Shown here: piece after piece, positions 1-64,000 of the stretch
Numbering within the stretch: the stretch's first letter is position 1
Layout of the letters: each line of letters opens with the position of its first letter
Assembly: GCA_963817915.1 (NCBI GenBank)
Contig: CAWFQL010000018.1
Location: forward strand, 50,965 to 114,964
Direction: 5' to 3'
DNA from: an uncultured candidate division Zixibacteria bacterium
Lineage (GTDB): Bacteria > Zixibacteria > MSB-5A5 > UBA10806
Length of the DNA stretch: 64,000 bases
The notes under the pieces: model-generated
The model's database searches: none
Seen by the model: only the letters and a program-made list of their open reading frames with translations
What the model was told of the DNA's origin: nothing
Program-made: the position numbers and the translations under genes

Positions 1-2
1 AG

Positions 3-3000
3 GATGAGAACTCAAACGCACCAGTTCCTCCTCCAGATCCCAATGTAATTCTTCAGGGCGGAGATGACTTCGCAAGTGCGACCGTCATCGGCGCGCTGCC
101 ATATATGGATAATGGAACTACTACCGGCATGACCCCCAATTATACGGTTTGCGGATATACAGTAGCTCCTGACGTCGTGTACTCTTATACTCCGGCCTCA
201 AATATTTCCATAAAGGTTACCTTGTGCACCGGCACAACTTGGGATACGGCTATCGGCGTAAATACTGATCCTACAACTCAAATCGCCTGCAATGACGATT
301 TCTGCGGATTAGTATCTGAGTTAAGCTCCGTTAGTCTCACTGGCGGAGTCACCTACTACATCATCATTAAGGGTTATAGTACTTATAATGGTCCTTACCA
401 GATCAACGTGACCGAAGTGGTCGCACTCACTCCCGATGTTAGCGTGACTTTACCTGCGGAATTGCCATATTCCAACACCAATACCAATTGCGGTCTTGGC
501 AATAGACAGAGCACTACCTGCCTTGGTAGCTATGATGGTGGTGAAGACATCACTTATCAAGTCACTTTAACCGCTCCATTGTCTCTGAATATCGTACTGG
601 ATCCTGGAGCATCCGATTATACCGGTATGGCTATCAGCGACGCATTCCCGCTCGGCGCAACTTGTATCGCGACTTCCACCAATTCCGGCGTCGGTGCCCA
701 TGGTTTCTACGGCCTAAGCTTGGCCGCAGGTACCTATTACATCATGATCGATACTTGGCCAACCCCCAATTGCATCCCATCATTTACATTGTCTATTCAA
801 GAGAATACTACAATTCCTCCGCCTAATGATGCATGCGCTGATGTCACTCCGGTCGGAATAACTGTCAATGTTCCAACAACAGTGACAGGCACAACCGATG
901 GAGCAACTTCCAACGATTGCGCTACATTCCCTGGCTACCCGCTGGTATGGGAAGCCTTCACTACTACTGAAGCCATGGATATTACCATTGATATGTGCGG
1001 CTCCGGTTCCCAGTATGGATTGATGTACTTCTACCTGACAACTGATTGCGCTTGCACAGCCATCATTCCAAATAATGGTTATAATTGGACTACTTGCGCA
1101 GATCTTAACCCCACATGGGTATTCTACAACGTTCCTGCTGGCACATATTATGTGCCGATCATTTATGATCCGGCCAACGGCAATCAGGGACCCTACCAGA
1201 TGACCTTCCTCGGCACTCCCCCCCCTGGGCCGCCAGCTAATGACGCTTGCGCTACCGCGGAAGCTATTGGCGATGTGACCGGCTTAGCTTGGAGCACGCT
1301 AGCCGCTACAGCCGATGGTATCGGTACTTGCATTACAACCCCTGACATTTGGTACGTTTACACCGCGTCAACTACCGGACTCATTCGTGCCAGCTTATGC
1401 GGTTCAGCATTCGATACCAAATTGGCGGTATACGATGGTAATAGCTGCAGCCCATTGCCGACCGAATTAGGTTGCAATGACGATTTCTGCGGTTTACAAT
1501 CTCAGCTCGATTTCCAGGGTGTTCTTGGAGAAGAGTATTTGATTCAAGTCGGTGGCTATTCTGGTTCTGGAACCGGCGTATTGACAGTCGGTCCTCCTCC
1601 TCCTCCTCCGCCAAACGATCTCTGCACAGACGTTACCCCCGTTCCGCTGCCGCTCGGCTCAACTCTTACATTCAACGGTACAACAGTAAATTCCAACAAT
1701 GATTGCGCTTTGTTAGGTACATATAACCAGGTTTGGGAAGCTTTTACAATTTCCTCACCTGCGAATGTTACCGTCGATTTCTGCACAACAGTTGGCTTTA
1801 CAAATTATTATTGGGTACTGGTTCAGGGTTGTCCTTGCGGAAGTTATATCCTTCGCACCAACTACGATTACACAACTTGCGGCGATGGTCAAATAACTTT
1901 CTGGTTTGATAACCTACCTTCCGGAACCTACTATCTGCCCGTACTGGGTCTAGCCGGATCAGCCGATGGCCCATATACGGTTCATATTTCCGCGGCCGCG
2001 TCTCCGCAGCCGGTTTTTGGAGTAGATCCTACTTCGATTACTGCGACTGTGGATCCCGGATGATATTGCCACCCAGGCATTATCAGTTACAAATAGCGGC
2101 ACATCCCCATTGACATTCACAGCCGGCATTTCGATTGATGCTCCTCCAGTTCCAGGTTCAGTACCTCGCAACGATTATTCTAATCCATCTTCTGCTATTC
2201 GCTCAATCGATAAGAACTTTATTACCACCCCAACCGGTCCGAGTGGATGGTTACCATCATCTGCGACTGATTATTTCACAGAAACATTCTCTGATGGCGA
2301 TTACACCACCAATCCGGCTTGGACAGCAAACAATGCCAGCACAAACCCGGCGTCTTATTGGACAGTCGTAACCGATCCATGGACATACATGACTCCTCCG
2401 ATGACAAATCATGGAACCGGTTTCTTCGCGGCATCTAACGCTGATGCCGGCGGTTCCGGCTCAATTACCGATGAAAGACTTTCTGCTTCATTCACCGGTA
2501 ACGGCGCGGGATACCTCGGATTGTCATTCTGGCTCGGCTACAGAGCTTTAGGCGATTATTTTGAGGTCTTGATTGACGGTGCCCAGGTTGCGATATACAC
2601 CACAACTACAACGGGACCGCAGCTCATTGATGTTTCCGCCTATAATGACGGAGCTCCTCACACATTAACTATGCATTTCTATTCTGAGTGGGGCTGGTGG
2701 GCCGCGTTTGACGACGTAGTTATCACCGATGTCGCACCCATGGGAAAATGCTGTTATGGCGATCCAGGTGCGCCTTCTTGTGCTGATAATTCACAGGCAG
2801 AGTGCAATGCTCTACAGGGTCTCTGGACAATGGGCGAAACCTGCGCAGGCAATCCGTGCCCGTCGGTTCAAGGTTGCGCTCCCGGTACCAACGTATTCGG
2901 TCAGCCTCCAATGCCGTCTGATGGCGCTTGGACATTCGTGACAACTGATATCGAATCTCCTGGTCCATACCTCGCATACGATAATTTTGCCGGCGCATAC

Positions 3001-3891
3001 GGCGAAGTTACCGCGGTCAAATTCTGGATTGCGGATCTATTCTACAGCGGCGGATGGGGAGAATGCGATAAGCCAGATCCAGCTGCATTCCAAATTAAGT
3101 TCTATGAAGATGCAGCCGGAATGCCCGGTACTGAAGTCGCTTCGTATGATGTCTCAGTTTCCCCAGTTCTCGGAGAAATGTATTCTGGCGTTTACCAGCA
3201 GAAAGAGTACACAGCTACTCTTCCGACACCAGTCTCCTTGTCTAATGGTTGGATTTCCATTCAGGGTGCCGATATTGGCGCCAGCTGCTGGATGTTGTGG
3301 CTTAATTCCTCTGAAGCCGGTACTGCGGTACAATGGGATGGCACAGCCTTCGTCCAGCTCGCTTACAATCTGGCGTTCTGCTTGATCGGTACACCGGTCC
3401 AGCCATGGCTTGCTATTGATGTCAACTCTGGCACAATCAACCCTGGCGATCCAGCCGTAGTAGTTACTGCCACCATGAATTCCACTGGCTTGGCTAATGG
3501 AACCTATCATGGTAGAGTTAACTTTAACACCAACGAAGTTGGCCTGTTAATTCACGAAGTTCCTGTTACCTTCACAGTCGGTGGCGGCGGATGCGAGTAT
3601 ATCATTGGCGATGCTAATGGTAGCAATAGCTTCAACGGCCTCGACGTTACTTACAGCGTTAACTACTTCAAGGGTGGCGCTGCTCCGCCGTTCTCTTGCG
3701 AGTGCACTCCAGGCAACATCTGGTTTGTTACTGGCGACGTTAACGGCAGCTGTTCGTTCAATGGTCTCGATGTGACCTACATGGTCAACTACTTCAAGGG
3801 CGGCGCGAATCCTATTCCTTGCGCTTCCTGCCCGCCTGCAGGTGTAGCCGCATCCACACCGCATACCAATACGAGCAACAGCGGTCAATAA
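3..3891 (+). CDS. Large secreted multidomain protein, 5'-truncated by the window edge; repeated beta-sandwich modules with poly-Pro linkers, a Cys-rich module and a C-terminal dockerin-like domain; one +1 frameshift near 2060
   Basis: Frame open from base 3 (DENSNAPVPPPDPNVILQGGD...). Removing one base at gatcccggatgatatt joins ORF 105-2063 to ORF 2110-3891 (VDPDDIATQALSVTNSGTSPLTF). Repeated PPND.C and CNDDFCGL motifs; paired GDANG/GDVNG..NGLDVTY repeats at the C-terminus. Confidence 0.8.
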
Positions 3892-3932
3892 GACTTAAAT
3901 AGCAAGACTGTAAAGTCTTGGTATTAAGCAAT

Positions 3933-3967
3933 AATCGGGTCTTCCAAACGGAAGGCCCGATTTTTTT
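3933..3967 (+). terminator. Intrinsic terminator
   Basis: tcgggtcttcc-aaac-ggaaggcccga hairpin followed by T7. Confidence 0.85.
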
Positions 3968-4061
3968 GATGCCTATCGCCATATGCCATTTTGGCAGTGG
4001 TCTGTCAATCGTCAATAGCGCCCCGTAACCATTTAATATACAAGCAGATACCTTTTTTTAT

Positions 4062-4090
4062 TTGACATTGCAGGTCAATTAAGGTATTAT
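4062..4090 (+). promoter_or_regulatory. Sigma70-type promoter
   Basis: TTGACA-17 nt-TATTAT, 55 nt upstream of ATG 4145. Confidence 0.7.
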
Positions 4091-4144
4091 AGACGGTCGA
4101 TTTATGGGATATTCAAACCATTAAAGAAGGTTTTAAGGTAGATA

Positions 4145-6319
4145 ATGCTTGGAGTCATTGAGAACAAATTTGTGATTGGAAGAGATGAGTTTTTCCCGTT
4201 TTCTGCGGAGATTCACTACTTCAGGGTGGAAAAACGTTACTGGTCAATCTGTTTCGAAAGAATTAGGCGCGCCGGATTTCGTATTATTTCAACTTATGTG
4301 CCGTGGAATCTTCATGAAGAGCGGCCGGGCAATTTCGATTTTCGCGGAGTCACCGGTAGCCAGAAGGACCTTATAGTATTTCTCGAGCTCGCTCGCGAAT
4401 TCGGTTTTAAGGTTATTCTTAAGCCGGGCCCATGGATCAAGGCTGAATGGTCAAATGGTGGACTGCCTAAATACTTATTTCAGGATGAGGCCATTGTCGC
4501 GCGCGATTTTAAATCCGAATTGGTAATGGCCAAAAATGGTCCCGGAATCGTCGAAAACTATCAACCGAGTTATCTCCACCCGAAATATATCGGACACGTC
4601 AAAAGATATCTGGGGGGACTGGTTGAGGTTATTCAAAATTATATCTTCCCCAAAGGTCCGGTCTTCATTATACAATTGGATGAAGAGCTTAGCTTCGGCG
4701 GCAACCTGGGCGCGTTTGATGCCGATTACAATAATTTCATCATTACCGAATATTACTTCCAATTTCTGGAAGAAAAATATAAGGACCCGTCCAAGCTTCC
4801 CGCGTGCTATGGCAAGAAGCTCAAGAGCTTCAATGTTGTCGAGCCGCCGATTGCCATCGACGCCAAAAGCCCCGTTGACATGGTCAGGTATTTCGATTGG
4901 ATCGAGTTCAAGGGCACCATTCTTTCAAAATATATCATCACTATCAGGGAAAGATTGGAAGCCCTTGGTGTTGGATGTCTGTTCTCGCTGAATTTGCCCT
5001 GGACCGATGACTTCAGCCTTCCGGCCAATTTAGATAGTTTCGGACACGATAAAATGGTAATCGGAATGCAAGTTCCCGATTCGGTCGATTATTGCCGCCT
5101 CGGAAGAAATCTCCGCTATCTTACCGGCAAGACAGGTTTCTGCTGGTCGTCCCAATTATATGGCGGAAGACCCACCGAAACATCAGTACCGGTAGCCCAC
5201 GCTGAAAAACAATCCTGGCAGGTAGGCGCACGTTATCACAAGTATCATATGATCTGCTCTCTCGCCGCCGGCTTGAAGGGTATGAATCACTACATGTTTG
5301 TTGGACGGGATCACTGGCAGGGCTCACCGCTGGGGCATGATGGTACGGTCAATGAAAATTACGAAATAATCCGAAAAAGCAACGCCGCCCTTGAAGCCAT
5401 AGATATCAATACGGCAAAATCGGTGTCGAAAATCGGTATCGCCTATTATAGAAATTACCTCGTTCAGCATCATCTCATGCTTCAACAGCAATTTCCCTAT
5501 GTTGTAGATCTGGTCTCGCAGACACTAAATCCACTTGGCCAGGACCTCATGAATCTTAAATATGATTACTCTGTGGTCGATATCGAATCGCAGGATTCAC
5601 TCGCAGAAAAAGACCTCTATTTTATACCTGTCGCCGAATATATGTCTCAGACCGCGCAAAAGCAGATTCTTGAAGCTGTCAAAAAGGGGAAAAATGTCGT
5701 TCTATTCGGATTGATGCCGAAATTCGATGAAAAATTCGAAAACTGCAAAATCCTTTCCAAAGGCTTGGGGCTGAGCACCAATTACGATTGGGCGCCTGCC
5801 AATATTGTATGGGAAAAAGCAAATATCAAATCCATTCGTTATGGATTCATAGCCTCCACCGGCTCTTCCAAAGTACTGGCCAAATCAGGGACAAAACCCG
5901 TAGGCGTCTGCAAAAAGGTTGGTTCGGGTAATGTTTATTTATTCACATTCGATGTCTCTCCGAAATTCGACCCCTCAAAATTCGAGCTTCTACGTTCCGT
6001 CTTCGAAGCTCTCAAGATCGATTCGCCTGTGTCAACCTCCGATCCCCAGGTCGATCTGATTGCCCAGGTTAATGAAAAGGGCATCATTCTCTATCTCATC
6101 AATACTGATACGACCTTTGCCACTCCGGATAGCACATTCGCCAAGAAGGTGGTACTATCGATTGATATCGCCGAATTGGGAGTTAAGATGGCCAAAGTAA
6201 AGATGATCGATATTCTCGACGAGCAGACTTTCACCTTTACTGCCAAAGAACTCAAAGAAGGAATCGTATTCCCTGTTCGTTTCCACGAAGCCAGGATATT
6301 CTTTATTCCGAAAAAATAG
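4145..6319 (+). CDS. Glycoside hydrolase family 35-like protein (beta-galactosidase / GlmA-like), possibly with atypical catalytic residues
   Basis: GH35 N-terminal motifs EIHYFR, STYVPWNLHE, ILKPGPWIKAEWSNGGLP, IIQLDEE; C-terminal GH42-like trimerisation region. Confidence 0.8.
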   Translation: MLGVIENKFVIGRDEFFPFSAEIHYFRVEKRYWSICFERIRRAGFRIISTYVPWNLHEERPGNFDFRGVTGSQKDLIVFLELAREFGFKVILKPGPWIKAEWSNGGLPKYLFQDEAIVARDFKSELVMAKNGPGIVENYQPSYLHPKYIGHVKRYLGGLVEVIQNYIFPKGPVFIIQLDEELSFGGNLGAFDADYNNFIITEYYFQFLEEKYKDPSKLPACYGKKLKSFNVVEPPIAIDAKSPVDMVRYFDWIEFKGTILSKYIITIRERLEALGVGCLFSLNLPWTDDFSLPANLDSFGHDKMVIGMQVPDSVDYCRLGRNLRYLTGKTGFCWSSQLYGGRPTETSVPVAHAEKQSWQVGARYHKYHMICSLAAGLKGMNHYMFVGRDHWQGSPLGHDGTVNENYEIIRKSNAALEAIDINTAKSVSKIGIAYYRNYLVQHHLMLQQQFPYVVDLVSQTLNPLGQDLMNLKYDYSVVDIESQDSLAEKDLYFIPVAEYMSQTAQKQILEAVKKGKNVVLFGLMPKFDEKFENCKILSKGLGLSTNYDWAPANIVWEKANIKSIRYGFIASTGSSKVLAKSGTKPVGVCKKVGSGNVYLFTFDVSPKFDPSKFELLRSVFEALKIDSPVSTSDPQVDLIAQVNEKGIILYLINTDTTFATPDSTFAKKVVLSIDIAELGVKMAKVKMIDILDEQTFTFTAKELKEGIVFPVRFHEARIFFIPKK

Positions 6320-6339
6320 TTTCCAAAGATATTGAAAAT

Positions 6340-6372
6340 AAAAAAAGGCGGCCATCTATTAGCCGCCTTTTT
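6340..6372. terminator. Bidirectional intrinsic terminator between convergent genes
   Basis: aaaaaaaggcggc-catctatta-gccgccttttt. Confidence 0.85.
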
Positions 6373-6391
6373 GATATATATTAAATCTATC

Positions 6392-8662
6392 TTAGCATTT
6401 CGAGTATCCGCAGTCGGGGCAGTAAATACATCCTGATTCGGTATTCAGCTTATTTCCGCAATCGGGGCAGATCAACGCTGATAGATCTGTTTGCGCCTTG
6501 AGCGTCTTGCCGTTGCCGAAATGCTTATGCAACGTCTTCGCGATAGCATCGGGCACCGAACGAACCAAGCCACCTGATCCGAAGACCGGCGTATCGCCGC
6601 CGATTCCTCGCAATTGCTCTATAATCTCCTCGACTGATACTCCTGTTCTCAACGCCAGCGAAATCAGCCTGCAAACAGCCTCGGTATCGGCCATTGTGTC
6701 ATGGCCCGATTTACCAATCTGGGCGAATACCTCGAATGGTTTGCCGTTGAGCGTATTTATAGTGACATAAAGATTGCCGAATCCGGTCTTGATCTTGTTG
6801 GTGATTCCCTGCAATGTCTCCGGGCGATCCCTTACCTCGCCTTTCCCGTCCTCTAATTCCTTCTTATCGCTTTTCTTGGTGGAAAGAACCTGATAAGCCC
6901 TTGAGCCGTCGCGATAAATAGTCACGCCTTTGCAACCCGAATTATAGGCAAGCTCGTATGCGGTCTTGACATCATCGGCGGTCGCGGAGTTGGGTAGATT
7001 TATTGTTTTTGATACAGCGTTTTCGGTATGCTTCTGGAATGCAGCCTGCATCCTGACATGCCATTCAGGTGAGATATCGTGAGCAGTCACGAACACTTGC
7101 TTGATTGCTTCAGGGATTTCTTCGAATTCGGAGATCGAATTCTTTTCAGCAATCCGCTCCATAAGACGATCCGAATATATCCCCATCTCCTTGGCGCGAG
7201 ATTCAAACAACGGGTTTACTTCGACAAGTCGTGTATTATCCATGACATTGCGAATATAGCTGATCGCGAAGATCGGTTCTATTCCCGACGAACATCCAGC
7301 TATAATCGAAATAGTTCCGGTTGGCGCGATTGTCGTTACTGTCGAATTTCTCCGCGAATGACCCGATCCAAGCTTTTCATTATAGAATGACGATTTTTTC
7401 CAGTTTGGAAATTCTCCGCGCTTTTTGGCGAGCTCATTACTGGCGGCATCCGCGGCGCCCTGAATAAAGCTCATCACTTGCTCCGATAACTTCAGCGCCT
7501 CTTCAGAATTGTATGGCACATCGAGCATGATAAGCAAATCCGCCCAGCCCATAACTCCGAGTCCGATTCGGCGATTATTCTTGGTGGATTTGTCTATTTC
7601 CGGAAGTGGATAGCGATTTTCCTCTATGACATTATCGAGGAAATGAATTGCCTGCTCTACAAGCTCTTTCAATTTATCCCAGTCGATTTCGTTGCGAAAC
7701 ATTTTGGAGGTATCCGATGAATCGACAACTGCCTTCACGACCTTGGATAAATTAATCGATCCTAAATTGCAGCTTTCATAGGGGAGAAGCGGCTGTTCGC
7801 CGCAGGGATTAGTAGCTTCGACCAACCCGACTGCATTGGTTTTTTCTTTGGAATTGATTCTGTCGATAAATATTACACCCGGCTCGCCGGTTCTGTGAGC
7901 GTGATCTATAATTGCCTGGAACACTTCGTTGGCATCGAGACTCAACGGCTTATTGTCTCTGATAAAATGCTGGCCGTCTTTCGGATTCAGCAGGGGATAG
8001 GTCGTATGATTTTTTACTGCCCGCATGAATTCATCTGTGATCGCCACGGAAATATTGAAATTCGTCAGTTCATTCAAATCATCTTTGCATTTGATAAAAT
8101 CCAATATATCAGGATGATCCACCCGTAGTATGCCCATGTTGGCGCCGCGCCGCGTGCCGCCCTGCTTAACAGCCTCGGTTGCCGCGTTAATTACCTTCAT
8201 GAAACTCACAGGCCCCGATGCTACTCCCGAGGTCGAGGCTACCATCGAATTCTTGGGCCTTAGACGAGAAAACGAAAATCCGGTGCCACCGCCCGATTTA
8301 TGAATCAATGCGGTATGTTTAACAGTATCGAAAATTGAATCCATGGAATCTTCGATTGGCAATACGAAGCACGCCGAAAGCTGTCCCAATTTTCTGCCGG
8401 CATTCATGAGAGTAGGAGAATTAGGCAAAAATTCCAGGCGGGCCATCATACGATAAAAATCCGAAGTCGCCTTTTCGACATCCTCAGCGGTGGCTCCGAA
8501 TTTTAAATCGGCATCCGCGATTGTCCGTGCTACTCGTAAGAATAGCTCGCCTGGAGTTTCAACTACTTGCCCGAGATCGTTCTTGATCAGGTAACGCCTT
8601 TTTAAGACGGCAAGTGAATTTGCTGTCAATTGTGGCGTCATCTCTGTCTGTTGTTTTTGCAC
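6392..8662 (-). CDS. nrdJ: Class II (adenosylcobalamin-dependent) ribonucleotide reductase with C-terminal TSCPD and zinc-ribbon domains
   Basis: [36 protein letters not shown]-terminal CPDCG...CPDCGYSKC; no beta-subunit gene adjacent. Confidence 0.93.
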
Positions 8663-8698
8663 CTGGCCGCCCTCCTGCTAATGGAAACTACATAGCCT

Positions 8699-9460
8699 CT
8701 ATGTATAAAATTCATAAGTTGCCGATTTTGTTTCTTCATCTATCTTGAAGTCTCCGAATACGATAGGAGCTTCCTTCTTCATCGTTTTCAGCATTTCCAA
8801 CGCTATTGATCTTATCTCCCAATGAGCCCTCGGGTGAGTGCGAAGGCAGAAAAAATGCCTCAATTCGCGGAAGTTCGCCGTGATTACTATTTCCGATACG
8901 GTCGCGTTTGGCAGTAAGTATCTGGCATCCTCGGGCGGCACTCCGGCATCAAGCAGTTTTTCATATAGCTCGTAACTCACCAAAATCGCCTTTTCGTATA
9001 GCTTTACAAAATCCTCTTTTTTGTCTGGATATGAAGCGTTAACTATTGTCTCAGGAATTACGACCTGAAAATCAGTGGTTTTCTTTCTGTCTTTTTTATC
9101 CGCATAGCAGACATAGCGCTGGCTTTCCTGCGATGGCGAGATAAGCCTATGGCGCACAAGCTCATGCGTGAATACCCTCGATGCCCCTTTTATCCTGAAG
9201 GTAGCCGAGGCATGTTCCATCACCGAATGATGCCCTTTATTTAATATCTTTTCGATAAGTTCTTTGGTCGATGTTGGTGGATCATAACGATGGAATGAAA
9301 GATAGCAGGTTCTGCACGCCTTCTCAATAATATCTTCTCCATTGGGAGTGATTGACATAAGCTCAATACTGCTTTGGGCAAAATATGGACTCAGTCGGTC
9401 TCCGCGGAAAGTCTTGTTCGAACTATTTAACAACAAATCAATAACCTCTCCCCCCGGCAT
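8699..9460 (-). CDS. thyX: FAD-dependent thymidylate synthase (true start may be a TTG near 9436)
   Basis: ThyX signature HELVRHRLISPSQESQRY; GHHSVMEH; EDARYLLP; AHWEIR. Confidence 0.93.
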   Translation of the reverse strand: MPGGEVIDLLLNSSNKTFRGDRLSPYFAQSSIELMSITPNGEDIIEKACRTCYLSFHRYDPPTSTKELIEKILNKGHHSVMEHASATFRIKGASRVFTHELVRHRLISPSQESQRYVCYADKKDRKKTTDFQVVIPETIVNASYPDKKEDFVKLYEKAILVSYELYEKLLDAGVPPEDARYLLPNATVSEIVITANFRELRHFFCLRTHPRAHWEIRSIALEMLKTMKKEAPIVFGDFKIDEETKSATYEFYT

Positions 9461-9532
9461 TGCTTTTTTATGTAAAAACTACCACAAAATACTTCTAACT
9501 TCTCAACCATTTATCTTCAAATGGCGAGGAGC

Positions 9533-9561
9533 ATTGTAGCGACCAGCCAAAATACTGTCAA
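9533..9561 (-). promoter_or_regulatory. Sigma70 promoter of thyX-nrdJ
   Basis: Minus strand TTGACA (9561-9556)-17 nt-TACAAT (9538-9533). Confidence 0.75.
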
Positions 9562-9589
9562 GAAAAAATTGTTATTTTTTTTCGATTTA

Positions 9590-9637
9590 ACACAACATGT
9601 TGTGTATCAACATACTTCAAAATACCATATATCGTGT
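9590..9637. promoter_or_regulatory. Tandem NrdR boxes
   Basis: ACACAACATGTTGTGT (9590-9605) and ATACCATATATCGTGT (9622-9637), 32 bp apart, matching acaCwAtATaTwGtgt, upstream of an RNR operon. Confidence 0.85.
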
Positions 9638-9723
9638 CTGGCCTATTTTTTTGTGTCATATTCAGGCTTGACTTTTTGCCGATTTTTGTTAAATTATTGT
9701 TAATTAACAAGAAAGGAGCTTTA

Positions 9724-12187
9724 ATGTTTAGAAAGCTTTTAATAGTAATAATAATGATAGCAAGCTTCACCACGATCGCTATCGCTTCTGATAACTATAT
9801 TATCGTTGTAGAAAACCCCCAAAGCGGAGCTCCGGCTGATTTAAATAGCTATCCGGGAGGGGTATGGGGAAAGACAATTGACAAAATTTATCTGGCCGGC
9901 GATGACAACGATATAGCTTGGCTCGATGATCATTACATTCAGTATAAAAAAATTCCATTCGATGGGGAATGCTCCAATCTTTATCTGATTCAATCAGACG
10001 GTCGGGGGTCTTTGATGAATTCCAATATTCTTGATTCCGGCCCCGGATACATTTTAAGCCTTGATAAGCCCATCGGAAATCATGAATATCAAATTCTCAC
10101 TCAGCGAAGACTGCCATTAGGAAATCGCGATTTTCAGCCCGAAATGATCCTGACATACAATAATGCCGTGGCAAACATGATCGGCCAGGTCAATCAGGAC
10201 ACTATCATTAATGGTCTTTCGAGATTGTCGGGCGCTTCTCCGATCATGTTTAATGGCCATCAGGATACGATCAAAACCAGATTCTCAGGCACCGATGATA
10301 ATTCCATGGCCGCGGAATATATTTCCCAGATTTTAAATTCGTATGGATACGATGTCGAATACGATGGTTTCTTCTCGGGAAATTTACGGCACGTCGCCGC
10401 ATATAATAATAATTTCGCCTGGGCCGTCGCGGAAAATTCTACGGCATACAGAACTACCAATGGCGGCAATACCTGGAATATCATGGCCGATAATTCGGCT
10501 TATTCTCTATGGGGTGTTTCCAATATTGGCCCGGATTCGATATGGATTACCGGCGATATCGGGACGATCAGATTTTCATCCGATGGCGGATTAAATTTCG
10601 CGACACAAAATGCTAATACGCAGGAATTTCCTATTCGGATCGAGTTTCATAAATTCATCCGAAGGCTGGGTGGCCTGCGATAACGGCCATGTTCTGTATA
10701 CTACTAATTCCGGACTAAACTGGACTCAGCAAACTACTCCGGTCGGCTCCCGATTTTACGATATCAAATTTGTCGATTCCCAATATGGTTGGGCTGTCGG
10801 TAGGGACGGTTCGATAGTCAGTACCACAAATGGAGGCGCTAATTGGGTTCGGCAGACATCCAACACTATTGAACGATTATATGGCGTCGATTTCACTGAT
10901 CGCAATAACGGCTGGGTGGTTGGATGGAATGGTGTCGTGTTGCATACCACCAATGGCGGCGCCAACTGGCAAAATGTATCTCTTGGAACTGCGGTCGAAA
11001 AATACCAGGTCAATTTCAGCGATGCTTCACACGGCTGCATAGTCGGCTGGAACGGCGAAGTATTTATAACATCGAATGCGGGCGGCAACTGGACACAAAT
11101 CCAGGCGGGAACTCTCAAGAATTTCTACGGCGTTGATTTTGCCAGTACCCAAATCGGGTACGCTGTTGGCGATGGCGCAATATATAAGACCGCCGATGGT
11201 GGCACAACCTGGATCAGCCAGAATGCAGGCGTAGAGGGGGCGTGGCGCAATGTCATCGCGACAAAACCGGGGACGGTCAATCCTAATCATCAGGTTATTG
11301 TCTGTGGTCACTTCGATAACACATCCCAGCAGCCGCAAATTACCGCTACTGGTGCCGATGATAACGGCTCGGGGACAATAGGCGTAATTGAAGCGGCCAG
11401 AATTTTCGCGAATAGGCATTTTGAAAAGACTATCAAATTCTGCCTTTGGACAGGCGAGGAGCAGGGGTTGCTTGGTTCGGCTTCATACGCAGAAGCGGCC
11501 AGTTTCAGGGGCGATAGCATAGACGGTGTTTTTAACTACGATATGATTTCATATGATGGTAACGCCGACAATCATGGCGAGCTGCATTGCGGCACGCAGG
11601 CGGCGTCTATTGCTCTCGGTAATCTTACACAAACCGTCATCGAGGATTATACCATTGATTTGAATACCACTATCCTTACCTGGAATGCCACAAATCGTTC
11701 TGACCATGCGTCCTTCTGGAATTACAATTATCCCGCAATGCTCAGCATTGAGGATTTCTCCAGCGATTTCAATCCATTCTATCATACTACCGGTGATAAC
11801 ATGAGTATCATTGTGCCGACATACTTTACGAGTTATGTCAAAACATTGGTTGGCGGCTCAGCGTCGCTCGCTATTCCCGATACAATTAATACCGGTATCG
11901 ATAATAACGAAATATTGCCTGAAAATATCGCGCTAATCCAGAGCTATCCCAACCCATTCAATCCATCTGCCACTATATCTTTCACACTTAAGGCGCCATC
12001 AGATATGGATCTTTCAATATTTGATATTCTCGGACGTAAGGTTGCGACAGTGTATAGTGGCCGTGCCGAAGCGGGCACTCATAATATCACCTGGAATGCC
12101 GGAGATAATTCATCCGGCATCTATTTGTATCGTCTGTCGTCGAAAGACGGCCTTAATGCCTCCGGCCGAATGACATTGTTGAAATGA
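9724..12187 (+). CDS. Secreted M28-family metallopeptidase with an inserted YCF48/BNR-type beta-propeller and a C-terminal YPNPFN sorting domain; +1 frameshift near 10623
   Basis: RBS aaggag and signal peptide; T.NGG.NW BNR repeats; Zn motifs CGHFD, GADDNGSG, GEEQGL, NYDMI, RSDH, PFYHT; acgcaggaatttc reads through if one G is removed. Confidence 0.85.
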
Positions 12188-12208
12188 TCATGAATATTAA
12201 AATGCTCT

Positions 12209-12232
12209 GTAGGGGCGAGGTTACCTCGCCCT
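12209..12232 (+). repeat. GTAG-family REP-like palindrome
   Basis: GTAG-GGGCGAGG-TTA-CCTCGCCC-T, intergenic just after a stop codon. Confidence 0.65.
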
Positions 12233-12404
12233 GATCGCGCCTTCAGAAACCCTTCCTGACGGCATTTTTTTTGGCGCTGGCTTTTATCATATTATCGGGT
12301 CGCCTGATCCGACACAAAAAGAATCGCCAAATGAGGGCACTCTGTTTCATTTTTAATAGTTTTTCTAAGCATAAAAGAAATGCTGATTGATTAAAAGGAG
12401 CAAT

Positions 12405-13181
12405 ATGAAAACCAAAACTATCGTAATCACAGGGGCCAGCGGCGGTATCGGAGCCGAATTGGCCAGACAACTTGGAGCTCAAGGTCATAACATTATCCTG
12501 GCCGCCCGCAGGGAAATTGAACTAACCAATGTTGCCAATCAGATCGGCAAGAACGCCATTACAGTCATCGCCGATGTCAGACAGCGCTCAAATGTCGATA
12601 ATATTAAATCCAAAGCCCTACAAAAATTCCCGGCGATCGATGTCTGGGTAAATAATGCGGGCAGGGGCATTCGCAAAAATGTCCTCGATCTCACCGATGA
12701 TGATATCGACGAAATCATCGCAGTCAATATCAAATCTGCCATCTACGGCATGCAAGCCATTATTCCATATTTCATGCAAAGGGGAGAAGGCCATCTTCTC
12801 AATATCTCGTCCTTTCTCGGCAAAGTCCCCATTGTACCATTCCGCTCGATCTATAGCGCCGCCAAAGCAGCCCTAAATTCATTAACATCGAACCTCCGGA
12901 TGGACCTGGGTGATCGATATCCGAATATCCATGTAACTACAGTCATGCCGGGCGGAGTCGCTACCGATTTTTCGAAAAATGCTCTGGGTGGCCCGCCGCC
13001 AACTCCACCTCCAGCCGGCGCTATGAGGGCCCAAACCGCCGCTGAGGCCGCCGCCGCTATCGTATCGGTGATCGAAAATCCACGCCCAGAAATATTCACC
13101 ATTCCCGCCTTAGCCGATATCGCCAAACGATACCACAACGACATCGCCGCCTTCGAAGAAGGATTGCGAAAAATGGGATAG
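12405..13181 (+). CDS. Short-chain dehydrogenase/reductase
   Basis: TGASGGIG, NNAG, YSAAK catalytic motif; RBS aaggag before ATG 12405. Confidence 0.92.
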   Translation: MKTKTIVITGASGGIGAELARQLGAQGHNIILAARREIELTNVANQIGKNAITVIADVRQRSNVDNIKSKALQKFPAIDVWVNNAGRGIRKNVLDLTDDDIDEIIAVNIKSAIYGMQAIIPYFMQRGEGHLLNISSFLGKVPIVPFRSIYSAAKAALNSLTSNLRMDLGDRYPNIHVTTVMPGGVATDFSKNALGGPPPTPPPAGAMRAQTAAEAAAAIVSVIENPRPEIFTIPALADIAKRYHNDIAAFEEGLRKMG

Positions 13182-13189
13182 GATTTTTT

Positions 13190-13281
13190 GAGGTTTGATA
13201 AATCAAACCCCTACCCTTGCCTATTGAAGATGGTTGAAAAATTAACAAAATTACGGTAGGGGTTCAAAATTTTGAACCCCT
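13190..13281. repeat. Back-to-back pair of GTAG REP-like palindromes
   Basis: Minus strand GTAGGGGTTTGATTTATCAAACCTC (13214-13190) and plus strand GTAGGGGTTCAAAATTTTGAACCCCT (13256-13281). Confidence 0.7.
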
Positions 13282-13389
13282 CTTATCATGCGCTAAATCG
13301 ATCCATATTACTGGCCGACCTGCGAAATCTCCTTTCTTATTGAATCTCAACAACTTAATCCTGTTTACCCAAAATCTTGCCTAAATAGT

Positions 13390-13513
13390 ACACAAAAAAA
13401 TGGGCCAGACACAATCTATGGTATTTTGAAATATGTTGATACACAACATGTTGTGTTAAATTGAAAAAAAATATCAATTTTTTCTTGACAGTTTTTTGCT
13501 TGCTCGCTAACAT
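13390..13513 (+). promoter_or_regulatory. Second, inverted copy of the thyX-nrdJ regulatory module: tandem NrdR boxes plus sigma70 promoter
   Basis: Gapless match to the reverse complement of 9533-9656 (about 12 mismatches in 124 nt by eye); boxes 13409-13424 and 13441-13456; TTGACA 13485-17 nt-TAACAT 13508. Confidence 0.85.
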
Positions 13514-13768
13514 GGGCGCGATTTCGGGATGCTTTTGAGCATCTACCGCCTTGGTTGGCCAGTAATGCCTTAAGTTTCAAGATGTTAAGGCGGCGAGTAC
13601 AAAACAATTAAATCGGAGGGGGATAATGAAAAAAAATTAAGCGAGCAATGTTGTTTGAGCAACATTACTCGCTCGGAATCAAAGTAATAGAAATCTATCC
13701 TATTACCTCAGATATCTTAGGATAAGATTTCTATAAAGAAAAAACAATATAATTTTGAAAGGTGAAAA

Positions 13769-14047
13769 ATGAACCTTGATCATCAAACGTTAAAACAAAT
13801 CTGGAATAAAGCCACTCCAATTTCCGGTTACACTCCTGAAGTGTGGCGGCGAGATTATTTCGGGTCCGCGATAAATTGGGGCGATTACGGAAACAGAAAT
13901 TCCGAATATGGTTGGGAAGTAGACCATTATATTCCCACTCATAAGGGTGGCAGTGACGCCTTAGAAAATCTTCGCCCACTAAATTGGAAGAACAATGCAA
14001 AAAAGCAAGATAACTTGCTTTCGCAACTTTTGAACCTTAAACATTAA
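13769..14047 (+). CDS. Small stand-alone HNH endonuclease-family protein
   Basis: WEVDHYIPTHKGGSDALENLRPLNWKNN HNH motif; RBS aaggtg. Confidence 0.88.
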   Translation: MNLDHQTLKQIWNKATPISGYTPEVWRRDYFGSAINWGDYGNRNSEYGWEVDHYIPTHKGGSDALENLRPLNWKNNAKKQDNLLSQLLNLKH

Positions 14048-14062
14048 TTTTACTATTTCACC

Positions 14063-14088
14063 GGCGGCCATAACTCATTATGGTCGCC
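14063..14088. terminator. Hairpin/terminator between convergent genes
   Basis: ggcggccataa-ctca-ttatggtcgcc. Confidence 0.6.
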
Positions 14089-14124
14089 ATTATTTATTCA
14101 TTTAATAAAGATAAAAACAATATA

Positions 14125-14775
14125 CTACTTCTTCACAAACACAATATAATCTCTGGCCACTTTATGAATATCATATTTGTCGCAGCCAGCATCCTTCATC
14201 AGCCGCTTGACTCGCCCCAATGAATAGAATCGCACAGGGCAATTGTTCAACGACAGTCGAACCTTTCTAATAGGTGTCATTGGATGGCAGAGCTTGGGGA
14301 ATGACATAAATAAATTGCCATTGTTGATCTCGAGCATCTTCTTAATATGCGGTAATGGCTCTAAAATATAATCGAAATATCCCACCGCCAAAATTATATC
14401 GTATTTTTTCTCAGCCTTGAAATCCATGAAATCGTTCATCTGGAATTTCATCTTATCCGCTAAGCCCGCTTCCTTGGCAAGCGTCCGAGCCGATACCAGC
14501 GCGCCCTCGGCGGCATCGATCCCCAATATATCGGTCGCGCCATGCTTCGCGGCCTCGAACATATATCGTCCGGTGCCGCATCCGATATCGAGCACCGATT
14601 TGCCCGACATGTCCTTCATCAGATCGAATGCCAGATTAAATCTCATCCTTACCGATGCTCTTACAGTTCGGTCGAGCCAGCCGGAGAATCCTTTTCTCTC
14701 CTGGTAAATTTTATCGAATACTTCTATACGTCTGTCAAAATAGTCAATTGCTCCGGGATTTCGTCTGTCGGTCAT
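14125..14775 (-). CDS. Class I SAM-dependent methyltransferase
   Basis: VLDIGCGTG motif I; ILGID; YDIILAVGYFDY. Confidence 0.88.
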   Translation of the reverse strand: MTDRRNPGAIDYFDRRIEVFDKIYQERKGFSGWLDRTVRASVRMRFNLAFDLMKDMSGKSVLDIGCGTGRYMFEAAKHGATDILGIDAAEGALVSARTLAKEAGLADKMKFQMNDFMDFKAEKKYDIILAVGYFDYILEPLPHIKKMLEINNGNLFMSFPKLCHPMTPIRKVRLSLNNCPVRFYSLGRVKRLMKDAGCDKYDIHKVARDYIVFVKK

Positions 14776-15017
14776 TTTTCCTCCATAATTGCCTCATTAT
14801 AACCATATTCCGATTTTGAGGCAAAGATATTATGCGCGCTTAGGCTTAAAATAGGCTTTGAAAGATAAAATAAATCTGCCAACGGTTCAAAATCGCTCCC
14901 CAAAAATCTCCTTTGATTTACACTGGAATCTTTCTATCTTTAATTCAATAGGATGATCTTCGAAATGGCTGTCAAAATTCTTGAGGCCACATTACCGGGA
15001 TCAAGCGTATAAATAGT

Positions 15018-15698
15018 ATGTTGAAAAAGCTTCTTTTGGTACCAGTAATTCTAATGTCCCTGATTGCCATAACCGATGGCCAGGAAAAGAGTTCGCAGGA
15101 CCCTTCGGCGGTGACTATCGCCCGCCTTCATTATTCTGGCGGGGGCAATTGGTACTGGGGTCAGTCCGCGCTACCCAATCTGCTAAAATTCATGAAAGAA
15201 AATACCACGATTGAAACCGCCGATCAGGAAGTCAATGTCATTCCTACCGATCCGAATCTGTTCAAATACCCGTTTCTCTATCTTACCGGACATGGCGATT
15301 TACGTTTCTCCGACGATGACGCCGCGGCCCTGCGTGCCTATCTCGAAAATGGCGGTTTTCTTTTCGCCAATGATAGCTATGGCCTGAATGCCGATTTCAG
15401 AAAAGCGATGAAGCAGGTTTTCCCCGATAGAGAGCTGGTCGAATTGCCATTCGCTCACCCCGTATATCATTCGAGATATGATTTTCCCAACGGCGTTCCG
15501 AAAATTCATAAGCATGATGGAAAACCGCCGCAGGGATTTGGAATTATTATCGATGGCAGGCTTGTGGTCTTTTTCGACTTTGAATCGGATATCGGCGATG
15601 GCCTGGAAGATTCTGAAGTATATAACGATCCGCCGGAAAAACATATCGCCGCCCTACAAATGGCAACAAACCTTGTCACTTACGCGTTGACACATTAG
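15018..15698 (+). CDS. DUF4159 domain-containing exported protein
   Basis: Signal peptide; YSGGGNWY, YPFLYLTGHG, YLENGGFL, PKIHKHDG motifs. Confidence 0.85.
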   Translation: MLKKLLLVPVILMSLIAITDGQEKSSQDPSAVTIARLHYSGGGNWYWGQSALPNLLKFMKENTTIETADQEVNVIPTDPNLFKYPFLYLTGHGDLRFSDDDAAALRAYLENGGFLFANDSYGLNADFRKAMKQVFPDRELVELPFAHPVYHSRYDFPNGVPKIHKHDGKPPQGFGIIIDGRLVVFFDFESDIGDGLEDSEVYNDPPEKHIAALQMATNLVTYALTH

Positions 15699-15716
15699 GA
15701 GTGATGGGCCGATTTC

Positions 15717-18700
15717 ATGGATAATCAAAGCAATTACACTGGGATAGTAGCCAGACTAAAGAACCTTCAGGCGAAATTAGCTTACCTCAGGGCATTTCAA
15801 GGCCTGCTAACCAGTATTGGTATCGCTGTTCTGCTTTTTGGGATATTAATCGGAATTACATCTATAACCTGGCTTGATATTCCAATTAGGATCATTGTCG
15901 ATATCGTGCTGGCTATCGGCTTGGTAGCCATAATCTATTTTCTTTGCATCCGGCCGCTGATCAATCGAATTGGACTCCTGCCGATCGCCCGAACATTAGA
16001 AAAAAAATATGGGCAATTTCAATCACGCCTTATCGCCGCCTTGGAGCTGTACGACAAGGCGAAGGAAAATCGCGAAAATTATTCAATCGAACTAATCGAA
16101 AAAACTATCGAGGAAGCCGGCGGTGTAGTAGGTGAAATCGATACCGATGCGGCGATCAATTATAAGCCGTTAAAAGGGACATCGATCAAAATCGGAATTC
16201 TTGTCATGGCCGCGGTTGCGGGAATAATAATTAACCCGCCTCTGGTCGGAAGGACATGGCAATTATATTCAAATCCGGCATCTGATTTCTCCAAGCCTCC
16301 AGCCTTTTCATTAAAAATTACTCCTTCAGGCGGCGAATATTATCGAAACAAAGATTTGGCGGTTTTGGCTATTCCCGAGGGAATCCCGCCGCGAAATATC
16401 GATATCAATTTCAAATTCGAAGATGGCGAATGGGCCAGCGAGCCAATGAATAAACCTCAAAATGACACCGCCCAATCATTCGCATATACATTCAAGAACA
16501 TTAAGCGCTCAGTCGACGTCTATGCCCGTTCGGGAAATATCGAATCGCAGAAAATGCATTATGAAATAGTTGATCCGCCACGTTTAATCGACCTCAAGCT
16601 CTTGATGGATTATCCATCTTATTCGCGGCTGCCATCGTCCAATGGCGCTCCCAATGACGGCAACGTAGCGGCCCTGAAGGGAACGGCTGTATCAATAGCG
16701 GCTAAAGCAAATAAACCGTTGTCTGGTAGCTATCTTTTGTTCAGCGATTCAACAAAAATTAATCTCAAGACCGACGGTGACCTGATAAGTGGAAAATTCT
16801 CCGTGAAAAATTCCATGCGATATACAATCGCAATGCGCGACCAGGCTAACCGCGAAAATCCCGAGCCGATCTGGTATGATATTCAGCCGCTCGATGATTA
16901 TCCGCCTTCTATTGAAGTAGTCTTTCCAGGTGTCGATGTCGATCTCAATGATCAAATGGCAGTGCCGCTCAATATCGCGATCAGCGACGATTATGGTTTT
17001 GATAAACTTAATCTCGTATGGTGGCTGATGTCGCAAGGCCAACAAGGCCAACCGTCGAAAATCAACATTAGATTAGATGATCTAAAGACACTCCAGCAGC
17101 TTATCAGTCATAAATGGGATGTCAGTAATCTCGGTATGGAGCCGGGCGATCTGCTCTATTACTATTGCGAGGTCAGCGACAACGATGCGATTTCCGGCCC
17201 CAAATGGTCCAAAAGCAAAACCTATGCCGCCAGGCTCCCAAGCCTTGACGAGATTTTGGCCGATGTTGGAGATGCCGGCGAACATCAAGTGGAAAAACTT
17301 GAAGAAGTATTGAAGAACCAAAAGGAATTGCAGGAGCAGATTAACGATATCGCCCGCGAGATGATGAAAGCCAATGATGTTTCCTGGGAACAACAGCAAA
17401 AGGCCTCGAAAGCTCTCGAAAAACAGAAAGAGCTTGCCAAAGAATTAAGCAATCTTGCGGACCAGATGCAGGATAATCTGAATAAGCTCGAAGAGAATAA
17501 TCTTGTGGGTGAGCAGATCGCCGAAAAGATGCAGGAAATTCAGAAGCTCATGGACGAAGTCGCGCCGCCGGAACTCAAAGACGCCATGAAAAAACTCGAG
17601 GAAGCGTTGAAAAATATGAATCCCGAGGATATGAAAAAAGCCCTTGATCAAATGAATATGAGCACCGAGCAGCTTCTGGAAAATCTCGATCGCACTCTTG
17701 CACTTCTCCAAAAACTCGCGGTCGAACAAAAATTGGATATGCTCGCGCAGATGGCCGATCAGTTAGTTCAAGATCAAAATAAAATAAATGAAAATGTCGA
17801 TAAGGCGTCGGATTCATTATCGCTCTGCAAACAAAGCGGGCCGCAAAAAAATAATTCCGACAATTTCGATCTTTTGAAAAAGCAATTCAATGACCTAAAA
17901 CAGATGGACGATACCACCAGAATGATTCCGCCGCAGGAAAAGGAAGAAGCCAACCAGCAGGTAAATAATCCCGAAATTCCCCAGGATTTTAAGCAGAATC
18001 AGGAATCGATGTGCAAGAATAGCCAGGGAGCATGCCAGAATAAGGGAAAGAAACTCGCGGGCAATCTCTCCAAAATGGCGGAATCATTGAAAAAAGCCCA
18101 GAAGGCGATGCAGGAACAGCAAAAAGCCGATATCACCAAAAAATTGGATAGAGCCGCCGAAGATTTGCTTTACGTTTCCGGCCGTCAGGAGATTCTCCTC
18201 GATACGACAAGAGCCTATGCTCAAACCGGCGATCAGCTTCGTAAAATAGCTGGCGATCAAATCCAACTCACCGCGGCTTCATCGCGGGTCGCCGATGCCA
18301 TCTCCGAAATATCCAAAGAAACCATATTCATTAATATTTCCCTTATGAAAATGCTCGGTCAGGTATTGGCGGGAATGAATGACGCGTCAAATAAGCTCGA
18401 TGGCCGTATGTCACAGGCCGCGATTCAAAGCGAACAGGGTGCCATGGCCAGCCTGAATCTTGCCGTGATGATGATACTGCAGGCCCGTAATAATGCCTCA
18501 AATTCCAGCTCAGGCTCCGGAATGCAGGAGATGATGAAACAGTTGCAGCAGATGTCGCAATCGCAATCGAGCCTGAATCAGGAGACCATGAATATAATGC
18601 CTAAACCCGGCATGAGGCTATCCTATAGCCAGCAGCAATCCATGCAACGATTAGCGGGCCAGCAGGAGATGCTCAGAAGGCAATTGGAGCAGATGAACGA

Positions 18701-19076
18701 TCAGTTTGGTAAACGAGGCGAGATGCTCGGCAGGCTCGATCAGCTCGGCGAAGAAATGAAAAAAGTAGCTGAAGACCTCGCTAAATCAAATGTTGATCAA
18801 AAGACTATCGAACGGCAACAACAGATTCTCAATAAACTGCTCGATACCCAGAAATCGGTGAATCAGAGGGACTATTCGCAAAAACGAAAAGCCGAGGAAG
18901 GTTTTGATGTCGCCAGAAAATCGCCGAATTTGCCCGATGAAAATACTATCGGAAAAAGCTGGCTTTCCAACGCCGCCAAGAAGGCCCTTGAGGAACGATA
19001 TCCCCGGCAATATGAGAAACTGATTAAGGCATATTTCAAATCCTTCCAGGGACAGGAAAATACCAGTGAAAAATAG
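15717..19076 (+). CDS. Membrane-anchored long coiled-coil protein (DUF4175-like)
   Basis: Three N-terminal TM segments, Ig-like region (DDYGF, DNDAISGPK), Q/E/K-rich coiled coil, C-terminal YP..YE.LIKAYF. Confidence 0.75.
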   Translation: MDNQSNYTGIVARLKNLQAKLAYLRAFQGLLTSIGIAVLLFGILIGITSITWLDIPIRIIVDIVLAIGLVAIIYFLCIRPLINRIGLLPIARTLEKKYGQFQSRLIAALELYDKAKENRENYSIELIEKTIEEAGGVVGEIDTDAAINYKPLKGTSIKIGILVMAAVAGIIINPPLVGRTWQLYSNPASDFSKPPAFSLKITPSGGEYYRNKDLAVLAIPEGIPPRNIDINFKFEDGEWASEPMNKPQNDTAQSFAYTFKNIKRSVDVYARSGNIESQKMHYEIVDPPRLIDLKLLMDYPSYSRLPSSNGAPNDGNVAALKGTAVSIAAKANKPLSGSYLLFSDSTKINLKTDGDLISGKFSVKNSMRYTIAMRDQANRENPEPIWYDIQPLDDYPPSIEVVFPGVDVDLNDQMAVPLNIAISDDYGFDKLNLVWWLMSQGQQGQPSKINIRLDDLKTLQQLISHKWDVSNLGMEPGDLLYYYCEVSDNDAISGPKWSKSKTYAARLPSLDEILADVGDAGEHQVEKLEEVLKNQKELQEQINDIAREMMKANDVSWEQQQKASKALEKQKELAKELSNLADQMQDNLNKLEENNLVGEQIAEKMQEIQKLMDEVAPPELKDAMKKLEEALKNMNPEDMKKALDQMNMSTEQLLENLDRTLALLQKLAVEQKLDMLAQMADQLVQDQNKINENVDKASDSLSLCKQSGPQKNNSDNFDLLKKQFNDLKQMDDTTRMIPPQEKEEANQQVNNPEIPQDFKQNQESMCKNSQGACQNKGKKLAGNLSKMAESLKKAQKAMQEQQKADITKKLDRAAEDLLYVSGRQEILLDTTRAYAQTGDQLRKIAGDQIQLTAASSRVADAISEISKETIFINISLMKMLGQVLAGMNDASNKLDGRMSQAAIQSEQGAMASLNLAVMMILQARNNASNSSSGSGMQEMMKQLQQMSQSQSSLNQETMNIMPKPGMRLSYSQQQSMQRLAGQQEMLRRQLEQMNDQFGKRGEMLGRLDQLGEEMKKVAEDLAKSNVDQKTIERQQQILNKLLDTQKSVNQRDYSQKRKAEEGFDVARKSPNLPDENTIGKSWLSNAAKKALEERYPRQYEKLIKAYFKSFQGQENTSEK

Positions 19077-20893
19077 TATCCGGAAATTTACATTTTCTAC
19101 TCTATCGCTGCTACTGATCTTGACCGCCTTAGCATATAGCCAGTCGGCCGATCAAAATTCCAAAGACTAATGATAAATTATCATCAGATTTGAGGACTGT
19201 CGGAAATCTTATCCAGCTTGGTGATATTGAAAAAGCCTCTGGTTATCTCGACTTTATGAAGAAAATGTATGGCGATAACCCGGCTATCAATTCGATGTAT
19301 AAGCAAATTTACCGCGCAGGAAAGCAATATGATTTACTGGAAAATGCCATAAAAAATCAACTCGCGGCCGACCCCAACAACCCATCGCTAATGATTGAGC
19401 TTGGCGAAGCACGATACCTTCAAAATGATACGACGAGCGCCGATTCGCTTTGGAATCATGTACTCGCAAATTACAGTCAGGATGAATTTATATATCGCTT
19501 ATTGGCTACTTGCAAGCTTCGCTATGGGCTATATGATGATGCCATCGATTTATTTGCAAAAGGACGAAAGACATTGGCCAAACCGGATCTGTTTTCCGAA
19601 GATCTATCTGCCATTTACGAAGCCCAGCGAAATTATCCCGCCGCGGTCGGCGAATATCTTTCCCAGCTAAAAGCAAATCCGGGATTATTCGGCATTATAA
19701 CGATAAAGATTCGCGGCCTGGCCGCCGATTCCGATCAGCCGGATGCCATAGTGGATGTTTTGAAAAGACAAATTAAGGAAAATCCCAAACAGCAATTTCT
19801 CCGTGAAATCCTCGGTGATATTTATATCAAGCTTGGAAAGATGCCCGATGCGCTGGAATGCTATCGTGCGATGGGAGCCGACAATGACGATGACGGGCAG
19901 TCTCTGGTAAGTTTCGCCAGCAGATGCTACGATTCAAAGGCATTTGGCACCGCTATAAGCGCGATCGATGAGTATTTTAAGATATCGAAAAAAGTTAATT
20001 TCAGGGAAAGGGCGATATTCGTCAAGGCAATGGCCCAACAGAACCTTGGGCAGGCCGATTCAGCGTTACAGAATTTTCTGGTTTTATCCCGAGACGCCTT
20101 AGATTATAGAATTAAGGATCAATCGGGATTTCTTGCGGGCGAGATTTACTTCCAATCGATGAAAAATTGCGACTCGGCGCTTTTCGTATGGAATAGCACG
20201 TTAAAATCCGCCAGAGATCAGGAATCATCCAATAAAATTAAAACCGAAATAGCTCTATGCTACCTCTCTCAGAATAATATCAAATCCGCTAAAGGCGCCC
20301 TTGATCCATTCAATGACGGCAGCGCCGTAAATTCCATCAATGAAAAGGCAAGATTTTTGATCGGGGAGATCGCGCTGATCACCGGCGATTATGGTCTTGC
20401 CGTAAATACATTCAAGAGTATGGCATTTCAAAATCCTGGCGGCGATTATTGCAATGAAGCGGTTCAGCAATTCAATTTCCTGAGCTTGCTTATGGATGAT
20501 TCCAGCAATTTCGGCTATATCAAAATCTACGCGGAGGCCATGAAAGCCCAGCTTTTAAATAATTATCAAAGTGCCGGCGATCTGCTTTCAGATGAATCAC
20601 TGCAAAAATCACCGGTCGCCGAGCAGGCGCTATTTTACTCGGCTTATTATTATTTCCTGGGGGGCGAAAGCCAGAAGGCATTGGATGGATTTAATAAATA
20701 TATAGTCAAATATGCTGATGGACTATTCGCGGATAGAGCTTATCTCGGGTTGGGTGATATTTATTCTGCAAGCAAGGAAAATATTCCTCAGGCCAAAGAC
20801 TCGTATAATAAAATCCTGGAGTCTTTTCCAAGCGGACCAGTAACGGAGCAGGCCAGAGAACGGCTATTGAGGCTCGAACCGCCGGAAAGATAG
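19066..20893 (+). CDS. Exported tetratricopeptide repeat protein; +1 frameshift near 19155
   Basis: GTG 19066 overlapping the upstream stop region gives a signal peptide (MKNSIRKFTFSTLSLLLILTALAYSQ), joined to ORF 19190-20893 by deleting one base in caaaattcc; many TPR-like helices. Confidence 0.8.
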
Positions 20894-20917
20894 GCTGATT
20901 TCTACCTTCTATTTCGC

Positions 20918-21163
20918 TCATATTCCCTTTGCGACTGGGATTTTGTCATCATCGTTATCTTGTTTTCCAAGTCTTCGACCCGGCTCAAAAGATTCTCGAT
21001 CCTTTTCAATTCTCATCTTCATGCTGGTTCTTATTAAAAGCCCAAGCGAAATGAGCATAAATATAACCGAATTTACTTTGCGAAAAATATCACCGTAATT
21101 GAATATCGTGTCCGAAAATGCCAATAAGCCGAGCATAAATAAGATTGTACACCATGCCAACAT
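20918..21163 (-). CDS. Small two-TM membrane protein
   Basis: Strong RBS (aaggaggc on minus strand), two hydrophobic segments, charged tail. Confidence 0.7.
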   Translation of the reverse strand: MLAWCTILFMLGLLAFSDTIFNYGDIFRKVNSVIFMLISLGLLIRTSMKMRIEKDRESFEPGRRLGKQDNDDDKIPVAKGI

Positions 21164-21289
21164 TTTGCCTCCTTTTCAAAATGCTTTATATGTCAAATAT
21201 CGACATCTCGTTGAGAAGCTTTATCTTAATATGAAATTGACAAACGTGGCCGATATTACTATTTTGCCGGTCTGTAATAAAGGAGGCAA

Positions 21290-24020
21290 ATGATTACGGA
21301 AATGGAAAATAACCAAAAAAGACTAAAGACTGATAAGCATCCTTCTCGGAATTCTTAGCGGCATAATACCTTTCATAGTGTATTTCAAGACGATGGCTCC
21401 TACATTGTCCTTCTGGGACTGCGGAGAGTTCATCGCCTGTGCCTATACATTGGGTATTCCCCATCCTCCGGGCACTCCCTTCTTTGTAGTCATTGCCAGG
21501 TTTTTTACTATCTTTGCCCCCTTTGGCAATATAGCCGCCCGCACCAATATAATCTCCGTTATCTCCTCAGCCATAACCTGCTGGTTGGTATATATCGTTA
21601 TCATCCGTGTAGCGCGCCGATTGCCATTTAGTAGCGAAAAATCACCATCGTTTCTAACTCAAATCGGAATTCGAATTGCCGGGCTGGCTGGCGCGTTGAT
21701 TCTGGCCTTCTCCGATACTTTCTGGTTCAACGGTGTCGAAACCGAGGTCTTTGCGATTGCCATGCTTTTGATGATGCTGATCATATACCTGGCAATCCGT
21801 TGGGCCGACGAAAAGGAAAATGGTGGTTCAGACAGATTGATTATTTTAATCGGTTATCTTCTACTGCTTTCAGTTGGCGTTCACTTGACAGTATTGCTTT
21901 TAATTCCGGCCTTATTTATTTTCTTTGTCTTAGTCGATAATACAAAATTAAAAGATATTCTTTTCTGGTTCACGTGGGGTGTGTTGTTCGCGGTTGTGGT
22001 GCCTTTCTACTTCTTCTTGGGAATGATTATTCCTTGGTTCGACAGTAACGGCTATCTCGTCTGGATGACATTAATGGTTTTAGGGTTAATATTTACCGGA
22101 GTTATGGCCTTCCAGAAGAAAATTGGGAACGCCGTAAAATCGCATCTAAACTATGAACTGGCCTTTGCCCTCTTTGCGGTAGGAATATTGGGATATTCAA
22201 CACATGTTTATATCCCTATCAGAGCCAGCCAGAACCCCGATATCAACGAAAACGATCCCTCCAATTATGAACGATTCGTATCGTATCTCGAACGAAAGCA
22301 ATACGGCCAGGAATCGATGATTACCAGAATGTTCTATCGCCGCGGCGCGCTGTCGCATCAATTCGGGCGATATGAAAATATGGGATTCGGCGGCTATTTT
22401 GTCGATCAATATACTCCCGATTCATGGGGCGATGGCGCCGGAATAGTCGTTATTTTTATCGGCGTCTTCGGGTTGATTATCGGCTGTTATTACGCCTATC
22501 GCAAATTCAAACCGCATCCTATGCTATTGATTGCCATAGTATTCTTATTAAGTTCACTCGGACTTTTGTTGTATCTGAATTTTTCAGACGGCACTCGTCC
22601 TGATCCGGACAATCCGGGCAGCCTGATTCAGCTTGAGGTCAGGGATAGAGATTATTTCTATACGCCCGCGTTTACGATTTACGCGGTGATTATCGGACTT
22701 GGAATGGCCTGGTTATTGGCATTATTCGGTGAAGGAAAGAAATTTACCGGTACCGAAAAAGATAAATCGATTAATCTCGGCGCATTTTCGGTGCTGGGGC
22801 TCGCTTTCCTTGTCTTGCCGATTTACACTGTATCGGCCCACTACGGATGGCATGATCGATCCCGGGATTACGTGCCCGAGGATTACGCGCATAATATATT
22901 GCAATCTTGCAGGCCCAATTCAATCCTGTTCACCAACGGCGACAATGATACTTTCCCGCTCTGGTATCTTCAGGAAGTCGACAAGGTTCGAAAAGATATC
23001 CGCATAGTTAATCTCAGTCTATTAAACACTGATTGGTATATCCTGCAGCTCAAACATCAGATGAATATCAATATGTACCTGGAGGATGACCAGATTCAAT
23101 GGATTCCGGCGGATCATCGCGGTTCGATCATCTATTATCGCCCGGCCAAAAAGTTTTATGATCGTGTCAGAAGTGTTCAGCGGTTCCTGACTCCTGAACA
23201 GGATCCCCGCAGTGGCCAGGTCATGCGTGTGCAAGACCAGATGATTGAGCAAATCGTTATTGCCAATATGGAAACCCCTATTTATTTCGCCGGATCGGTA
23301 CCAAATTCCAATCGATGGACACTGCAAAACTACTTGATTCGCGAAGGTATTGTCATGAGGGTCGATCCCGATTCCACCAAACCCCGATATGACCTTCCGC
23401 TTTCAGATTCTCTAATTACCAAGGTCTATCGCTACAGAGGTCTTGACGATATCAAGGCCTACAAAGACAAAAATAATGTAGGTCTCACCAGCACATATCC
23501 CGAACGATTCTCTGAACTGGCTGATACTTACATGTCTCAAAAAGATACTACCAGAGCAATCTCAATCCTACGAGACGGTATCAAAATATTCCCTTATTAT
23601 CATCAAATTTACGCTGATCTTCAGCAAGTCTACAAAATGAGAGGCGATTCAGCCGCTGTCGATTCCATGAAAATACTGGGATTGAAAAATCTAACGGAGG
23701 TTGCCGAAAGATGGCGCCAAATTGTTCTTTATAAGCAATTCCTGGGAGTATTCCTTTATCAGAATTCAATGTTTGATTCGGCGCTCGTCTGGTATCAAAA
23801 AGCGTTTGATCAGGCGCCGGATGATAATATTGCTTTCAGGCTTCTCAGAGATCTCTATCTCCAGCAGGCTCAGGTCAAACAATCTCAGTCATTAGCCGAG
23901 GAATCCAAAAAATACATCAGGGCGGCTCGCCAGGTGATGGAAGATTGGAATAACCGTCATCCAGAAGATAAAGAATCAAGAGATTACTATAATCGCATAA
24001 GATCACTCTTGCAGGGTTGA
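21290..24020 (+). CDS. DUF2723 family polytopic membrane glycosyltransferase (TMEM260-like) with C-terminal TPR; +1 frameshift near 21325
   Basis: FWDCGEFIAC, HPPGTP, EVRDRDYFY, FTNGDNDTFPLWY, NLSLLNTDWY; aggagg-ATG at 21290 joins the main frame after removing one A in ctaaaga. Confidence 0.88.
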
Positions 24021-24044
24021 TTTTTAAGCTAGAAATCTAAATTT

Positions 24045-24077
24045 GACGGCCGTGGAGAATTTTCCTCGGCCGTTTTT
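24045..24077 (+). terminator. Intrinsic terminator
   Basis: gacggccg...cggccgttttt. Confidence 0.75.
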
Positions 24078-24160
24078 ATTTTAGTCGCGAATCCTACTAG
24101 AATGATTTCTGACTTTAGAAAGCGTTTGACAACAATCCTGATGCAGTATATGAATCCAAT

Positions 24161-24589
24161 ATGCAGGAAATCGATGTAAATCAAACGGTGCTGATAATTG
24201 TCGGGCTTGATATAAAGCCGGAAGAAGTTGACCGCCCAATTGCCTACAGGCTCAAATCAGCCATTGAAGCATCCCCGCGATTCGGCAATCATCCTTTCAG
24301 AAAATGCCTCGTATTGTCTGATGCTCTTTACAAACACGACAAAATAATTCAAATCTGTCCCACAATCGCGATTGGCGGGCCAGCAGTTAATTCCGTAGTG
24401 GCCGATTTTGTCGAAAGGCTTCCTGTCTATTTATCAAAGGATAATACTTACTTCATTCAGCTCGAAAAGAATTTTGCCGGCTCAAAAATTGCGATATGGG
24501 GCATGGATCGGAATTCCACCAATGAGGCCGTGGATATGTTTATTGCCAATGGCATCATGGATGATTTTTTGGGTACAATCTGGAAATAG
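24161..24589 (+). CDS. Hypothetical protein
   Basis: Globular 142-aa ORF (TIAIGGPAVN motif) with upstream TTGACA. Confidence 0.7.
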   Translation: MQEIDVNQTVLIIVGLDIKPEEVDRPIAYRLKSAIEASPRFGNHPFRKCLVLSDALYKHDKIIQICPTIAIGGPAVNSVVADFVERLPVYLSKDNTYFIQLEKNFAGSKIAIWGMDRNSTNEAVDMFIANGIMDDFLGTIWK

Positions 24590-24619
24590 CAGTTCTCTCG
24601 ATATATAAAAAAATAACAA

Positions 24620-27254
24620 TCACCAATCATAACCTGCTTGCAGATAAAAAGCGTCGATTCCGTCACTTGATCTGCCATACATGGTCTCAATTGGGCCTAA
24701 TGGTGTTCTTAGGCTGATTCCTACTCCAACGCCTTGCTTCAAATCCTTGAGACGAATACTTCCTAATTTATTCCAGACATTGCCGGATACGAGTCTTCCC
24801 TGTATATACAAGTCCTTGATAATTTCATATCGCAAATTAATATCAGCCATAAATAATTTGTCCCCCAATAATTCGTCTTCATACCGGCCAGGGAAGCTAT
24901 GAATCCCGCCAAATGAAAATTCGTCAAAATATGGCATAAAATCGCTCGATACGCCAATCGCAAAACCGGGCCTGAAATTCAATCCCGGCAATAGATTGTA
25001 ATATGATTCAATCGACGTATAAAATCTCGTATAACCGGATTTTTCATCCTTGACATTACCCGCGAATTCGAGATTTAGATAATGATATTTGCCGACTTCA
25101 GGGAAATCGCGTTGATTCCTCGTATCGACAATGGACCGAAATCCGATACTAAGCTTTTCGAATTTTTGCCTCTCAAGTTTCATGGGCTCATTCCAGCTAT
25201 AATGATATAAGCTTCCAAAGATTGATATTATTCCGAGCTTCGCGATCTGTCGGCCCAATGATAATTCTCCGCCATATGAAAATTGCCTGAAATATCCCTT
25301 GTATTCATGATCGACATAATAATTCCGCTTGAATTCATTGTAGTTGGTGGTGAGAAGATAGCTGAAAAGAGTCTTGAAAATTCTGTCGGATTGAAAATTC
25401 AATGCCACCGCCCGTTTCTTTTCGCCCGCGGTTGTGGAAATATAAAACTGCTGACCGGCGCCGAAAATATTGTCCTCGACCAAATCTATAAACGCTTTAG
25501 ATCCATACTCTAAATTAAAACTTCCGCCTGCTCGAATAAATGTGTACGGCTTTTCGGTTACTTTGACCACCAATGATATTCCAGACGAATCCGGGACAGC
25601 CAGAAGTTTGGCCGATTCGAATAAATCGGTACTGAATATATCCTCTATCGCTTTCTCTCCAAGTCTTTGTTTGAATACGTCGCCTTTTCTAAAGGGCAAA
25701 TGTCGGGTAATAGCCCAGTTTTTTGTCCTCTTATTGCCTTCAACTATGACCTTGTTTAAATGTCCCTCATCGATACTGATATTAATATAACATTCTGTCG
25801 TATCGAATTGGCAGTTTACCCTGGCAAGACTATATCCTGAATCGATATAATGCTTTTCAATCCTCCGGCAATCACTGGCCGCGGTAACGCTATTATATAC
25901 CATCCCGGGACGGCCGTTCAATATCTCTATCAAGCTGCTATCTGCAAATAATGTATTTCCCTTAAATGTAATTTCTCTTATTCTCGGATTATCGATGAGC
26001 TTATAATCAATAAAATATCCGTCGCCACCCCTTATCAATTCCGCCCAGGCGCTCGATAGATACCCTGAATTCATTGCCATATCCAAATTGGATTCATATC
26101 GTTGCCGCAGACATCTCCGAAGAGTCGGCGAAGGTTGATATAAAGAAAGTCCGCGGCATGTTCTTCAGTCCCTTAACATCCCGCCCTTTGATAATATATC
26201 CCGGAATTTCATTTGATGACTTGATATTTTCTTTTAGCAAATTCCTTATTTTCGGAATTGCCGCCTTGGCCGCTTCCTCGCCAGCCGCGATGACTGCCGC
26301 AATATTTGAAAAATCAGTGGAAATTCGTCCGTTAAGCTCCGGTTTTATTACCAAATCAGCATTTGCCAACGCCGCATGCTTCTTATCCATCGACATTATA
26401 GTCGTTGTCTGATCGGCGATATCTATAACATCTGTCATTTTGGAGACTGGGAGGAGATTCGATGACACATCAACTACCACAACCGGATAACCTATTCTCT
26501 CTCTTACCAAGTCAACCGGTATCGGATCTACCAGGCCGCCATCAACCAGCAAACGACCGCCGATTTCTACAGGAGTCAATGCCACCGGCACCGAGACAGT
26601 AGCTCTCAACGCCTCGCTGAGATTGCCCGATGAAAGTACCACTTTCTCGCCGCTGGTCAGATCGGTACAAACCGTCCTGAATGGCGGATCGAGATAATCA
26701 AAGCTAAAGCTCGACCTAATTCCGCCTCGCGATGTTAGCCTCTCAAGAAAAATACTCAGGTTCTGAGCCGACGTGATCGCCATCGGAAGCACGGGCTTCC
26801 AGCCGTCGAAACGAACCTTGAGGAAGCTTTTCTCGGATTGTCCTTTTTGCGTAATCAATAATGTACTTCTCTGAGGGCTCGGCGAAAAAAGCTCATGCCA
26901 ATCTACGGTCAATGCGATTTGCTCGATCTCCTCTGGTGAATAGCCGCACGAGTACAAACCCCCGATTATTCCACCCATCGAGACACCGGCAATAAAATCA
27001 ATATTGATATTTTCTCTTTCAAGTATCTTGAGTACTCCAATCAAGGCCAAACCCCTTGAGCCGCCTCCCGAGAATGCCAATCCAATACCGCGTCCGAAAT
27101 TCGCCTCGTCCCTTATCATCAGATCAGATTCCATTGGACTCCGCTTCGATCTTATCGTAATTTTTGCGGGAGAAGCGTTTTGGGCAATAGATAAAGATTG
27201 CGCAAAAAACATGAAAACAAACCAAAACATTAGACACAACCGATTTTTCAACAT
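24620..27254 (-). CDS. Patatin phospholipase-POTRA-BamA/Omp85 barrel fusion (PlpD/type Vd-like); +1 frameshift near 26097
   Basis: SGGGSRG, GVSMG and DGG patatin motifs; POTRA (ITFKGN, VIVEGNKRT); barrel ending in QAGYDW; acg ata t gaa tcc junction restores one frame. Confidence 0.85.
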
Positions 27255-27293
27255 GGCGTAATTTTACGATTCAATTCTCCCCAAAGCAAGAAT

Positions 27294-28043
27294 ATGAATG
27301 AAAATCTCCTAAAAAAACTGACTTCGCTCGCATTCCCGAAATATCGCCAAAAATATGGCTGCTTTATCGCCGAGGGCCCCCATGTGGTCCAGGAATTTCT
27401 GGCTTTCCAATGGCCAATTGAATTGCTCGCGGCAACCAAAGACGCCATTGATGATCTCCAGATCAAAATCCCCGCTCAGATTCCTCTTGAAATAGTCACG
27501 AAAAAAATATTCACCAAAATTTCGGATACCCAATCGCCACAGGGTATTTTGGCAATGATAAAGATGCCGGAGAATAATATTGATAAGGTTTTGACATTTG
27601 ATAGAATCATTATAGCCGACGGTGTCTCCGATCCCGGCAACATGGGTACGATTATCAGGACAGCGGCGGCCTTTGGTTTTAAAGGCTTAATCACCACTCC
27701 CGGCTCGGCTGATGTATATAATCCCAAAGTGGTGAGGGCTTCGCAGGGTCTGATGGCCCAGATATCCACAATCTCACACTTGGATCATGCAAGCATTATT
27801 GCTCGGCTGAAGTATTCTCATCAGATTTATGCCCTTTCCCTTAACTGCAAAAATGACCTTGATTCCGTTAAAATTACCGAAAAATTGGCGCTCACTATAG
27901 GTGCAGAAATTAAGGGAGTGAGCAAAGAATTTATTGACGCCGCAAATTACCTGGTCAGAATCCCGATGACTAAAAGCACCGAATCCCTCAACGCCGCTAT
28001 GGCAGCAGGAATCGCCATGTACAGATTTAGTCGAATTAGATAG
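27294..28043 (+). CDS. TrmH/SpoU family RNA 2'-O-methyltransferase
   Basis: DPGNMGTIIRTA, IGAEIKG, IPM...ESLNAAMA SPOUT motifs. Confidence 0.92.
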   Translation: MNENLLKKLTSLAFPKYRQKYGCFIAEGPHVVQEFLAFQWPIELLAATKDAIDDLQIKIPAQIPLEIVTKKIFTKISDTQSPQGILAMIKMPENNIDKVLTFDRIIIADGVSDPGNMGTIIRTAAAFGFKGLITTPGSADVYNPKVVRASQGLMAQISTISHLDHASIIARLKYSHQIYALSLNCKNDLDSVKITEKLALTIGAEIKGVSKEFIDAANYLVRIPMTKSTESLNAAMAAGIAMYRFSRIR

Positions 28044-28202
28044 ATATTTTTTAGGCTTTAATAGACAGCCCGGTCGATATCAATTTCATAATAATATAAC
28101 AACGGGAAACCACTTCTATTCCTATCGTGTTTAATTAACTCACGGGGATATCATTCGATCCCTTGAGTCGATTTTTTCAAACATGATAAATTACCAGGAG
28201 GC

Positions 28203-29318
28203 ATGATGAAGCTAACGCGATTGATGCTGTCAGCGGTTATGGTCGCAGTATTCCCGATAATCGCATTGTCGTCCGTTCATAATGTTTCAATTCAAGGATT
28301 CGATTTTATTCCCGTCGGAATAGTTATCAACCAGGGCGATTCGGTTAGATGGACTAATAACGACGCATTTTTGCATACTTCCACCAATGATCAGGGAGTA
28401 TGGAATTCCGGGGATCTGGCCACCGGCCAATCATTTTTATGGGCATTCGATTCAATCGGTGTATTTGCCTATCATTGCATTCATCATCCCACAATGAAGG
28501 ACACAATAAGCGTAATCCCGGCCAACGGCTTTGATACGCAAGTTAATATTCACGATAATTTTTATGATCCTGCCGTAATACAAATCAATATCGGACAGTC
28601 TGTTCGATGGGTAAACATGGGGATTCGAAGCCATACCGCGACATCAAATACCGGTGTCTGGAACTCGGATACGCTCGCGCACGGAGAATTTTATGTATTC
28701 ACCTTCGCGAATGAGGGAGTATTCCATTATCACTGCCTTGTTCACGGTCTTCTCATGGCGGGTACCATAATTGTCGGCAAGCCCGATTCGGTCCAATTTG
28801 ATATTAGAACTGTCGATTTTTCATTTACTCCTGCTGATTCTACCATCAGAATGGGCCAGAATGTGCGCTGGATCAATTTTGGTACCATGCCTCACACATC
28901 AACTGAAATTAACGCCCATCTATGGGATTCGGGTACTCTAAATCCCGGCGATGTTTTTACGCTCCATGCCGATACTGCAGGGGATTTTCATTACATTTGC
29001 ACCTTCCATCCCGGATTGATGACCGGGACACTTCATGTTTTGGACACGACGACAACCGGCGGATGCCATTACGTGATTGGAGATGCTAACGGCAGCGGCA
29101 GCGCCAACGGGCTCGATGTGACTTACATGGTAAATTATTTCAAGGGCGGCGCCGCGCCTCCCTTAACTTGCGATTGCCCCAACCATGGCATCATATATGC
29201 GGGAGCGGATGCCAATGGAAGCTGTACTGTAAATGGGCTTGATGTCACCTATATGGTCAATTTCTATCGGGGTGGAGCGCCATTGCAATACTGCGTAGAT
29301 TGCCCTCCCGCGCCTTGA
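28203..29318 (+). CDS. Secreted protein with three tandem plastocyanin/amicyanin-like cupredoxin domains and a dockerin-like C-terminus
   Basis: Three H(TST/TAT)...CxxH..M sets: YHCIHHPTM, YHCLVHGLLM, YICTFHPGLM; paired DANG..NGLDVTY repeats. Confidence 0.88.
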   Translation: MMKLTRLMLSAVMVAVFPIIALSSVHNVSIQGFDFIPVGIVINQGDSVRWTNNDAFLHTSTNDQGVWNSGDLATGQSFLWAFDSIGVFAYHCIHHPTMKDTISVIPANGFDTQVNIHDNFYDPAVIQINIGQSVRWVNMGIRSHTATSNTGVWNSDTLAHGEFYVFTFANEGVFHYHCLVHGLLMAGTIIVGKPDSVQFDIRTVDFSFTPADSTIRMGQNVRWINFGTMPHTSTEINAHLWDSGTLNPGDVFTLHADTAGDFHYICTFHPGLMTGTLHVLDTTTTGGCHYVIGDANGSGSANGLDVTYMVNYFKGGAAPPLTCDCPNHGIIYAGADANGSCTVNGLDVTYMVNFYRGGAPLQYCVDCPPAP

Positions 29319-29459
29319 AATTTGACTCGGTTAGTAGTTTTAGAATAAAATATTTACGCCCCTTGCCGATTGCGTCTCAAGATGCTTGAGAGTATATTAT
29401 TGCCTATGTTATTTTCGATTAAATTTGATTCCAGCGATATTGAAAACAAGGAGCGATAA

Positions 29460-30653
29460 ATGATACCATTTGATTTCCATTTGCCCACAAAAATATATTT
29501 CGGGCCCGGTAAGTTCAATCTAATCGGAAAATTCCTCAAGCCGGTCGGCAAAAAAGCGTTGATTGTCACAGGTAAGTCGTCGATGCGCAAAATGGGTGTG
29601 CTCGATAAGGCAGTTGAGCTCTTAAAAAAAGCAGGCATCGATTCGATCGTATTTGAAGGTATAGAACCCAACCCTCATCATTCCACTTGCGATAATGCCG
29701 CCGCGATAGCCAGGGATGCTAATTGCGATTTTATACTCGGCCTGGGCGGTGGATCATCAATGGATGCCGCCAAGGCGATCGCCATTTCGGCCAAGTCAGG
29801 CCACTCGGTCTGGGATTATGTCTATGCTGGACCCGATAAAGTATATCGCCGTATTACCGAAGCTCTGCCAATTGTCTGCATTCCAACAGTTGCGGCCACG
29901 GGGAGCGAAGCTGATTCCGGTGGTGTCATCACAAATTGGGAGACTCATGAAAAATCCGGTATTTGGGGCGCGGCGCTGTTTCCTACCGTCTCAATCGTCG
30001 ATCCTGAGTTAACAATCTCCTGCCCAAAAGAATATACGATTGACGGCGGTGTCGATATCATTTCTCATGTCATCGAAAGCTATTTCACCGGCACATCGGA
30101 ATCGTATCTACAGGATCGATTTTCGGAATCAATTATTATGACCGTGATGAAATATCTGCCGCGTGCCATGCGCGATGGCGCTGATATCGAGGCTCGGACC
30201 CATTTGTCTTGGTGTTCCACTCTCGCGCTTTCGGGGCTGATAAATTCCGGCCGCGGAGGCTCGTTCCCATTGCATGTATTAGAGCATGCTGTCAGCGGCC
30301 ATTACGATATCAGCCACGGCAAAGGATTAGCCCTGCTGCTGCCGGCGCTTATGGATTTCACTCGTCCCGCAAGGCCTGAAAAATATATCGAAATGGGAGA
30401 GAATATCTTCAAAATGCGTTTCGATGGCGACGATATCAACCACGCCTCACAAATAAGTATCGATGCCATGAAAGGCTGGCTGGCCTCTATAGGCAGGCTT
30501 CAGACATTCGGCGACCTTGGTATTGACGATTCAAAATTCGAGGCTATGGCCGATGATGCCGTTCGCCTCTATATGAAAGACGACGGCTATCTTGCCAACC
30601 CCAAACGGATCGACCGCGCCGCTGTTATCGAAATCTATCGCATGACTTTATAG
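29460..30653 (+). CDS. Iron-containing alcohol dehydrogenase (butanol dehydrogenase-like)
   Basis: GGGSSMDAAK, PTVAATGSE, D...H.IE, HVLEH, HGKGLA. Confidence 0.92.
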   Translation: MIPFDFHLPTKIYFGPGKFNLIGKFLKPVGKKALIVTGKSSMRKMGVLDKAVELLKKAGIDSIVFEGIEPNPHHSTCDNAAAIARDANCDFILGLGGGSSMDAAKAIAISAKSGHSVWDYVYAGPDKVYRRITEALPIVCIPTVAATGSEADSGGVITNWETHEKSGIWGAALFPTVSIVDPELTISCPKEYTIDGGVDIISHVIESYFTGTSESYLQDRFSESIIMTVMKYLPRAMRDGADIEARTHLSWCSTLALSGLINSGRGGSFPLHVLEHAVSGHYDISHGKGLALLLPALMDFTRPARPEKYIEMGENIFKMRFDGDDINHASQISIDAMKGWLASIGRLQTFGDLGIDDSKFEAMADDAVRLYMKDDGYLANPKRIDRAAVIEIYRMTL

Positions 30654-30729
30654 ATCGGTCGGAAGTACTCAACGAAACTACGCCTTCAACAGTTCACTTG
30701 ATGATTTATTATACATCAGGGAAATTACT

Positions 30730-30753
30730 GTAGGGGTTCAAAATTTTGAACCC
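30730..30753 (+). repeat. GTAG REP-like palindrome
   Basis: GTAGGGGTTCAAAATTTTGAACCC, identical over 24 nt to the copy at 13256. Confidence 0.7.
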
Positions 30754-30783
30754 ATCCTCGCTCGACTCGACGGGAAAACAGGC

Positions 30784-30817
30784 AAAAAGAAGAGCCCGCC
30801 GATACTCAGGCGGGCTC
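30784..30817 (-). terminator. Intrinsic terminator (bcp side)
   Basis: gagcccgcc-gatactca-ggcgggctc with an A-tract on the left. Confidence 0.7.
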
Positions 30818-30854
30818 AAAGCCGGGACGTAAAATATTAGTCACGCAACAGATG

Positions 30855-31313
30855 TCATCCCGACAGTTTTTCCAACACTTCCTCAGCATGATTTTCAGGC
30901 TTAACAGTGTCGAAAACATATTTGATATTGCCATCTTTATCGATTAAAAATGTCTTTCGAATTGTGCCCATATATTTTTTGCCATACATATTTTTTTCGC
31001 CCCAGACTCCATATTGCTCGACCACCTTTTTCTCGGTATCCGAAAGCAATGTGAATGGCAATTTGTATTTCTCGCGAAATTTGACATGTGATTTTGGATC
31101 ATCGGTTGATACGCCCAAAACCTCAATCCCTGATTTTCTATAGTCCGCGAATTCATCTCGAAACGAGCAGGCTTCCTTCGTACAGCCTGGCGTATCATCC
31201 TTGGGATAGAAATATAGCACTACCGGCTTCCCTTTATATTCGGATAATCTATGTACCTTGCCGTCTTGATCAGGCAATGAAAAATCCGGCGCTTTTTTCC
31301 CTATTTCAATCAT
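30855..31313 (-). CDS. bcp: Thioredoxin-dependent peroxiredoxin Bcp/PrxQ
   Basis: YFYPKDDTPGCTKEAC signature. Confidence 0.95.
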   Translation of the reverse strand: MIEIGKKAPDFSLPDQDGKVHRLSEYKGKPVVLYFYPKDDTPGCTKEACSFRDEFADYRKSGIEVLGVSTDDPKSHVKFREKYKLPFTLLSDTEKKVVEQYGVWGEKNMYGKKYMGTIRKTFLIDKDGNIKYVFDTVKPENHAEEVLEKLSG

Positions 31314-31389
31314 ATTATTCCTCCAGTAAATCCATCATTTCTCAAAGCCTTAAACACCTTCGCTGGGAATTAAGTTTCTAATATTGATT

Positions 31390-32283
31390 TTATTTGAGAT
31401 AATTCGATAATGTTTTCTTGAATCCGGCAGGCTCGGTTGCAAATGACCTCAAAAATGAATCTATGCCTGTATAATTTTCGTTAAGCAGCATGGTTATCTG
31501 GTCATTGGTAATTGGAAACTGCCTTATCCCGCCGAATATGCTGGCCGCGATCCTCATGGCAAACACAGGAACGTGGATTTTGCGAACTCTTCGTTTTCCC
31601 AACACCTCGCCGATTGTGTCAAGCATCTGATCAAATGAAAATATTTCCGGGCCGCCAACTTCAATTGTTTTGCCCTTCATGCTTTGATTGGATAAGGCCA
31701 GGGAAAATGCTTTGCAGACATCTCCGATAAATATCGGCTGAACTCGATACTTTCCATCGCCAATCACGGGAACTACGGGAAGATTCTTTACCATTGAGGC
31801 GAACATGTTTATCGAAAGATCTTTTTCACCGAAAATCATCGATGGCCTGAAGATTGTCCAATCTAGCTCAGATTCCCTCAAATCCTCTTCGGCTAGATAT
31901 TTGGTTTTCAAATAGCCTGTATTGGCATTCTGAACAACACCAAGCGCCGACATCTGCAGAAAACGCTTTATATTATTCCTCGCGGCAAAATCGATTAGAT
32001 TGTGGGTTACATCACAATGGGCCTTTTTAAATGTAATCCCGCTCAATGGAAACTCTCTGATTATCCCGACCAAATTAATAATCGCATCTGCCTCGACCCA
32101 ACAATTGGCAATGGGCATCGAGGGGTCGATATTTATTGTTTTGATATTATCTCGGTTATTCCCAATGCTTTTCGAGCCCGGCCTGACCATCAGGATAACT
32201 TCATAGCCATTCCCCGTCAAATCCTTGACCAGTTCCGATCCTACAAATCCGGTACCACCGGCGATTATTATTCTCATCAGCAA
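31390..32283 (-). CDS. NAD(P)-binding epimerase/dehydratase, NDUFA9-like atypical SDR
   Basis: GGTGFVG, INLVGII, MSALG, Y..TK, FRPS.IFG, QPIFIGDV. Confidence 0.88.
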   Translation of the reverse strand: MLMRIIIAGGTGFVGSELVKDLTGNGYEVILMVRPGSKSIGNNRDNIKTINIDPSMPIANCWVEADAIINLVGIIREFPLSGITFKKAHCDVTHNLIDFAARNNIKRFLQMSALGVVQNANTGYLKTKYLAEEDLRESELDWTIFRPSMIFGEKDLSINMFASMVKNLPVVPVIGDGKYRVQPIFIGDVCKAFSLALSNQSMKGKTIEVGGPEIFSFDQMLDTIGEVLGKRRVRKIHVPVFAMRIAASIFGGIRQFPITNDQITMLLNENYTGIDSFLRSFATEPAGFKKTLSNYLK

Positions 32284-32382
32284 CTTTCCTCTCCTGTCGA
32301 TAATATATTATGTTGACAATGATTGTTGAAACTGAATAAATAAGATACGGGTTAATATTTTGGCTTTATGAGGCAATATTAG

Positions 32383-33393
32383 ATGAAAACAAAAGTGACA
32401 TTGATACCCGGCGATGGTATCGGGCCGGAAATCACCGATGCGGCAGTCAAAATAATCGAGGCCGCCGGTGCGGAAATCGAATGGGAAGTCGTGCCTGCTG
32501 GCATTAATGCCATGAGCGATTATGGTGTTCCTGTCCCGGATGAATTGCTGAATTCAATTCGCAAAAATAAGGTAGGATTCAAAGGTCCCATCACGACCAT
32601 GATAGGGAAGGGATTTTCATCCGCCAATGTCACCCTGCGAAAAGAACTTGAGCTCTACGCTAATCTGAGACCCGTAAAGTCATTGAAGGGCGTTAAAACT
32701 CATTTTGATAATATCGATTTGATAATTGTCCGCGAAAATACCGAGGACCTATACTCCGGCATAGAACATCTTATCGCGCCGGGCGTGACCGAATCAATCA
32801 AGGTAATTACCCATTTTGCGTCGACCAGGATAGCAAAATTCGCGTTCGAATATGCCCGGAAAAATGGCAAAAAGAAGATCGCCGCAGTGCATAAAGCCAA
32901 TATCATGAAATTGACAGACGGCATGTTTCTAACAGCGGCAAAAGAGGTTGCTAAGGAATATCCTGAAATAGAATATCGCGAAATAATAGTTGATAATTGC
33001 TGCATGCAGCTGGTGATGAATCCCTGGCAATTTGAAATTCTGGTTTTGACAAATTTATATGGTGATATTGTTTCGGATCTATGCGCCGGATTGGTAGGTG
33101 GGCTTGGTGTAGTCCCCGGAGCCAATATCGGAGAAGACTGTGCGGTTTTCGAAGCTGTTCATGGTTCCGCGCCGGACATAGCGGGTAAAAATATCGCCAA
33201 CCCGACTGCTATAATAACTTCGGGCATCATGATGATGCGTCATCTGGGATTAATAGACATTGCAAATAAAATAGAAACGGCGCTTTTCAGCGTTTTGGGC
33301 GAAGGCAAGATCAGAACCCGCGATCTTGGCGGAAATTCATCTACAACCGAATTTGCCGACGCTATTATTAAATCTATGGCGCGGCAGTCTTAG
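32383..33393 (+). CDS. NAD-dependent isocitrate dehydrogenase / isopropylmalate dehydrogenase family enzyme
   Basis: PGDGIGPEI, RENTEDLY, HKANIMK, NLYGDIVSD, FEAVHGSAPDIAG. Confidence 0.9.
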   Translation: MKTKVTLIPGDGIGPEITDAAVKIIEAAGAEIEWEVVPAGINAMSDYGVPVPDELLNSIRKNKVGFKGPITTMIGKGFSSANVTLRKELELYANLRPVKSLKGVKTHFDNIDLIIVRENTEDLYSGIEHLIAPGVTESIKVITHFASTRIAKFAFEYARKNGKKKIAAVHKANIMKLTDGMFLTAAKEVAKEYPEIEYREIIVDNCCMQLVMNPWQFEILVLTNLYGDIVSDLCAGLVGGLGVVPGANIGEDCAVFEAVHGSAPDIAGKNIANPTAIITSGIMMMRHLGLIDIANKIETALFSVLGEGKIRTRDLGGNSSTTEFADAIIKSMARQS

Positions 33394-35009
33394 GGCTTGG
33401 CATGCTGTCGAGCAATGGAGAATTAAATCCCTTTCTCACCCATAAATCCCCGACATTGGGGATAACCCTGTAATTAAATTCCTGCGATATCCGTTTATAT
33501 ATATCAGAATTTTTATATCTGGCATTTCTTCTTTGAGGATATTCGAATGCGAAAATGCCGGGCCGGATTTCGCATGTAATGGAATCCTTGCTGGTTGAAA
33601 TCAGAAGTATATCAGGTTCTTTATCGAGCACATATTGCATATCGGCTCGTTCATGTCCTGCCATTCCCGCGAGCCGGACTCCATCCTTAGCTATGTGTCT
33701 GTCCGTAATCCCGCACATATCGATTATATAGGCATCGGAATAATACCCAACTGCGCCAATCGCGAAAGAAGCAACCTTGAGGTCGGGATGATCATCCTTT
33801 ATGGTTTTTAGAAATTTACCCATCTTTGCCCAACGGGTATCTTCAGAGCCTTTGAATTCAAATAGATCAGAAGCCGGCAACATCTTGAAAAGAAAATTAT
33901 TTTCAATGGCGCTGAATATCATCAAGGTAATAACTATAGCCGATGCGAGTCTTTTGAATTTCAGCATTGTCAGAATGGTCAGTATCCCGATAGATTCCGC
34001 GATCATGATAAGCGGCACAATCGGCACCATGAATCTCGAATACGGCATCCAATCACCTGACGCGTATATCTCGAATAGGATATATAAACCGATTATCAAT
34101 GATAACGCCCGCGCCGATCTATTCTTAAAATAATAAAATGCGAAAAAGATTGCCGGCGCGTAATAGAATAGGCCGCCGTTAAATGATATGAATTTAATTA
34201 GATGATAAATACCCCTTGTGATATGCCAAAAAAGATCAAAATCGGGCCGCTTGGCGTAATAAGTATTGGATAGCCATTCCCCGTAATATGAAAAACGCCA
34301 GAGCTCATGTCCTCCTACAATAACAACCACAGGTATTATAAACGTGAGCAAATTCTTTAAATGTGCTTTGAAATCAGATCTGATTCCCTCTATCAATTCA
34401 TTGATGACAATTGCCACAGCAAACAGATATCCCGGCAGGGTGAATCAACGGTAGAAGACCGGCAATAATGCCAGCCCCGATCATGTTTTTATCCTGCTGA
34501 CGTTGATATAAATAGAATCCAAGTGTAAGCATGAAGAGATGCAATGCTGTTTCCATTCCCGAATGAAAATGAACTATAAAATCCATACGGAATGTCAAAA
34601 GCGCAATTGCTACCAGCGCTACCGAACCAACCTTTTGGGTAAAATTTCGGCTTATGAGAATCATTACAGGGATAGCAGCGAACGCGAAAATATAGCATAA
34701 TATGCGGCCAATCACCAAAATATCGAAACCCAGCTTCGCAAAGAGGCCGATAATCAATACCCATAGAAAATTGGAGTAGCCCTCTACGTATTCGCCCTGA
34801 TTGAAAACCAATCCGATGTTATTCGCGAAATTCTTCGAGAATCTGTATGAAATATACGAATCATCCCACGTGATATTTAAAATTATGGCCACAGAAGATA
34901 GAATGACATAGCTTATAAGCGCCGCAATGATGACTGTTTTAAGAGTCGCCTGGAATAAATTATTTGCATTATCCAAAATCTGGATATCTTTATTGTCATT
35001 CTTATTCAT
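33374..35009 (-). CDS. Polytopic membrane glycosyltransferase (GT-C, AftB-like); +1 frameshift near 34430
   Basis: WDDSYISYRF..N, GEYVEGYSNFLW, SGMETAL, NTYYAK, GDWMPYSRF, GAVGYYS; gccgggatat reads through with one G removed. Confidence 0.78.
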
Positions 35010-35261
35010 TTATTTCCTCGTCTTAAATTTCGATGTCATTAAGATTGATTAGCATTCCGTATCATTATTTGTTCCAGTCTTTCAAGGGCAGGAATATACT
35101 CATGTCACTACCGATTGTCAAGTCCGGCAAACACATAGCCCCCCTCAATAATCTCATCAAAGCATGCCATTTGACTTGCTTTAAAGAATATATTTTATTA
35201 ATTAACATGTCTGGTTTTGTAATGGTAAAGGTAAGCGGGACAGAATAAAAGAGGTTTTTTT

Positions 35262-36392
35262 ATGGGTCATGCATATACTCCGGGGCTGAAGGTCACCGAT
35301 CTGATGAAAATCACTAAGAAACGGATACTGCCGTTGAAGGGACAAGTTATAGTCAAAAAGGGCGATAAGGTGACATCAGATTCAGTCGTGGCGCGAACCG
35401 AACTGCCCGGCATAGTAGAGCCGGTAAATGTGGCTAATATTTTGGGTGTTCCTCCTCAGGACGTTGCCGAGCATATGATTAAAAAAGTCGGCGACCATGC
35501 CCAGCAGGATGAAATAATCGCCAAATCAAAATCGTTCTTCGGCATGTTTACCGCGGTGGCCAAGGCCAAAATAGCGGGTACGGTTGAAAATATCTCATCG
35601 GTAACCGGGCAGGTGCTTTTGCGCGGCGCGCCGATACCGATCGAAGTTAAGGCATATCTAAATGGAGTAGTTACTGATATTTTCGAAAGAGAAGGCGTTG
35701 AAGTAACGACCTGGGGCGGTTTTGTGCAGGGTATCTTCGGCATTGGCCCGGAGACGCACGGACCCCTGAAAATGCTTTCCAAAAACAATAAGGAAATCCT
35801 CACCGAAAAAGAAATCGATGCCTCCTGCAAGGGCTTCATCATCGTCGGCGGCTCGCTTGTTACCGCCGCTGGATTGAGAAAGGCCATTGAAGTCGGCGCG
35901 GTTGGCATCGTGGTCGGTGGTTTCAATGACAAAGACCTACGCGATTTCCTCGGATACGATCTTGGTGTAGCTATTACCGGCAATGAAGACAAAGGTATTA
36001 CTCTCGTAGTTACCGAGGGCTTCGGCGAAATCATGATGGCCCAACGGACATTCGAACTACTAAAGAGTAATGAAGGTAAGGAAGCCTGTATCAACGGTGC
36101 CACGCAGATCAGAGCCGGCGTTATCCGTCCCGAAGTGGTTATTCCCAAAATCAATGAACTTGGCGAAAAAGAGTTAAGCAAAGTCGTGGAAATGGATAAT
36201 ATCGGCCTGATAGTTGGATCACCGGTAAGAGTTATCAGAGAGCCATATTTCGGAAAATTGGGAATGGTATCCGATTTGCCCTCGAAACTTCAGGCTCTCG
36301 AATCCGAATCGCACGCCCGCGTGCTCGAAGTGCAATTCGAGGACGGCAAAAAGGCGATCATCCCCCGCGCCAATGTCGAGATGTTAGAATAA
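35262..36392 (+). CDS. Conserved-looking hypothetical protein with a biotinyl/lipoyl-like N-region and KOW/SH3-like C-terminus
   Basis: Core-like ORF; LPLKGQVIVKKGDKV, VVTEGFG, GSPVRVIREPYFGKLG; function not identifiable. Confidence 0.7.
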   Translation: MGHAYTPGLKVTDLMKITKKRILPLKGQVIVKKGDKVTSDSVVARTELPGIVEPVNVANILGVPPQDVAEHMIKKVGDHAQQDEIIAKSKSFFGMFTAVAKAKIAGTVENISSVTGQVLLRGAPIPIEVKAYLNGVVTDIFEREGVEVTTWGGFVQGIFGIGPETHGPLKMLSKNNKEILTEKEIDASCKGFIIVGGSLVTAAGLRKAIEVGAVGIVVGGFNDKDLRDFLGYDLGVAITGNEDKGITLVVTEGFGEIMMAQRTFELLKSNEGKEACINGATQIRAGVIRPEVVIPKINELGEKELSKVVEMDNIGLIVGSPVRVIREPYFGKLGMVSDLPSKLQALESESHARVLEVQFEDGKKAIIPRANVEMLE

Positions 36393-36412
36393 AATTCGAG
36401 ATAACTAATATT

Positions 36413-36445
36413 AAAGAGACCGCCGGACCTCCAGCGGTCTCTTTT
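36413..36445. terminator. Intrinsic terminator
   Basis: aaagagaccgc...gcggtctctttt. Confidence 0.85.
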
Positions 36446-36988
36446 GATTTTATTCCATTTAGAATTATTAAATGAAACATGAGCCCAATCGAGAATTCGG
36501 CGCCAGGTTGCTCCTCTATTAATATAATGGGACCGCCTAAATCAAGCCAGTATGGTTTTTTTTGAGACATTCTCTAATATAATTTCATTCGAGATTTCTT
36601 AGTCGAAAAGATAATCAGAGTACTTTTGCTTAACTATGGCTTCGATTATCAGGGAATTCGTCTTCAATCAGCCAAGTATATCCTGTTATCAAGTTTCATA
36701 AATATTGTATTTTAAAATAAATCCCCTTGCCTTCCCCAAAAAATAAAAGAAAGCGGAGCTGCAATTATAGTTATTGAGCCGATTGAATTAACTATAACAC
36801 TGGTAGCAATTGTTTACTTGCAGTCCTTATTCCAGTCGCTTTAAAATGTATATTGTCAAAATTATCCATAAAATCCTTGACATTTGAATTTCGATAGTCA
36901 ATAATATAACAGGTTGTGGAAGAAAATTCCGTTGCTTTAGTTTGATCAATTTAAATTTGTATTACCCACTAATTGGATCGGAGGATGT

Positions 36989-39900
36989 ATGTGGCGTCAA
37001 ATGCTATTATTCGTATCTGTCCTTTCTTTAGTTGCGGTTGTAACGCCATCAATAGCTGTTCAGCCTCAGGTTTGCTTCACGGAAAATCAAGGCCAATACG
37101 GAGTGAATACGGTCTTTAAGGCTCATTCCGGGCCGGCGAATCTTTATTTTTGTCGCGATGAAGTTGTATATCTCTTAGGAAGGTATAAAAATGAGCCGGA
37201 TAAATCGCAATCGTTTGCAAATATGCCTTTCAAGCATGCAATGCCAAAATCGGAGATTGAGACGATTTATTTCAGGACAAAATTCATCGATGCTAATCCC
37301 AACGTAGAAATTGTGGGCTTCGATAGACTATCCTACAAAAGCAATTTTTTCAAGGGAAACGATCAATCGTTGTGGCATACTGATGTACCAAGCTACGGTT
37401 CAATTGTTTATCGAAATATATATCAGGGTATTGACCTTAAATATACAGGCCGAGGATCTTCCGCGAAATACCAATTTGAATTAATGCCTGGAGCGGATCC
37501 TGGCCTAATAAAGATTGCCTATGACGGTATTGATCTATTAAGCCTTAATTCGAATGGCGATCTCCAGATTCAAACATCCTTCGGGACTGTGATGGAGAAG
37601 GCTCCTGTTATTTATCAGGAAATTAATGGTACGAGAAACTCAATAGCGGGAAGATTCGATCTCATCGCTCCCGGCATTTTAGGTTTCAAAATTGATGGTA
37701 TATATGATAGCTCGTTTCCACTGGTAATAGACCCGGAACTAATCTACAGCACCTATTTCGGAGGCTCGGGTACAGATTTAATTGCAGATATTTACGTGGA
37801 TCCCCAGGGATATATTTATATTGTCGGCTGTACTGATTCGCCTAATTTCCCTACCGAAAATCCATATGATCCTTCCAATAATGGTTCTTACGATGCCATA
37901 TTATCTAAATTCTGGCCTGGCGGAGATTCACTCGTATTTAGCACATATCTTGGGAGTTCCAGTCTGGATTACGCTACAGGCGTAGAAGTTGATCCTTCTG
38001 GCAATTGCTATGTCGCGGGCAGAACCGACGCGGATGATTTCCCCACTATTAATGCTTTTGATCCCACATTCAACGGAAATTATGACACCTTTGTCACTAA
38101 ACTAAGCCCCGAAGGGAATTCGCTTATCTACAGTACATTTATAGGCGGAGGTTCGGGAGATGGCGGCGATTTATGTTTTGGATTAGATATTGATAATTCG
38201 GGGCAGGCATATATCACCGGAATAACCGCGTCCGGCGACTTCCCTACCCTAAACGCCTATCAGTCGATTTTGCGTGGCGGAGATGATGTCTTTGTTACCG
38301 TATTATCGGCAAGCGGAACCTCGCTAATTTTCAGCACATTTCTCGGTGGGACAATGTGGGGTGATTATGGGTCTGACATAGTCGTAGATTCTGAAGGAAA
38401 TTCATATATCACGGGACAAACTGAATCGCAAGATTTCCCCACTTTAAATGCGTTTGATTCTACAGCCGGGGATTGTAAAGCAATTGTCGCGAAATTTTCG
38501 CCTTCTGGAAACCTGGAATTCTGCACTTTTCTTGGAGGTGAAATTGCCCGCCAATCAGGCGAAGCAATCGCCTTGGATAATGAGGGCAATATTTATGTTA
38601 CGGGCAGCACGACGTCCAGGGATTTTCCTACAGTAAATGCCTATAGCGGACATCTCAGAGCCGGTGATATTTTCGTAAGCAAATTTTCTCCATCCGGCCA
38701 AACACTTCTTTACAGCACATTATTGGGCGGTTGGTTCAATGAGGAAGCCCTTGGCATAGCAGTTGACGCCGATCAGAATGCTTATGTTGTGGGAATTACA
38801 AATTCAAATGATTTTCCCATGGTCAACGCAATTGACGATCAATGTGAAGGCGAGGAAGCCGTGATTGTTAAATTGCCTACTACCAGAGGATGCGTCACCT
38901 TCAGCACATATCTTGGCGGATCGGGAGCAGATGGTGCCTCGACCGTGGCCCTTGACGCGCAGGGCAATGTTTGGCTGGCTGGAAATACCAATTCTCATAA
39001 TTTCCCCATGATTAATCCTTTCGATCCTTCCTATAATGACAGTTATGGGGAGAGTGACATATTTATTTCAGCATATCAAATAGGCGATGTCATCGCCAAT
39101 CCCACAGGTTCGGTAGGTGGAATAGTTACCGATATTCAATCAAATCCATTAGAGGGAATTAGAATATTAGCCTCTGGTACCGGAAGGGAGGATACTACTG
39201 ATGCGCAAGGAGCTTATAAGATAGAAAATTTATGTTCCGGCTATGCTGATATCCTGACAGCTGATTCACTTTATAATGATACTTTGATACTGGGAATTCC
39301 CGTTAATTCTAACGATGTCACCGTTCTCGATATTACCTTACTATCCAGCGGCACTGTATCTGGATTTGTAACCGATACTCTGATGCATCCACTTGAAAAT
39401 GCCGTAGTAACGCTGTGGGGTAATCCGCCGATATTTGATACCACTGATGTCTCGGGGGCATTTTCATTTAACGACCTTAGACCGGGGACATATGATAGCT
39501 TAAATTGCCGACGAGATCATTATTTTAGTACTCTCATTGAAAATATTTCAGTACAACCGGGCGACCAAACGCTTATTCCCATAACGATGATCGGCAAACC
39601 TGAAAATGTCAGGATTTGGTTTGGAAACCCCTACGGCAGACCAATCAATGTTATGCCGGGCGATCAAGTTCCTATAGATGTTTATATTCAAACAGCAGAC
39701 ACGATTTATATCGGATATTACCTCGCAATTCAATTGGGCGCTATGACCAATTATATAACCGGATTTACAAGCGGAACGTATGGAGCTGTATATTATCCAT
39801 TCTCAGGATGGGAGGATGCCATTTTTCGCGAACCATTATATCCTCCCGATATACCTGATGGTTGGATCAGCCAGACGGTAGGCGGTTTTCAGTCTTACAA

Positions 39901-40465
39901 TGGACCTCTTGGGCCGCCAATGCATTTTCCAGAACCCACAAAAATTGCGACATTTGTAGCAACAACTATTAATGATATGTCCCTTATTGGCGATACTGTC
40001 GAATGCCTGGGATCAGGTTTTTATCCTGGCGTTGGCTGGGGTACGATTGCATTTGATTCTTTGGGCATAAATGAATGTTTTGTTTATGATTATTATAGCC
40101 CGATCTGTTTTACTACTACGCATGATTATCGCCCCGGCGACGCCAATGGCAATGGAGTATTTAACGGGTTGGATGTGGTGTATGCCGTGAATTTCCTTAA
40201 AGGTACTGGTTCGCCGCCTCCATCGGGTATGGATTGCCCACCCCATAGCTTCCTGTATGCGGCTGCAGATGCTAATGGCAGTTGCAGTTTTAACGGTCTC
40301 GATGTGACATTTATGGTGCGATATTTTAAAGGAGAAATTCCAAGTGCGCTTTATTGCTCCGATTGCCCGCCCTCAGGGCTGAATCCGCCGGGCTCGGCTC
40401 TACTACCCCCTCAAGGGTCATCTTCAAAAACGACTATAAATGATAACGTTGGATCCGAAAAATAG
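36989..40465 (+). CDS. Secreted SBBP (seven-bladed beta-propeller) repeat protein with carboxypeptidase-regulatory-like domains and a dockerin-like C-terminus
   Basis: FTENQGQ N-domain; repeated YSTY.GG..D...I.VD..GN.YI.G.T.S.DFP; two G.VTD....PLE.A modules; GDANGNGVFNGLDV. Confidence 0.88.
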   Translation: MWRQMLLFVSVLSLVAVVTPSIAVQPQVCFTENQGQYGVNTVFKAHSGPANLYFCRDEVVYLLGRYKNEPDKSQSFANMPFKHAMPKSEIETIYFRTKFIDANPNVEIVGFDRLSYKSNFFKGNDQSLWHTDVPSYGSIVYRNIYQGIDLKYTGRGSSAKYQFELMPGADPGLIKIAYDGIDLLSLNSNGDLQIQTSFGTVMEKAPVIYQEINGTRNSIAGRFDLIAPGILGFKIDGIYDSSFPLVIDPELIYSTYFGGSGTDLIADIYVDPQGYIYIVGCTDSPNFPTENPYDPSNNGSYDAILSKFWPGGDSLVFSTYLGSSSLDYATGVEVDPSGNCYVAGRTDADDFPTINAFDPTFNGNYDTFVTKLSPEGNSLIYSTFIGGGSGDGGDLCFGLDIDNSGQAYITGITASGDFPTLNAYQSILRGGDDVFVTVLSASGTSLIFSTFLGGTMWGDYGSDIVVDSEGNSYITGQTESQDFPTLNAFDSTAGDCKAIVAKFSPSGNLEFCTFLGGEIARQSGEAIALDNEGNIYVTGSTTSRDFPTVNAYSGHLRAGDIFVSKFSPSGQTLLYSTLLGGWFNEEALGIAVDADQNAYVVGITNSNDFPMVNAIDDQCEGEEAVIVKLPTTRGCVTFSTYLGGSGADGASTVALDAQGNVWLAGNTNSHNFPMINPFDPSYNDSYGESDIFISAYQIGDVIANPTGSVGGIVTDIQSNPLEGIRILASGTGREDTTDAQGAYKIENLCSGYADILTADSLYNDTLILGIPVNSNDVTVLDITLLSSGTVSGFVTDTLMHPLENAVVTLWGNPPIFDTTDVSGAFSFNDLRPGTYDSLNCRRDHYFSTLIENISVQPGDQTLIPITMIGKPENVRIWFGNPYGRPINVMPGDQVPIDVYIQTADTIYIGYYLAIQLGAMTNYITGFTSGTYGAVYYPFSGWEDAIFREPLYPPDIPDGWISQTVGGFQSYNGPLGPPMHFPEPTKIATFVATTINDMSLIGDTVECLGSGFYPGVGWGTIAFDSLGINECFVYDYYSPICFTTTHDYRPGDANGNGVFNGLDVVYAVNFLKGTGSPPPSGMDCPPHSFLYAAADANGSCSFNGLDVTFMVRYFKGEIPSALYCSDCPPSGLNPPGSALLPPQGSSSKTTINDNVGSEK

Positions 40466-40480
40466 AGAAATACACAGATA

Positions 40481-40512
40481 AAAAACCTGGCGGTATCTTA
40501 GTGCCGCCAGGT
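40481..40512 (-). terminator. Intrinsic terminator
   Basis: aaaaacctggcggt...gccgccaggt. Confidence 0.7.
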
Positions 40513-40618
40513 CTCCTGACCCAAAAGATCTAGAAATGCCTTGTCATTCCGCTTTTGATGCGGAATTCATCTTTCCTATGAGTTACAGTTTGCCTAACCG
40601 CATCAAGCATTCGTTCAG

Positions 40619-41218
40619 CTATCTTGGCAAGAAAAACGAAAATCCCATCGAGAAATTGATAATGGTGCCGTTTGCGGAGCTTGAACCTGGCCCGAGATAC
40701 TGTCTCGAATCATCTGAATCAAAGCTTTGAGCATTGTAGTTCAATTCAACAAATGTACAAATCTCCTCCGAAAGCATGATGGCAGCTCCTCCACCAAGAG
40801 TTATCGTTGTCATCGATCCATACTCCAGGCTATTGTATGTCAATGCCATGCGCATATAAGGATATAGTGTGCCTTTTCTGATTGAACTATAGGGATGCAA
40901 GTCGAAATAGTAACGCAATTCAGGTCCTACCCCCCATGTATTGGAAACGTATCCCTCCTCAGAATATCTGCTGATTTCGAGTCGCCCGCCAATTGCCAGT
41001 CCCTTGGCTACAAATATTGCCATCATGGGGTCAATTGTCAAAATTGAGTACGGGTGCCCATTGGTAGGCACGTAAAGATCTCCACTATATCTGGAATAAG
41101 ATAGCCCGCCTTCGAGCAGCGTATTTTTCCTATCAATTGGGGAAGACTGGGCAAGTAACGGAATCACGGCGGCAAGAATTATTATTACTGTTAACGCCAA
41201 GAAGGATGATTTTTTCAT
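40619..41218 (-). CDS. Small outer-membrane beta-barrel protein
   Basis: Signal peptide; amphipathic strands (GVGPELRYYF, LYPY, LGGGAA); terminal GFSFF strand. Confidence 0.8.
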   Translation of the reverse strand: MKKSSFLALTVIIILAAVIPLLAQSSPIDRKNTLLEGGLSYSRYSGDLYVPTNGHPYSILTIDPMMAIFVAKGLAIGGRLEISRYSEEGYVSNTWGVGPELRYYFDLHPYSSIRKGTLYPYMRMALTYNSLEYGSMTTITLGGGAAIMLSEEICTFVELNYNAQSFDSDDSRQYLGPGSSSANGTIINFSMGFSFFLPR

Positions 41219-41457
41219 TTTTTGCTCCAGGAATTTGGGTTAGGTTTTATCCATCAATTTTGCCGAATTAAATTGTTAATCTGAATCCATTTTAGCATTA
41301 TGAGATAACAGCCGTCAATCCGAAAATGAATTCCCCCGCGGGAATAGGAACTACACTTTGATCTCATGTGTTGTTATGCCGCAGGGAAAAGTTATCTTCT
41401 CGCGGCATCTTGAATCTAATCCTGACGCTCGCTGCGATACTCGTTCCTTATTATCCC

Positions 41458-41487
41458 TTGACGAAGTAGCGTCAATTGGATTATTTT
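41458..41487 (+). promoter_or_regulatory. Probable host promoter of the tRNA-Leu gene
   Basis: TTGACG-18 nt-TATTTT ending 13 nt before the tRNA 5' end. Confidence 0.55.
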
Positions 41488-41500
41488 GATAAGCTGTTGA

Positions 41501-41540
41501 GCGAAAGTGGCGGAACTGGCAGACGCGCTGGACTTAGGAT
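41501..41540 (+). tRNA. 5' half of tRNA-Leu(TAG), interrupted just after the anticodon loop (att site)
   Basis: GCGAAAG TG GCGGAACTGGCAGACGC G CTGGA CTTAGGA T; the expected CCAG, variable arm and T arm are replaced by unrelated sequence. Confidence 0.88.
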
Positions 41541-42232
41541 GCGACCGGGGGCTTTTTCTAACCCACCAAAACACATCGTATTATATTGTGATACATGGAA
41601 TTATACGAATTTTCGTCTTGGCTCATTTTGGCCTATTTTGGGTCATTTTGGCTCAGCTATAGACACTTTTTGGACACCAAAAGCAAATCAAACCTGCCAA
41701 ATTGGCATAGCGTTTTCAATAGGATTTACATCGTGATCTTATTCATATCATTTTTTAAAAAAATGGTAAGAATCAAACCAGTGCAGCAATTCTATCCTCA
41801 ACTAGGACTTTGCTTAAGAAGTCTAGTTTTAGAAAGACACGAGGCAAGATTAAGACTTGGATCTTGCTTGAATACAGGTGCATGCCATAAAAAGCTGCGA
41901 AGAATTAATAGGGCCGGCTTTCGGGTCATGAGCCGGATGTCACTCCCTAATACGGGACAATACTAAATAATAAAAAATAACAAGGGCCAAGACTTACTCC
42001 TTGTCGTCTTTTCCGCTATTGTCCTGTTTTATCCCGTATGACAGAGTATTATTTTAGAAAACAAAAACCTGAACTTCCTTTTTGCATTGGCCAAAATGTA
42101 AAAAATATCTTCTCTACCAGAATGGATAGCCCGAAGCTGGCATCGATGTTTCCTGTTGATTTGAATGCAAAAGTGTGATTAATTCAATCTTAATTGTCAT
42201 TTCTTGGTAATCTGCTTAAGCGCGGAGATTAT

Positions 42233-44815
42233 TTGAAAGATCATAATGGAAATTCCAGTTCGGAGCTGACCGAAGGCACAAAGGTCGGTAAATATCTGCT
42301 TGTTAATAAAATAGGCTCTGGCGGCATGGGTGATGTATACCTTGCCGAGGATACTGATCTAAATCGCAAGGTTGCCCTCAAATTCCTTTCGTCATCTATT
42401 GCTTCTGATATTGATTGCAAGGCACGTTTTATACGGGAGGCCCAGGCGGCTGCCAAGCTCAATCATCCCAATATAGTTACTATATATGAAGTCAGTGAAT
42501 TTAAGGGACGACCGTTCTTCGCTATGGAATATGTCGAGGGAGACTCTCTTAGGGATATTAGCGAGAAGCAAGACCTAACCCAGGCTCAAGTCATTGATAT
42601 TGCTATTCAAATATGTGACGGTCTTCAAGAGGCCCACGCTGCCGGGATTATTCACCGCGATATTAAGCCTTCCAATATTCTCGTTGATCAAAATAACCGC
42701 TGCAAATTGCTTGACTTCGGCCTGGCGGTTGTCCGAGGATGCGATCCTTTGACTAAGGATAAATCGACTTTGGGGACCGTTAGCTATATGTCACCTGAAC
42801 AGATTTTGGGCAAGGAAATCGATAGCAGGGCAGACATTTTTTCATTTGGTATCGTTTTGTATGAATTACTTAGCGGAGACCTTCCGTTCAACGGTGAGCA
42901 TGACGCCGGCATGATGTATTCGATCGTAAATAGCGACCCTATTCCCTTACAGAATATTATGCAAGATGCTTCACCGGAACTTGATAGTCTAATCAACCGT
43001 TTGCTGCAGAAATCCCCAGATGATCGTTTTCAATCAATGGCAGACGTTGCTATCGAATTGAGAAGAATCAAAGGCGATACGTCGGCTCCCAGCCGGCTGT
43101 CAGCATCATCATCGACCAGCTCGCGAAGAAGTGTTATCCGAAAGAAAATTTTGGGAATAATTATTCCGCTAATTGTAATTGGTATAGCTGCGCTATCCTA
43201 TTTTATCTTTGCTTTCAACCCATCTAAATCCTCATTAAAACGAGTAGTTGTGGTACCATTCCAGAATCAGACAGGAGACGCTTCGCTTGATCCATTTGGA
43301 CGTATGATCGCAGACTGGATATCGCAAGGACTTATTCAAACTAGATTGACCGAAGTCGTTTCTCCCGAAATAACACTCGGACCTGATGTTAATGAAGACA
43401 TCCGTTCGATTGCCGGGAAATCAGGATCAAACGCTGTCGTAGCGGGTTCTTTTTATAGGATCGCAGACAAGATTCTGGTTCAGGCAAAAATTATGGATTC
43501 CAATAATAAGCTGCTTCAGGCAATTGAACCTATCGCGACTCCAGCCGAGAAAATGATGGATGCGGTTGAAGCAATCCGCAAAAGCGTGACTGGTGCATTT
43601 ACCTTTGAGTTCAGCGAAAGATCTAAAGATATCAAAGCGATCGAAATAAAACCTCCATCTTACGAAGCCTATCAACAGTACTTTAGCGGAATTGACATAT
43701 TTATTAAGAGCGCTGGCACCGAGGGGCTTGAGTTTTTCGACAGAGCCTATACCTTAGATACATTATTTGTTTCAGCCCTTTTGTACTCCTTTTCTGTCTA
43801 TCAAAACCTTGGACTGAGGACTAAAGCTGATTCTGTGATACAGTTTTTAAACGCACGCCGCAGCCATCTTAACTCATTTCAGCAATTGTTGCTGGACGAA
43901 GGAATTAATGTGTTGTCCGGGGATCACGTCAAGGCTCTTATTATCGCCCGAGAATTGGCCGAAATTTCTCCAACGGATCTTTTTATTTATGGGTGGGGGC
44001 GTCAAGCGTATTTCGCAAATCACCCTCGGGAAGCGATAAAGGCGTTTAAGAGAATTGATTTAGAATCATATTCTATGCACTGCTGGATTCCTTACTGGAA
44101 TTTCCTTACCGCATCGTATCACACTCTGGGTGACTATGAGAATGAAATTCAAGCTTCACAAATGTCCCGCAAACTGTATCCAAATGACATTTCCACATTG
44201 AGTGATGAGATGCGGGCTTTTGCCGCCATGGGGAAATTCGATGGCGTAAGAGAATGTTTGACGATTTATGCAACTCTATTGAAACAGGATAATGCCGATT
44301 TGGTGGAATTTATGCGAACCGCCGCTGAGGAATTACGAGCTCATGGATATGAGGATAGTTCAATGGCGATCTTTAATCAGGCAATCCTGTGTTTCGAGAG
44401 CTTGCCATCTGAGAATATGAAAACCCGGCGTCTAAGTTATGGAACTCTGCTTTATGAAGCTCGCCGATGGAAGGAAGCGAGAGGCGTTTTCGAAGAGCTC
44501 GAAAGTCGGCTTATGGATAGCCTGGACCTCCGCGGAGCCTGGCTTGGGACTTCAGCGGCCAGGCTTGGGGATGGCGAAAAGGCGCGCAAAGTCTCAAGGT
44601 GGCTCGACAATATCAAACGACCATTTCTTTATGGAGCCCCAACCTATAATCAGGCATGCATTGCAGCCATACTGGGTGAAAGAGAAAAGGCTGTTGAGCT
44701 TCTCAATGAAAGCTTATTACAGGGGTATAGCTATTTTGATGTACACATTGATATGGATTTTGAATCCTTGAGAGATTACCCGCCATTCAAGAATCTGATG
44801 TCACCAAAGGACTAA
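42233..44815 (+). CDS. Membrane Ser/Thr (Hanks-type) protein kinase with extracytoplasmic TolB-N/CsgG-like and TPR sensor region, paralog 1
   Basis: GSGGMGDV, VALK, HRDIKPSN, DFG, YMSPEQ; one TM; VVVPFQNQTGD; TPR helices; TTG start with GGAG RBS matching paralog 2. Confidence 0.92.
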   Translation: MKDHNGNSSSELTEGTKVGKYLLVNKIGSGGMGDVYLAEDTDLNRKVALKFLSSSIASDIDCKARFIREAQAAAKLNHPNIVTIYEVSEFKGRPFFAMEYVEGDSLRDISEKQDLTQAQVIDIAIQICDGLQEAHAAGIIHRDIKPSNILVDQNNRCKLLDFGLAVVRGCDPLTKDKSTLGTVSYMSPEQILGKEIDSRADIFSFGIVLYELLSGDLPFNGEHDAGMMYSIVNSDPIPLQNIMQDASPELDSLINRLLQKSPDDRFQSMADVAIELRRIKGDTSAPSRLSASSSTSSRRSVIRKKILGIIIPLIVIGIAALSYFIFAFNPSKSSLKRVVVVPFQNQTGDASLDPFGRMIADWISQGLIQTRLTEVVSPEITLGPDVNEDIRSIAGKSGSNAVVAGSFYRIADKILVQAKIMDSNNKLLQAIEPIATPAEKMMDAVEAIRKSVTGAFTFEFSERSKDIKAIEIKPPSYEAYQQYFSGIDIFIKSAGTEGLEFFDRAYTLDTLFVSALLYSFSVYQNLGLRTKADSVIQFLNARRSHLNSFQQLLLDEGINVLSGDHVKALIIARELAEISPTDLFIYGWGRQAYFANHPREAIKAFKRIDLESYSMHCWIPYWNFLTASYHTLGDYENEIQASQMSRKLYPNDISTLSDEMRAFAAMGKFDGVRECLTIYATLLKQDNADLVEFMRTAAEELRAHGYEDSSMAIFNQAILCFESLPSENMKTRRLSYGTLLYEARRWKEARGVFEELESRLMDSLDLRGAWLGTSAARLGDGEKARKVSRWLDNIKRPFLYGAPTYNQACIAAILGEREKAVELLNESLLQGYSYFDVHIDMDFESLRDYPPFKNLMSPKD

Positions 44816-44838
44816 ATACTCCCGATACCCGATATGAC

Positions 44839-46434
44839 CTAGTCAGACACAATAATCTTGCGATCCACAACGATCTTATACCTTTTTACTTTGTTTGCCA
44901 GACCTTTGGGTGTTAGGCCCAATACTCGCGATGTTCGAAAGACGTTTCCCTTATTTTCTGTCAGCGCTTTTTTAATTATGGCTTTTTCAACATTCGCGAC
45001 GGCGTCTTTTATCGTACCGTTAAATTCACTCATGCCTGTTGCTTCAGCTGCAAGAGCGGCGAGACCGGGCGATAGATCACTGCAATCAATGATTCCGCTT
45101 GAGCTACAAGCGACGGCCGCCCGCTCGATTTCACTCTCTAACTCCCGGACATTGCCAGGCCAGTTGGATTTCACCAGAACGTCAAGTGCTCCAGGCGTTA
45201 TGGACAATTTTCCCCGGCAAAGCTTTATCCCGATCTTTCTCATGAAATGATTCACCAATAAAGGGATGTCTTCCCGGCGTTCACGAAGCGGTGGGAGATC
45301 GATCATGAATGTATTGAGACGGTAAAACAAATCATCACGGAATCTCTTAGATGCCATTTCCTCCTGAAGATTCTTATTAGTGGCCGAGATAACGCGAACA
45401 TTCACCCTTTCGGTTTTAGTTGATCCAAGAGGTCGTATCTCCCCGTTCTGAATTACTCTTAAAATCGCTGCTTGAATTGACAATGGGGCATCTCCTATTT
45501 CATCTAAGAATATCGAGCCCCCATCGGCTTCTTTGAATAAACCTATCTTGTTTCTAATCGCTCCGGTGAACGAGCCTTTCATGTGTCCGAAAAGCTCCGA
45601 TTCAAGTAAGGTCTCCGTCTTAAATCCACAATTGATGACGACAAACGGCTTATTCCTTCGCTCGCTGTTAAAATGAATCGCTTTAGCGACAAGGTCCTTG
45701 CCGGTTCCTGTTTCCCCGGTGATCATTATAGGAGAGTCGATGACGCTATATTGGGACGCCAGCATCAGGGCTTTTTTCATGACAGCTGATTTACCGATGA
45801 TATTTTCAAATGCCAGAATATCGCTTATCTCGCTTTTCAATCGGAGATTTTCCTGTTTCAGCTTCTGCTTCGAGATATTCAGCAGTTCATTTGCTCCAGT
45901 CAAATCTTCCAGAAGCTTGACATTAGCCAAAACCTGCGCCGATATAGGTATTAGGATTTCCATGAGATAGCAGTGTTTTTCTTCGAATGGCTGCTTGTTA
46001 CTGCTTCTTATCAATGTCATCAGTCCAATTGTCTTACCGCGCACAATCATCGGATAACAAATAATCGATTTATACTTCCCTTTGCTGGAATCAATTTCCT
46101 TGAATCGGCTGTCGTTGTCAAGGTCGTCGATTTTGAGCATTTGCTTGTTATTGAGTACCCACCCCAAAAGCTGAGTGCTGATTGTGTAGGGAATGTCCTC
46201 GCGATTCTGACTATGGACTCGGATAATGGTCGATAGATCCTCTGCTGTCGAATCAGGTATAAAGCTTATAACCCCTTGGTCTGAGTCTGTCCTGGCTACG
46301 AGCTCCGCAACCATGGTGTTCATGATAAGGTTTGATTCCCTAATCCCACAAATCTTGGCCATTATATTGACGGCGAACGCGAAATCGTCAGGAATTCTAC
46401 TGGAACTTGGATTTTCCGAATTATGATTATTCAC
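44839..46434 (-). CDS. Sigma54-dependent enhancer-binding protein (GAF-AAA+-Fis HTH)
   Basis: N-terminal GAF; GETGTGKD; ESELFGHMKGSFTGA; FLDEIG; WPGNVRELE; C-terminal HTH. Confidence 0.93.
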   Translation of the reverse strand: MNNHNSENPSSSRIPDDFAFAVNIMAKICGIRESNLIMNTMVAELVARTDSDQGVISFIPDSTAEDLSTIIRVHSQNREDIPYTISTQLLGWVLNNKQMLKIDDLDNDSRFKEIDSSKGKYKSIICYPMIVRGKTIGLMTLIRSSNKQPFEEKHCYLMEILIPISAQVLANVKLLEDLTGANELLNISKQKLKQENLRLKSEISDILAFENIIGKSAVMKKALMLASQYSVIDSPIMITGETGTGKDLVAKAIHFNSERRNKPFVVINCGFKTETLLESELFGHMKGSFTGAIRNKIGLFKEADGGSIFLDEIGDAPLSIQAAILRVIQNGEIRPLGSTKTERVNVRVISATNKNLQEEMASKRFRDDLFYRLNTFMIDLPPLRERREDIPLLVNHFMRKIGIKLCRGKLSITPGALDVLVKSNWPGNVRELESEIERAAVACSSSGIIDCSDLSPGLAALAAEATGMSEFNGTIKDAVANVEKAIIKKALTENKGNVFRTSRVLGLTPKGLANKVKRYKIVVDRKIIVSD

Positions 46435-46733
46435 TGCTTCTTACCCTTAATAAGCCTCACAAATTAAAATTGGGAGTTAGATATGCCGCTGTCAAGGGAA
46501 ACGTTCAGCAACTGTTGTCGGGCCAGTAGCCCCCAATAAGGGTAGTTTGTTCTTTCCCGATATACTTTGTTCCATAATTGGGCGTTTTTTTCGCTGCGGA
46601 CACGATCGAAGGTTTCAATCAATTGTATGAGATTGACGGAGCGACGAAATAAAGATAAATTATAAAAGCCGGAAGCAGTACGATATGTCCAATTGCAAAT
46701 ATTAAAAACCGGCAGCCTTAATGCGGAGATTAT

Positions 46734-49313
46734 TTGAAAGATCATAATGGAAAATCCTGTTCGGAGCTGACCGAAGGCACAAAGGTCGGTAAATATCTGC
46801 TTGTTAATAAAATAGGCTCTGGCGGCATGGGTGATGTATACCTTGCCGAGGATACTGATCTAAATCGTAAGGTTGCCCTCAAATTCCTGTCGTCATCTCT
46901 AGCCTCTGATATTGATTGCAAGGCACGCTTTATACGTGAAGCTCAGGCGGCGGCCAAGCTTAATCATCCTAACATTATCACAATCCATGAGGTCAGTGAA
47001 TTCCGAGGGCGGCCGTTCTTCGCTATGGAGTATGTCGAGGGAGACTCCCTTAGGGACATTAGCAAGAAGCAAGACCTAACCCAGGCGCAAGTCATTGATA
47101 TTGCTATTCAAATATGTGACGGTCTTCAGGAAGCTCACGCGGCCGGGATTATTCACCGCGATATTAAGCCTTCCAATATTCTCGTAGATCAAAATAATCG
47201 CTGCAAATTACTTGATTTCGGCCTAGCGCTTGTACGAGGCTGCGATCCTTTGACCAAGGATAAATCGACCTTGGGGACTGTCAGCTATATGTCACCGGAA
47301 CAAATCCTGTGCAAGGAAATCGATAACAGGGCAGACATTTTTTCATTTGGTATTGTTTTGTATGAATTACTTAGCGGAGACCTTCCGTTCAAAGGTGAGC
47401 ATGACGCCGGCATGATGTACTCGATCGTAAATGGCGACCCTATTCCCTTACAGAATATTATGCAGGATGTTCCGTCGGAGCTTGATGGTCTAATCAACCG
47501 TTTGCTGCAGAAATCACCAGATGATCGTTTTCAGTCAATGGCTGATGTGGCACATGAGTTGAGAAGGATTAGAGGCGATACGTCGGCTTCTGATTTGTCC
47601 TTAAAATTGAGACCAACAAAACCTCAAATGCGGTTTATCAGAAGTAGAGTCTTTCGCATTGCTGCTGCGGTGGTTATCATTGGCATAGCGCTGTCGGCAT
47701 ATTTCTTCAGCCCACTTAGTTCATCGAAATCTACACTAAAACGCGTGGTTGTCGCGCCATTTGAAAATAAAACCGGAGACTCTTCCCTTGATCCGTTTGG
47801 ACGGATGATCGCTGATTGGACTACTCAGAGTCTTCTGCAGACTGGGCTGGCCGAAGTCATTCCACCGGAGAACTTGACTGAGTTGGAAAATCCTCAAAGC
47901 ATCCGTTTGATTGCCCATGAAACAAATGCAAACGCAATAGTTGTAGGTTCTTATTATAAAATTGGTCGGACAATCCAGATTCAGGCGAAAGTAATGGATG
48001 CCAATGAAAAACTCTTGCTCGCGATTAACCCCGTGGCAGTCCCGGCCGAGAAAATGATGGATGCGCTTGATTCCGTGACCTATGAAGTGAGGGGAGCCCT
48101 TGCATTTGTATTCGATGAACGTTTAGAAGAACTTAAGATATACTTTCCAAAGCCTCCAATGTATGAAGCTTATCGCTCATATATCATTGGTCTTGATCTG
48201 TTCACGAATAACTCAGGGTCCCAGGGAATTGAATACTTCAACCGAGCTTACTCTTTGGATACAACTTTTTATTTCCCACTCATGTATACTTTTTATGTTT
48301 ATTATAATGTAGGTCAGTTTGCACGGGCTGATTCCGTCCTGCGATTTATAGACTTAAGGCGTGATCGTCTTAGCTCCCTTCAACAATTGATTCTAGACTT
48401 ATATATCAATACGATGTCCGGCGATCTTGATAAGGCTTTAATCGCGGCCCGTGAGGTCGCCAGGATTTCGCCGAATCCCGGCCCCCTGTATGATTTGGGT
48501 CGGACAGCATTCATTGCAAATCGTCCACGGGAGGCAATTGATGTCTTCAAGAGAATCGATACGGAAGATTGCTCGATGAGAGGCTGGGTTGCATATTGGC
48601 ATTACTTCGCTCTTTCTTATCATATGCTTGGGGACTTTAGGAAGGAGCTTGAAATAGTCAAAAAGGCTCGCAAACTTTATCCCAATAATATTTTGGCCCT
48701 GAGTGATGAGATGCTGGCTGTTGCCGCCCTGGGAAAGATTGACCGAGTTAGAAGCTGTTTGCAGGAGTATGCCGCGCTTTCGAAACAGGAAAATACCGAT
48801 CAGGGAAGCTTTATGATTAAAGCTGCTTCTGAATTGAGGGCTCACGGGTATGAAGATAGCGCCATGGTGATTCTTAACCTGGCAATTCGTTGGTATGAAA
48901 GCCGTACACCCGATGAGCTGAAGCCCTTGAGAAACTCTTATGCCGCATCATTATATGGGGCGCGTCGGTGGGATCAGTCAAAAATAATATTTGAGGAGCT
49001 TGCAAAGGAATCTCCGGACGTCTGGGAATATCGGGGATGGATCGGTCTGACCGCAGCGAGATTAGGCGATCGCGAAAAAGCATTGGAAATTTCCGAGTGG
49101 CTGGGCACCATTAAGCAGCCATATCTTTTTGGGGGTAATACTTATTATCGCTCATGCATAGCGGCAATCTTAGGGGATAAAGAAGAAGTCGTTACGCTTC
49201 TCAGAGAGAGCCTGTCGCAGGGGTACAGCTATTTCCAAACACATTTTGATATGGATTTTGAATCTTTGAGGGATTACCCCCCATTCATTGAATTGATGAA
49301 ACCAAAAGGCTGA
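46734..49313 (+). CDS. Membrane Ser/Thr protein kinase with TolB-N/CsgG-like and TPR sensor region, paralog 2
   Basis: Same motifs as 42233-44815; kinase domain nearly identical, sensor region diverged. Confidence 0.92.
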   Translation: MKDHNGKSCSELTEGTKVGKYLLVNKIGSGGMGDVYLAEDTDLNRKVALKFLSSSLASDIDCKARFIREAQAAAKLNHPNIITIHEVSEFRGRPFFAMEYVEGDSLRDISKKQDLTQAQVIDIAIQICDGLQEAHAAGIIHRDIKPSNILVDQNNRCKLLDFGLALVRGCDPLTKDKSTLGTVSYMSPEQILCKEIDNRADIFSFGIVLYELLSGDLPFKGEHDAGMMYSIVNGDPIPLQNIMQDVPSELDGLINRLLQKSPDDRFQSMADVAHELRRIRGDTSASDLSLKLRPTKPQMRFIRSRVFRIAAAVVIIGIALSAYFFSPLSSSKSTLKRVVVAPFENKTGDSSLDPFGRMIADWTTQSLLQTGLAEVIPPENLTELENPQSIRLIAHETNANAIVVGSYYKIGRTIQIQAKVMDANEKLLLAINPVAVPAEKMMDALDSVTYEVRGALAFVFDERLEELKIYFPKPPMYEAYRSYIIGLDLFTNNSGSQGIEYFNRAYSLDTTFYFPLMYTFYVYYNVGQFARADSVLRFIDLRRDRLSSLQQLILDLYINTMSGDLDKALIAAREVARISPNPGPLYDLGRTAFIANRPREAIDVFKRIDTEDCSMRGWVAYWHYFALSYHMLGDFRKELEIVKKARKLYPNNILALSDEMLAVAALGKIDRVRSCLQEYAALSKQENTDQGSFMIKAASELRAHGYEDSAMVILNLAIRWYESRTPDELKPLRNSYAASLYGARRWDQSKIIFEELAKESPDVWEYRGWIGLTAARLGDREKALEISEWLGTIKQPYLFGGNTYYRSCIAAILGDKEEVVTLLRESLSQGYSYFQTHFDMDFESLRDYPPFIELMKPKG

Positions 49314-49617
49314 TTATCCCGATCACAAGATTTATATAGCGAGATTATCCCTGTTAAATTTTATTTTTATCGTGCTGATGAGTGTCATGAGTCCGATAAT
49401 TTCACTACCAAAGATCATCCCGTAGCCAAGAATTGATTTAAATTTACTTTCGAGAGAGTTAAATTCCCGAAATTACGTCTCTCGATCAAGATCATCAATT
49501 TTGAGCTTGCTCTTGTTATTCAAGACCCAGCCAAGAATTTAAGCTCTTATTATATAGGAGATATCTTCACTATTATGTCTGTGGACACGAATAATAGCCG
49601 ATAAATCTCCGGACCAA

Positions 49618-49825
49618 GGTAGTAAGTTCGCGCTTAAGGTACTTAGTACCGTAATCAAATTTTGTCCAATGCCACATTCAAATAGCTAACACTAAGAGTA
49701 TGAATATGTTGTGAGCATATGGGCCAATGCCAAAAAGCGGTATGAATTATGTATACTATTTAAGTAGCGCGACTTTTTCCGATCGAAGCATTCTGCGAAT
49801 TAAATTGGATGGCAACTAAATAGAA
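49618..49825 (+). promoter_or_regulatory. Candidate enhancer sites and imperfect sigma54 promoter for the secreted-protein array
   Basis: GGTAGTAAGTTCG (49618) and palindrome GGTACTTAGTACC (49638) 20 bp apart; TGGCAACTAAATAGAA (49810-49825) has the -24 GG but GA instead of GC at -12. Confidence 0.4.
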
Positions 49826-49854
49826 TGCAGAACCAGGAGTTCAAAAGGACAATT

Positions 49855-50145
49855 ATGAAAAGCCACAATAAAACTTCGGAAAAGAAGCAAAATTCATTTT
49901 CAGGCCTTAACGATAATAAGATTGAGCTCAACATCACCAAGCCCGGTGAAATCAGACTTAGTATCTTCGATTCAATGGGTAAATCCATCTACCAATGGAC
50001 AGGATATGCTTTCAAATCCGGGGCAACCTCGATTAGATGGAACTACAAGGACAACCAAGGAAATAACCTGCCACCCGGGGCCTATTCTTACACAATCCAA
50101 TCTCCCGACGGAAATTCAAACGGGAAAATTACACTTCATAAATAA
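49855..50145 (+). CDS. Stand-alone FlgD-Ig / sorting-domain-like small protein
   Basis: IRLSIFDSMGKSI...WNYKDNQGNNLPPGAYSY pattern; RBS aagga; no signal peptide. Confidence 0.7.
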   Translation: MKSHNKTSEKKQNSFSGLNDNKIELNITKPGEIRLSIFDSMGKSIYQWTGYAFKSGATSIRWNYKDNQGNNLPPGAYSYTIQSPDGNSNGKITLHK

Positions 50146-50198
50146 GACAAAATTATGGATGCGAAAAAAAATATAAAGATTGAAAAGAGGATAAAAAA

Positions 50199-52370
50199 AT
50201 GAATGGATCGTTAAAGGTTTACTTGGTCGCTGCGGCATTCGCAGTAGTGCTATTTAACTTAACGGTTGCAAATCCGGCTTCGGCCCAGAATGTTGAATTT
50301 GTTTCCTCGACGCTCTGGTCTGCGTACAACGATGTTAAAGTTATTAATAATTACGCCTTCTGCGCCTGCGAATATGGATTAAAGATATTGGATATATCAA
50401 ATCCTGCCATGCCGTCACATGCAGGGCAGTTTTCTTATCGGGGATGCAATGCGATTGACGTTCTTGGCGATTATGCCTACATTGCTGCAGGTGATTCAAG
50501 TCTTCAAATAATAAACATCTCCAATCCGGCCGACCCGATATTGACGGGGAATTTCAATACTTCCGGGCACTCCAATGATGTTATTGTTTATGGAAATATT
50601 GCCTATGTGGTTAACGGTGAATCCGGACTACAAATCATCAGCGTTGCGAATCCGGCAAATCCAACATTGATTGGAAGCTACGATACACCAGGGGCGGCGT
50701 TAAATGTATTTTTGGAAAATAATTATACCTATATAGCCGATGGCAATTCCGGACTTCAAATAATCGACGTCGCCAATCCGTCCAGCCCGGTATTTGCCGG
50801 AAGTTGCAGCCTATCATTTTATTCTCAAGATGTTTATGTCACCGAGAATTACGCATATGTTGTCGGGAGTGGCAGAGGTGGGGCGCTCGGCATAATAGAC
50901 ATTTCCACTCCAGCAAATCCCATACTTAATGGAAGCTGCTATACTATTAGAGCTTTTGGCGTTATTGCATATGGTGGTTACGTTTACATATCTGGTGAAC
51001 AGCTTCTTGGCGGATATCCGTTTCCTAGGCATGTCGGTGGAGGCCTTGAAATATACGACGTCAATGACGCTTCTAATCCGCAACTATATGGCAGCTATTA
51101 TTATGATTCCCGGGGATCAACAAATCACGCATTTATTTCCGACAATTACGCCTATCTGACGGACAACGCATCTGGCTTCCGCGTCATGAACATTTCCGAT
51201 CCTGCCAATCCAACGCTGGCTGGAGGATATTATTGCCAGGCAGTTAACAACATCTACATCTCTGACAATTACGCTTACGTGGGAAGTGAATATTTGGGAT
51301 TTTTTATTGTTGATATAGCAGATCCCACCCGTCCGCTTTTGGCGGGAGTCTATGAGGATTCCATTCAGGACGTTTTTGTTTCGGGAAGCTATGCTTATAC
51401 GGTATACTCAGAAAGGTCTGCCGGTCATCTTGAAATTATTAATATAGACAATCCCAGCTCTCCGATATTTGCCGGAAGGTATGATATTCCCGGGCATTTC
51501 CTGGGATTCTACGTTTCTGGTAATTATGCTTATATAACTTGGGAAAATTCATCTTATTCAAAGCATTTTGAAATCATAAACATTGCAGACCCGGCCAATC
51601 CTTCTCTAGTAAGCAGATTCGGTCGAGGACTCGACGTTTTTATTTCGGGCCATTATGCCTATGTACCGGATGGTTTTAATGGCCTTAAGATAATCGATGT
51701 CAGCAATCCGATTAATCCTGTCTTAACAGGATGCTACGACACTACAGGATATGTCTACAGCGCATTCGTCTCCGGAGAATATGCTTATATCCGCGACCGA
51801 TCGTTTGGACTACAAATCATTAGCGTCGCCGATCGAGCTCATCCTACATTAATCGGAAGTTATAACATTCCCGATTCCGGTCAGCGCATCTATGTCTCTG
51901 GTAATTTCGTATATTTAACCAATACCGACGTCCAGATTATAGACGTTTCTGACCCGGCTAATCCTGCATTGGTAAGCAATATTGTTACGCCTGGCATCGC
52001 CAAAGATGTTGCTGTCTCTGGTGATTATATTTACGTGGCAGATTGGGGATCGCTTCAGGTTCTTCGATTCACACCAACAGGAATTGAAGATAGTGATATG
52101 CTACCCGGCCATTTCTCCCTCTCCCAAAACTACCCCAACCCCTTTAACGCCCAGACCACAATTCAATATTCTTTGCCGTCGCAATCGGAAATCTCTATCG
52201 ACATCTATGACATCCTCGGTCGCAAAGTAGAGAGGCTTGTAGAGGGAGTAAAGCCAGCAGGGAATCACCAGGCTACATGGGATGCTGGCGATCAGGCGTC
52301 GGGGATTTATTTCTATAGAATCAAGGCCGGCGATAAAGTCGAGACGAAAAAAATGATGATGATGAAGTAA
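50199..52370 (+). CDS. Secreted LVIVD-repeat protein with C-terminal YPNPFN sorting domain
   Basis: Signal peptide; more than 12 repeats of V.V.G.YAY.....[24 protein letters not shown]. Confidence 0.9.
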   Translation: MNGSLKVYLVAAAFAVVLFNLTVANPASAQNVEFVSSTLWSAYNDVKVINNYAFCACEYGLKILDISNPAMPSHAGQFSYRGCNAIDVLGDYAYIAAGDSSLQIINISNPADPILTGNFNTSGHSNDVIVYGNIAYVVNGESGLQIISVANPANPTLIGSYDTPGAALNVFLENNYTYIADGNSGLQIIDVANPSSPVFAGSCSLSFYSQDVYVTENYAYVVGSGRGGALGIIDISTPANPILNGSCYTIRAFGVIAYGGYVYISGEQLLGGYPFPRHVGGGLEIYDVNDASNPQLYGSYYYDSRGSTNHAFISDNYAYLTDNASGFRVMNISDPANPTLAGGYYCQAVNNIYISDNYAYVGSEYLGFFIVDIADPTRPLLAGVYEDSIQDVFVSGSYAYTVYSERSAGHLEIINIDNPSSPIFAGRYDIPGHFLGFYVSGNYAYITWENSSYSKHFEIINIADPANPSLVSRFGRGLDVFISGHYAYVPDGFNGLKIIDVSNPINPVLTGCYDTTGYVYSAFVSGEYAYIRDRSFGLQIISVADRAHPTLIGSYNIPDSGQRIYVSGNFVYLTNTDVQIIDVSDPANPALVSNIVTPGIAKDVAVSGDYIYVADWGSLQVLRFTPTGIEDSDMLPGHFSLSQNYPNPFNAQTTIQYSLPSQSEISIDIYDILGRKVERLVEGVKPAGNHQATWDAGDQASGIYFYRIKAGDKVETKKMMMMK

Positions 52371-52420
52371 GGCGATATTGATAGATAGTGATTGAAATAT
52401 TATTTCCCTGGAGGTTTCAA

Positions 52421-54382
52421 ATGCCAAGATGCTACTGTTTAGTGATTGTGTTAGTACTGCTCTGACTCGAGGCGCCGCTGTATGGCGGCAATTATGGATC
52501 GGGCGAAAAGCAAAAACTACTGCTCGCAGGTGAAAGCGTTGCCGGTCAAAAAATTACTTCTGAAAATACCGACCCGGATAACCCGATCCTTCTCAGCGGC
52601 GATTGTTCCGATTATATCGATCTATCCGGGCAATCCCTGCCCATCTTGGCAGTTGGCACAACTGTAGGAGCCACTAATAACTATGGGCCATTCCCTATCA
52701 CAGCCTCCTTCCTGGCACGGTTTGCGGTGGTATCCAGGCGCATGTGGAGGACCGGATAAGACCTATAAATGGACGGCGCCTGCCGATGGGTTCTACACGA
52801 TCTCACTCCTTGGAAGCTCTTATGATACCGGCTTGCTGCTATACAACTTCACTTGCCCGAGCCGAACCCTTTTATCCTGAAGATTTTATTGCTGGAAACG
52901 ATGACGTCTGGGGTATGCAATCTGAATTGTTTTGCCAGGAGTTTTCTGCCGGGCAGGAGATTCTGATTGTCGTTGATGGGTATGACAATAGCTATGGCAA
53001 TTATCAATTACGCATAAAGAATGCACCATCGCCGCGCGATCCCGATTCATTTATTACCTCGATCATGCAAACAGAGCATATCCCCGGGTTGTCAGCCTGT
53101 GCCATATCTGACGGTGAGGTAATTTGGTCTGGAAACTACGGACATGCGAATATCGCTCAAGATATCGAACCTACAGATTCCACCATCTATGTATTATGTT
53201 CGATTTCGAAAACCTTTGTCGCCGTGGCATTAATGCAGCTCTGGGAAGATGGTTTGTTTGGATTGGATGATGACATCAGCCAATATCTTCCTTGGGAAGT
53301 ACACAATCCATATTATCCCTCTTCTCCTATCACCTTCCGGATGCTGATGACTCATACTTCTGGGATTATTGATAATTGGAGTATGCTTAATCAGCTGTTA
53401 CACTTGGGGTGGCGATTCTCCTATTCCGCTGGGGGAATTCCTGATGAATTATCTAACTCCTGAGGGATCCTATTATTCTGGGGCCAACTTCGGCAATTAT
53501 TTGCCCGGCACGGTTTACAATTATGGCAATGTGGCAACTGCACTGGCGGCATACTTAGTCGAGAAGATCAATCCCGATTCTCTGTCGTTTGAAGATTACT
53601 GCCAACGTTCAATTTTCTCGCCGCTCGGCATGAATAACAGCTCCTGGTTCCTGGGCAATTTGGACCTGGATGATATCGCCGTCCCGTACTATTGGAGTGG
53701 CGGCAATTATAATTCAATTCCGCAACGCGGCCAGCCCTGGTATCCATGCGGTTCACTCAAGACGAGCACCAATCAACTGGCCCACTACTTGATCGCTATC
53801 ATGCAGCATGGTCAGTTTGAAGGCGCTAGAATCCTGGACAGTACTACAGTAGAAATGATCACTGCTATTCAACTTCCCGATGTCGAACCCAATACGGGAT
53901 TATTCTGGGTCACATATAGACCCGGTAATAGAGAAGCTTGGGGGCATAACGGAGAATGGAGCGGTTACAGAACCCAAATGTGGTATAGCCCGGCGGAAAA
54001 TACGGGCGTCATTGTCCTGACCAATGGCATGCCTAACTTGGGTCACTGGTATATCACGCAGGGGCTTTTTGAATATATCTCGTACCGTACAGAGGTCTCG
54101 GAATCATCATCGGCTCCAAATCAAATCACCCTCTCCCAAAACTACCCCAATCCCTTCAATGCCCAGACCACGATAAAATACTCGTTGCCATCCCCATCCG
54201 AAGTCTCAATCGATATTTTCGATATTCTCGGCCGCAAAGTTGAAAGACTTATAGAGGGAATGAAACCCGCTGGCTACAATCAGGCAGTATGGGATGCCAG
54301 CGATCAGGCATCGGGGATGTATTTCTACCGAATCAAGGCCGGCGACAAGGTCGAGACGAAAAAGATGATGCTGATGAAATAA
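52421..54382 (+). pseudogene. Secreted class C beta-lactamase-family serine hydrolase with N-terminal beta-sandwich and C-terminal sorting domain; disrupted as sequenced
   Basis: RBS ggagg-ATG 52421; in-frame TGA at 52463; +1 shifts near 52695, 52860, 53399; SxxK (CSISK), YxN (YGN), HNG motifs. The breaks may be assembly errors. Confidence 0.75.
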
Positions 54383-54460
54383 GATTTAATCTGTCCGGGC
54401 AGGCGCCCCGACAGCACTCGAAATATATATTATGATAACCCGAAGCAATTGGAGCAAAAG

Positions 54461-55736
54461 ATGAAAAGAATTGCTATGATTTTATTTGCTGTAATTTGGC
54501 TGCTGCCAGTATCGGCAGTCCTTGGCCAAACAACATGGGAAAAATATCCCGGCAATCCGATTCTTGAACCCGGACTTCCGGGATCATGGGATGAAATGAC
54601 TCTAGTTAGTTGTGTAATTTTCGAAGATAACTATTATAAAATGTGGTACATCGGGTATGATGGATCAACGGTTCGTATTGGTTTTGCCAGTTCGCCGGAT
54701 GGAATCCGCTGGACTAGAGCCGATAGCGTCAATCCCGTTCTGGACGTTGGGCCGGCTGGTTCATTCGATGATGAAGGCGTAACATTCTCCCTGGGTCATT
54801 CACGATGGAGATATCTACAAGATGTGGTACTCGGGTTATGACGGAGTCGGATCCCATACTGACCGCATAGGATATGCAACATCGCGCGATGGGATCTCCT
54901 GGCAGAAGGCTGATAGTATCAATCCGGTTATGGGCTATGGCCCGGCATCGTGGGAAAGCCGAGGCGTTTGGGGCTCCCGGGTCCTGTTCGATGGTCAGGT
55001 TTATAAGATGTGGTACGCCGGTTATAATAATGTTAATGTTCGTATCGGTTACGCTACTTCAATTGACGGCACAACGTGGGTCAAGGAAGAAAGCGCTAAT
55101 CCTGTTCTGGATATTGGAGCCTATGGCACCTGGGAAGATTCCGAGGTCAATGACCCGATGGTAATATTTGCCAATTCCACCTATTATATGTGGTATTTGG
55201 GTAATGATTACCACGGGGCGAGAGGATGTATCGGATATGCAACTTCGCCCGACGGCATTACTTGGGAGAAAGCAGATTTAACAAACCCTGTCCTGCAGCC
55301 GGGACCTTTCGGTTCCTTCGATGATCTTTGTGTCAGGAGTCCATTGGTGTTTATCGAAAATAACATTTACAGAATGTGGTATGTCGGTATTAGCCACGAT
55401 ATAATTTGGGGAACAGGATATGCTACTGATTCGTCTATGACATCAATAGAAAACAATGATCTTTTTATACCGAATCAATTTTCCCTCTCCCAAAACTACC
55501 CGAACCCCTTCAACGCCCAGACCACGATTCAGTATTCTTTGCCAATTCAATCGGATGTTTCAATTGACATCTATGACATCCTCGGCCGCAAGATAGAGAC
55601 CCTCGCAGAAGGAATGAAACCGGCGGGAAATCATCAAGCGATCTGGGATGCCGGCGATCAGGCATCGGGGATGTATTTCTACAGAATCAAGGCAGGCAAT
55701 AAAATTGAGACGAAAAAGATGATGCTGATGAAATGA
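54461..55736 (+). CDS. Secreted five-bladed beta-propeller glycoside-hydrolase-like protein (GH32/43/130-like fold) with sorting domain; +1 frameshift near 54786
   Basis: Five repeats of NPVL..G..G.WD....P.V...Y.MWY.G....IG.A.S.DG..W; YPNPFN tail. Confidence 0.8.
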
Positions 55737-55993
55737 TTGTTTATAAAGATTCCTTCTTGACAGATATTAAAAAAGTAATATCTTTATACTACATTGATTT
55801 GCAGGCTTCCCCAGGCTGCAGATATCGAAAATCTAATATCAATCACAAACGGCTCTAGAATGAAGATTGTCTATGAAAAGAGCCTTAGTCATTTGTCGAA
55901 TACAACAAGGATATTTATGCCTATTTTTCAAGGCAGCATAGTCATTCGTGTGCGCAAACAAGAGAATATTACTCGGAATAATTGGAGGAAGAG

Positions 55994-57268
55994 ATGAAGA
56001 GGTTCTACTGTTTTTTAGCAACGCTGATAGTTTTGTGTAGCGCCTTCTCGCTACCTTTGCTAGCGCATGCCCAGAATATCGAATATGTCGGCTCATATGA
56101 TTCACCCGGTGATGCTCGGGGGATTTGTGTAGTTGGCAATTACGCATATGTGGCGGATGGGATGACTAGGTCTCCAGATTATCGATGTATCCAACCCAGT
56201 CATTCCCGTACTATGCCGGAAATTACAACACTCCGGACTATGCCAAAGATATTTTTATCGTCGGCCCCTATGCTTACTTGGCAGATGAGCAATCCGGTCT
56301 TCAAATTATCGACATTTCTAACCCGGCCAATCCGGTATATAAGGGAAGTTACGATACGCCAGGCGTTGCGATGGATGTTTTTGTTATGGGTAATTACGCA
56401 TTTGTGGCGGATTGGAATCTAATGGTCTTCAAATTATTAACGTCTCCAACCCGGCCAATCCAGTGTATGCAGGAAGCTATGATACGGTTGATTGTCTCTG
56501 GCGTTTTTGTATTGGGCAATTACGCTTATGTATCAGTTTATTGGAACATACGGAGCGGTTTCGGAGGAGGGCATTGGATATTGGACGTATCTGACCCAGT
56601 AAATCCTGTTTATGCCGGGAGCTATGCTCGGAAATTTGCACTGCAAGCGGCGTTTTTGTATTGGGCAATTACGCGTATGTGGCGTCATGGACTTTGGGTC
56701 TTCTTATTATCGACGTCTCCAATCCGGCCAATCCAGTATATGTTAGGAACTATCATACGCCTCACAGATGCTTTGGGCGTATTTGTATTGGGCAATTACG
56801 CTTATATCGCTGACGCAGATTCGGGCCTTCTTATTATCGATGTTCCAACCCCTCAAGCCCGTTATTGGCAGGAAACCATGATACGCCGGGCTCTGCTGAG
56901 GGCATATTTGTTTTGGGAAATTACGTCTATGTGGCGGACTGGTCTTCGCTTCAGATTCTCCGCTTTACGCCCACCGGAATTGCAGAAGGCGAGAAACTGC
57001 CGACCAATTTCTCCCTCTCCCAAAACTACCCCAATCCTTTCAACGCCCAGACCACGATTCAGTATTCTTTGCCTACGCAATCTGATTGTGTCAATTGACA
57101 TCTTCGACATCCTTGGCCGCAAGATAGAGACGCTCGCAGAAGGAATGAAACCGGCGGGAAATCATCAGAGCGATTTGGGATGCCGGCGATCAGGCGTCGG
57201 GGATTTATTTCTACAGAATAAAGGCTGGGGATAAGATCGAGACCAAGAAGATGACGATGATGAAATGA
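55994..57268 (+). pseudogene. Second secreted LVIVD-repeat protein with sorting domain; many frameshifts as sequenced
   Basis: RBS ggagg, signal peptide; LVIVD repeats scattered over ORFs 55982, 56185, 56412, 56865; ends ...KKMTMMK* at 57268. Confidence 0.75.
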
Positions 57269-57302
57269 TTATTTTTACTAACAAGCAACTTTGGAGGAAA
57301 AT

Positions 57303-59756
57303 ATGAAACTGGCGTTTTTGACTTTGTGCTTAGTACTAATCCCTTGCATCTTGTCATTTGCCTTCGTGCCGCTTTTTGACGCGCGACTCGATTTTGAAGT
57401 TGGATCACCACCCAGCTCTATAGTTGCCTCAGATTTTGATGGTGATGGCCAAAGTGACCTGGCAGTTGGTTGTACAGGCGGGATTTCGATTATGAAAAAT
57501 AATGGCGACGGGACATTCCGGCTTCAATTTGAATTTCCCATGAGATGGTCTGGTAGAGATATCTTCGCTGCCGATCTTGATGGCGATGGTGTTGACGATC
57601 TAATAGCCACGAATGGAGACAGCATTTCAATTTTAATAAATAATGGAGACGGGACGTTCCTGCCGAATGTCGGCTTCATTGCAGGAAATATGCCCGTTTC
57701 AGTTTTTGCAGCTGATCTCAATGGCGACGGAGATAATGATATCGCCGTAGCAAATTATTTATCGAATAATATTTCCATACTGCTGAATAATGGCAATGGG
57801 ACTTTCCAGGCTCCGGTGAATTATGAGGCTGGAAGCGGACCGAATACAGTATTTTCGGCTGACCTAGACAACGATGGTGATAAAGACCTTGTTGCGTCAA
57901 ATTCAGATAGCCGCAACATCTCATTGTTGATTAACAACGGCAATGGAACCTTTCAAGCCGCTAGTAATTACAATCTATGGGGACCCCAAAGCTGGTCAAT
58001 AATAGCGGCCGATCTCAATAATGATGGGTACTACGATCTGGCGGTTAGTCAAACTGGTCCGCCGGGCGATATAGAAATAAGCGGAGTTTCAGTCTTATTG
58101 AATAATCAAAATGGAACCTTTGGAACACCGATCTTTTACAATACACCTAACGGCTCTGCTTCAGTTTTTGCATCAAACTTAGATGGCGATGGCGATAATG
58201 ACTTGATAACCGCAAACTACTATAGCGGTAATGTCAGCATTTTAAGCAATCACGGCGATGGAACATTTGAAGAACCCATAAATTATGCGGTTGGCACTGG
58301 GCCAAGTTCAGTATATGCAATTGATGTTGACGGCGATGGAAATAATGACATTGTTACAGCAAATTCAGATAGTTATACTATCTCATTCCTGAAGAATAAA
58401 GGCAGCGGAAATTTTATTCAGGAACCAAGTTATTCTGTTGGATATTACCCCTTTTCCATCTTTGCATCAGATTTCAACGGCGACGGGGATAAGGATCTGG
58501 TCGTAACAAACGGCGATTACTATCTCAACTACCAGATATCTATCTTGATGAATGACGGTAATGGGGCTTTTGAGCCGGCAGTCAATTACGCATTGGCCTC
58601 CGGGCCAACGTCGGTCATTGGAGCCGATCTTGATGGCGATGGCGATAATGATATAGCAGTAACACGCTGCAATTGCGTCACGGTATTCATCAATAACGGC
58701 AATGGAATATTTCAATTGATGGGTAATTATCAGGTTCCTTCCTGTCCGTCGTCTGTTTACGCGGCCGACCTTGATGGCGATGGGGATAATGACCTGGTAA
58801 CTTCAAATGAGAGGGCAGATAACATTTCTATCTTACTAAATAGCGGCGATGGAGCATTTGGAGAAGCCATTAATATTGGCGCAGGAGAAGGGCCGATCTC
58901 GGTGCTTTCCGCTGATTTTGACGGTGATGGTGATAATGATCTAGCGGTCGCCAACGATCGTTCCAATGACATTTTTGTTTGGAACAACAATGGCGACGGG
59001 ACATTTCAAGCGCCAGTAATTTACCCAGTAGGGCGAACCCTCAAATCGCTTTTCGCAGCCGATCTAAATAATGATGGCCATATTGACTTAATAGCTTCGG
59101 GTGGTCCAGGTCGTCCTCGTGGTGGTATCTCGCTATTTTTTAATAATGGCGATGGAACATTTTCTCCAGGCGCCTTTTATGAAGCTGGCTTTAATCCAAA
59201 AGTAGTTGTCGCAGCCAACCTTGATAATGATGGAGATAATGATTTGGCGGTGGTAAATTATGATGACAACAATATTTCGCTTTTTCTAAATGACGGTGAG
59301 GGTGTATTTCATCAAGCGATCGTCCGATATGGCTCTGGAGGCTACCCAAGTTCAGCCGCTATCGCTGATTTTGACGGAGATGGCGATAATGACATAGCGG
59401 TGGCGAATTCTGCCTCTCATACAGTCTCTATTTTGACTAATAGCACAATCTTAACTTCCATAGGCGATCGACACGATGATGGTTCGATCCCCAAATTCCT
59501 CTCTCTATCCCAAAGCTACCCCAATCCATTCAATGCCCAGACTATGATTCAATACTCAATACCAACGCAATCAAATGTATCGATTGACATATTCGATATT
59601 CTCGGTCGAAAGATAGAAACGATTGCAGAGGGAATGAAACCTGTAGGCAATCATCAGGCTATATGGGATGCCGGCGATCAGGCTTCCGGGATTTATTTCT
59701 ACAGAATCAAGGCTGGGGATAAGATCGAGACGAAAAAAATGATGATGATGAAATAA
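57303..59756 (+). CDS. Secreted FG-GAP/VCBS repeat protein with C-terminal sorting domain
   Basis: About 14 D[LF]DGDGD.D[LI]...N.G.G.F repeats; [12 protein letters not shown]. Confidence 0.9.
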   Translation: MKLAFLTLCLVLIPCILSFAFVPLFDARLDFEVGSPPSSIVASDFDGDGQSDLAVGCTGGISIMKNNGDGTFRLQFEFPMRWSGRDIFAADLDGDGVDDLIATNGDSISILINNGDGTFLPNVGFIAGNMPVSVFAADLNGDGDNDIAVANYLSNNISILLNNGNGTFQAPVNYEAGSGPNTVFSADLDNDGDKDLVASNSDSRNISLLINNGNGTFQAASNYNLWGPQSWSIIAADLNNDGYYDLAVSQTGPPGDIEISGVSVLLNNQNGTFGTPIFYNTPNGSASVFASNLDGDGDNDLITANYYSGNVSILSNHGDGTFEEPINYAVGTGPSSVYAIDVDGDGNNDIVTANSDSYTISFLKNKGSGNFIQEPSYSVGYYPFSIFASDFNGDGDKDLVVTNGDYYLNYQISILMNDGNGAFEPAVNYALASGPTSVIGADLDGDGDNDIAVTRCNCVTVFINNGNGIFQLMGNYQVPSCPSSVYAADLDGDGDNDLVTSNERADNISILLNSGDGAFGEAINIGAGEGPISVLSADFDGDGDNDLAVANDRSNDIFVWNNNGDGTFQAPVIYPVGRTLKSLFAADLNNDGHIDLIASGGPGRPRGGISLFFNNGDGTFSPGAFYEAGFNPKVVVAANLDNDGDNDLAVVNYDDNNISLFLNDGEGVFHQAIVRYGSGGYPSSAAIADFDGDGDNDIAVANSASHTVSILTNSTILTSIGDRHDDGSIPKFLSLSQSYPNPFNAQTMIQYSIPTQSNVSIDIFDILGRKIETIAEGMKPVGNHQAIWDAGDQASGIYFYRIKAGDKIETKKMMMMK

Positions 59757-60130
59757 GACAGCAGACCAACAGTCGAATTATGAAGCGCGGCGTTCGGCCA
59801 TTGTTTTCTTAGAATGACTTACTACAGTGAATTCATTTTCTGAAAAAGCTGTTGTCTGTCAAGCTTTTCTGGGTTTGAGACCCGAAAGTCAGATTGACCC
59901 GTTAATTCTAATCTTTTCTTATAATCGTCACAATTATCATATTTGAAGATATTGAAGTTGAAAGAATGATGCCGGGATATGAGAAGCATATGTTATGGTT
60001 GAAAGAGAATGAGTCGCCGATGACATTGTAAAACAAATATTATTTGGCCCCGACCTGCGCCTGGAAGTAATGGTTACGTTAGAAAGAACTTGCTTATTGA
60101 TTTGGCGTCTCTTAATTTAAAATATGTTAC

Positions 60131-60416
60131 GTCCAAAAAAGTTTGAAAACGTACACTTTTTGGACACCAGGCCAAAGGGTGCCTCCGCGGTGAATACCGT
60201 AACATGTTGTGGAGTAAACAATTAGAGTGCTGCGAAAGTGGCGGAACTGGCAGACGCGCTGGACTTAGGATGCGACCGGGGCCTTTTTCTAACCCACCAA
60301 AACACATCGTATTATAATGTGATACATGGAATTATACGAATTTTCGTCTTGGCTCACTTTGGCCTATTTGGGGCCGTTTTGGCTTATTTATAGACACTTT
60401 TTGGACACCCAAAAGC
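60131..60416 (+). repeat. attP-like junction between tandem islands: arm motifs, tRNA 5' half, then right arm
   Basis: ACACTTTTTGGACACC at 60153-60168 and 60394-60409 (also 41663-41678); inverted partial copy GTCCAAAAAAGT at 60131-60142; 60232-60416 repeats 41501-41685. Confidence 0.8.
60232..60271 (+). tRNA. Second copy of the tRNA-Leu(TAG) 5' half
   Basis: Identical 40 nt to 41501-41540, again followed by GCGACCGGGG. Confidence 0.88.
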
Positions 60417-60578
60417 ATTTTCAAAAAAGCAATCATGCCAAAATGGCAGTAGCATTTTGCCTTGTTGAAATTGGATGGACCCAATTTCCTTTTGCTTCGA
60501 TTTGAACAAAATCCTCAGCAAGCTTTGATTATATTATTAAGTGCATCCTTAAGCAAATCATCGGAAGAAGAGTACGAT

Positions 60579-61319
60579 TTATTTGCCATTGTTTTTGCAA
60601 TGATTATCATCACATTCTTCCGGGGATATCTTCATTGAACCAAGAATTGATTTTACTTTTTCGACTATTTCAATACTTGTGTCTGCAATTATATTGCTTT
60701 GCTCTTTCCCGGCATATTTACTGCATCGCAAGTATTCATATACAAATTCTGAAAACGTCTCTTTCGTTTCTTCGGCATTCCGCATTGAAGGCAATAACTT
60801 TCTGAATTTGTATCTAAAATGTGCGGATCTGATTTTGGTGCTGATTTTGAATGACACATAAGTTACAAAAAATAAACTGCCCCAAAAGAAAAAGAATCCA
60901 AATGTCGAAAAATTGCCCGACCCTTTTGCTTGCTCCAATGAAGGTAGGCCAACCGATGCAATAAAATAGTCTATAGCATTCTCCAAGGTACGCACTATAG
61001 ACGTACCTGTCTGTATGGGCATTCCTGATAGATCATATACGCCTGTATCTTTAATTGTACTTGTCCAATCATTGAGCATAAGAAATCCAATAATTGATGC
61101 TACAGAAATAATAGATCCCCTGATATAAGCGCCGAATCCCGTTAATCGATTATACTTGTAATTTAATTTAAAGCGCGTCCACATGGTAGCGTGCCGTTCG
61201 TACAGTTCTTCAGTAGGAAGCTGAGACTTTAATTGTCGCTCTCTAATTAAGCATTCCTGAATTGTATTTTTATAAACTTCAGTAAATACCTCAGTTTCAG
61301 TGCGTCTAAATATCGACAT
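60579..61319 (-). CDS. Hypothetical membrane protein (two TM segments)
   Basis: Hydrophobic stretches IISVASIIGFLML and FGFFFFWGSLFFVTYV. Confidence 0.65.
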   Translation of the reverse strand: MSIFRRTETEVFTEVYKNTIQECLIRERQLKSQLPTEELYERHATMWTRFKLNYKYNRLTGFGAYIRGSIISVASIIGFLMLNDWTSTIKDTGVYDLSGMPIQTGTSIVRTLENAIDYFIASVGLPSLEQAKGSGNFSTFGFFFFWGSLFFVTYVSFKISTKIRSAHFRYKFRKLLPSMRNAEETKETFSEFVYEYLRCSKYAGKEQSNIIADTSIEIVEKVKSILGSMKISPEECDDNHCKNNGK

Positions 61320-61390
61320 TACTTACGCTTCTTTCATAAATCCAAAAAGTCTCGAGTATCGCGGCAAGCAAAATAAAAGCAAGTTGTCAT

Positions 61391-61969
61391 TTACTTAATA
61401 GAAATAAAAATCTTATTAGTAATATCATTTAGCATACCAAGTAATTCTGCGGCCATATTTGGCTCTTCCTTTTCTAATAAACGATATTGCTCCAAGGCCT
61501 GACCTTTTTTGCCTAATTTCGCAAAAGCTTTTCCGAGTTCAAAATGGTTTTCTACACGATCGTCCATTTTTATTGTGGTCTCCCATTGCTTGACGGATTC
61601 CTCGAATCGATTTAACCTGTAATATGCAGTTGCCGCACCACATAATGAATCATAATTTTCTGCATCTAGCAAAAGCCTTATACGAAACTGCTTTAATGCC
61701 TCTATATATTTTCCAGCATAAAGGTTGTTCCATGGATCTAAAGAATCAAGATAATTGCCTTTCAAAAGGATACCCAATAAAGTGAGATCGGCGCATCTAC
61801 CGGCAATATAGCCCAGTATTAGCAAATCTTCTGATAATAAATCCTCTCGGTCAAAATCGAAGGGTATATGATTGTCCAAGTTTTTACGGATATTAATATC
61901 ATAATCCTTATTCTCTAAGTGCGCTAAAATTAGTTCATCCAATTTGTTTTTCATGTATTTCTCTCCCAT
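61391..61969 (-). CDS. TPR-containing hypothetical protein
   Basis: AATAYYRLNRFEESVKQW and HFELGKAFAKLGKKGQALEQY TPR-like repeats. Confidence 0.7.
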   Translation of the reverse strand: MGEKYMKNKLDELILAHLENKDYDINIRKNLDNHIPFDFDREDLLSEDLLILGYIAGRCADLTLLGILLKGNYLDSLDPWNNLYAGKYIEALKQFRIRLLLDAENYDSLCGAATAYYRLNRFEESVKQWETTIKMDDRVENHFELGKAFAKLGKKGQALEQYRLLEKEEPNMAAELLGMLNDITNKIFISIK

Positions 61970-62061
61970 GATGATCGAATTTATTAATGATTATGTATCT
62001 TTTATAATAATTCTTCTATTAAAAATCATACGCAAAATAGTGCGACCGATATCTTCAAGGT

Positions 62062-62847
62062 TTAGGGAAATTCACAGCGGAATTCCCCAGTTTCAAAGTA
62101 ACGCTTAATAAGATAATTTGCCGATTTTGACTGTAATTGAATAGCGCTGCAGTGCAGAAATTCCCTGAGTCTTTTCCCACTACAGTAGGGGGATACCTTA
62201 TCTATTAAATTACTTGGAATAGATGGTATATAGCTATTATTTTTATGTTTTATTCCAACCAGTGCAATTTTGGGACCATTGGGACGTAAAGTGACTTGAT
62301 TTAAATCATTGTAAATTGCCTCATAATATTCTTTACCGGCCGCGATAAGAACTTCATCTGACGTGCTGAGATTATTAACAAGGTCATGAATCGATTTGGG
62401 CCTATTTGTGTTCTGTAAGATTCCTTGAGTCATAAGCAAGTCCCACCATCGTTTGCTTAAGTCGATTGGATTTAAATTGCCAAAATACTTCCTTTGATAT
62501 AAGCTATCACAGACATTAGCTTTGAAGGTAGCACAATATCCGGTAATCTTATCTGAATGGTTTATCAATCCGTAGCCACATGAAATGATCCATAGATTTG
62601 CTTTATTATTAGTACAACTCTTAGCTGTATTATATGCTTCACAGGATGCGCTCCAAAGTGCCGCGGCATACACGTCTATCGCCTGTTGTCGGGGCAAAGT
62701 TGGTTGCTGCAAAATATTTGTCCATTCTTCAAATAAACTGCTGACGTCATTATTTATTCCCTTGCGAATTAGATTGTCGATAGCTGTCGTAATACTGGGA
62801 CCTTCTAATTTCTTTTTCCCAACGCATGTCACGATCAAATGGAACAT
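62062..62847 (-). CDS. YaaA/DUF6884-like protein
   Basis: HLIVTCVGKK, AIDVYAA, LWIISCGYGLI...ITGYCATF, LIAAGKEY; RBS ggagg. Confidence 0.6.
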   Translation of the reverse strand: MFHLIVTCVGKKKLEGPSITTAIDNLIRKGINNDVSSLFEEWTNILQQPTLPRQQAIDVYAAALWSASCEAYNTAKSCTNNKANLWIISCGYGLINHSDKITGYCATFKANVCDSLYQRKYFGNLNPIDLSKRWWDLLMTQGILQNTNRPKSIHDLVNNLSTSDEVLIAAGKEYYEAIYNDLNQVTLRPNGPKIALVGIKHKNNSYIPSIPSNLIDKVSPYCSGKRLREFLHCSAIQLQSKSANYLIKRYFETGEFRCEFP

Positions 62848-62881
62848 ACTATGCCTCCAAGTATTTGAGTTATTCTTTTAT

Positions 62882-63868
62882 CTACAGCTTTCTAATGTGA
62901 ACAATTCCGGTATTTTCAGACTCTATCTCAAATCTGCCTGTTAGCCCCGCACGATAAATCGCTCTGACCACAGACTTGTTTATTACAGGCGAATAGGTAT
63001 GGTTCCTTCTCTCAAAGCTAGCAAAGTGGTTTTGGATTTCTACAGTGTCTTGCCCAGTCCATCTAATTTCAGCAGCGACATGAATATGTATTTTGTCTCC
63101 TCGTAATAAAGATTCAATTTGGCGGTTTAAATCAATACCTACTTCCTCGTCATGTATGCCACCATTAGCTCTGCGTAGGTTGTAATTACTTGTAATTGAC
63201 AGATTATCGCCTTTATTATTCCTATTCCTGTTTTTATTTTTCCCCTTTTTATTCAACAAATTTGGATTAATCTGCTTTGAAAATTGTATGATCTCACTCT
63301 CAAGATTCGGATGAAGCGGCACATTGCTGCCATATAAATTAATGCTTATGCCCATATGCCAATTTATTATTACAAGATATATAGGCATCTTAAGTATTGG
63401 CGGCTGGTAGGGCTTTTTAAATAATTCTTCTGCCCAATTATCGTGTCTTCCTCCACTAGATTGGTTAAATAGTGAATTGCTTAGCTGGCCGATATGCCAA
63501 TAATTTCCATTACCCCATCTGGCAAAGGCGGCCGTATTATTTCGGATGTTTAGTAAATTTGAGCTGATCGGATGCTTTCTTCCCTCTTTTTCTGTTTTGC
63601 CGACATAAAGCGGAAAGTAAAATTCCCTATCTTTATCCAAATACTTTTTGCACATAATATAGAGAAATCCTTGCCAATCGCTGCTTCCAATATTATTGTC
63701 AACTACACTTATTATAGTTTCTTTAAGATTATCTGAAATACATAATACCTGTCTATTTCTCACTGGTTTAGTTTTTACAGCGAGATCGTCTTCGTCAAAT
63801 ATTGGAGCAATAATGGCTCTTGAAGCGTGCATCCAATCATTTAATGCTCTTAAATTATGATCAGGCAC
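62882..63868 (-). CDS. Hypothetical protein with GIY-YIG-like nuclease motifs
   Basis: GFLYIM...PLYVGKT, later R, LESEII and LLN in GIY-YIG order; RBS aaggagga. Confidence 0.55.
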   Translation of the reverse strand: MPDHNLRALNDWMHASRAIIAPIFDEDDLAVKTKPVRNRQVLCISDNLKETIISVVDNNIGSSDWQGFLYIMCKKYLDKDREFYFPLYVGKTEKEGRKHPISSNLLNIRNNTAAFARWGNGNYWHIGQLSNSLFNQSSGGRHDNWAEELFKKPYQPPILKMPIYLVIINWHMGISINLYGSNVPLHPNLESEIIQFSKQINPNLLNKKGKNKNRNRNNKGDNLSITSNYNLRRANGGIHDEEVGIDLNRQIESLLRGDKIHIHVAAEIRWTGQDTVEIQNHFASFERRNHTYSPVINKSVVRAIYRAGLTGRFEIESENTGIVHIRKL

Positions 63869-64000
63869 TCTTCCTCCTTTATTAAAATCCTATTTTATTC
63901 ATTTTATCGATATTGGATTTGTCGAAATTCCCTTCTCGTTCCATCTCCGCACATCTAACAAAATCTTCTTGTGTGATTATTTTATAATCTCCCTGTCTTA

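Follow-up and report, generated by a model that had tools for sequence, protein, structure and literature searches.

Organization of the tRNA-Leu(TAG) locus

The DNA analysed here (the window) is a 64,000-nt stretch that runs to the right end of one contig, C18, of a metagenome-assembled Zixibacteria genome consisting of 22 contigs. The window contains two copies of the 5' half of a tRNA-Leu(TAG) gene. These copies bound an 18.7-kb segment, island A, and the second copy is followed by the left part of another segment, island B (Table 1). Further copies had been predicted, and a third is found on contig C17, within the sole complete tRNA-Leu(TAG) gene of the genome (C17:3755-3837; ARAGORN call, 3754-3837); this brings the genome total for the 40-nt half to three (window positions 41501 and 60232, and C17). 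The 3' half, which the sequence-only reading had not found in the window, has a single copy in the whole assembly, on C17, and ARAGORN calls no tRNA in the window.

That reading had also described the two window copies as identical and as sharing the arm of about 150 bp that follows them. The 40-mer at 41501-41540 is indeed repeated exactly at 60232-60271, and 41501-41682 aligns with 60232-60413 at 95% identity over 182 nt that include the 5' half and the arm. Both copies end one base past the anticodon loop CTTAGGA, as had been reported for the truncated gene at 41501, and there GCGACC replaces the stem sequence CCAG. The promoter proposed ahead of that copy is recovered as well.

Table 1. 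Features of the tandem array and its flanks (window coordinates unless C17 is given)
Feature	Position	Strand	Evidence or comment
Conserved left-flank host gene, 376 aa	35262..36392	+	Marker of the left side of the native tRNA-Leu(TAG) locus
Host-type sigma-70-like promoter, TTGACG-18-TATTTT	41458..41487	+	Promoter scan; 13 nt before first 5' half
Displaced tRNA-Leu(TAG) 5' half, nt 1-40; attL core (B-O)	41501..41540	+	Alignment with complete tRNA
Island A P' arm	41541..41682	+	95% identical to 60272-60413
Six phased 10-11-nt sites in island A P' arm	GGCTCA 41620, GGCCTA 41630, GGGTCA 41640, GGCTCA 41650, AGACAC 41661, GGACAC 41672		
Island A cargo: two Ser/Thr kinase-TPR genes, sigma-54 activator	41683..60152		Pfam
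Island A cargo, T9SS-tailed proteins: LVIVD, FG-GAP, beta-lactamase-like, GH130-like	41683..60152		Pfam
Island A remnant P arm, 79 nt, begins inside arm-type motif	60153..60231	+	Sequence comparison
Second tRNA-Leu 5' half, element-borne; core of hybrid P-O-P' junction	60232..60271	+	Alignment
Island B P' arm, arm motif at 60394-60409	60272..60413	+	Alignment with island A P' arm
Island B left part, cut by contig end	60414..64000		Four minus-strand ORFs, one a TPR protein
HTH_17/excisionase-family gene	C17:2409-2609		Profile search; upstream of integrase and complete tRNA
Tyrosine integrase	C17:2693-3748		PF00589, E=1.6e-39; phrog_1, E=3.9e-82

Attachment sites and integrase

The three sites align as B-O-P' (41501), P-O-P' (60232) and P-O-B' (C17:3755), and this alignment establishes the att architecture. 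It agrees with the reversed geometry put forward earlier, in which the element supplies the 5' half. A second element was suggested to have entered the rebuilt tRNA, which fits the P-O-P' junction at 60232. The block common to the three sites ends at nt 40, just past the anticodon loop, and so has its boundary at the anticodon stem-loop; strand cleavage is predicted in or beside the loop.

The arm motif ACACTTTTTGGACACC, at 41663-41678 in the island A P' arm, has just four copies in the genome, on two P and two P' arms, among them 60153-60168 in the remnant P arm and the copy in the island B P' arm. The same 16-mer is thus repeated as an arm-type site on both kinds of arm, and nowhere else in the genome. 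These four copies point to two islands, a number that is deduced rather than read directly because parts of the array lie on different contigs. The remnant P arm (60153-60231) is 100% identical to C17:3676-3754, directly upstream of the complete tRNA.

At the right end, on C17, the integrase stop codon lies 6 nt ahead of the ARAGORN-called tRNA start, and the host genes tig-clpP-clpX follow the tRNA. The sequence-only reading had placed a complete tRNA at the right end of the last island. A complete tRNA does lie at the right end of an island, beside the integrase, but on C17: the window ends where C18 ends. By Pfam, the integrase, whose sequence has readable RHRHY-type motifs, comprises an Int_N/SAM-like domain (residues 62-152) and a catalytic domain (residues 160-314), and no Pfam arm-binding domain is detected in residues 1-60 at E<=0.01. 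Its best phage matches share 30-32% identity with it and include a protein from a record titled Salmonella phage BIS08P22. Elsewhere in the genome, a 68-residue fragment (C12:288141-288344) and two distant recombinase-like matches (22-26% identity) are found.

Gene content of the islands

Island A has a GC content of 0.441 (41541-60152), compared with 0.448 for the genome. It contains no integrase or excisionase gene, and a tblastn search with the integrase recovers the last 28 codons alone. Because island A lacks these genes and is host-like in GC, the case for its being an island is made by its pair of arms and by its absence from relatives. Only one relative (G004) has a match to the sigma-54 activator, at 65%. 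Island A was considered as a moved segment of the core genome, and this was rejected: the G004 neighbourhood is not syntenic and the adjoining kinase is 31% identical. The cargo is therefore treated as accessory.

Island B is AT-rich, with a GC content of 0.364 (60272-64000). Apart from the TPR protein, the three minus-strand ORFs of its left part have no confident family, and searches of Pfam, NCBIfam and PHROGs return nothing informative for the ORFs at 60579-63868 and C17:3-1025. For the ORF at C17:1062-1391, a partial match to RuvB_N/AAA is the only result.

The locus in related genomes

A match to tRNA-Leu(TAG) is present in 32 of 40 relatives, in exactly one copy each, and all 29 copies fetched are intact tRNAs. 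In 26 of these 29 loci the tRNA is followed by tig on the same strand. The left-flank gene, which has no Pfam family, has homologues (69-81% identical) 1-4 kb upstream of tRNA-Leu(TAG) in 8 of the 10 family relatives fetched. The empty site sought in relatives is thereby established as a single intact copy per relative, flanked by the left-flank gene and tig. The cargo genes of island A are never found upstream of tRNA-Leu in these relatives, so the genes at 41.5-60.3 kb are not the syntenic core genome, an outcome that would have told against the earlier claim. Two relatives, G016 and G022, carry integrase remnants directly upstream of tRNA-Leu(TAG).

An integrase family with 5'-half attachment sites

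Homologues of the integrase were collected from 123 loci, 73 of them evaluable. An intact same-strand tRNA directly follows the integrase gene in 40 of the 73; the remainder have an opposite-strand tRNA (7), no tRNA (21) or a contig that is too short (5). Seven family members use the conventional 3' half. Named matches include Zixibacteria, Latescibacteria, Elusimicrobia and Thermodesulfobacteriota.

The geometry is established across the family by several independent loci. A contig with an 88% identical integrase (L091) has the order xis-int-tRNA-Leu(TAG)-tig, and two others (L096 and L103) have int-tRNA-tig. Full attL/attR pairs are found in L115, as a repeat of tRNA-Lys nt 1-38 with the copies 8.5 kb apart, and in L062, as a repeat of tRNA-Arg nt 1-42. 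L115 has the same P' motif 120 nt past the core, a spacing like that of the element studied here. The P-O-P' site of L038 diverges from the near-identical P-O-B' site of L106 after nt 40. The shared block therefore ends at nt 40 in this genome and in L038/L106, at nt 38 in L115 and at nt 42 in L062. The arms contain a conserved pair of 11-nt-spaced repeats. Direct repeats of at least 7 nt with a period of 10-12 occur in 39 of 54 distinct P arms, compared with 1.0 expected by chance, and the two half-sites co-vary across these 39 of 54. Two integrases that are 61% identical (L043 and L137) use opposite halves of an identical tRNA-Arg(TCT). The integrase tree was made by a quick method and has many open forks; ten sequences with an in-frame stop in the matched stretch and all those lacking residues 1-45 or the C-terminus were dropped from it.

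Read jointly, these loci may represent a cross-phylum group of anticodon-loop integrases with a fixed attP grammar, at least 16 tRNA species as targets, flips of orientation and host tRNA genes brought under element promoters; we put this reading at somewhat less than even odds. The 5' half would then be the usual state in the group and no rare accident. The arm-site pair would overlap the 3' end of int and be followed by a spacer of about 60 nt, the 5' half and arm sites about 120 nt past the core. Sister integrases could switch between the 5' and 3' halves of the same tRNA, a flip that would work because the anticodon stem-loop is symmetric and lies mid-gene, so that the arm-to-core spacing is kept. 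Single-copy host tRNA genes would pass under the integrase promoter of the element, and that control may become permanent after deletion of the integrase, as in the G016 remnant.

A model for the tandem array

We propose, with a probability of about 0.8, that the locus is a tandem pair of tyrosine-integrase islands in the sole tRNA-Leu(TAG) gene of the genome, in 'reversed target orientation'. The attP of the element family would consist, in order, of the int 3' end, a pair of arm-type sites, a spacer of about 60 nt, tRNA nt 1-40 and the P' arm, where these arm-type sites recur about 120 nt past the core. Strand exchange within or beside the anticodon loop would leave the host's promoter and 5' half isolated at attL, the left end (41501). 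At attR, the right end (C17:3755), beside tig-clpP-clpX, it would join the 5' half of the element to the 3' half of the host. Entry of a second, related element into the same site, in an order of integrations that we infer, would have produced the P-O-P' junction at 60232. Island A may later have lost xis-int by a deletion ending inside its arm site, and would as a result now be fixed.

Alternative explanations

The array is read across a contig boundary: the right end of C18 and the left end of C17 overlap neither each other nor a further contig. The 119 nt that lead up to the divergence point (60153-60271) are identical on C17, and a mis-join of contigs is possible at such a repeat. Island A alone might accordingly be integrated, with island B a free or excised circle (int-P-O-P'-...) whose partners the assembler swapped at the P-O repeat; the 60232 junction would be the real attP of the circle, and the complete tRNA would actually follow island A. 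The contig break 3.7 kb into island B and the GC content of this island, which is unlike that of the host, suit such a circle. Read data leave room for it too, as the one public DNA run, covering 5% of the sampled words, gave short pieces and tRNA halves of other organisms and left the junctions unspanned. The xis-int-tRNA-Leu-tig layout of C17 nevertheless recurs in three independently assembled contigs (L091, L096, L103), with remnants of it in G016 and G022, so C17 needs no mis-join, and we consider the circle unlikely. It would alter the island count and leave the geometry as it is, since an attP circle would show the 5'-half geometry directly.

The absence of an integrase from island A, together with its host-like GC content (0.441) and host-like accessory gene families, could instead mean that island A is cargo of one composite island, the inner P-O-P' being left over from a rearrangement or a partial att duplication. 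The inner site speaks against this: it is complete, with P, the 5' half starting at nt 1 and P' correctly ordered and in register, and another family member (L038) shows the same P-O-P' state. The P' arms are 95% rather than 100% identical, which fits two related elements better than a recent duplication. We regard the composite island as quite improbable. The 5% difference also argues against the misassembly that had been named as a risk for the earlier claim, because a collapsed repeat would not retain it. Fragments of tRNA genes are common in genomes, and in a metagenome-assembled genome of 22 contigs the copies might be pseudogene fragments that arose by segmental duplication or as an assembly artefact, with no mobile element involved. 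Against this, an integrase and an excisionase abut the tRNA, the att-arm motif is found nowhere else in the genome, the site is empty in relatives and the same architecture recurs in dozens of unrelated contigs; we give this explanation almost no weight.

Transcription of the complete tRNA

The two-island model has a consequence for expression of the tRNA: because the element carries the 5' half and not the 3' half, the host promoter is left behind. The promoter at 41458-41487 is predicted now to drive the truncated 5' half only. A similar CTTGAC...TAttaT layout is present upstream of the intact tRNA in many relatives, with CTTGAC seen by eye in 14 of 29 loci. A terminator after the truncated half was considered and rejected: the fold of 41501-41565 is weaker than that of shuffled sequences (z +2.0), and no terminator-like site starts after the half in this interval.

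No sigma-70-like promoter is found within 350 nt upstream of the complete tRNA on C17. A promoter-like site before int, TTGACA-16-TAAATT, aligns in three elements that include the G016 remnant, where it lies 160 nt ahead of the tRNA; the scan of the present genome that covers this site found 3 such sites, no more than the 3.8 expected by chance. An element-borne promoter may drive the complete tRNA. Transcription of the working tRNA would most likely begin within the element, probably at the conserved promoter-like site just upstream of int, and the precursor would then be trimmed by RNase P. The sole tRNA-Leu(TAG) of the cell no longer lies behind its own promoter, which would tie its expression to a mobile element.

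Comparison with known systems

The result leaves the known picture unchanged. Its practical interest lies in detection: what island finders and annotators look for is mostly a 3' fragment on the downstream side of the tRNA, and an upstream 5' half is readily taken for a pseudogene, with the result that the island is overlooked. The family also supplies ready attP/attB pairs for many tRNAs in one layout, with one natural 5'/3' flip, a set that is useful in studies of how integrases switch to a new target or orientation.

The Islander configuration rule allows a 5' fragment upstream (PMC4383910). The array has this form: one of its ends holds an intact tDNA and the other, upstream, a 5' fragment in the same orientation. 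Presence is sporadic and the site is uninterrupted in relatives, as in islands of the Islander type. Island B has the integrase that the definition calls for, and island A has only the last 28 codons of one.

Islands in 'reversed target orientation' were described by Zhao and Williams (2002, J Bacteriol 184:859, PMC139527), and our comparison follows their portrayal in other papers. As in those islands, recombination involves the 5'-distal part of the tRNA gene, pushes a 5' fragment upstream and rebuilds the gene at the integrase end; here, attP carries the 5' part of the tRNA from nt 1 beside the integrase gene. The present case differs in coming from a Zixibacteria metagenome-assembled genome and in being a tandem pair, one member of which lacks an integrase. 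The integrase may also belong to a cross-phylum group that has this geometry as its common state.

The integrase gene here is whole. The pTN3-like integrases are reportedly of the SSV type, whose gene is split on integration. As summarized in PMC8371274, the attB of these Thermococcales integrases is the tRNA 5' half, and an intact tRNA is restored (Cossu et al. 2017). Those elements are archaeal, whereas the integrase described here is bacterial and lambda/P22-like, with arm-type repeats in each arm and a gene for an excisionase ahead of it. The 5'-half geometry is rare but has been in print since 2002 (Zhao and Williams 2002; archaeal pTN3). We do not claim that the family-level pattern is unpublished, as the literature search for 5'-end cases was incomplete. 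Islands of Klebsiella that occupy the arg2 tRNA gene at its 5' end are likewise bacterial and integrated upstream of the tRNA gene, with a repeat that spans the 5' acceptor stem, D-stem and D-loop (bioRxiv 10.1101/2020.11.02.365908). Their repeat ends in the D-loop, whereas here and in L115, L062 and L038/L106 it ends at the anticodon loop (nt 38-42).

The classical anticodon-loop integrases carry the 3' half of the tRNA, in contrast to the 5' half carried here with the host promoter left behind. P22 and HP1 provide examples of the classical type. The likeness between the two groups, following the way other papers present Williams (2002, PMC100330), is that both are tyrosine integrases for which the symmetric anticodon stem-loop marks the boundary of the shared block.

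A 5′ half-tRNA bounds two probable islands

An exact 40-nt string is shared by positions 41501–41540 and 60232–60271 of the window and corresponds to nucleotides 1–40 of tRNA-Leu(TAG), a type II tRNA. Each copy breaks off one base past the anticodon loop and continues into a common arm, giving a 182-nt repeat family (41501–41682 and 60232–60413; 95% identity). Across the whole assembly (22 contigs, 93.9% complete), a third copy is found at positions 3755–3794 of a second contig, C17, where it runs on into a complete tRNA-Leu(TAG), the only one among the 45 tRNAs of the genome. The 3′ half of the tRNA occurs once in the genome, in this gene, and ARAGORN calls no tRNA in the window. An integrase gene upstream of it has its stop codon 6 nt before the tRNA start called on C17, and tig, clpP and clpX follow downstream. 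The sequence-only reading had described the truncated 5′ half, its recurrence together with the arm, the promoter before 41501 and the lack of a 3′ half in the window, all correctly. It also expected a complete tRNA-Leu(TAG) to the right of the islands; this gene exists at their right end, next to the integrase, but on C17, as the window stops at the end of its contig.

Alignment of the three sites reveals their composition in terms of element arms (P, P′), host flanks (B, B′) and the common block (O). The block at 41501 has its own left flank and is followed by arm P′ (B-O-P′), the block at 60232 lies between a 79-nt left arm and P′ (P-O-P′), and the C17 block combines the same left arm with the tRNA 3′ half (P-O-B′). 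The 79 nt preceding the second and third blocks are 100% identical. Together, the sites make up the mirror image of a classical att set: O is here the tRNA 5′ half, where a 3′ part would be usual. The 16-mer ACACTTTTTGGACACC occurs only four times in the genome, at two P and two P′ arms, so two elements, islands A and B, are the simplest model.

Features of the two islands and of the region next to the complete tRNA
Feature	Location	Remarks
Island A	window 41541–60231	18.7 kb
Two paralogous Ser/Thr kinase-TPR genes flanking a divergently oriented GAF/sigma-54 activator	window 42194–49313	island A
Run of type IX secretion-tailed secreted proteins: LVIVD, FG-GAP, split beta-lactamase-like, GH130-like		island A
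Island B	window 60272 to window end, unassembled gap, then C17:1–3754	at least 7.5 kb
HTH_17/excisionase-family protein, 66 aa	C17:2409–2609	same strand as complete tRNA, in the region directly upstream
Tyrosine integrase, 351 aa	C17:2693–3748	same strand, directly upstream of tRNA; PF00589 E=1.6e-39; phrog_1 E=3.9e-82

The main weak point of the two-island model is the assembly across a 119-nt identical repeat, together with the gap in island B; no sequence common to the end of the window contig and the start of C17 was found. Island B could instead be a circle, with only island A integrated and the assembler having swapped partners at the identical P-O repeat. We consider this improbable, and it would leave the 5′-half geometry unchanged. 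The interpretation proposed in the sequence-only reading, a tandem array in which each element supplies the tRNA 5′ half, is supported as a whole, with an estimated probability of about 0.8.

The empty site in relatives

Relatives retain the site without island genes, as intact single tRNA copies with the left-flank gene and tig around them. The 40-mer was matched (up to three mismatches) in 32 of 40 relatives, one copy each, and all 29 copies fetched run on into the tRNA 3′ half. In 26 of these 29 loci the tRNA is followed by tig on the same strand; tig is on the other side in L010, and none is seen within the short loci L014 and L022. Read by eye, 14 of the 29 carry CTTGAC about 35 nt upstream of the tRNA, as at 41458. 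Upstream DNA was fetched for 10 family relatives, and 8 of them have a copy of the 376-aa gene at 35262–36392, 69–81% identical and 1–4 kb before the tRNA; it is inverted in G004, and was not found in G006 or on a 3.7-kb contig of G002. Island ORFs find no match in these ten upstream stretches except through the shared T9SS tail domain. Since the left-flank gene and tig are conserved around the intact tRNA, synteny identifies the sequence to the left of 41501 and that to the right of the C17 tRNA as the split halves of a single conserved host locus, now at least 26 kb of inserted DNA apart. The names attached to its nearest trigger-factor relatives place the host in candidate division Zixibacteria.

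Cargo of the islands

Island A has a GC content of 0.441, against 0.448 for the genome. Displaced core genome was considered as the source of its cargo and set aside: the sigma-54 activator has a 65% match in one relative only, where the neighbourhood is not syntenic, and the cargo is taken as accessory. Relative G004 has a comparable kinase and activator pair, not syntenic. The first 300 nt of the kinase-TPR paralogues are 91% identical (repeat family D7). Six secreted-protein ORFs (49825–59756) share 80–280 nt of closely related 3′ sequence coding for a Por/T9SS sorting domain (repeat families D1, D3 and D9), and the LVIVD and FG-GAP repeat genes contain many internal repeats. The beta-lactamase-family gene with a type IX tail (52744–54382) is split into overlapping ORFs (52744–53463 and 53369–54382), reflecting either a frameshift or an assembly error.

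Island A contains no integrase apart from its last 28 codons, which are left because the P-arm homology begins inside the arm motif at 60153. A deletion would have taken xis-int out of the island and fixed it. At its left, island B is rich in AT (GC 0.364), and the ORFs there match no informative family in Pfam, NCBIfam or PHROGs. A RuvB_N/AAA-like ATPase of island B (C17:708–1391, locus L004) is apparently broken into short ORFs in different frames, which may reflect either a pseudogene or misassembly.

tRNA geometry across the integrase family

We collected 123 loci (L numbers), 43 from genome contigs and 80 from metagenome contigs, of which 73 encode a homologue of 40% identity or more whose C-terminus falls inside the locus. 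An intact tRNA lies right after int on the same strand in 40 of the 73 and on the opposite strand, the conventional 3′ geometry, in seven; 21 have no tRNA there and in five the contig stops too early, counts that include duplicates such as L042/L122, L049/L140 and the near-identical L134–L136 and L138. The same-strand tRNAs are Leu (TAG, TAA, CAG, CAA), SeC, Arg (TCT, CCT, CCG), Lys (CTT, TTT), Met, His, Ser(TGA) and Gln; four more distant homologues (L052, L055, L058 and L063; 37–39% identity) contribute Ala(CGC) and Thr(GGT). In the seven opposite-strand loci the tRNAs are genuine, and a P arm of the same type adjoins their 3′ end with much the same spacing.

Repeated halves are found in several loci: tRNA-Lys nucleotides 1–38 recur 8.5 kb upstream of the intact gene in L115, tRNA-Arg nucleotides 1–42 recur 2 kb upstream in L062, and L162 has the conventional geometry with a 48-nt 3′ repeat. 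L106 and L038 encode near-identical integrases, and their sites part ways after nucleotide 40: L106 is P-O-B′ with an intact tRNA-Arg(CCT), and L038 is P-O-P′ with the 5′ half only. About 45 nt past that half, within 7101–7224, L038 holds a second partial type II tRNA 5′ half that looks Leu(CAA)-like and ends at its anticodon loop; it may be the relic of a former target, as the sister integrases target tRNA-Leu.

The attR layout recurs independently at tRNA-Leu(TAG), as xis-int-tRNA-tig in L091 (integrase 88% identical) and int-tRNA-tig in L096 and L103, and in relatives G016 and G022 the tRNA-Leu(TAG) is immediately preceded by integrase remnants. In a quick, midpoint-rooted tree (support from SH-aLRT alone, many open forks), the studied integrase falls in a 15-row group with support 87, comprising 12 same-strand cases, two short contigs and L038. 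A related integrase is represented elsewhere in the studied genome by a lone 68-residue fragment (C12:288141–288344, minus strand, 46% identical) without an adjoining tRNA. Downstream of the L045 integrase (4561–4760) is a tRNA-like piece with acceptor end, anticodon arm and T arm, apparently lacking a D arm and not called by ARAGORN.

The tree sisters L043 (5′ geometry) and L137 (3′ geometry) have support 100 and integrases 61% identical. An identical tRNA-Arg(TCT) adjoins both, co-oriented in L043 (4170–4330) and convergent in L137 (2000–2160), and this adjacency suggests an orientation flip between the two sisters. Because the anticodon stem-loop is dyad-symmetric and near the gene middle, reversal of the core would swap the carried half and nearly keep the arm-to-core distance.

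Putative arm-type repeats

Most family members carry a direct repeat with an 11-nt period upstream of the tRNA, about 60–90 nt before the tRNA end and overlapping the last integrase codons. Its commonest form is GGACAC-N5-GGACAC; GGCACA, GTCACA, TCACGACA or GTGGGTGAT appear as alternatives in both half-sites. The half-sites change together, which points to a predicted protein-binding site rather than coding constraint. Of 54 distinct P arms, 39 contain an exact repeat (7 nt or longer, period 10–12), where mononucleotide shuffles predict 1.0. The motif is also found on the P′ arm, 118 nt past the shared block in the studied genome and 120 nt in L115, two systems with integrases about 50% identical and different target tRNAs; in the former, four further GGNNNA units in 10-nt phase precede it. 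We read these repeats as putative arm-type integrase sites. Pfam detects no arm-binding domain in integrase residues 1–60.

Expression of the complete tRNA

A sigma-70-like promoter site of host type (TTGACG-18-TATTTT, 41458–41487) lies 13 nt before the first copy and was left with the truncated 5′ half. No terminator was found after this half, so the host promoter may read into island A. The 350 nt preceding the complete tRNA contain no sigma-70-like site. TTGACA-16-TAAATT stands 27 nt before the integrase start (C17:2639–2666), although the scan finds three such sites against 3.8 by chance; its boxes are aligned in L091 and in the G016 remnant. That remnant (L023:1079–1585) consists of xis, the promoter-like site, about 38 integrase codons and the single tRNA-Leu(TAG) of that genome, with tig next. 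With the integrase deleted after these codons, the promoter-like site was brought to 160 nt before the sole tRNA-Leu(TAG) 5′ half found in G016; no displaced half was found in this 99% complete genome. By analogy with pTN3, the complete tRNA would most likely be co-transcribed with int and then processed by RNase P.

Comparison with known systems

According to a review (PMC8371274), pTN3-like integrases use the 5′ half of a tRNA, with the integrase promoter providing expression, an arrangement ‘seldomly encountered in bacteria’; for pTN3 it reports that the tRNA is transcribed together with int and then processed by RNase P. Two further sources state that the Islander configuration filter permits a 5′ fragment upstream (PMC4383910) and that Klebsiella islands at the 5′ end of arg2 have a repeat ending in the D-loop (bioRxiv 10.1101/2020.11.02.365908). 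The 5′-half geometry is therefore of a known kind. Some or none of the family-level regularities may already be published; a search that could not take the prime sign and did not cover subscription journals returned no account of them. The locus is a clear and well-supported case of an arrangement that is rare but already described, with useful family context.

Follow-up and report, generated by a model that had tools for sequence, protein, structure and literature searches.

Two membrane serine/threonine kinases of the Hanks type flank the gene of a sigma-54 activator in the window, the 64-kb stretch of Zixibacteria DNA analysed here. The kinases, K1 (42233–44815, + strand; Pkinase E-value 2e-56) and its paralogue K2 (46734–49313, +; 859 aa; Pkinase E-value 6e-55), share the same layout: an N-terminal Pkinase domain (PF00069; 191.7 bits in K1 and 186.9 bits in K2, cut-off 31.7), a single hydrophobic stretch, and C-terminal matches to TPR and TPR_END_plus. 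The longest open reading frame of K1 is 42194–44815 (873 aa), and K1 residues are numbered from 42194; its likely start is the TTG at 42233, which has GGAG in front of it, and K1 and K2 are homologous from 42222 onwards. The sequence of K1 places the transmembrane segment at about residues 317–340, and the outer domain is TolB-N/FlgO-like plus TPR. K1 has all the catalytic residues, K63, H154-R-D156, N161, D174-F-G176 and P201-E202, in columns that 34 aligned kinases keep invariant or conserve to at least 90%; K2 is identical at these positions. The two proteins are 66% identical over 859 aa (BLASTP), with 94.1% identity in the kinase domain and 54.8% in the outer sensor. In windowed comparisons the catalytic domains are 90–98% identical although their four-fold sites differ by about 50%; these domains are under strong purifying selection and carry conversion-like tracts.

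The activator gene, ACT (44839–46434, −; 531 aa), lies on the opposite strand to both kinase genes, convergent with K1 (gap of 23 nt) and divergent from K2 (299 nt). Pfam finds GAF, Sigma54_activat (PF00158, 218 bits), AAA_lid_14 and HTH_8, arranged as a GAF domain at about residues 36–168, an AAA+ domain at 212–378 with a GSFTGA loop, the lid, and the HTH_8 at 479–519. In the family alignment the AAA+ motifs GETGTGK, DEIGD and G-S-F-T-G-A are all intact, and F289, T290, G291 and A292 are invariant across the family. At the second position of the GAFTGA loop the family consensus is A, and ACT and the relative L042 have S. Residue 509, in the DNA-reading helix (LGLT-R-KGL) of the HTH, is P in ACT and R in the other 38 of the 39 family members. 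No receiver domain (PF00072, Response_reg) was matched in ACT at E ≤ 0.01, a search that can detect the domain since neighbouring activators in L042 and L043 gave matches. An FHA domain was matched neither in ACT nor in the 10 activators of relatives scanned with Pfam, and a GAF domain with no FHA is common to ACT and its 38 aligned relatives. The best NCBIfam match of ACT is the NifA model TIGR01817 (E-value 2e-107), and ACT falls below the equivalog cut-offs for NifA (360.2 against 528.85 bits), NorR (333.1 against 476 bits) and FhlA (270.6 against 830 bits); no nif, nor or hyc genes are found near it. The genome carries rpoN, with one Sigma54_DBD locus at C12:214891–215364 (204.9 bits).

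A second activator once lay beyond K2. Its remnant (49371–49676, −), 58 nt after K2, covers GAF residues 29–144 only and is interrupted by two in-frame stops; the regions for AAA+ and HTH have been deleted. It matches ACT by tblastn at 49% over 116 aa (E-value 3e-26; listed at C18:100335–100577 in the genome-wide search), and its DNA is 67% identical to the GAF coding region of ACT. The K1-ACT-K2 layout arose when a unit of convergent kinase and activator genes was duplicated in tandem and the second of the two activators became a pseudogene. Two kinases flank one activator, therefore, through duplication and decay and not as a designed two-kinase architecture, and the near identity of the catalytic domains means that both kinases could still act on the surviving ACT. 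With eight Hanks kinase loci among about 2831 ORF-level genes in the genome, the placement of two of them around one activator is not a chance layout.

The tRNA-Leu island and its secreted-protein genes

The module is contained in an island of 18.7 kb at a tRNA-Leu, with 182-nt direct repeats at both ends. The left repeat (41501–41682, +) joins the first 40–41 nt of tRNA-Leu(TAG) to a further stretch of about 141 nt, and the right repeat (60232–60413, +; family D11) is 95% identical to it over 182 nt. Over its first 40 nt the left repeat matches exactly the beginning of the intact tRNA-Leu(tag) gene at C17:3754–3837. Positions 60171–60271 of the window, i.e., 61 nt plus the first 40 nt of the right repeat, are 100% identical to C17:3694–3794, the upstream region and start of the same intact gene, and a putative integrase-like ORF (C17:2693–3748) ends just before it. 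This setting agrees with the preliminary description, which had called the circuit mobile. A Pfam scan of all ORFs of at least 100 aa from 41.5 to 60.3 kb matched neither HisKA/HATPase nor sigma-70 r2/r4 domains.

Six co-oriented genes follow the kinase module on the plus strand, as had been described. The small ORF at 49825–50145 (+; 106 aa), with an Ig fold resembling a sorting domain, matches FlgD_ig (33.3 bits) and CHU_C (29.7 bits) over their cut-offs, and TIGR04183 at 19 bits, under its cut-off of 23. The remaining five form a T9SS-type cargo array spanning 50199–59756 (+): an LVIVD gene with a Por_Secre_tail over cut-off (50199–52370, +); a beta-lactamase fold gene (52744–54382, +), split by a frameshift, with its tail ORF at 53369–54382 over cut-off; a GH130-like gene (54449–55736, +), likewise split, with its tail ORF at 54822–55736 over cut-off; a second LVIVD gene (55982–57277, +) with several frameshifts and its tail out of frame; and an FG-GAP gene (57291–59756, +) with a Por_Secre_tail over cut-off. 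Repeat families D1/D3/D9 show five copies of the tail. Four tails (Por_Secre_tail / TIGR04183) are intact and score 40–48 bits, with a cut-off of 27; the fifth is the one out of frame. Three of the six genes are thus broken by frameshifts, which lie near 53.4, 54.8, 56.1–56.9 and 57.2 kb, and since split genes also occur elsewhere in the assembly, these may be assembly errors. A PorU-type sortase (NF033707) is encoded at C17:298359–301652 (688 bits, cut-off 420). Sorting-domain genes number 156 of 2831 in the genome (about 5.5%), so common that one is expected within a few kb, making adjacency to ACT weak evidence of a connection.

Kinase-activator pairing in related Zixibacteria

A GAF-type activator was found in 53 of the 285 genomes of the class, and the relatives are all titled Zixibacteria; a phylum-level search covered the same 285 genomes. 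A locus search with the whole of ACT gave AAA+-level relatives only, without the GAF part. Activator loci gathered numbered 54, of which 53 were scored and 39 were assessable, having at least 2.7 kb of contig past the 3′ end of the activator gene. A Hanks kinase gene is adjacent at 33 of the 39, so that the refutation test set in the preliminary description favours the pairing. Convergence is the rule among the paired loci, with 31 cases, of which 30 have gaps of −30 to +61 nt and one a gap of 448 nt; the other two, L042 and L043, are co-directional. The convergent arrangement means that kinase and activator genes are not co-transcribed. Pairs are kept across at least eight family-level groups, although the relatives are kin and the 33 loci are not independent events. 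The six loci with no kinase (L049, L059, L061, L063, L065 and L081) indicate that the activator can work without one.

The genome itself holds a second convergent pair, C6:142992–145571 (+) and C6:145602–147182 (−), the activator of which is 54% identical to ACT over 521 aa. By FastTree, the closest relatives of ACT are the activators of L042 and L043, which pair with a different kinase type in a different orientation. The kinase-domain tree (FastTree) is poorly resolved, and a quick tree of full-length kinases places K1 and K2 outside the clade of 33 paired kinases, grouped with the unpaired paralogue on C16. The outer sensor of K1 and K2 also differs in type from those of the other paired kinases.

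Fusion proteins join the two partners. Pkinase-AAA_16-TPR-GAF-Sigma54_activat fusions of 1727 and 1755 aa occur in the clade and were confirmed by Pfam, with HTH_8 not among the listed matches; 18 listed matches have open frames of 1603–1760 aa, and a two-ORF version is present in the genome under study (C6:175006–180203). Paired kinases conserve an alphaG signature, G-E-Y-E-A-A-x-x-Y-A/S-I-V-N, which reads GEHDAGMMYSIVN in K1 and K2 and is missing from the other three aligned kinases of the genome (on C16, C17 and C12).

The same surface appears in the predicted complex of K1 (residues 20–315) with ACT (1–210), which scored 0.64, compared with 0.01 for the best of three controls. Of 157 solved complexes 116 came up to this mark, as did two of 215 mismatched pairs, counts that hold only roughly here because our own alignments were used; the value is a model confidence from unpaired alignments. 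The prediction runs share at least 74% of contacts, with a partner pLDDT of at least 78. The predicted interface joins K1 residues 201, 204–206, 234–246 and 273 to GAF residues 59, 84, 87–95, 110–114 and 135, and of the 15 named interface residues only one differs between K1 and K2. It uses a generic GAF surface and the generic substrate surface of the kinase, and no Hanks kinase is found among the PDB sequence matches of the ACT GAF domain. No phospho-acceptor could be named; T69 and other invariant Ser/Thr residues may have a structural role. Together, the linkage at 33 of 39 loci, the fusions and the complex prediction support the suggestion that kinases and GAF activator work together as a pair.

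Sigma-54 promoters and candidate targets

In the relatives, a sigma-54 site scoring at least 9/11 faces a lipoprotein gene in 30 of 41 intergenic regions, and a GGATA-N5-TATCC upstream site is found in 22 of the 41. The conserved target is this lipoprotein gene (about 435 aa), which is divergent from the activator gene and lies behind the sigma-54 promoter. It has no tblastn match in the genome under study at E 1e-3 and no Pfam family at E 1e-5. An atlas search gave a best match of 0.75, a lead only; the structural model (pLDDT 86.9) has no Foldseek match at E 0.001 or better, and with VIA-align its best Z is 7.2, on generic beta-sheets.

No promoter of this kind is seen in the island. The exact sequence TGGCAC-N5-TTGC has no match in the 64-kb window, and no GG-N10-GC site scoring at least 9/11 occurs on the whole contig (C18). 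A matrix built from 30 promoters of relatives gives the island a top score of 12.9, at 41701 and not before the cargo array; its training sites have a median of 22.0, and none scores below 14.2. GGATA-N5-TATCC, allowing up to one mismatch, is found in no intergenic region of the island; of five one-mismatch sites in the window, three are far upstream of the island, one (41238) is just outside it, and one (50390) is inside the LVIVD gene. The ACT upstream region, aligned with that of its closest relative L042, shows no meaningful homology. Neither kinase gene is a convincing sigma-54 target: the site at 46710, before K2, is too weak (7/11), as is that at 42138, before K1 (8/11, no GC at −12). 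A scan for sigma-70 promoters and terminators (41200–52800) returned 26 and 15 sites, compared with 23.6 and 11.6 in shuffled sequences, and is thus uninformative. Across the genome, sorting-domain genes follow five of 31 intergenic sigma-54-like sites, compared with 156 of 2831 genes overall (hypergeometric p = 0.025).

The circuit set out in the preliminary description is therefore supported in part. Kinase-activator coupling in an island-borne, duplicated module is supported in the window; control of the secreted-protein array by the activator is not, as no sigma-54 promoter or upstream site of the conserved type was found in the island, the target in relatives is a different gene, encoding a lipoprotein, ACT has P509 in its DNA-reading helix, and adjacency to such common genes says little.

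Probable control of the activator and comparison with known systems

K1 and K2 probably control ACT. The explanation that we hold to be fairly likely is that they are transmembrane receptor kinases docking on the GAF domain of ACT, most likely phosphorylating ACT, and that the unit is a derived, duplicated form of a Zixibacteria module. It is built on what the analysis showed, namely the gene anatomy, the duplication, the conserved synteny, the promoter and upstream-site motif of the relatives, the fusions and a predicted interface. The module common in Zixibacteria has three parts: the kinase gene, which converges on that of the activator; a sigma-54 promoter accompanied by GGATA-N5-TATCC sites, from which the activator gene diverges; and the lipoprotein gene behind that promoter. 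In the island the unit was doubled in tandem, and of its second activator only a piece of the GAF domain is left. The cytoplasmic catalytic domain of K1 or K2 would dock on GAF through its alphaG / P+1 surface and most likely phosphorylate ACT, setting its ATPase and transcription activity; we infer both the phosphotransfer and the direction of its effect. A Ser/Thr kinase would thus take the place of the histidine kinase and receiver domain of NtrC-type systems. The full combination, an undescribed one-step pathway in which the kinase alphaG docks on GAF and the kinase phosphorylates it, with two sensors serving one activator on an island and a swapped-in sensor, is a more tentative proposal; GAF would there be a phospho-input module replacing a receiver or FHA domain.

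Phosphotransfer might not be the signal if the kinase controlled ACT by stoichiometric binding or membrane sequestration, in the manner of NifL-NifA. GAF is predicted to dock on the kinase C-lobe with no peptide in the catalytic cleft, and the interface has no standout conserved acceptor residue, both of which fit such a precedent. The catalytic residues are, however, invariant or nearly so across 34 kinases, which argues that catalysis is under selection, and the fusion proteins retain a full kinase domain, so that binding alone is unlikely. That the kinases and the activator are unrelated neighbours, with GAF sensing a small molecule by itself, is very improbable: GAF domains of NifA-, FhlA- and NorR-type activators do bind ligands and six of the 39 activator loci have no kinase, but a kinase abuts the activator at the other 33, in at least eight family-level groups and with only about eight kinase genes per genome, fusion proteins exist, and the predicted interface passed its controls.

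The other alternatives concern the output. There is a small chance that the island copy is a decaying remnant, its K1, K2 and ACT frames intact and the circuit no longer working with an output. The second activator is a stop-containing GAF fragment, three cargo genes are frameshifted, ACT alone of 39 family members has P at position 509, the genome lacks the target gene conserved in relatives, and searches for a promoter or an upstream site found none. Decay is harder to reconcile with K1, K2 and ACT being free of stops with all motifs intact, and with the strong purifying selection and conversion-like tracts of the catalytic domains, and the frameshifts may be assembly errors. It is distinctly unlikely that ACT, under control of the kinases, switches on the neighbouring array of six sorting-domain genes through a sigma-54 promoter. 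Promoters and upstream sites of the conserved type were not found in the island, half of the six genes are frameshifted, and sorting-domain genes are too common for adjacency to weigh. Such control would nevertheless fit the start of the array at the usual target position, divergent from the dead second activator; the relative L045, where a 10/11 sigma-54 promoter precedes a sorting-domain 5′-nucleotidase gene directly upstream of a paired kinase; the enrichment of sigma-54-like sites before sorting-domain genes (p = 0.025); and the argument, made in PMC3162934, that sigma-54 controls the cell exterior.

If docking and phosphorylation of ACT by K1 and K2 are correct, a membrane Ser/Thr receptor kinase acting directly on a GAF-type activator would be a new input route, and GAF domains would gain a role in docking kinases and accepting phosphate from them. 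In the relatives the system is both complete and compact, and its kinase, activator, upstream sites, promoter and target gene could be reassembled in E. coli for testing, an advantage given that Zixibacteria are uncultured. Full-text searches, with subscription journals and supplements outside their scope, returned no paper on a GAF sigma-54 activator that has a Hanks kinase as its partner, and none joining Zixibacteria, sigma-54 and a kinase.

Known inputs of sigma-54 activators are receiver, PAS, GAF-with-ligand, V4R, PRD and FHA domains. ACT shares the GAF-AAA-HTH architecture of NifA-, FhlA- and NorR-type activators, whose GAF domains bind small ligands. In NifL-NifA, a separate kinase-like sensor protein binds and controls a GAF-type sigma-54 activator, but NifL is a PAS/GHKL protein, and ACT is paired with a Hanks kinase whose outer domain contains TPRs. 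The module resembles NtrB-NtrC in combining a kinase with a sigma-54 activator that has a Fis-type HTH, and, in the relatives, in its upstream sites and −24/−12 promoter; it differs in having no histidine kinase or receiver, and its chemistry would be Ser/Thr and not His-Asp. FHA-domain enhancer-binding proteins of Myxococcus xanthus are said to have been described by Jelsbak and colleagues in 2005. There, too, sigma-54 activators are believed to receive input from Ser/Thr kinases; they carry a phosphothreonine-binding FHA domain where ACT has GAF. In PknT-EcfP of Vibrio, a transmembrane Hanks kinase has its cognate transcription factor encoded in the neighbourhood. Another such pair is PknS-EcfK of Xanthomonas citri, in which, according to PMC13147305, a membrane Ser/Thr receptor kinase directly phosphorylates an ECF sigma factor in sigma-2 and the linker, with a secretion system as output. 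The proposed likeness is a one-step pathway from a membrane Ser/Thr kinase to a factor that redirects RNA polymerase; the partner there is an ECF sigma factor, whereas in the island, which has no ECF sigma gene, it would be a sigma-54 AAA+ activator with a GAF domain.

Organisation and origin of the kinase-activator unit

The membrane Hanks kinase genes K1 (ORF 42194–44815) and K2 (46734–49313) lie on the plus strand, and by domain scans each codes for a Pkinase domain at the N-terminus, then a single hydrophobic segment, and ~530 aa of C-terminal sequence with weak FlgO/TolB-N-like, TPR and TPR_END_plus matches. Between them, on the minus strand, is the sigma-54 activator gene ACT (44839–46434), whose product carries GAF, sigma-54 AAA+, lid and HTH_8 domains; no receiver or FHA domain was found in it by the same scans. 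ACT converges with K1 (gap of 23 nt) and diverges from K2 (299 nt between). Gene calls are longest ORFs, and K1 residues are numbered from 42194, but the DNA homology of K1 and K2 starts at 42222 and 46723, just 5′ of a GGAG and a TTG (42233 and 46734) that is the likely start codon of both. The flanking arrangement given in the preliminary description is thus borne out by the ORF list and domain scans, and its K1 start (42233) matches the likely TTG. The catalytic residues occupy invariant or nearly invariant columns in an alignment of 34 kinases, and ACT retains the Walker A and B motifs and the GSFTGA loop. The genome as a whole has one rpoN, 8 Hanks kinase loci and ~15 sigma-54 activator loci.

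K1 and K2 are 66% identical overall, with 94% identity in the catalytic domain and 55% in the outer domain. In 50-codon windows the catalytic domains remain 90–98% identical throughout, while differences at four-fold sites (42233–43100 versus 46734–47600) run 0.04, 0.52, 0.21, 0.47 and 0.00, a mosaic that suggests gene-conversion tracts together with strong purifying selection. Corresponding windows of the outer domain show 44–58% identity and four-fold differences of 0.42–0.88. A GAF pseudogene remnant on the minus strand (49371–49676), 58 nt past the K2 stop, matches ACT residues 29–144 with 49% identity; it is interrupted by two in-frame stops and shares 67% DNA identity with the GAF-coding region of ACT. 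Ancestrally, therefore, the kinase-activator unit was present twice in tandem, and the activator of the second unit has since lost its AAA+ and HTH parts; this duplication explains why the kinases flank ACT.

A 182-nt direct repeat (41501–41682 and 60232–60413, 95% identical copies) bounds the region 41501–60413, and both copies open with the first 40–41 nt (5′ part) of tRNA-Leu(TAG). ARAGORN found no tRNA genes in the window; the intact tRNA-Leu(TAG) is on another contig (C17:3754–3837), directly preceded by an integrase-like ORF (C17:2693–3748) and followed by trigger-factor/ClpP/ClpX-like ORFs, all named from sequence only. Window positions 60171–60271 are 100% identical to C17:3694–3794. 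Such a layout is consistent with tandem elements at the tRNA-Leu anticodon region, of which the kinase, activator and cargo genes would form one, 18.7 kb long and integrase-less. The end of the window's contig and the start of C17 probably adjoin each other, making up a tandem island array. Just outside the island, 36989–40465 encodes a secreted protein of 1158 aa that carries DUF7948, six SBBP beta-propeller repeats and CarboxypepD_reg domains, and has a weakly dockerin-like C-terminus in place of a T9SS tail.

Kinase linkage and predicted contact

The GAF type of ACT (E 1e-30 or better) occurs in 53 of 285 genomes (29 of 130 genera); searches scoped to 'class' and to 'phylum' covered the same 285 genomes. 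A non-exhaustive scan with a single peptide pattern, one genome per species (185,579 species), returned mostly Zixibacteria-titled records, the exceptions being a few titled Ignavibacteria, Deferrimicrobium, Acidoferrum or 'uncultured bacterium'. Homologue loci numbered 54, and 53 were scored for an adjacent kinase; 14 were left out, as the contig ends <1.7 kb past the activator 3′ end. A Hanks kinase adjoins the activator in 33 of the 39 judged loci, which are kin rather than independent. Thirty-one of these pairs converge, 30 of them at distances of −30 to +61 nt and one at 448 nt, and two are co-directional (L042 and L043); no adjacent kinase was present at L049, L059, L061, L063, L065 or L081. 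The 54th locus (L050) has a shortened GAF domain in its activator and a convergent kinase. The surveyed loci are spread over groups f1, f2, f5, f9, f13, f14 and f18. Contig C6 of the window's genome carries another convergent pair; two sorting-domain genes lie <3 kb from it on the other strand (C6:139005–141730), illustrating how common such neighbours are.

Eighteen open frames of 1603–1760 aa, of a kind occurring in the majority of genomes from the window's family and order, match ACT residues ~19–521 with 34–38% identity. The two that were domain-scanned (L052:5900–11167 and L053:6933–12116; 1727–1755 aa) read Pkinase-AAA_16-TPR-GAF-Sigma54_activat and are cytoplasmic, with a STAND-like AAA_16 part. 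This clade thus also has a kinase domain joined to a GAF sigma-54 activator in one polypeptide. The counterpart in the window's genome is split into two ORFs, of 1068 and 669 aa, that overlap (C6:175006–180203).

Complex prediction for K1 residues 20–315 with ACT residues 1–210 (custom unpaired alignments of 34 and 39 rows) scored 0.64, the best of three controls reaching 0.01. The score mark is reached by 116/157 solved complexes and 2/215 mismatched pairs, counts that are only rough with custom alignments. At least 74% of contacts agree between runs, with partner pLDDT of at least 78. As a prediction, the model supports binding of the K1 catalytic domain to the ACT GAF region. Both the kinase co-occurrence and the kinase/GAF complex envisaged in the preliminary description found support. 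On the kinase side the predicted interface is the P+1/alphaG surface (K1 201, 204–206, 234–246 and 273), on the GAF side ACT 59, 84, 87–95, 110–114 and 135. Within this surface, the alphaG stretch is what marks the paired kinases: K1 and K2 have it, the genome's three other aligned kinases do not. K1 and K2 differ at one of 15 interface residues. The GAF motifs GWVL and D-x-RF also lie in the interface, but their conservation adds little because they are generic to GAF domains.

In quick-run trees ACT groups with the activators of L042 and L043 (support 98), within those of f1/f2. The full-length kinase quick tree places K1 and K2 with an unpaired kinase on contig C16, outside the 33 paired kinases, a placement that the outer domain accounts for. 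The only sensors resembling that of K1 are those of K2 (55%) and the C16 kinase (42%), other kinases reaching at most 22%, whereas the K1 catalytic domain is up to 54.6% identical to paired kinases versus 54.0% to C16. The window's unit thus joins a paired-type catalytic surface to a different sensor.

Candidate targets of the activator

Neighbour clustering in relatives gave one further conserved gene, for a ~435-aa protein with a lipoprotein signal (L-x-G-C), such as L065:6445–7752, L056:6445–7749 and L049:3261–4571. Forty-three loci have this gene, and in 41 of them it diverges from the activator. The protein has no Pfam family, and its model (pLDDT 86.9) gave no convincing match to a solved fold (best VIA-align Z 7.2). 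TGGCAC-N5-TTGCW sites (at least 9/11, with GG and GC) face the lipoprotein gene in 30 of the 41 intergenic regions. A palindrome, GGATA-N5-TATCC, recurs 5′ of these sigma-54 promoters; allowing one mismatch, there are 24 sites in 16 kb (22/41 loci) versus 184 in the window's own 3.33-Mb genome, a ~27-fold enrichment. In L042, the closest relative of ACT (63–66% identical), a 10/11 promoter faces a different small lipoprotein gene. The usual target of the ACT family is therefore a divergently transcribed lipoprotein gene.

The preliminary description had ACT driving the cargo array, the six plus-strand sorting-domain-type genes after K2 (49825–59756). The array does stand, relative to the dead second activator, where the family target would be, and in L045 a sigma-54 promoter lies 5′ of a sorting-domain gene adjoining its kinase. 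Across the window's genome, 5 of 31 sigma-54-like intergenic sites precede sorting-domain genes, compared with 156 of 2831 genes (5.5%, p = 0.025); these 9–10/11 sites, directly upstream of T9SS sorting-domain genes, are at C7:40191, C11:110469, C12:462309, C12:644998 and C12:176339. Such genes are common, however (at least 150 in 3.33 Mb), four different searches found no sigma-54 promoter or upstream activator site in the island, and the ~435-aa lipoprotein gene is absent from the genome. Residue 509 of ACT, in the LGLT-R-KGL recognition helix, is P where the 38 other aligned family members have R, possibly altering or abolishing DNA specificity, and three cargo genes are frameshifted. On balance the cargo link is therefore taken as unproven, and we consider it improbable.

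The frameshift-split cargo genes are at 52744–54382, 54449–55736 and 55982–57277, and two sigma-54 activators elsewhere in the genome are similarly split (C11:144052–145432 and C9:225354–226287). No long homopolymers occur in the sequence context of the breaks, and the split genes are either real pseudogenes or assembly indel errors.

Signalling model and known systems

A literature search found no description of a Hanks kinase paired with a GAF sigma-54 activator. Sigma-54 activators with FHA domains are reported from myxobacteria. In a less probable rival reading, kinase binding to ACT, rather than phosphotransfer, would itself be the signal, and NifL-NifA is the precedent for this. The interpretation we favour is a one-step Ser/Thr pathway, in which a periplasmic signal would pass through the receptor kinase to the sigma-54 activator via its GAF domain. 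For this one-step pathway the closest characterised analogue is PknS-EcfK, in which the transmembrane Hanks kinase PknS phosphorylates EcfK, an ECF sigma factor (PMC13147305).
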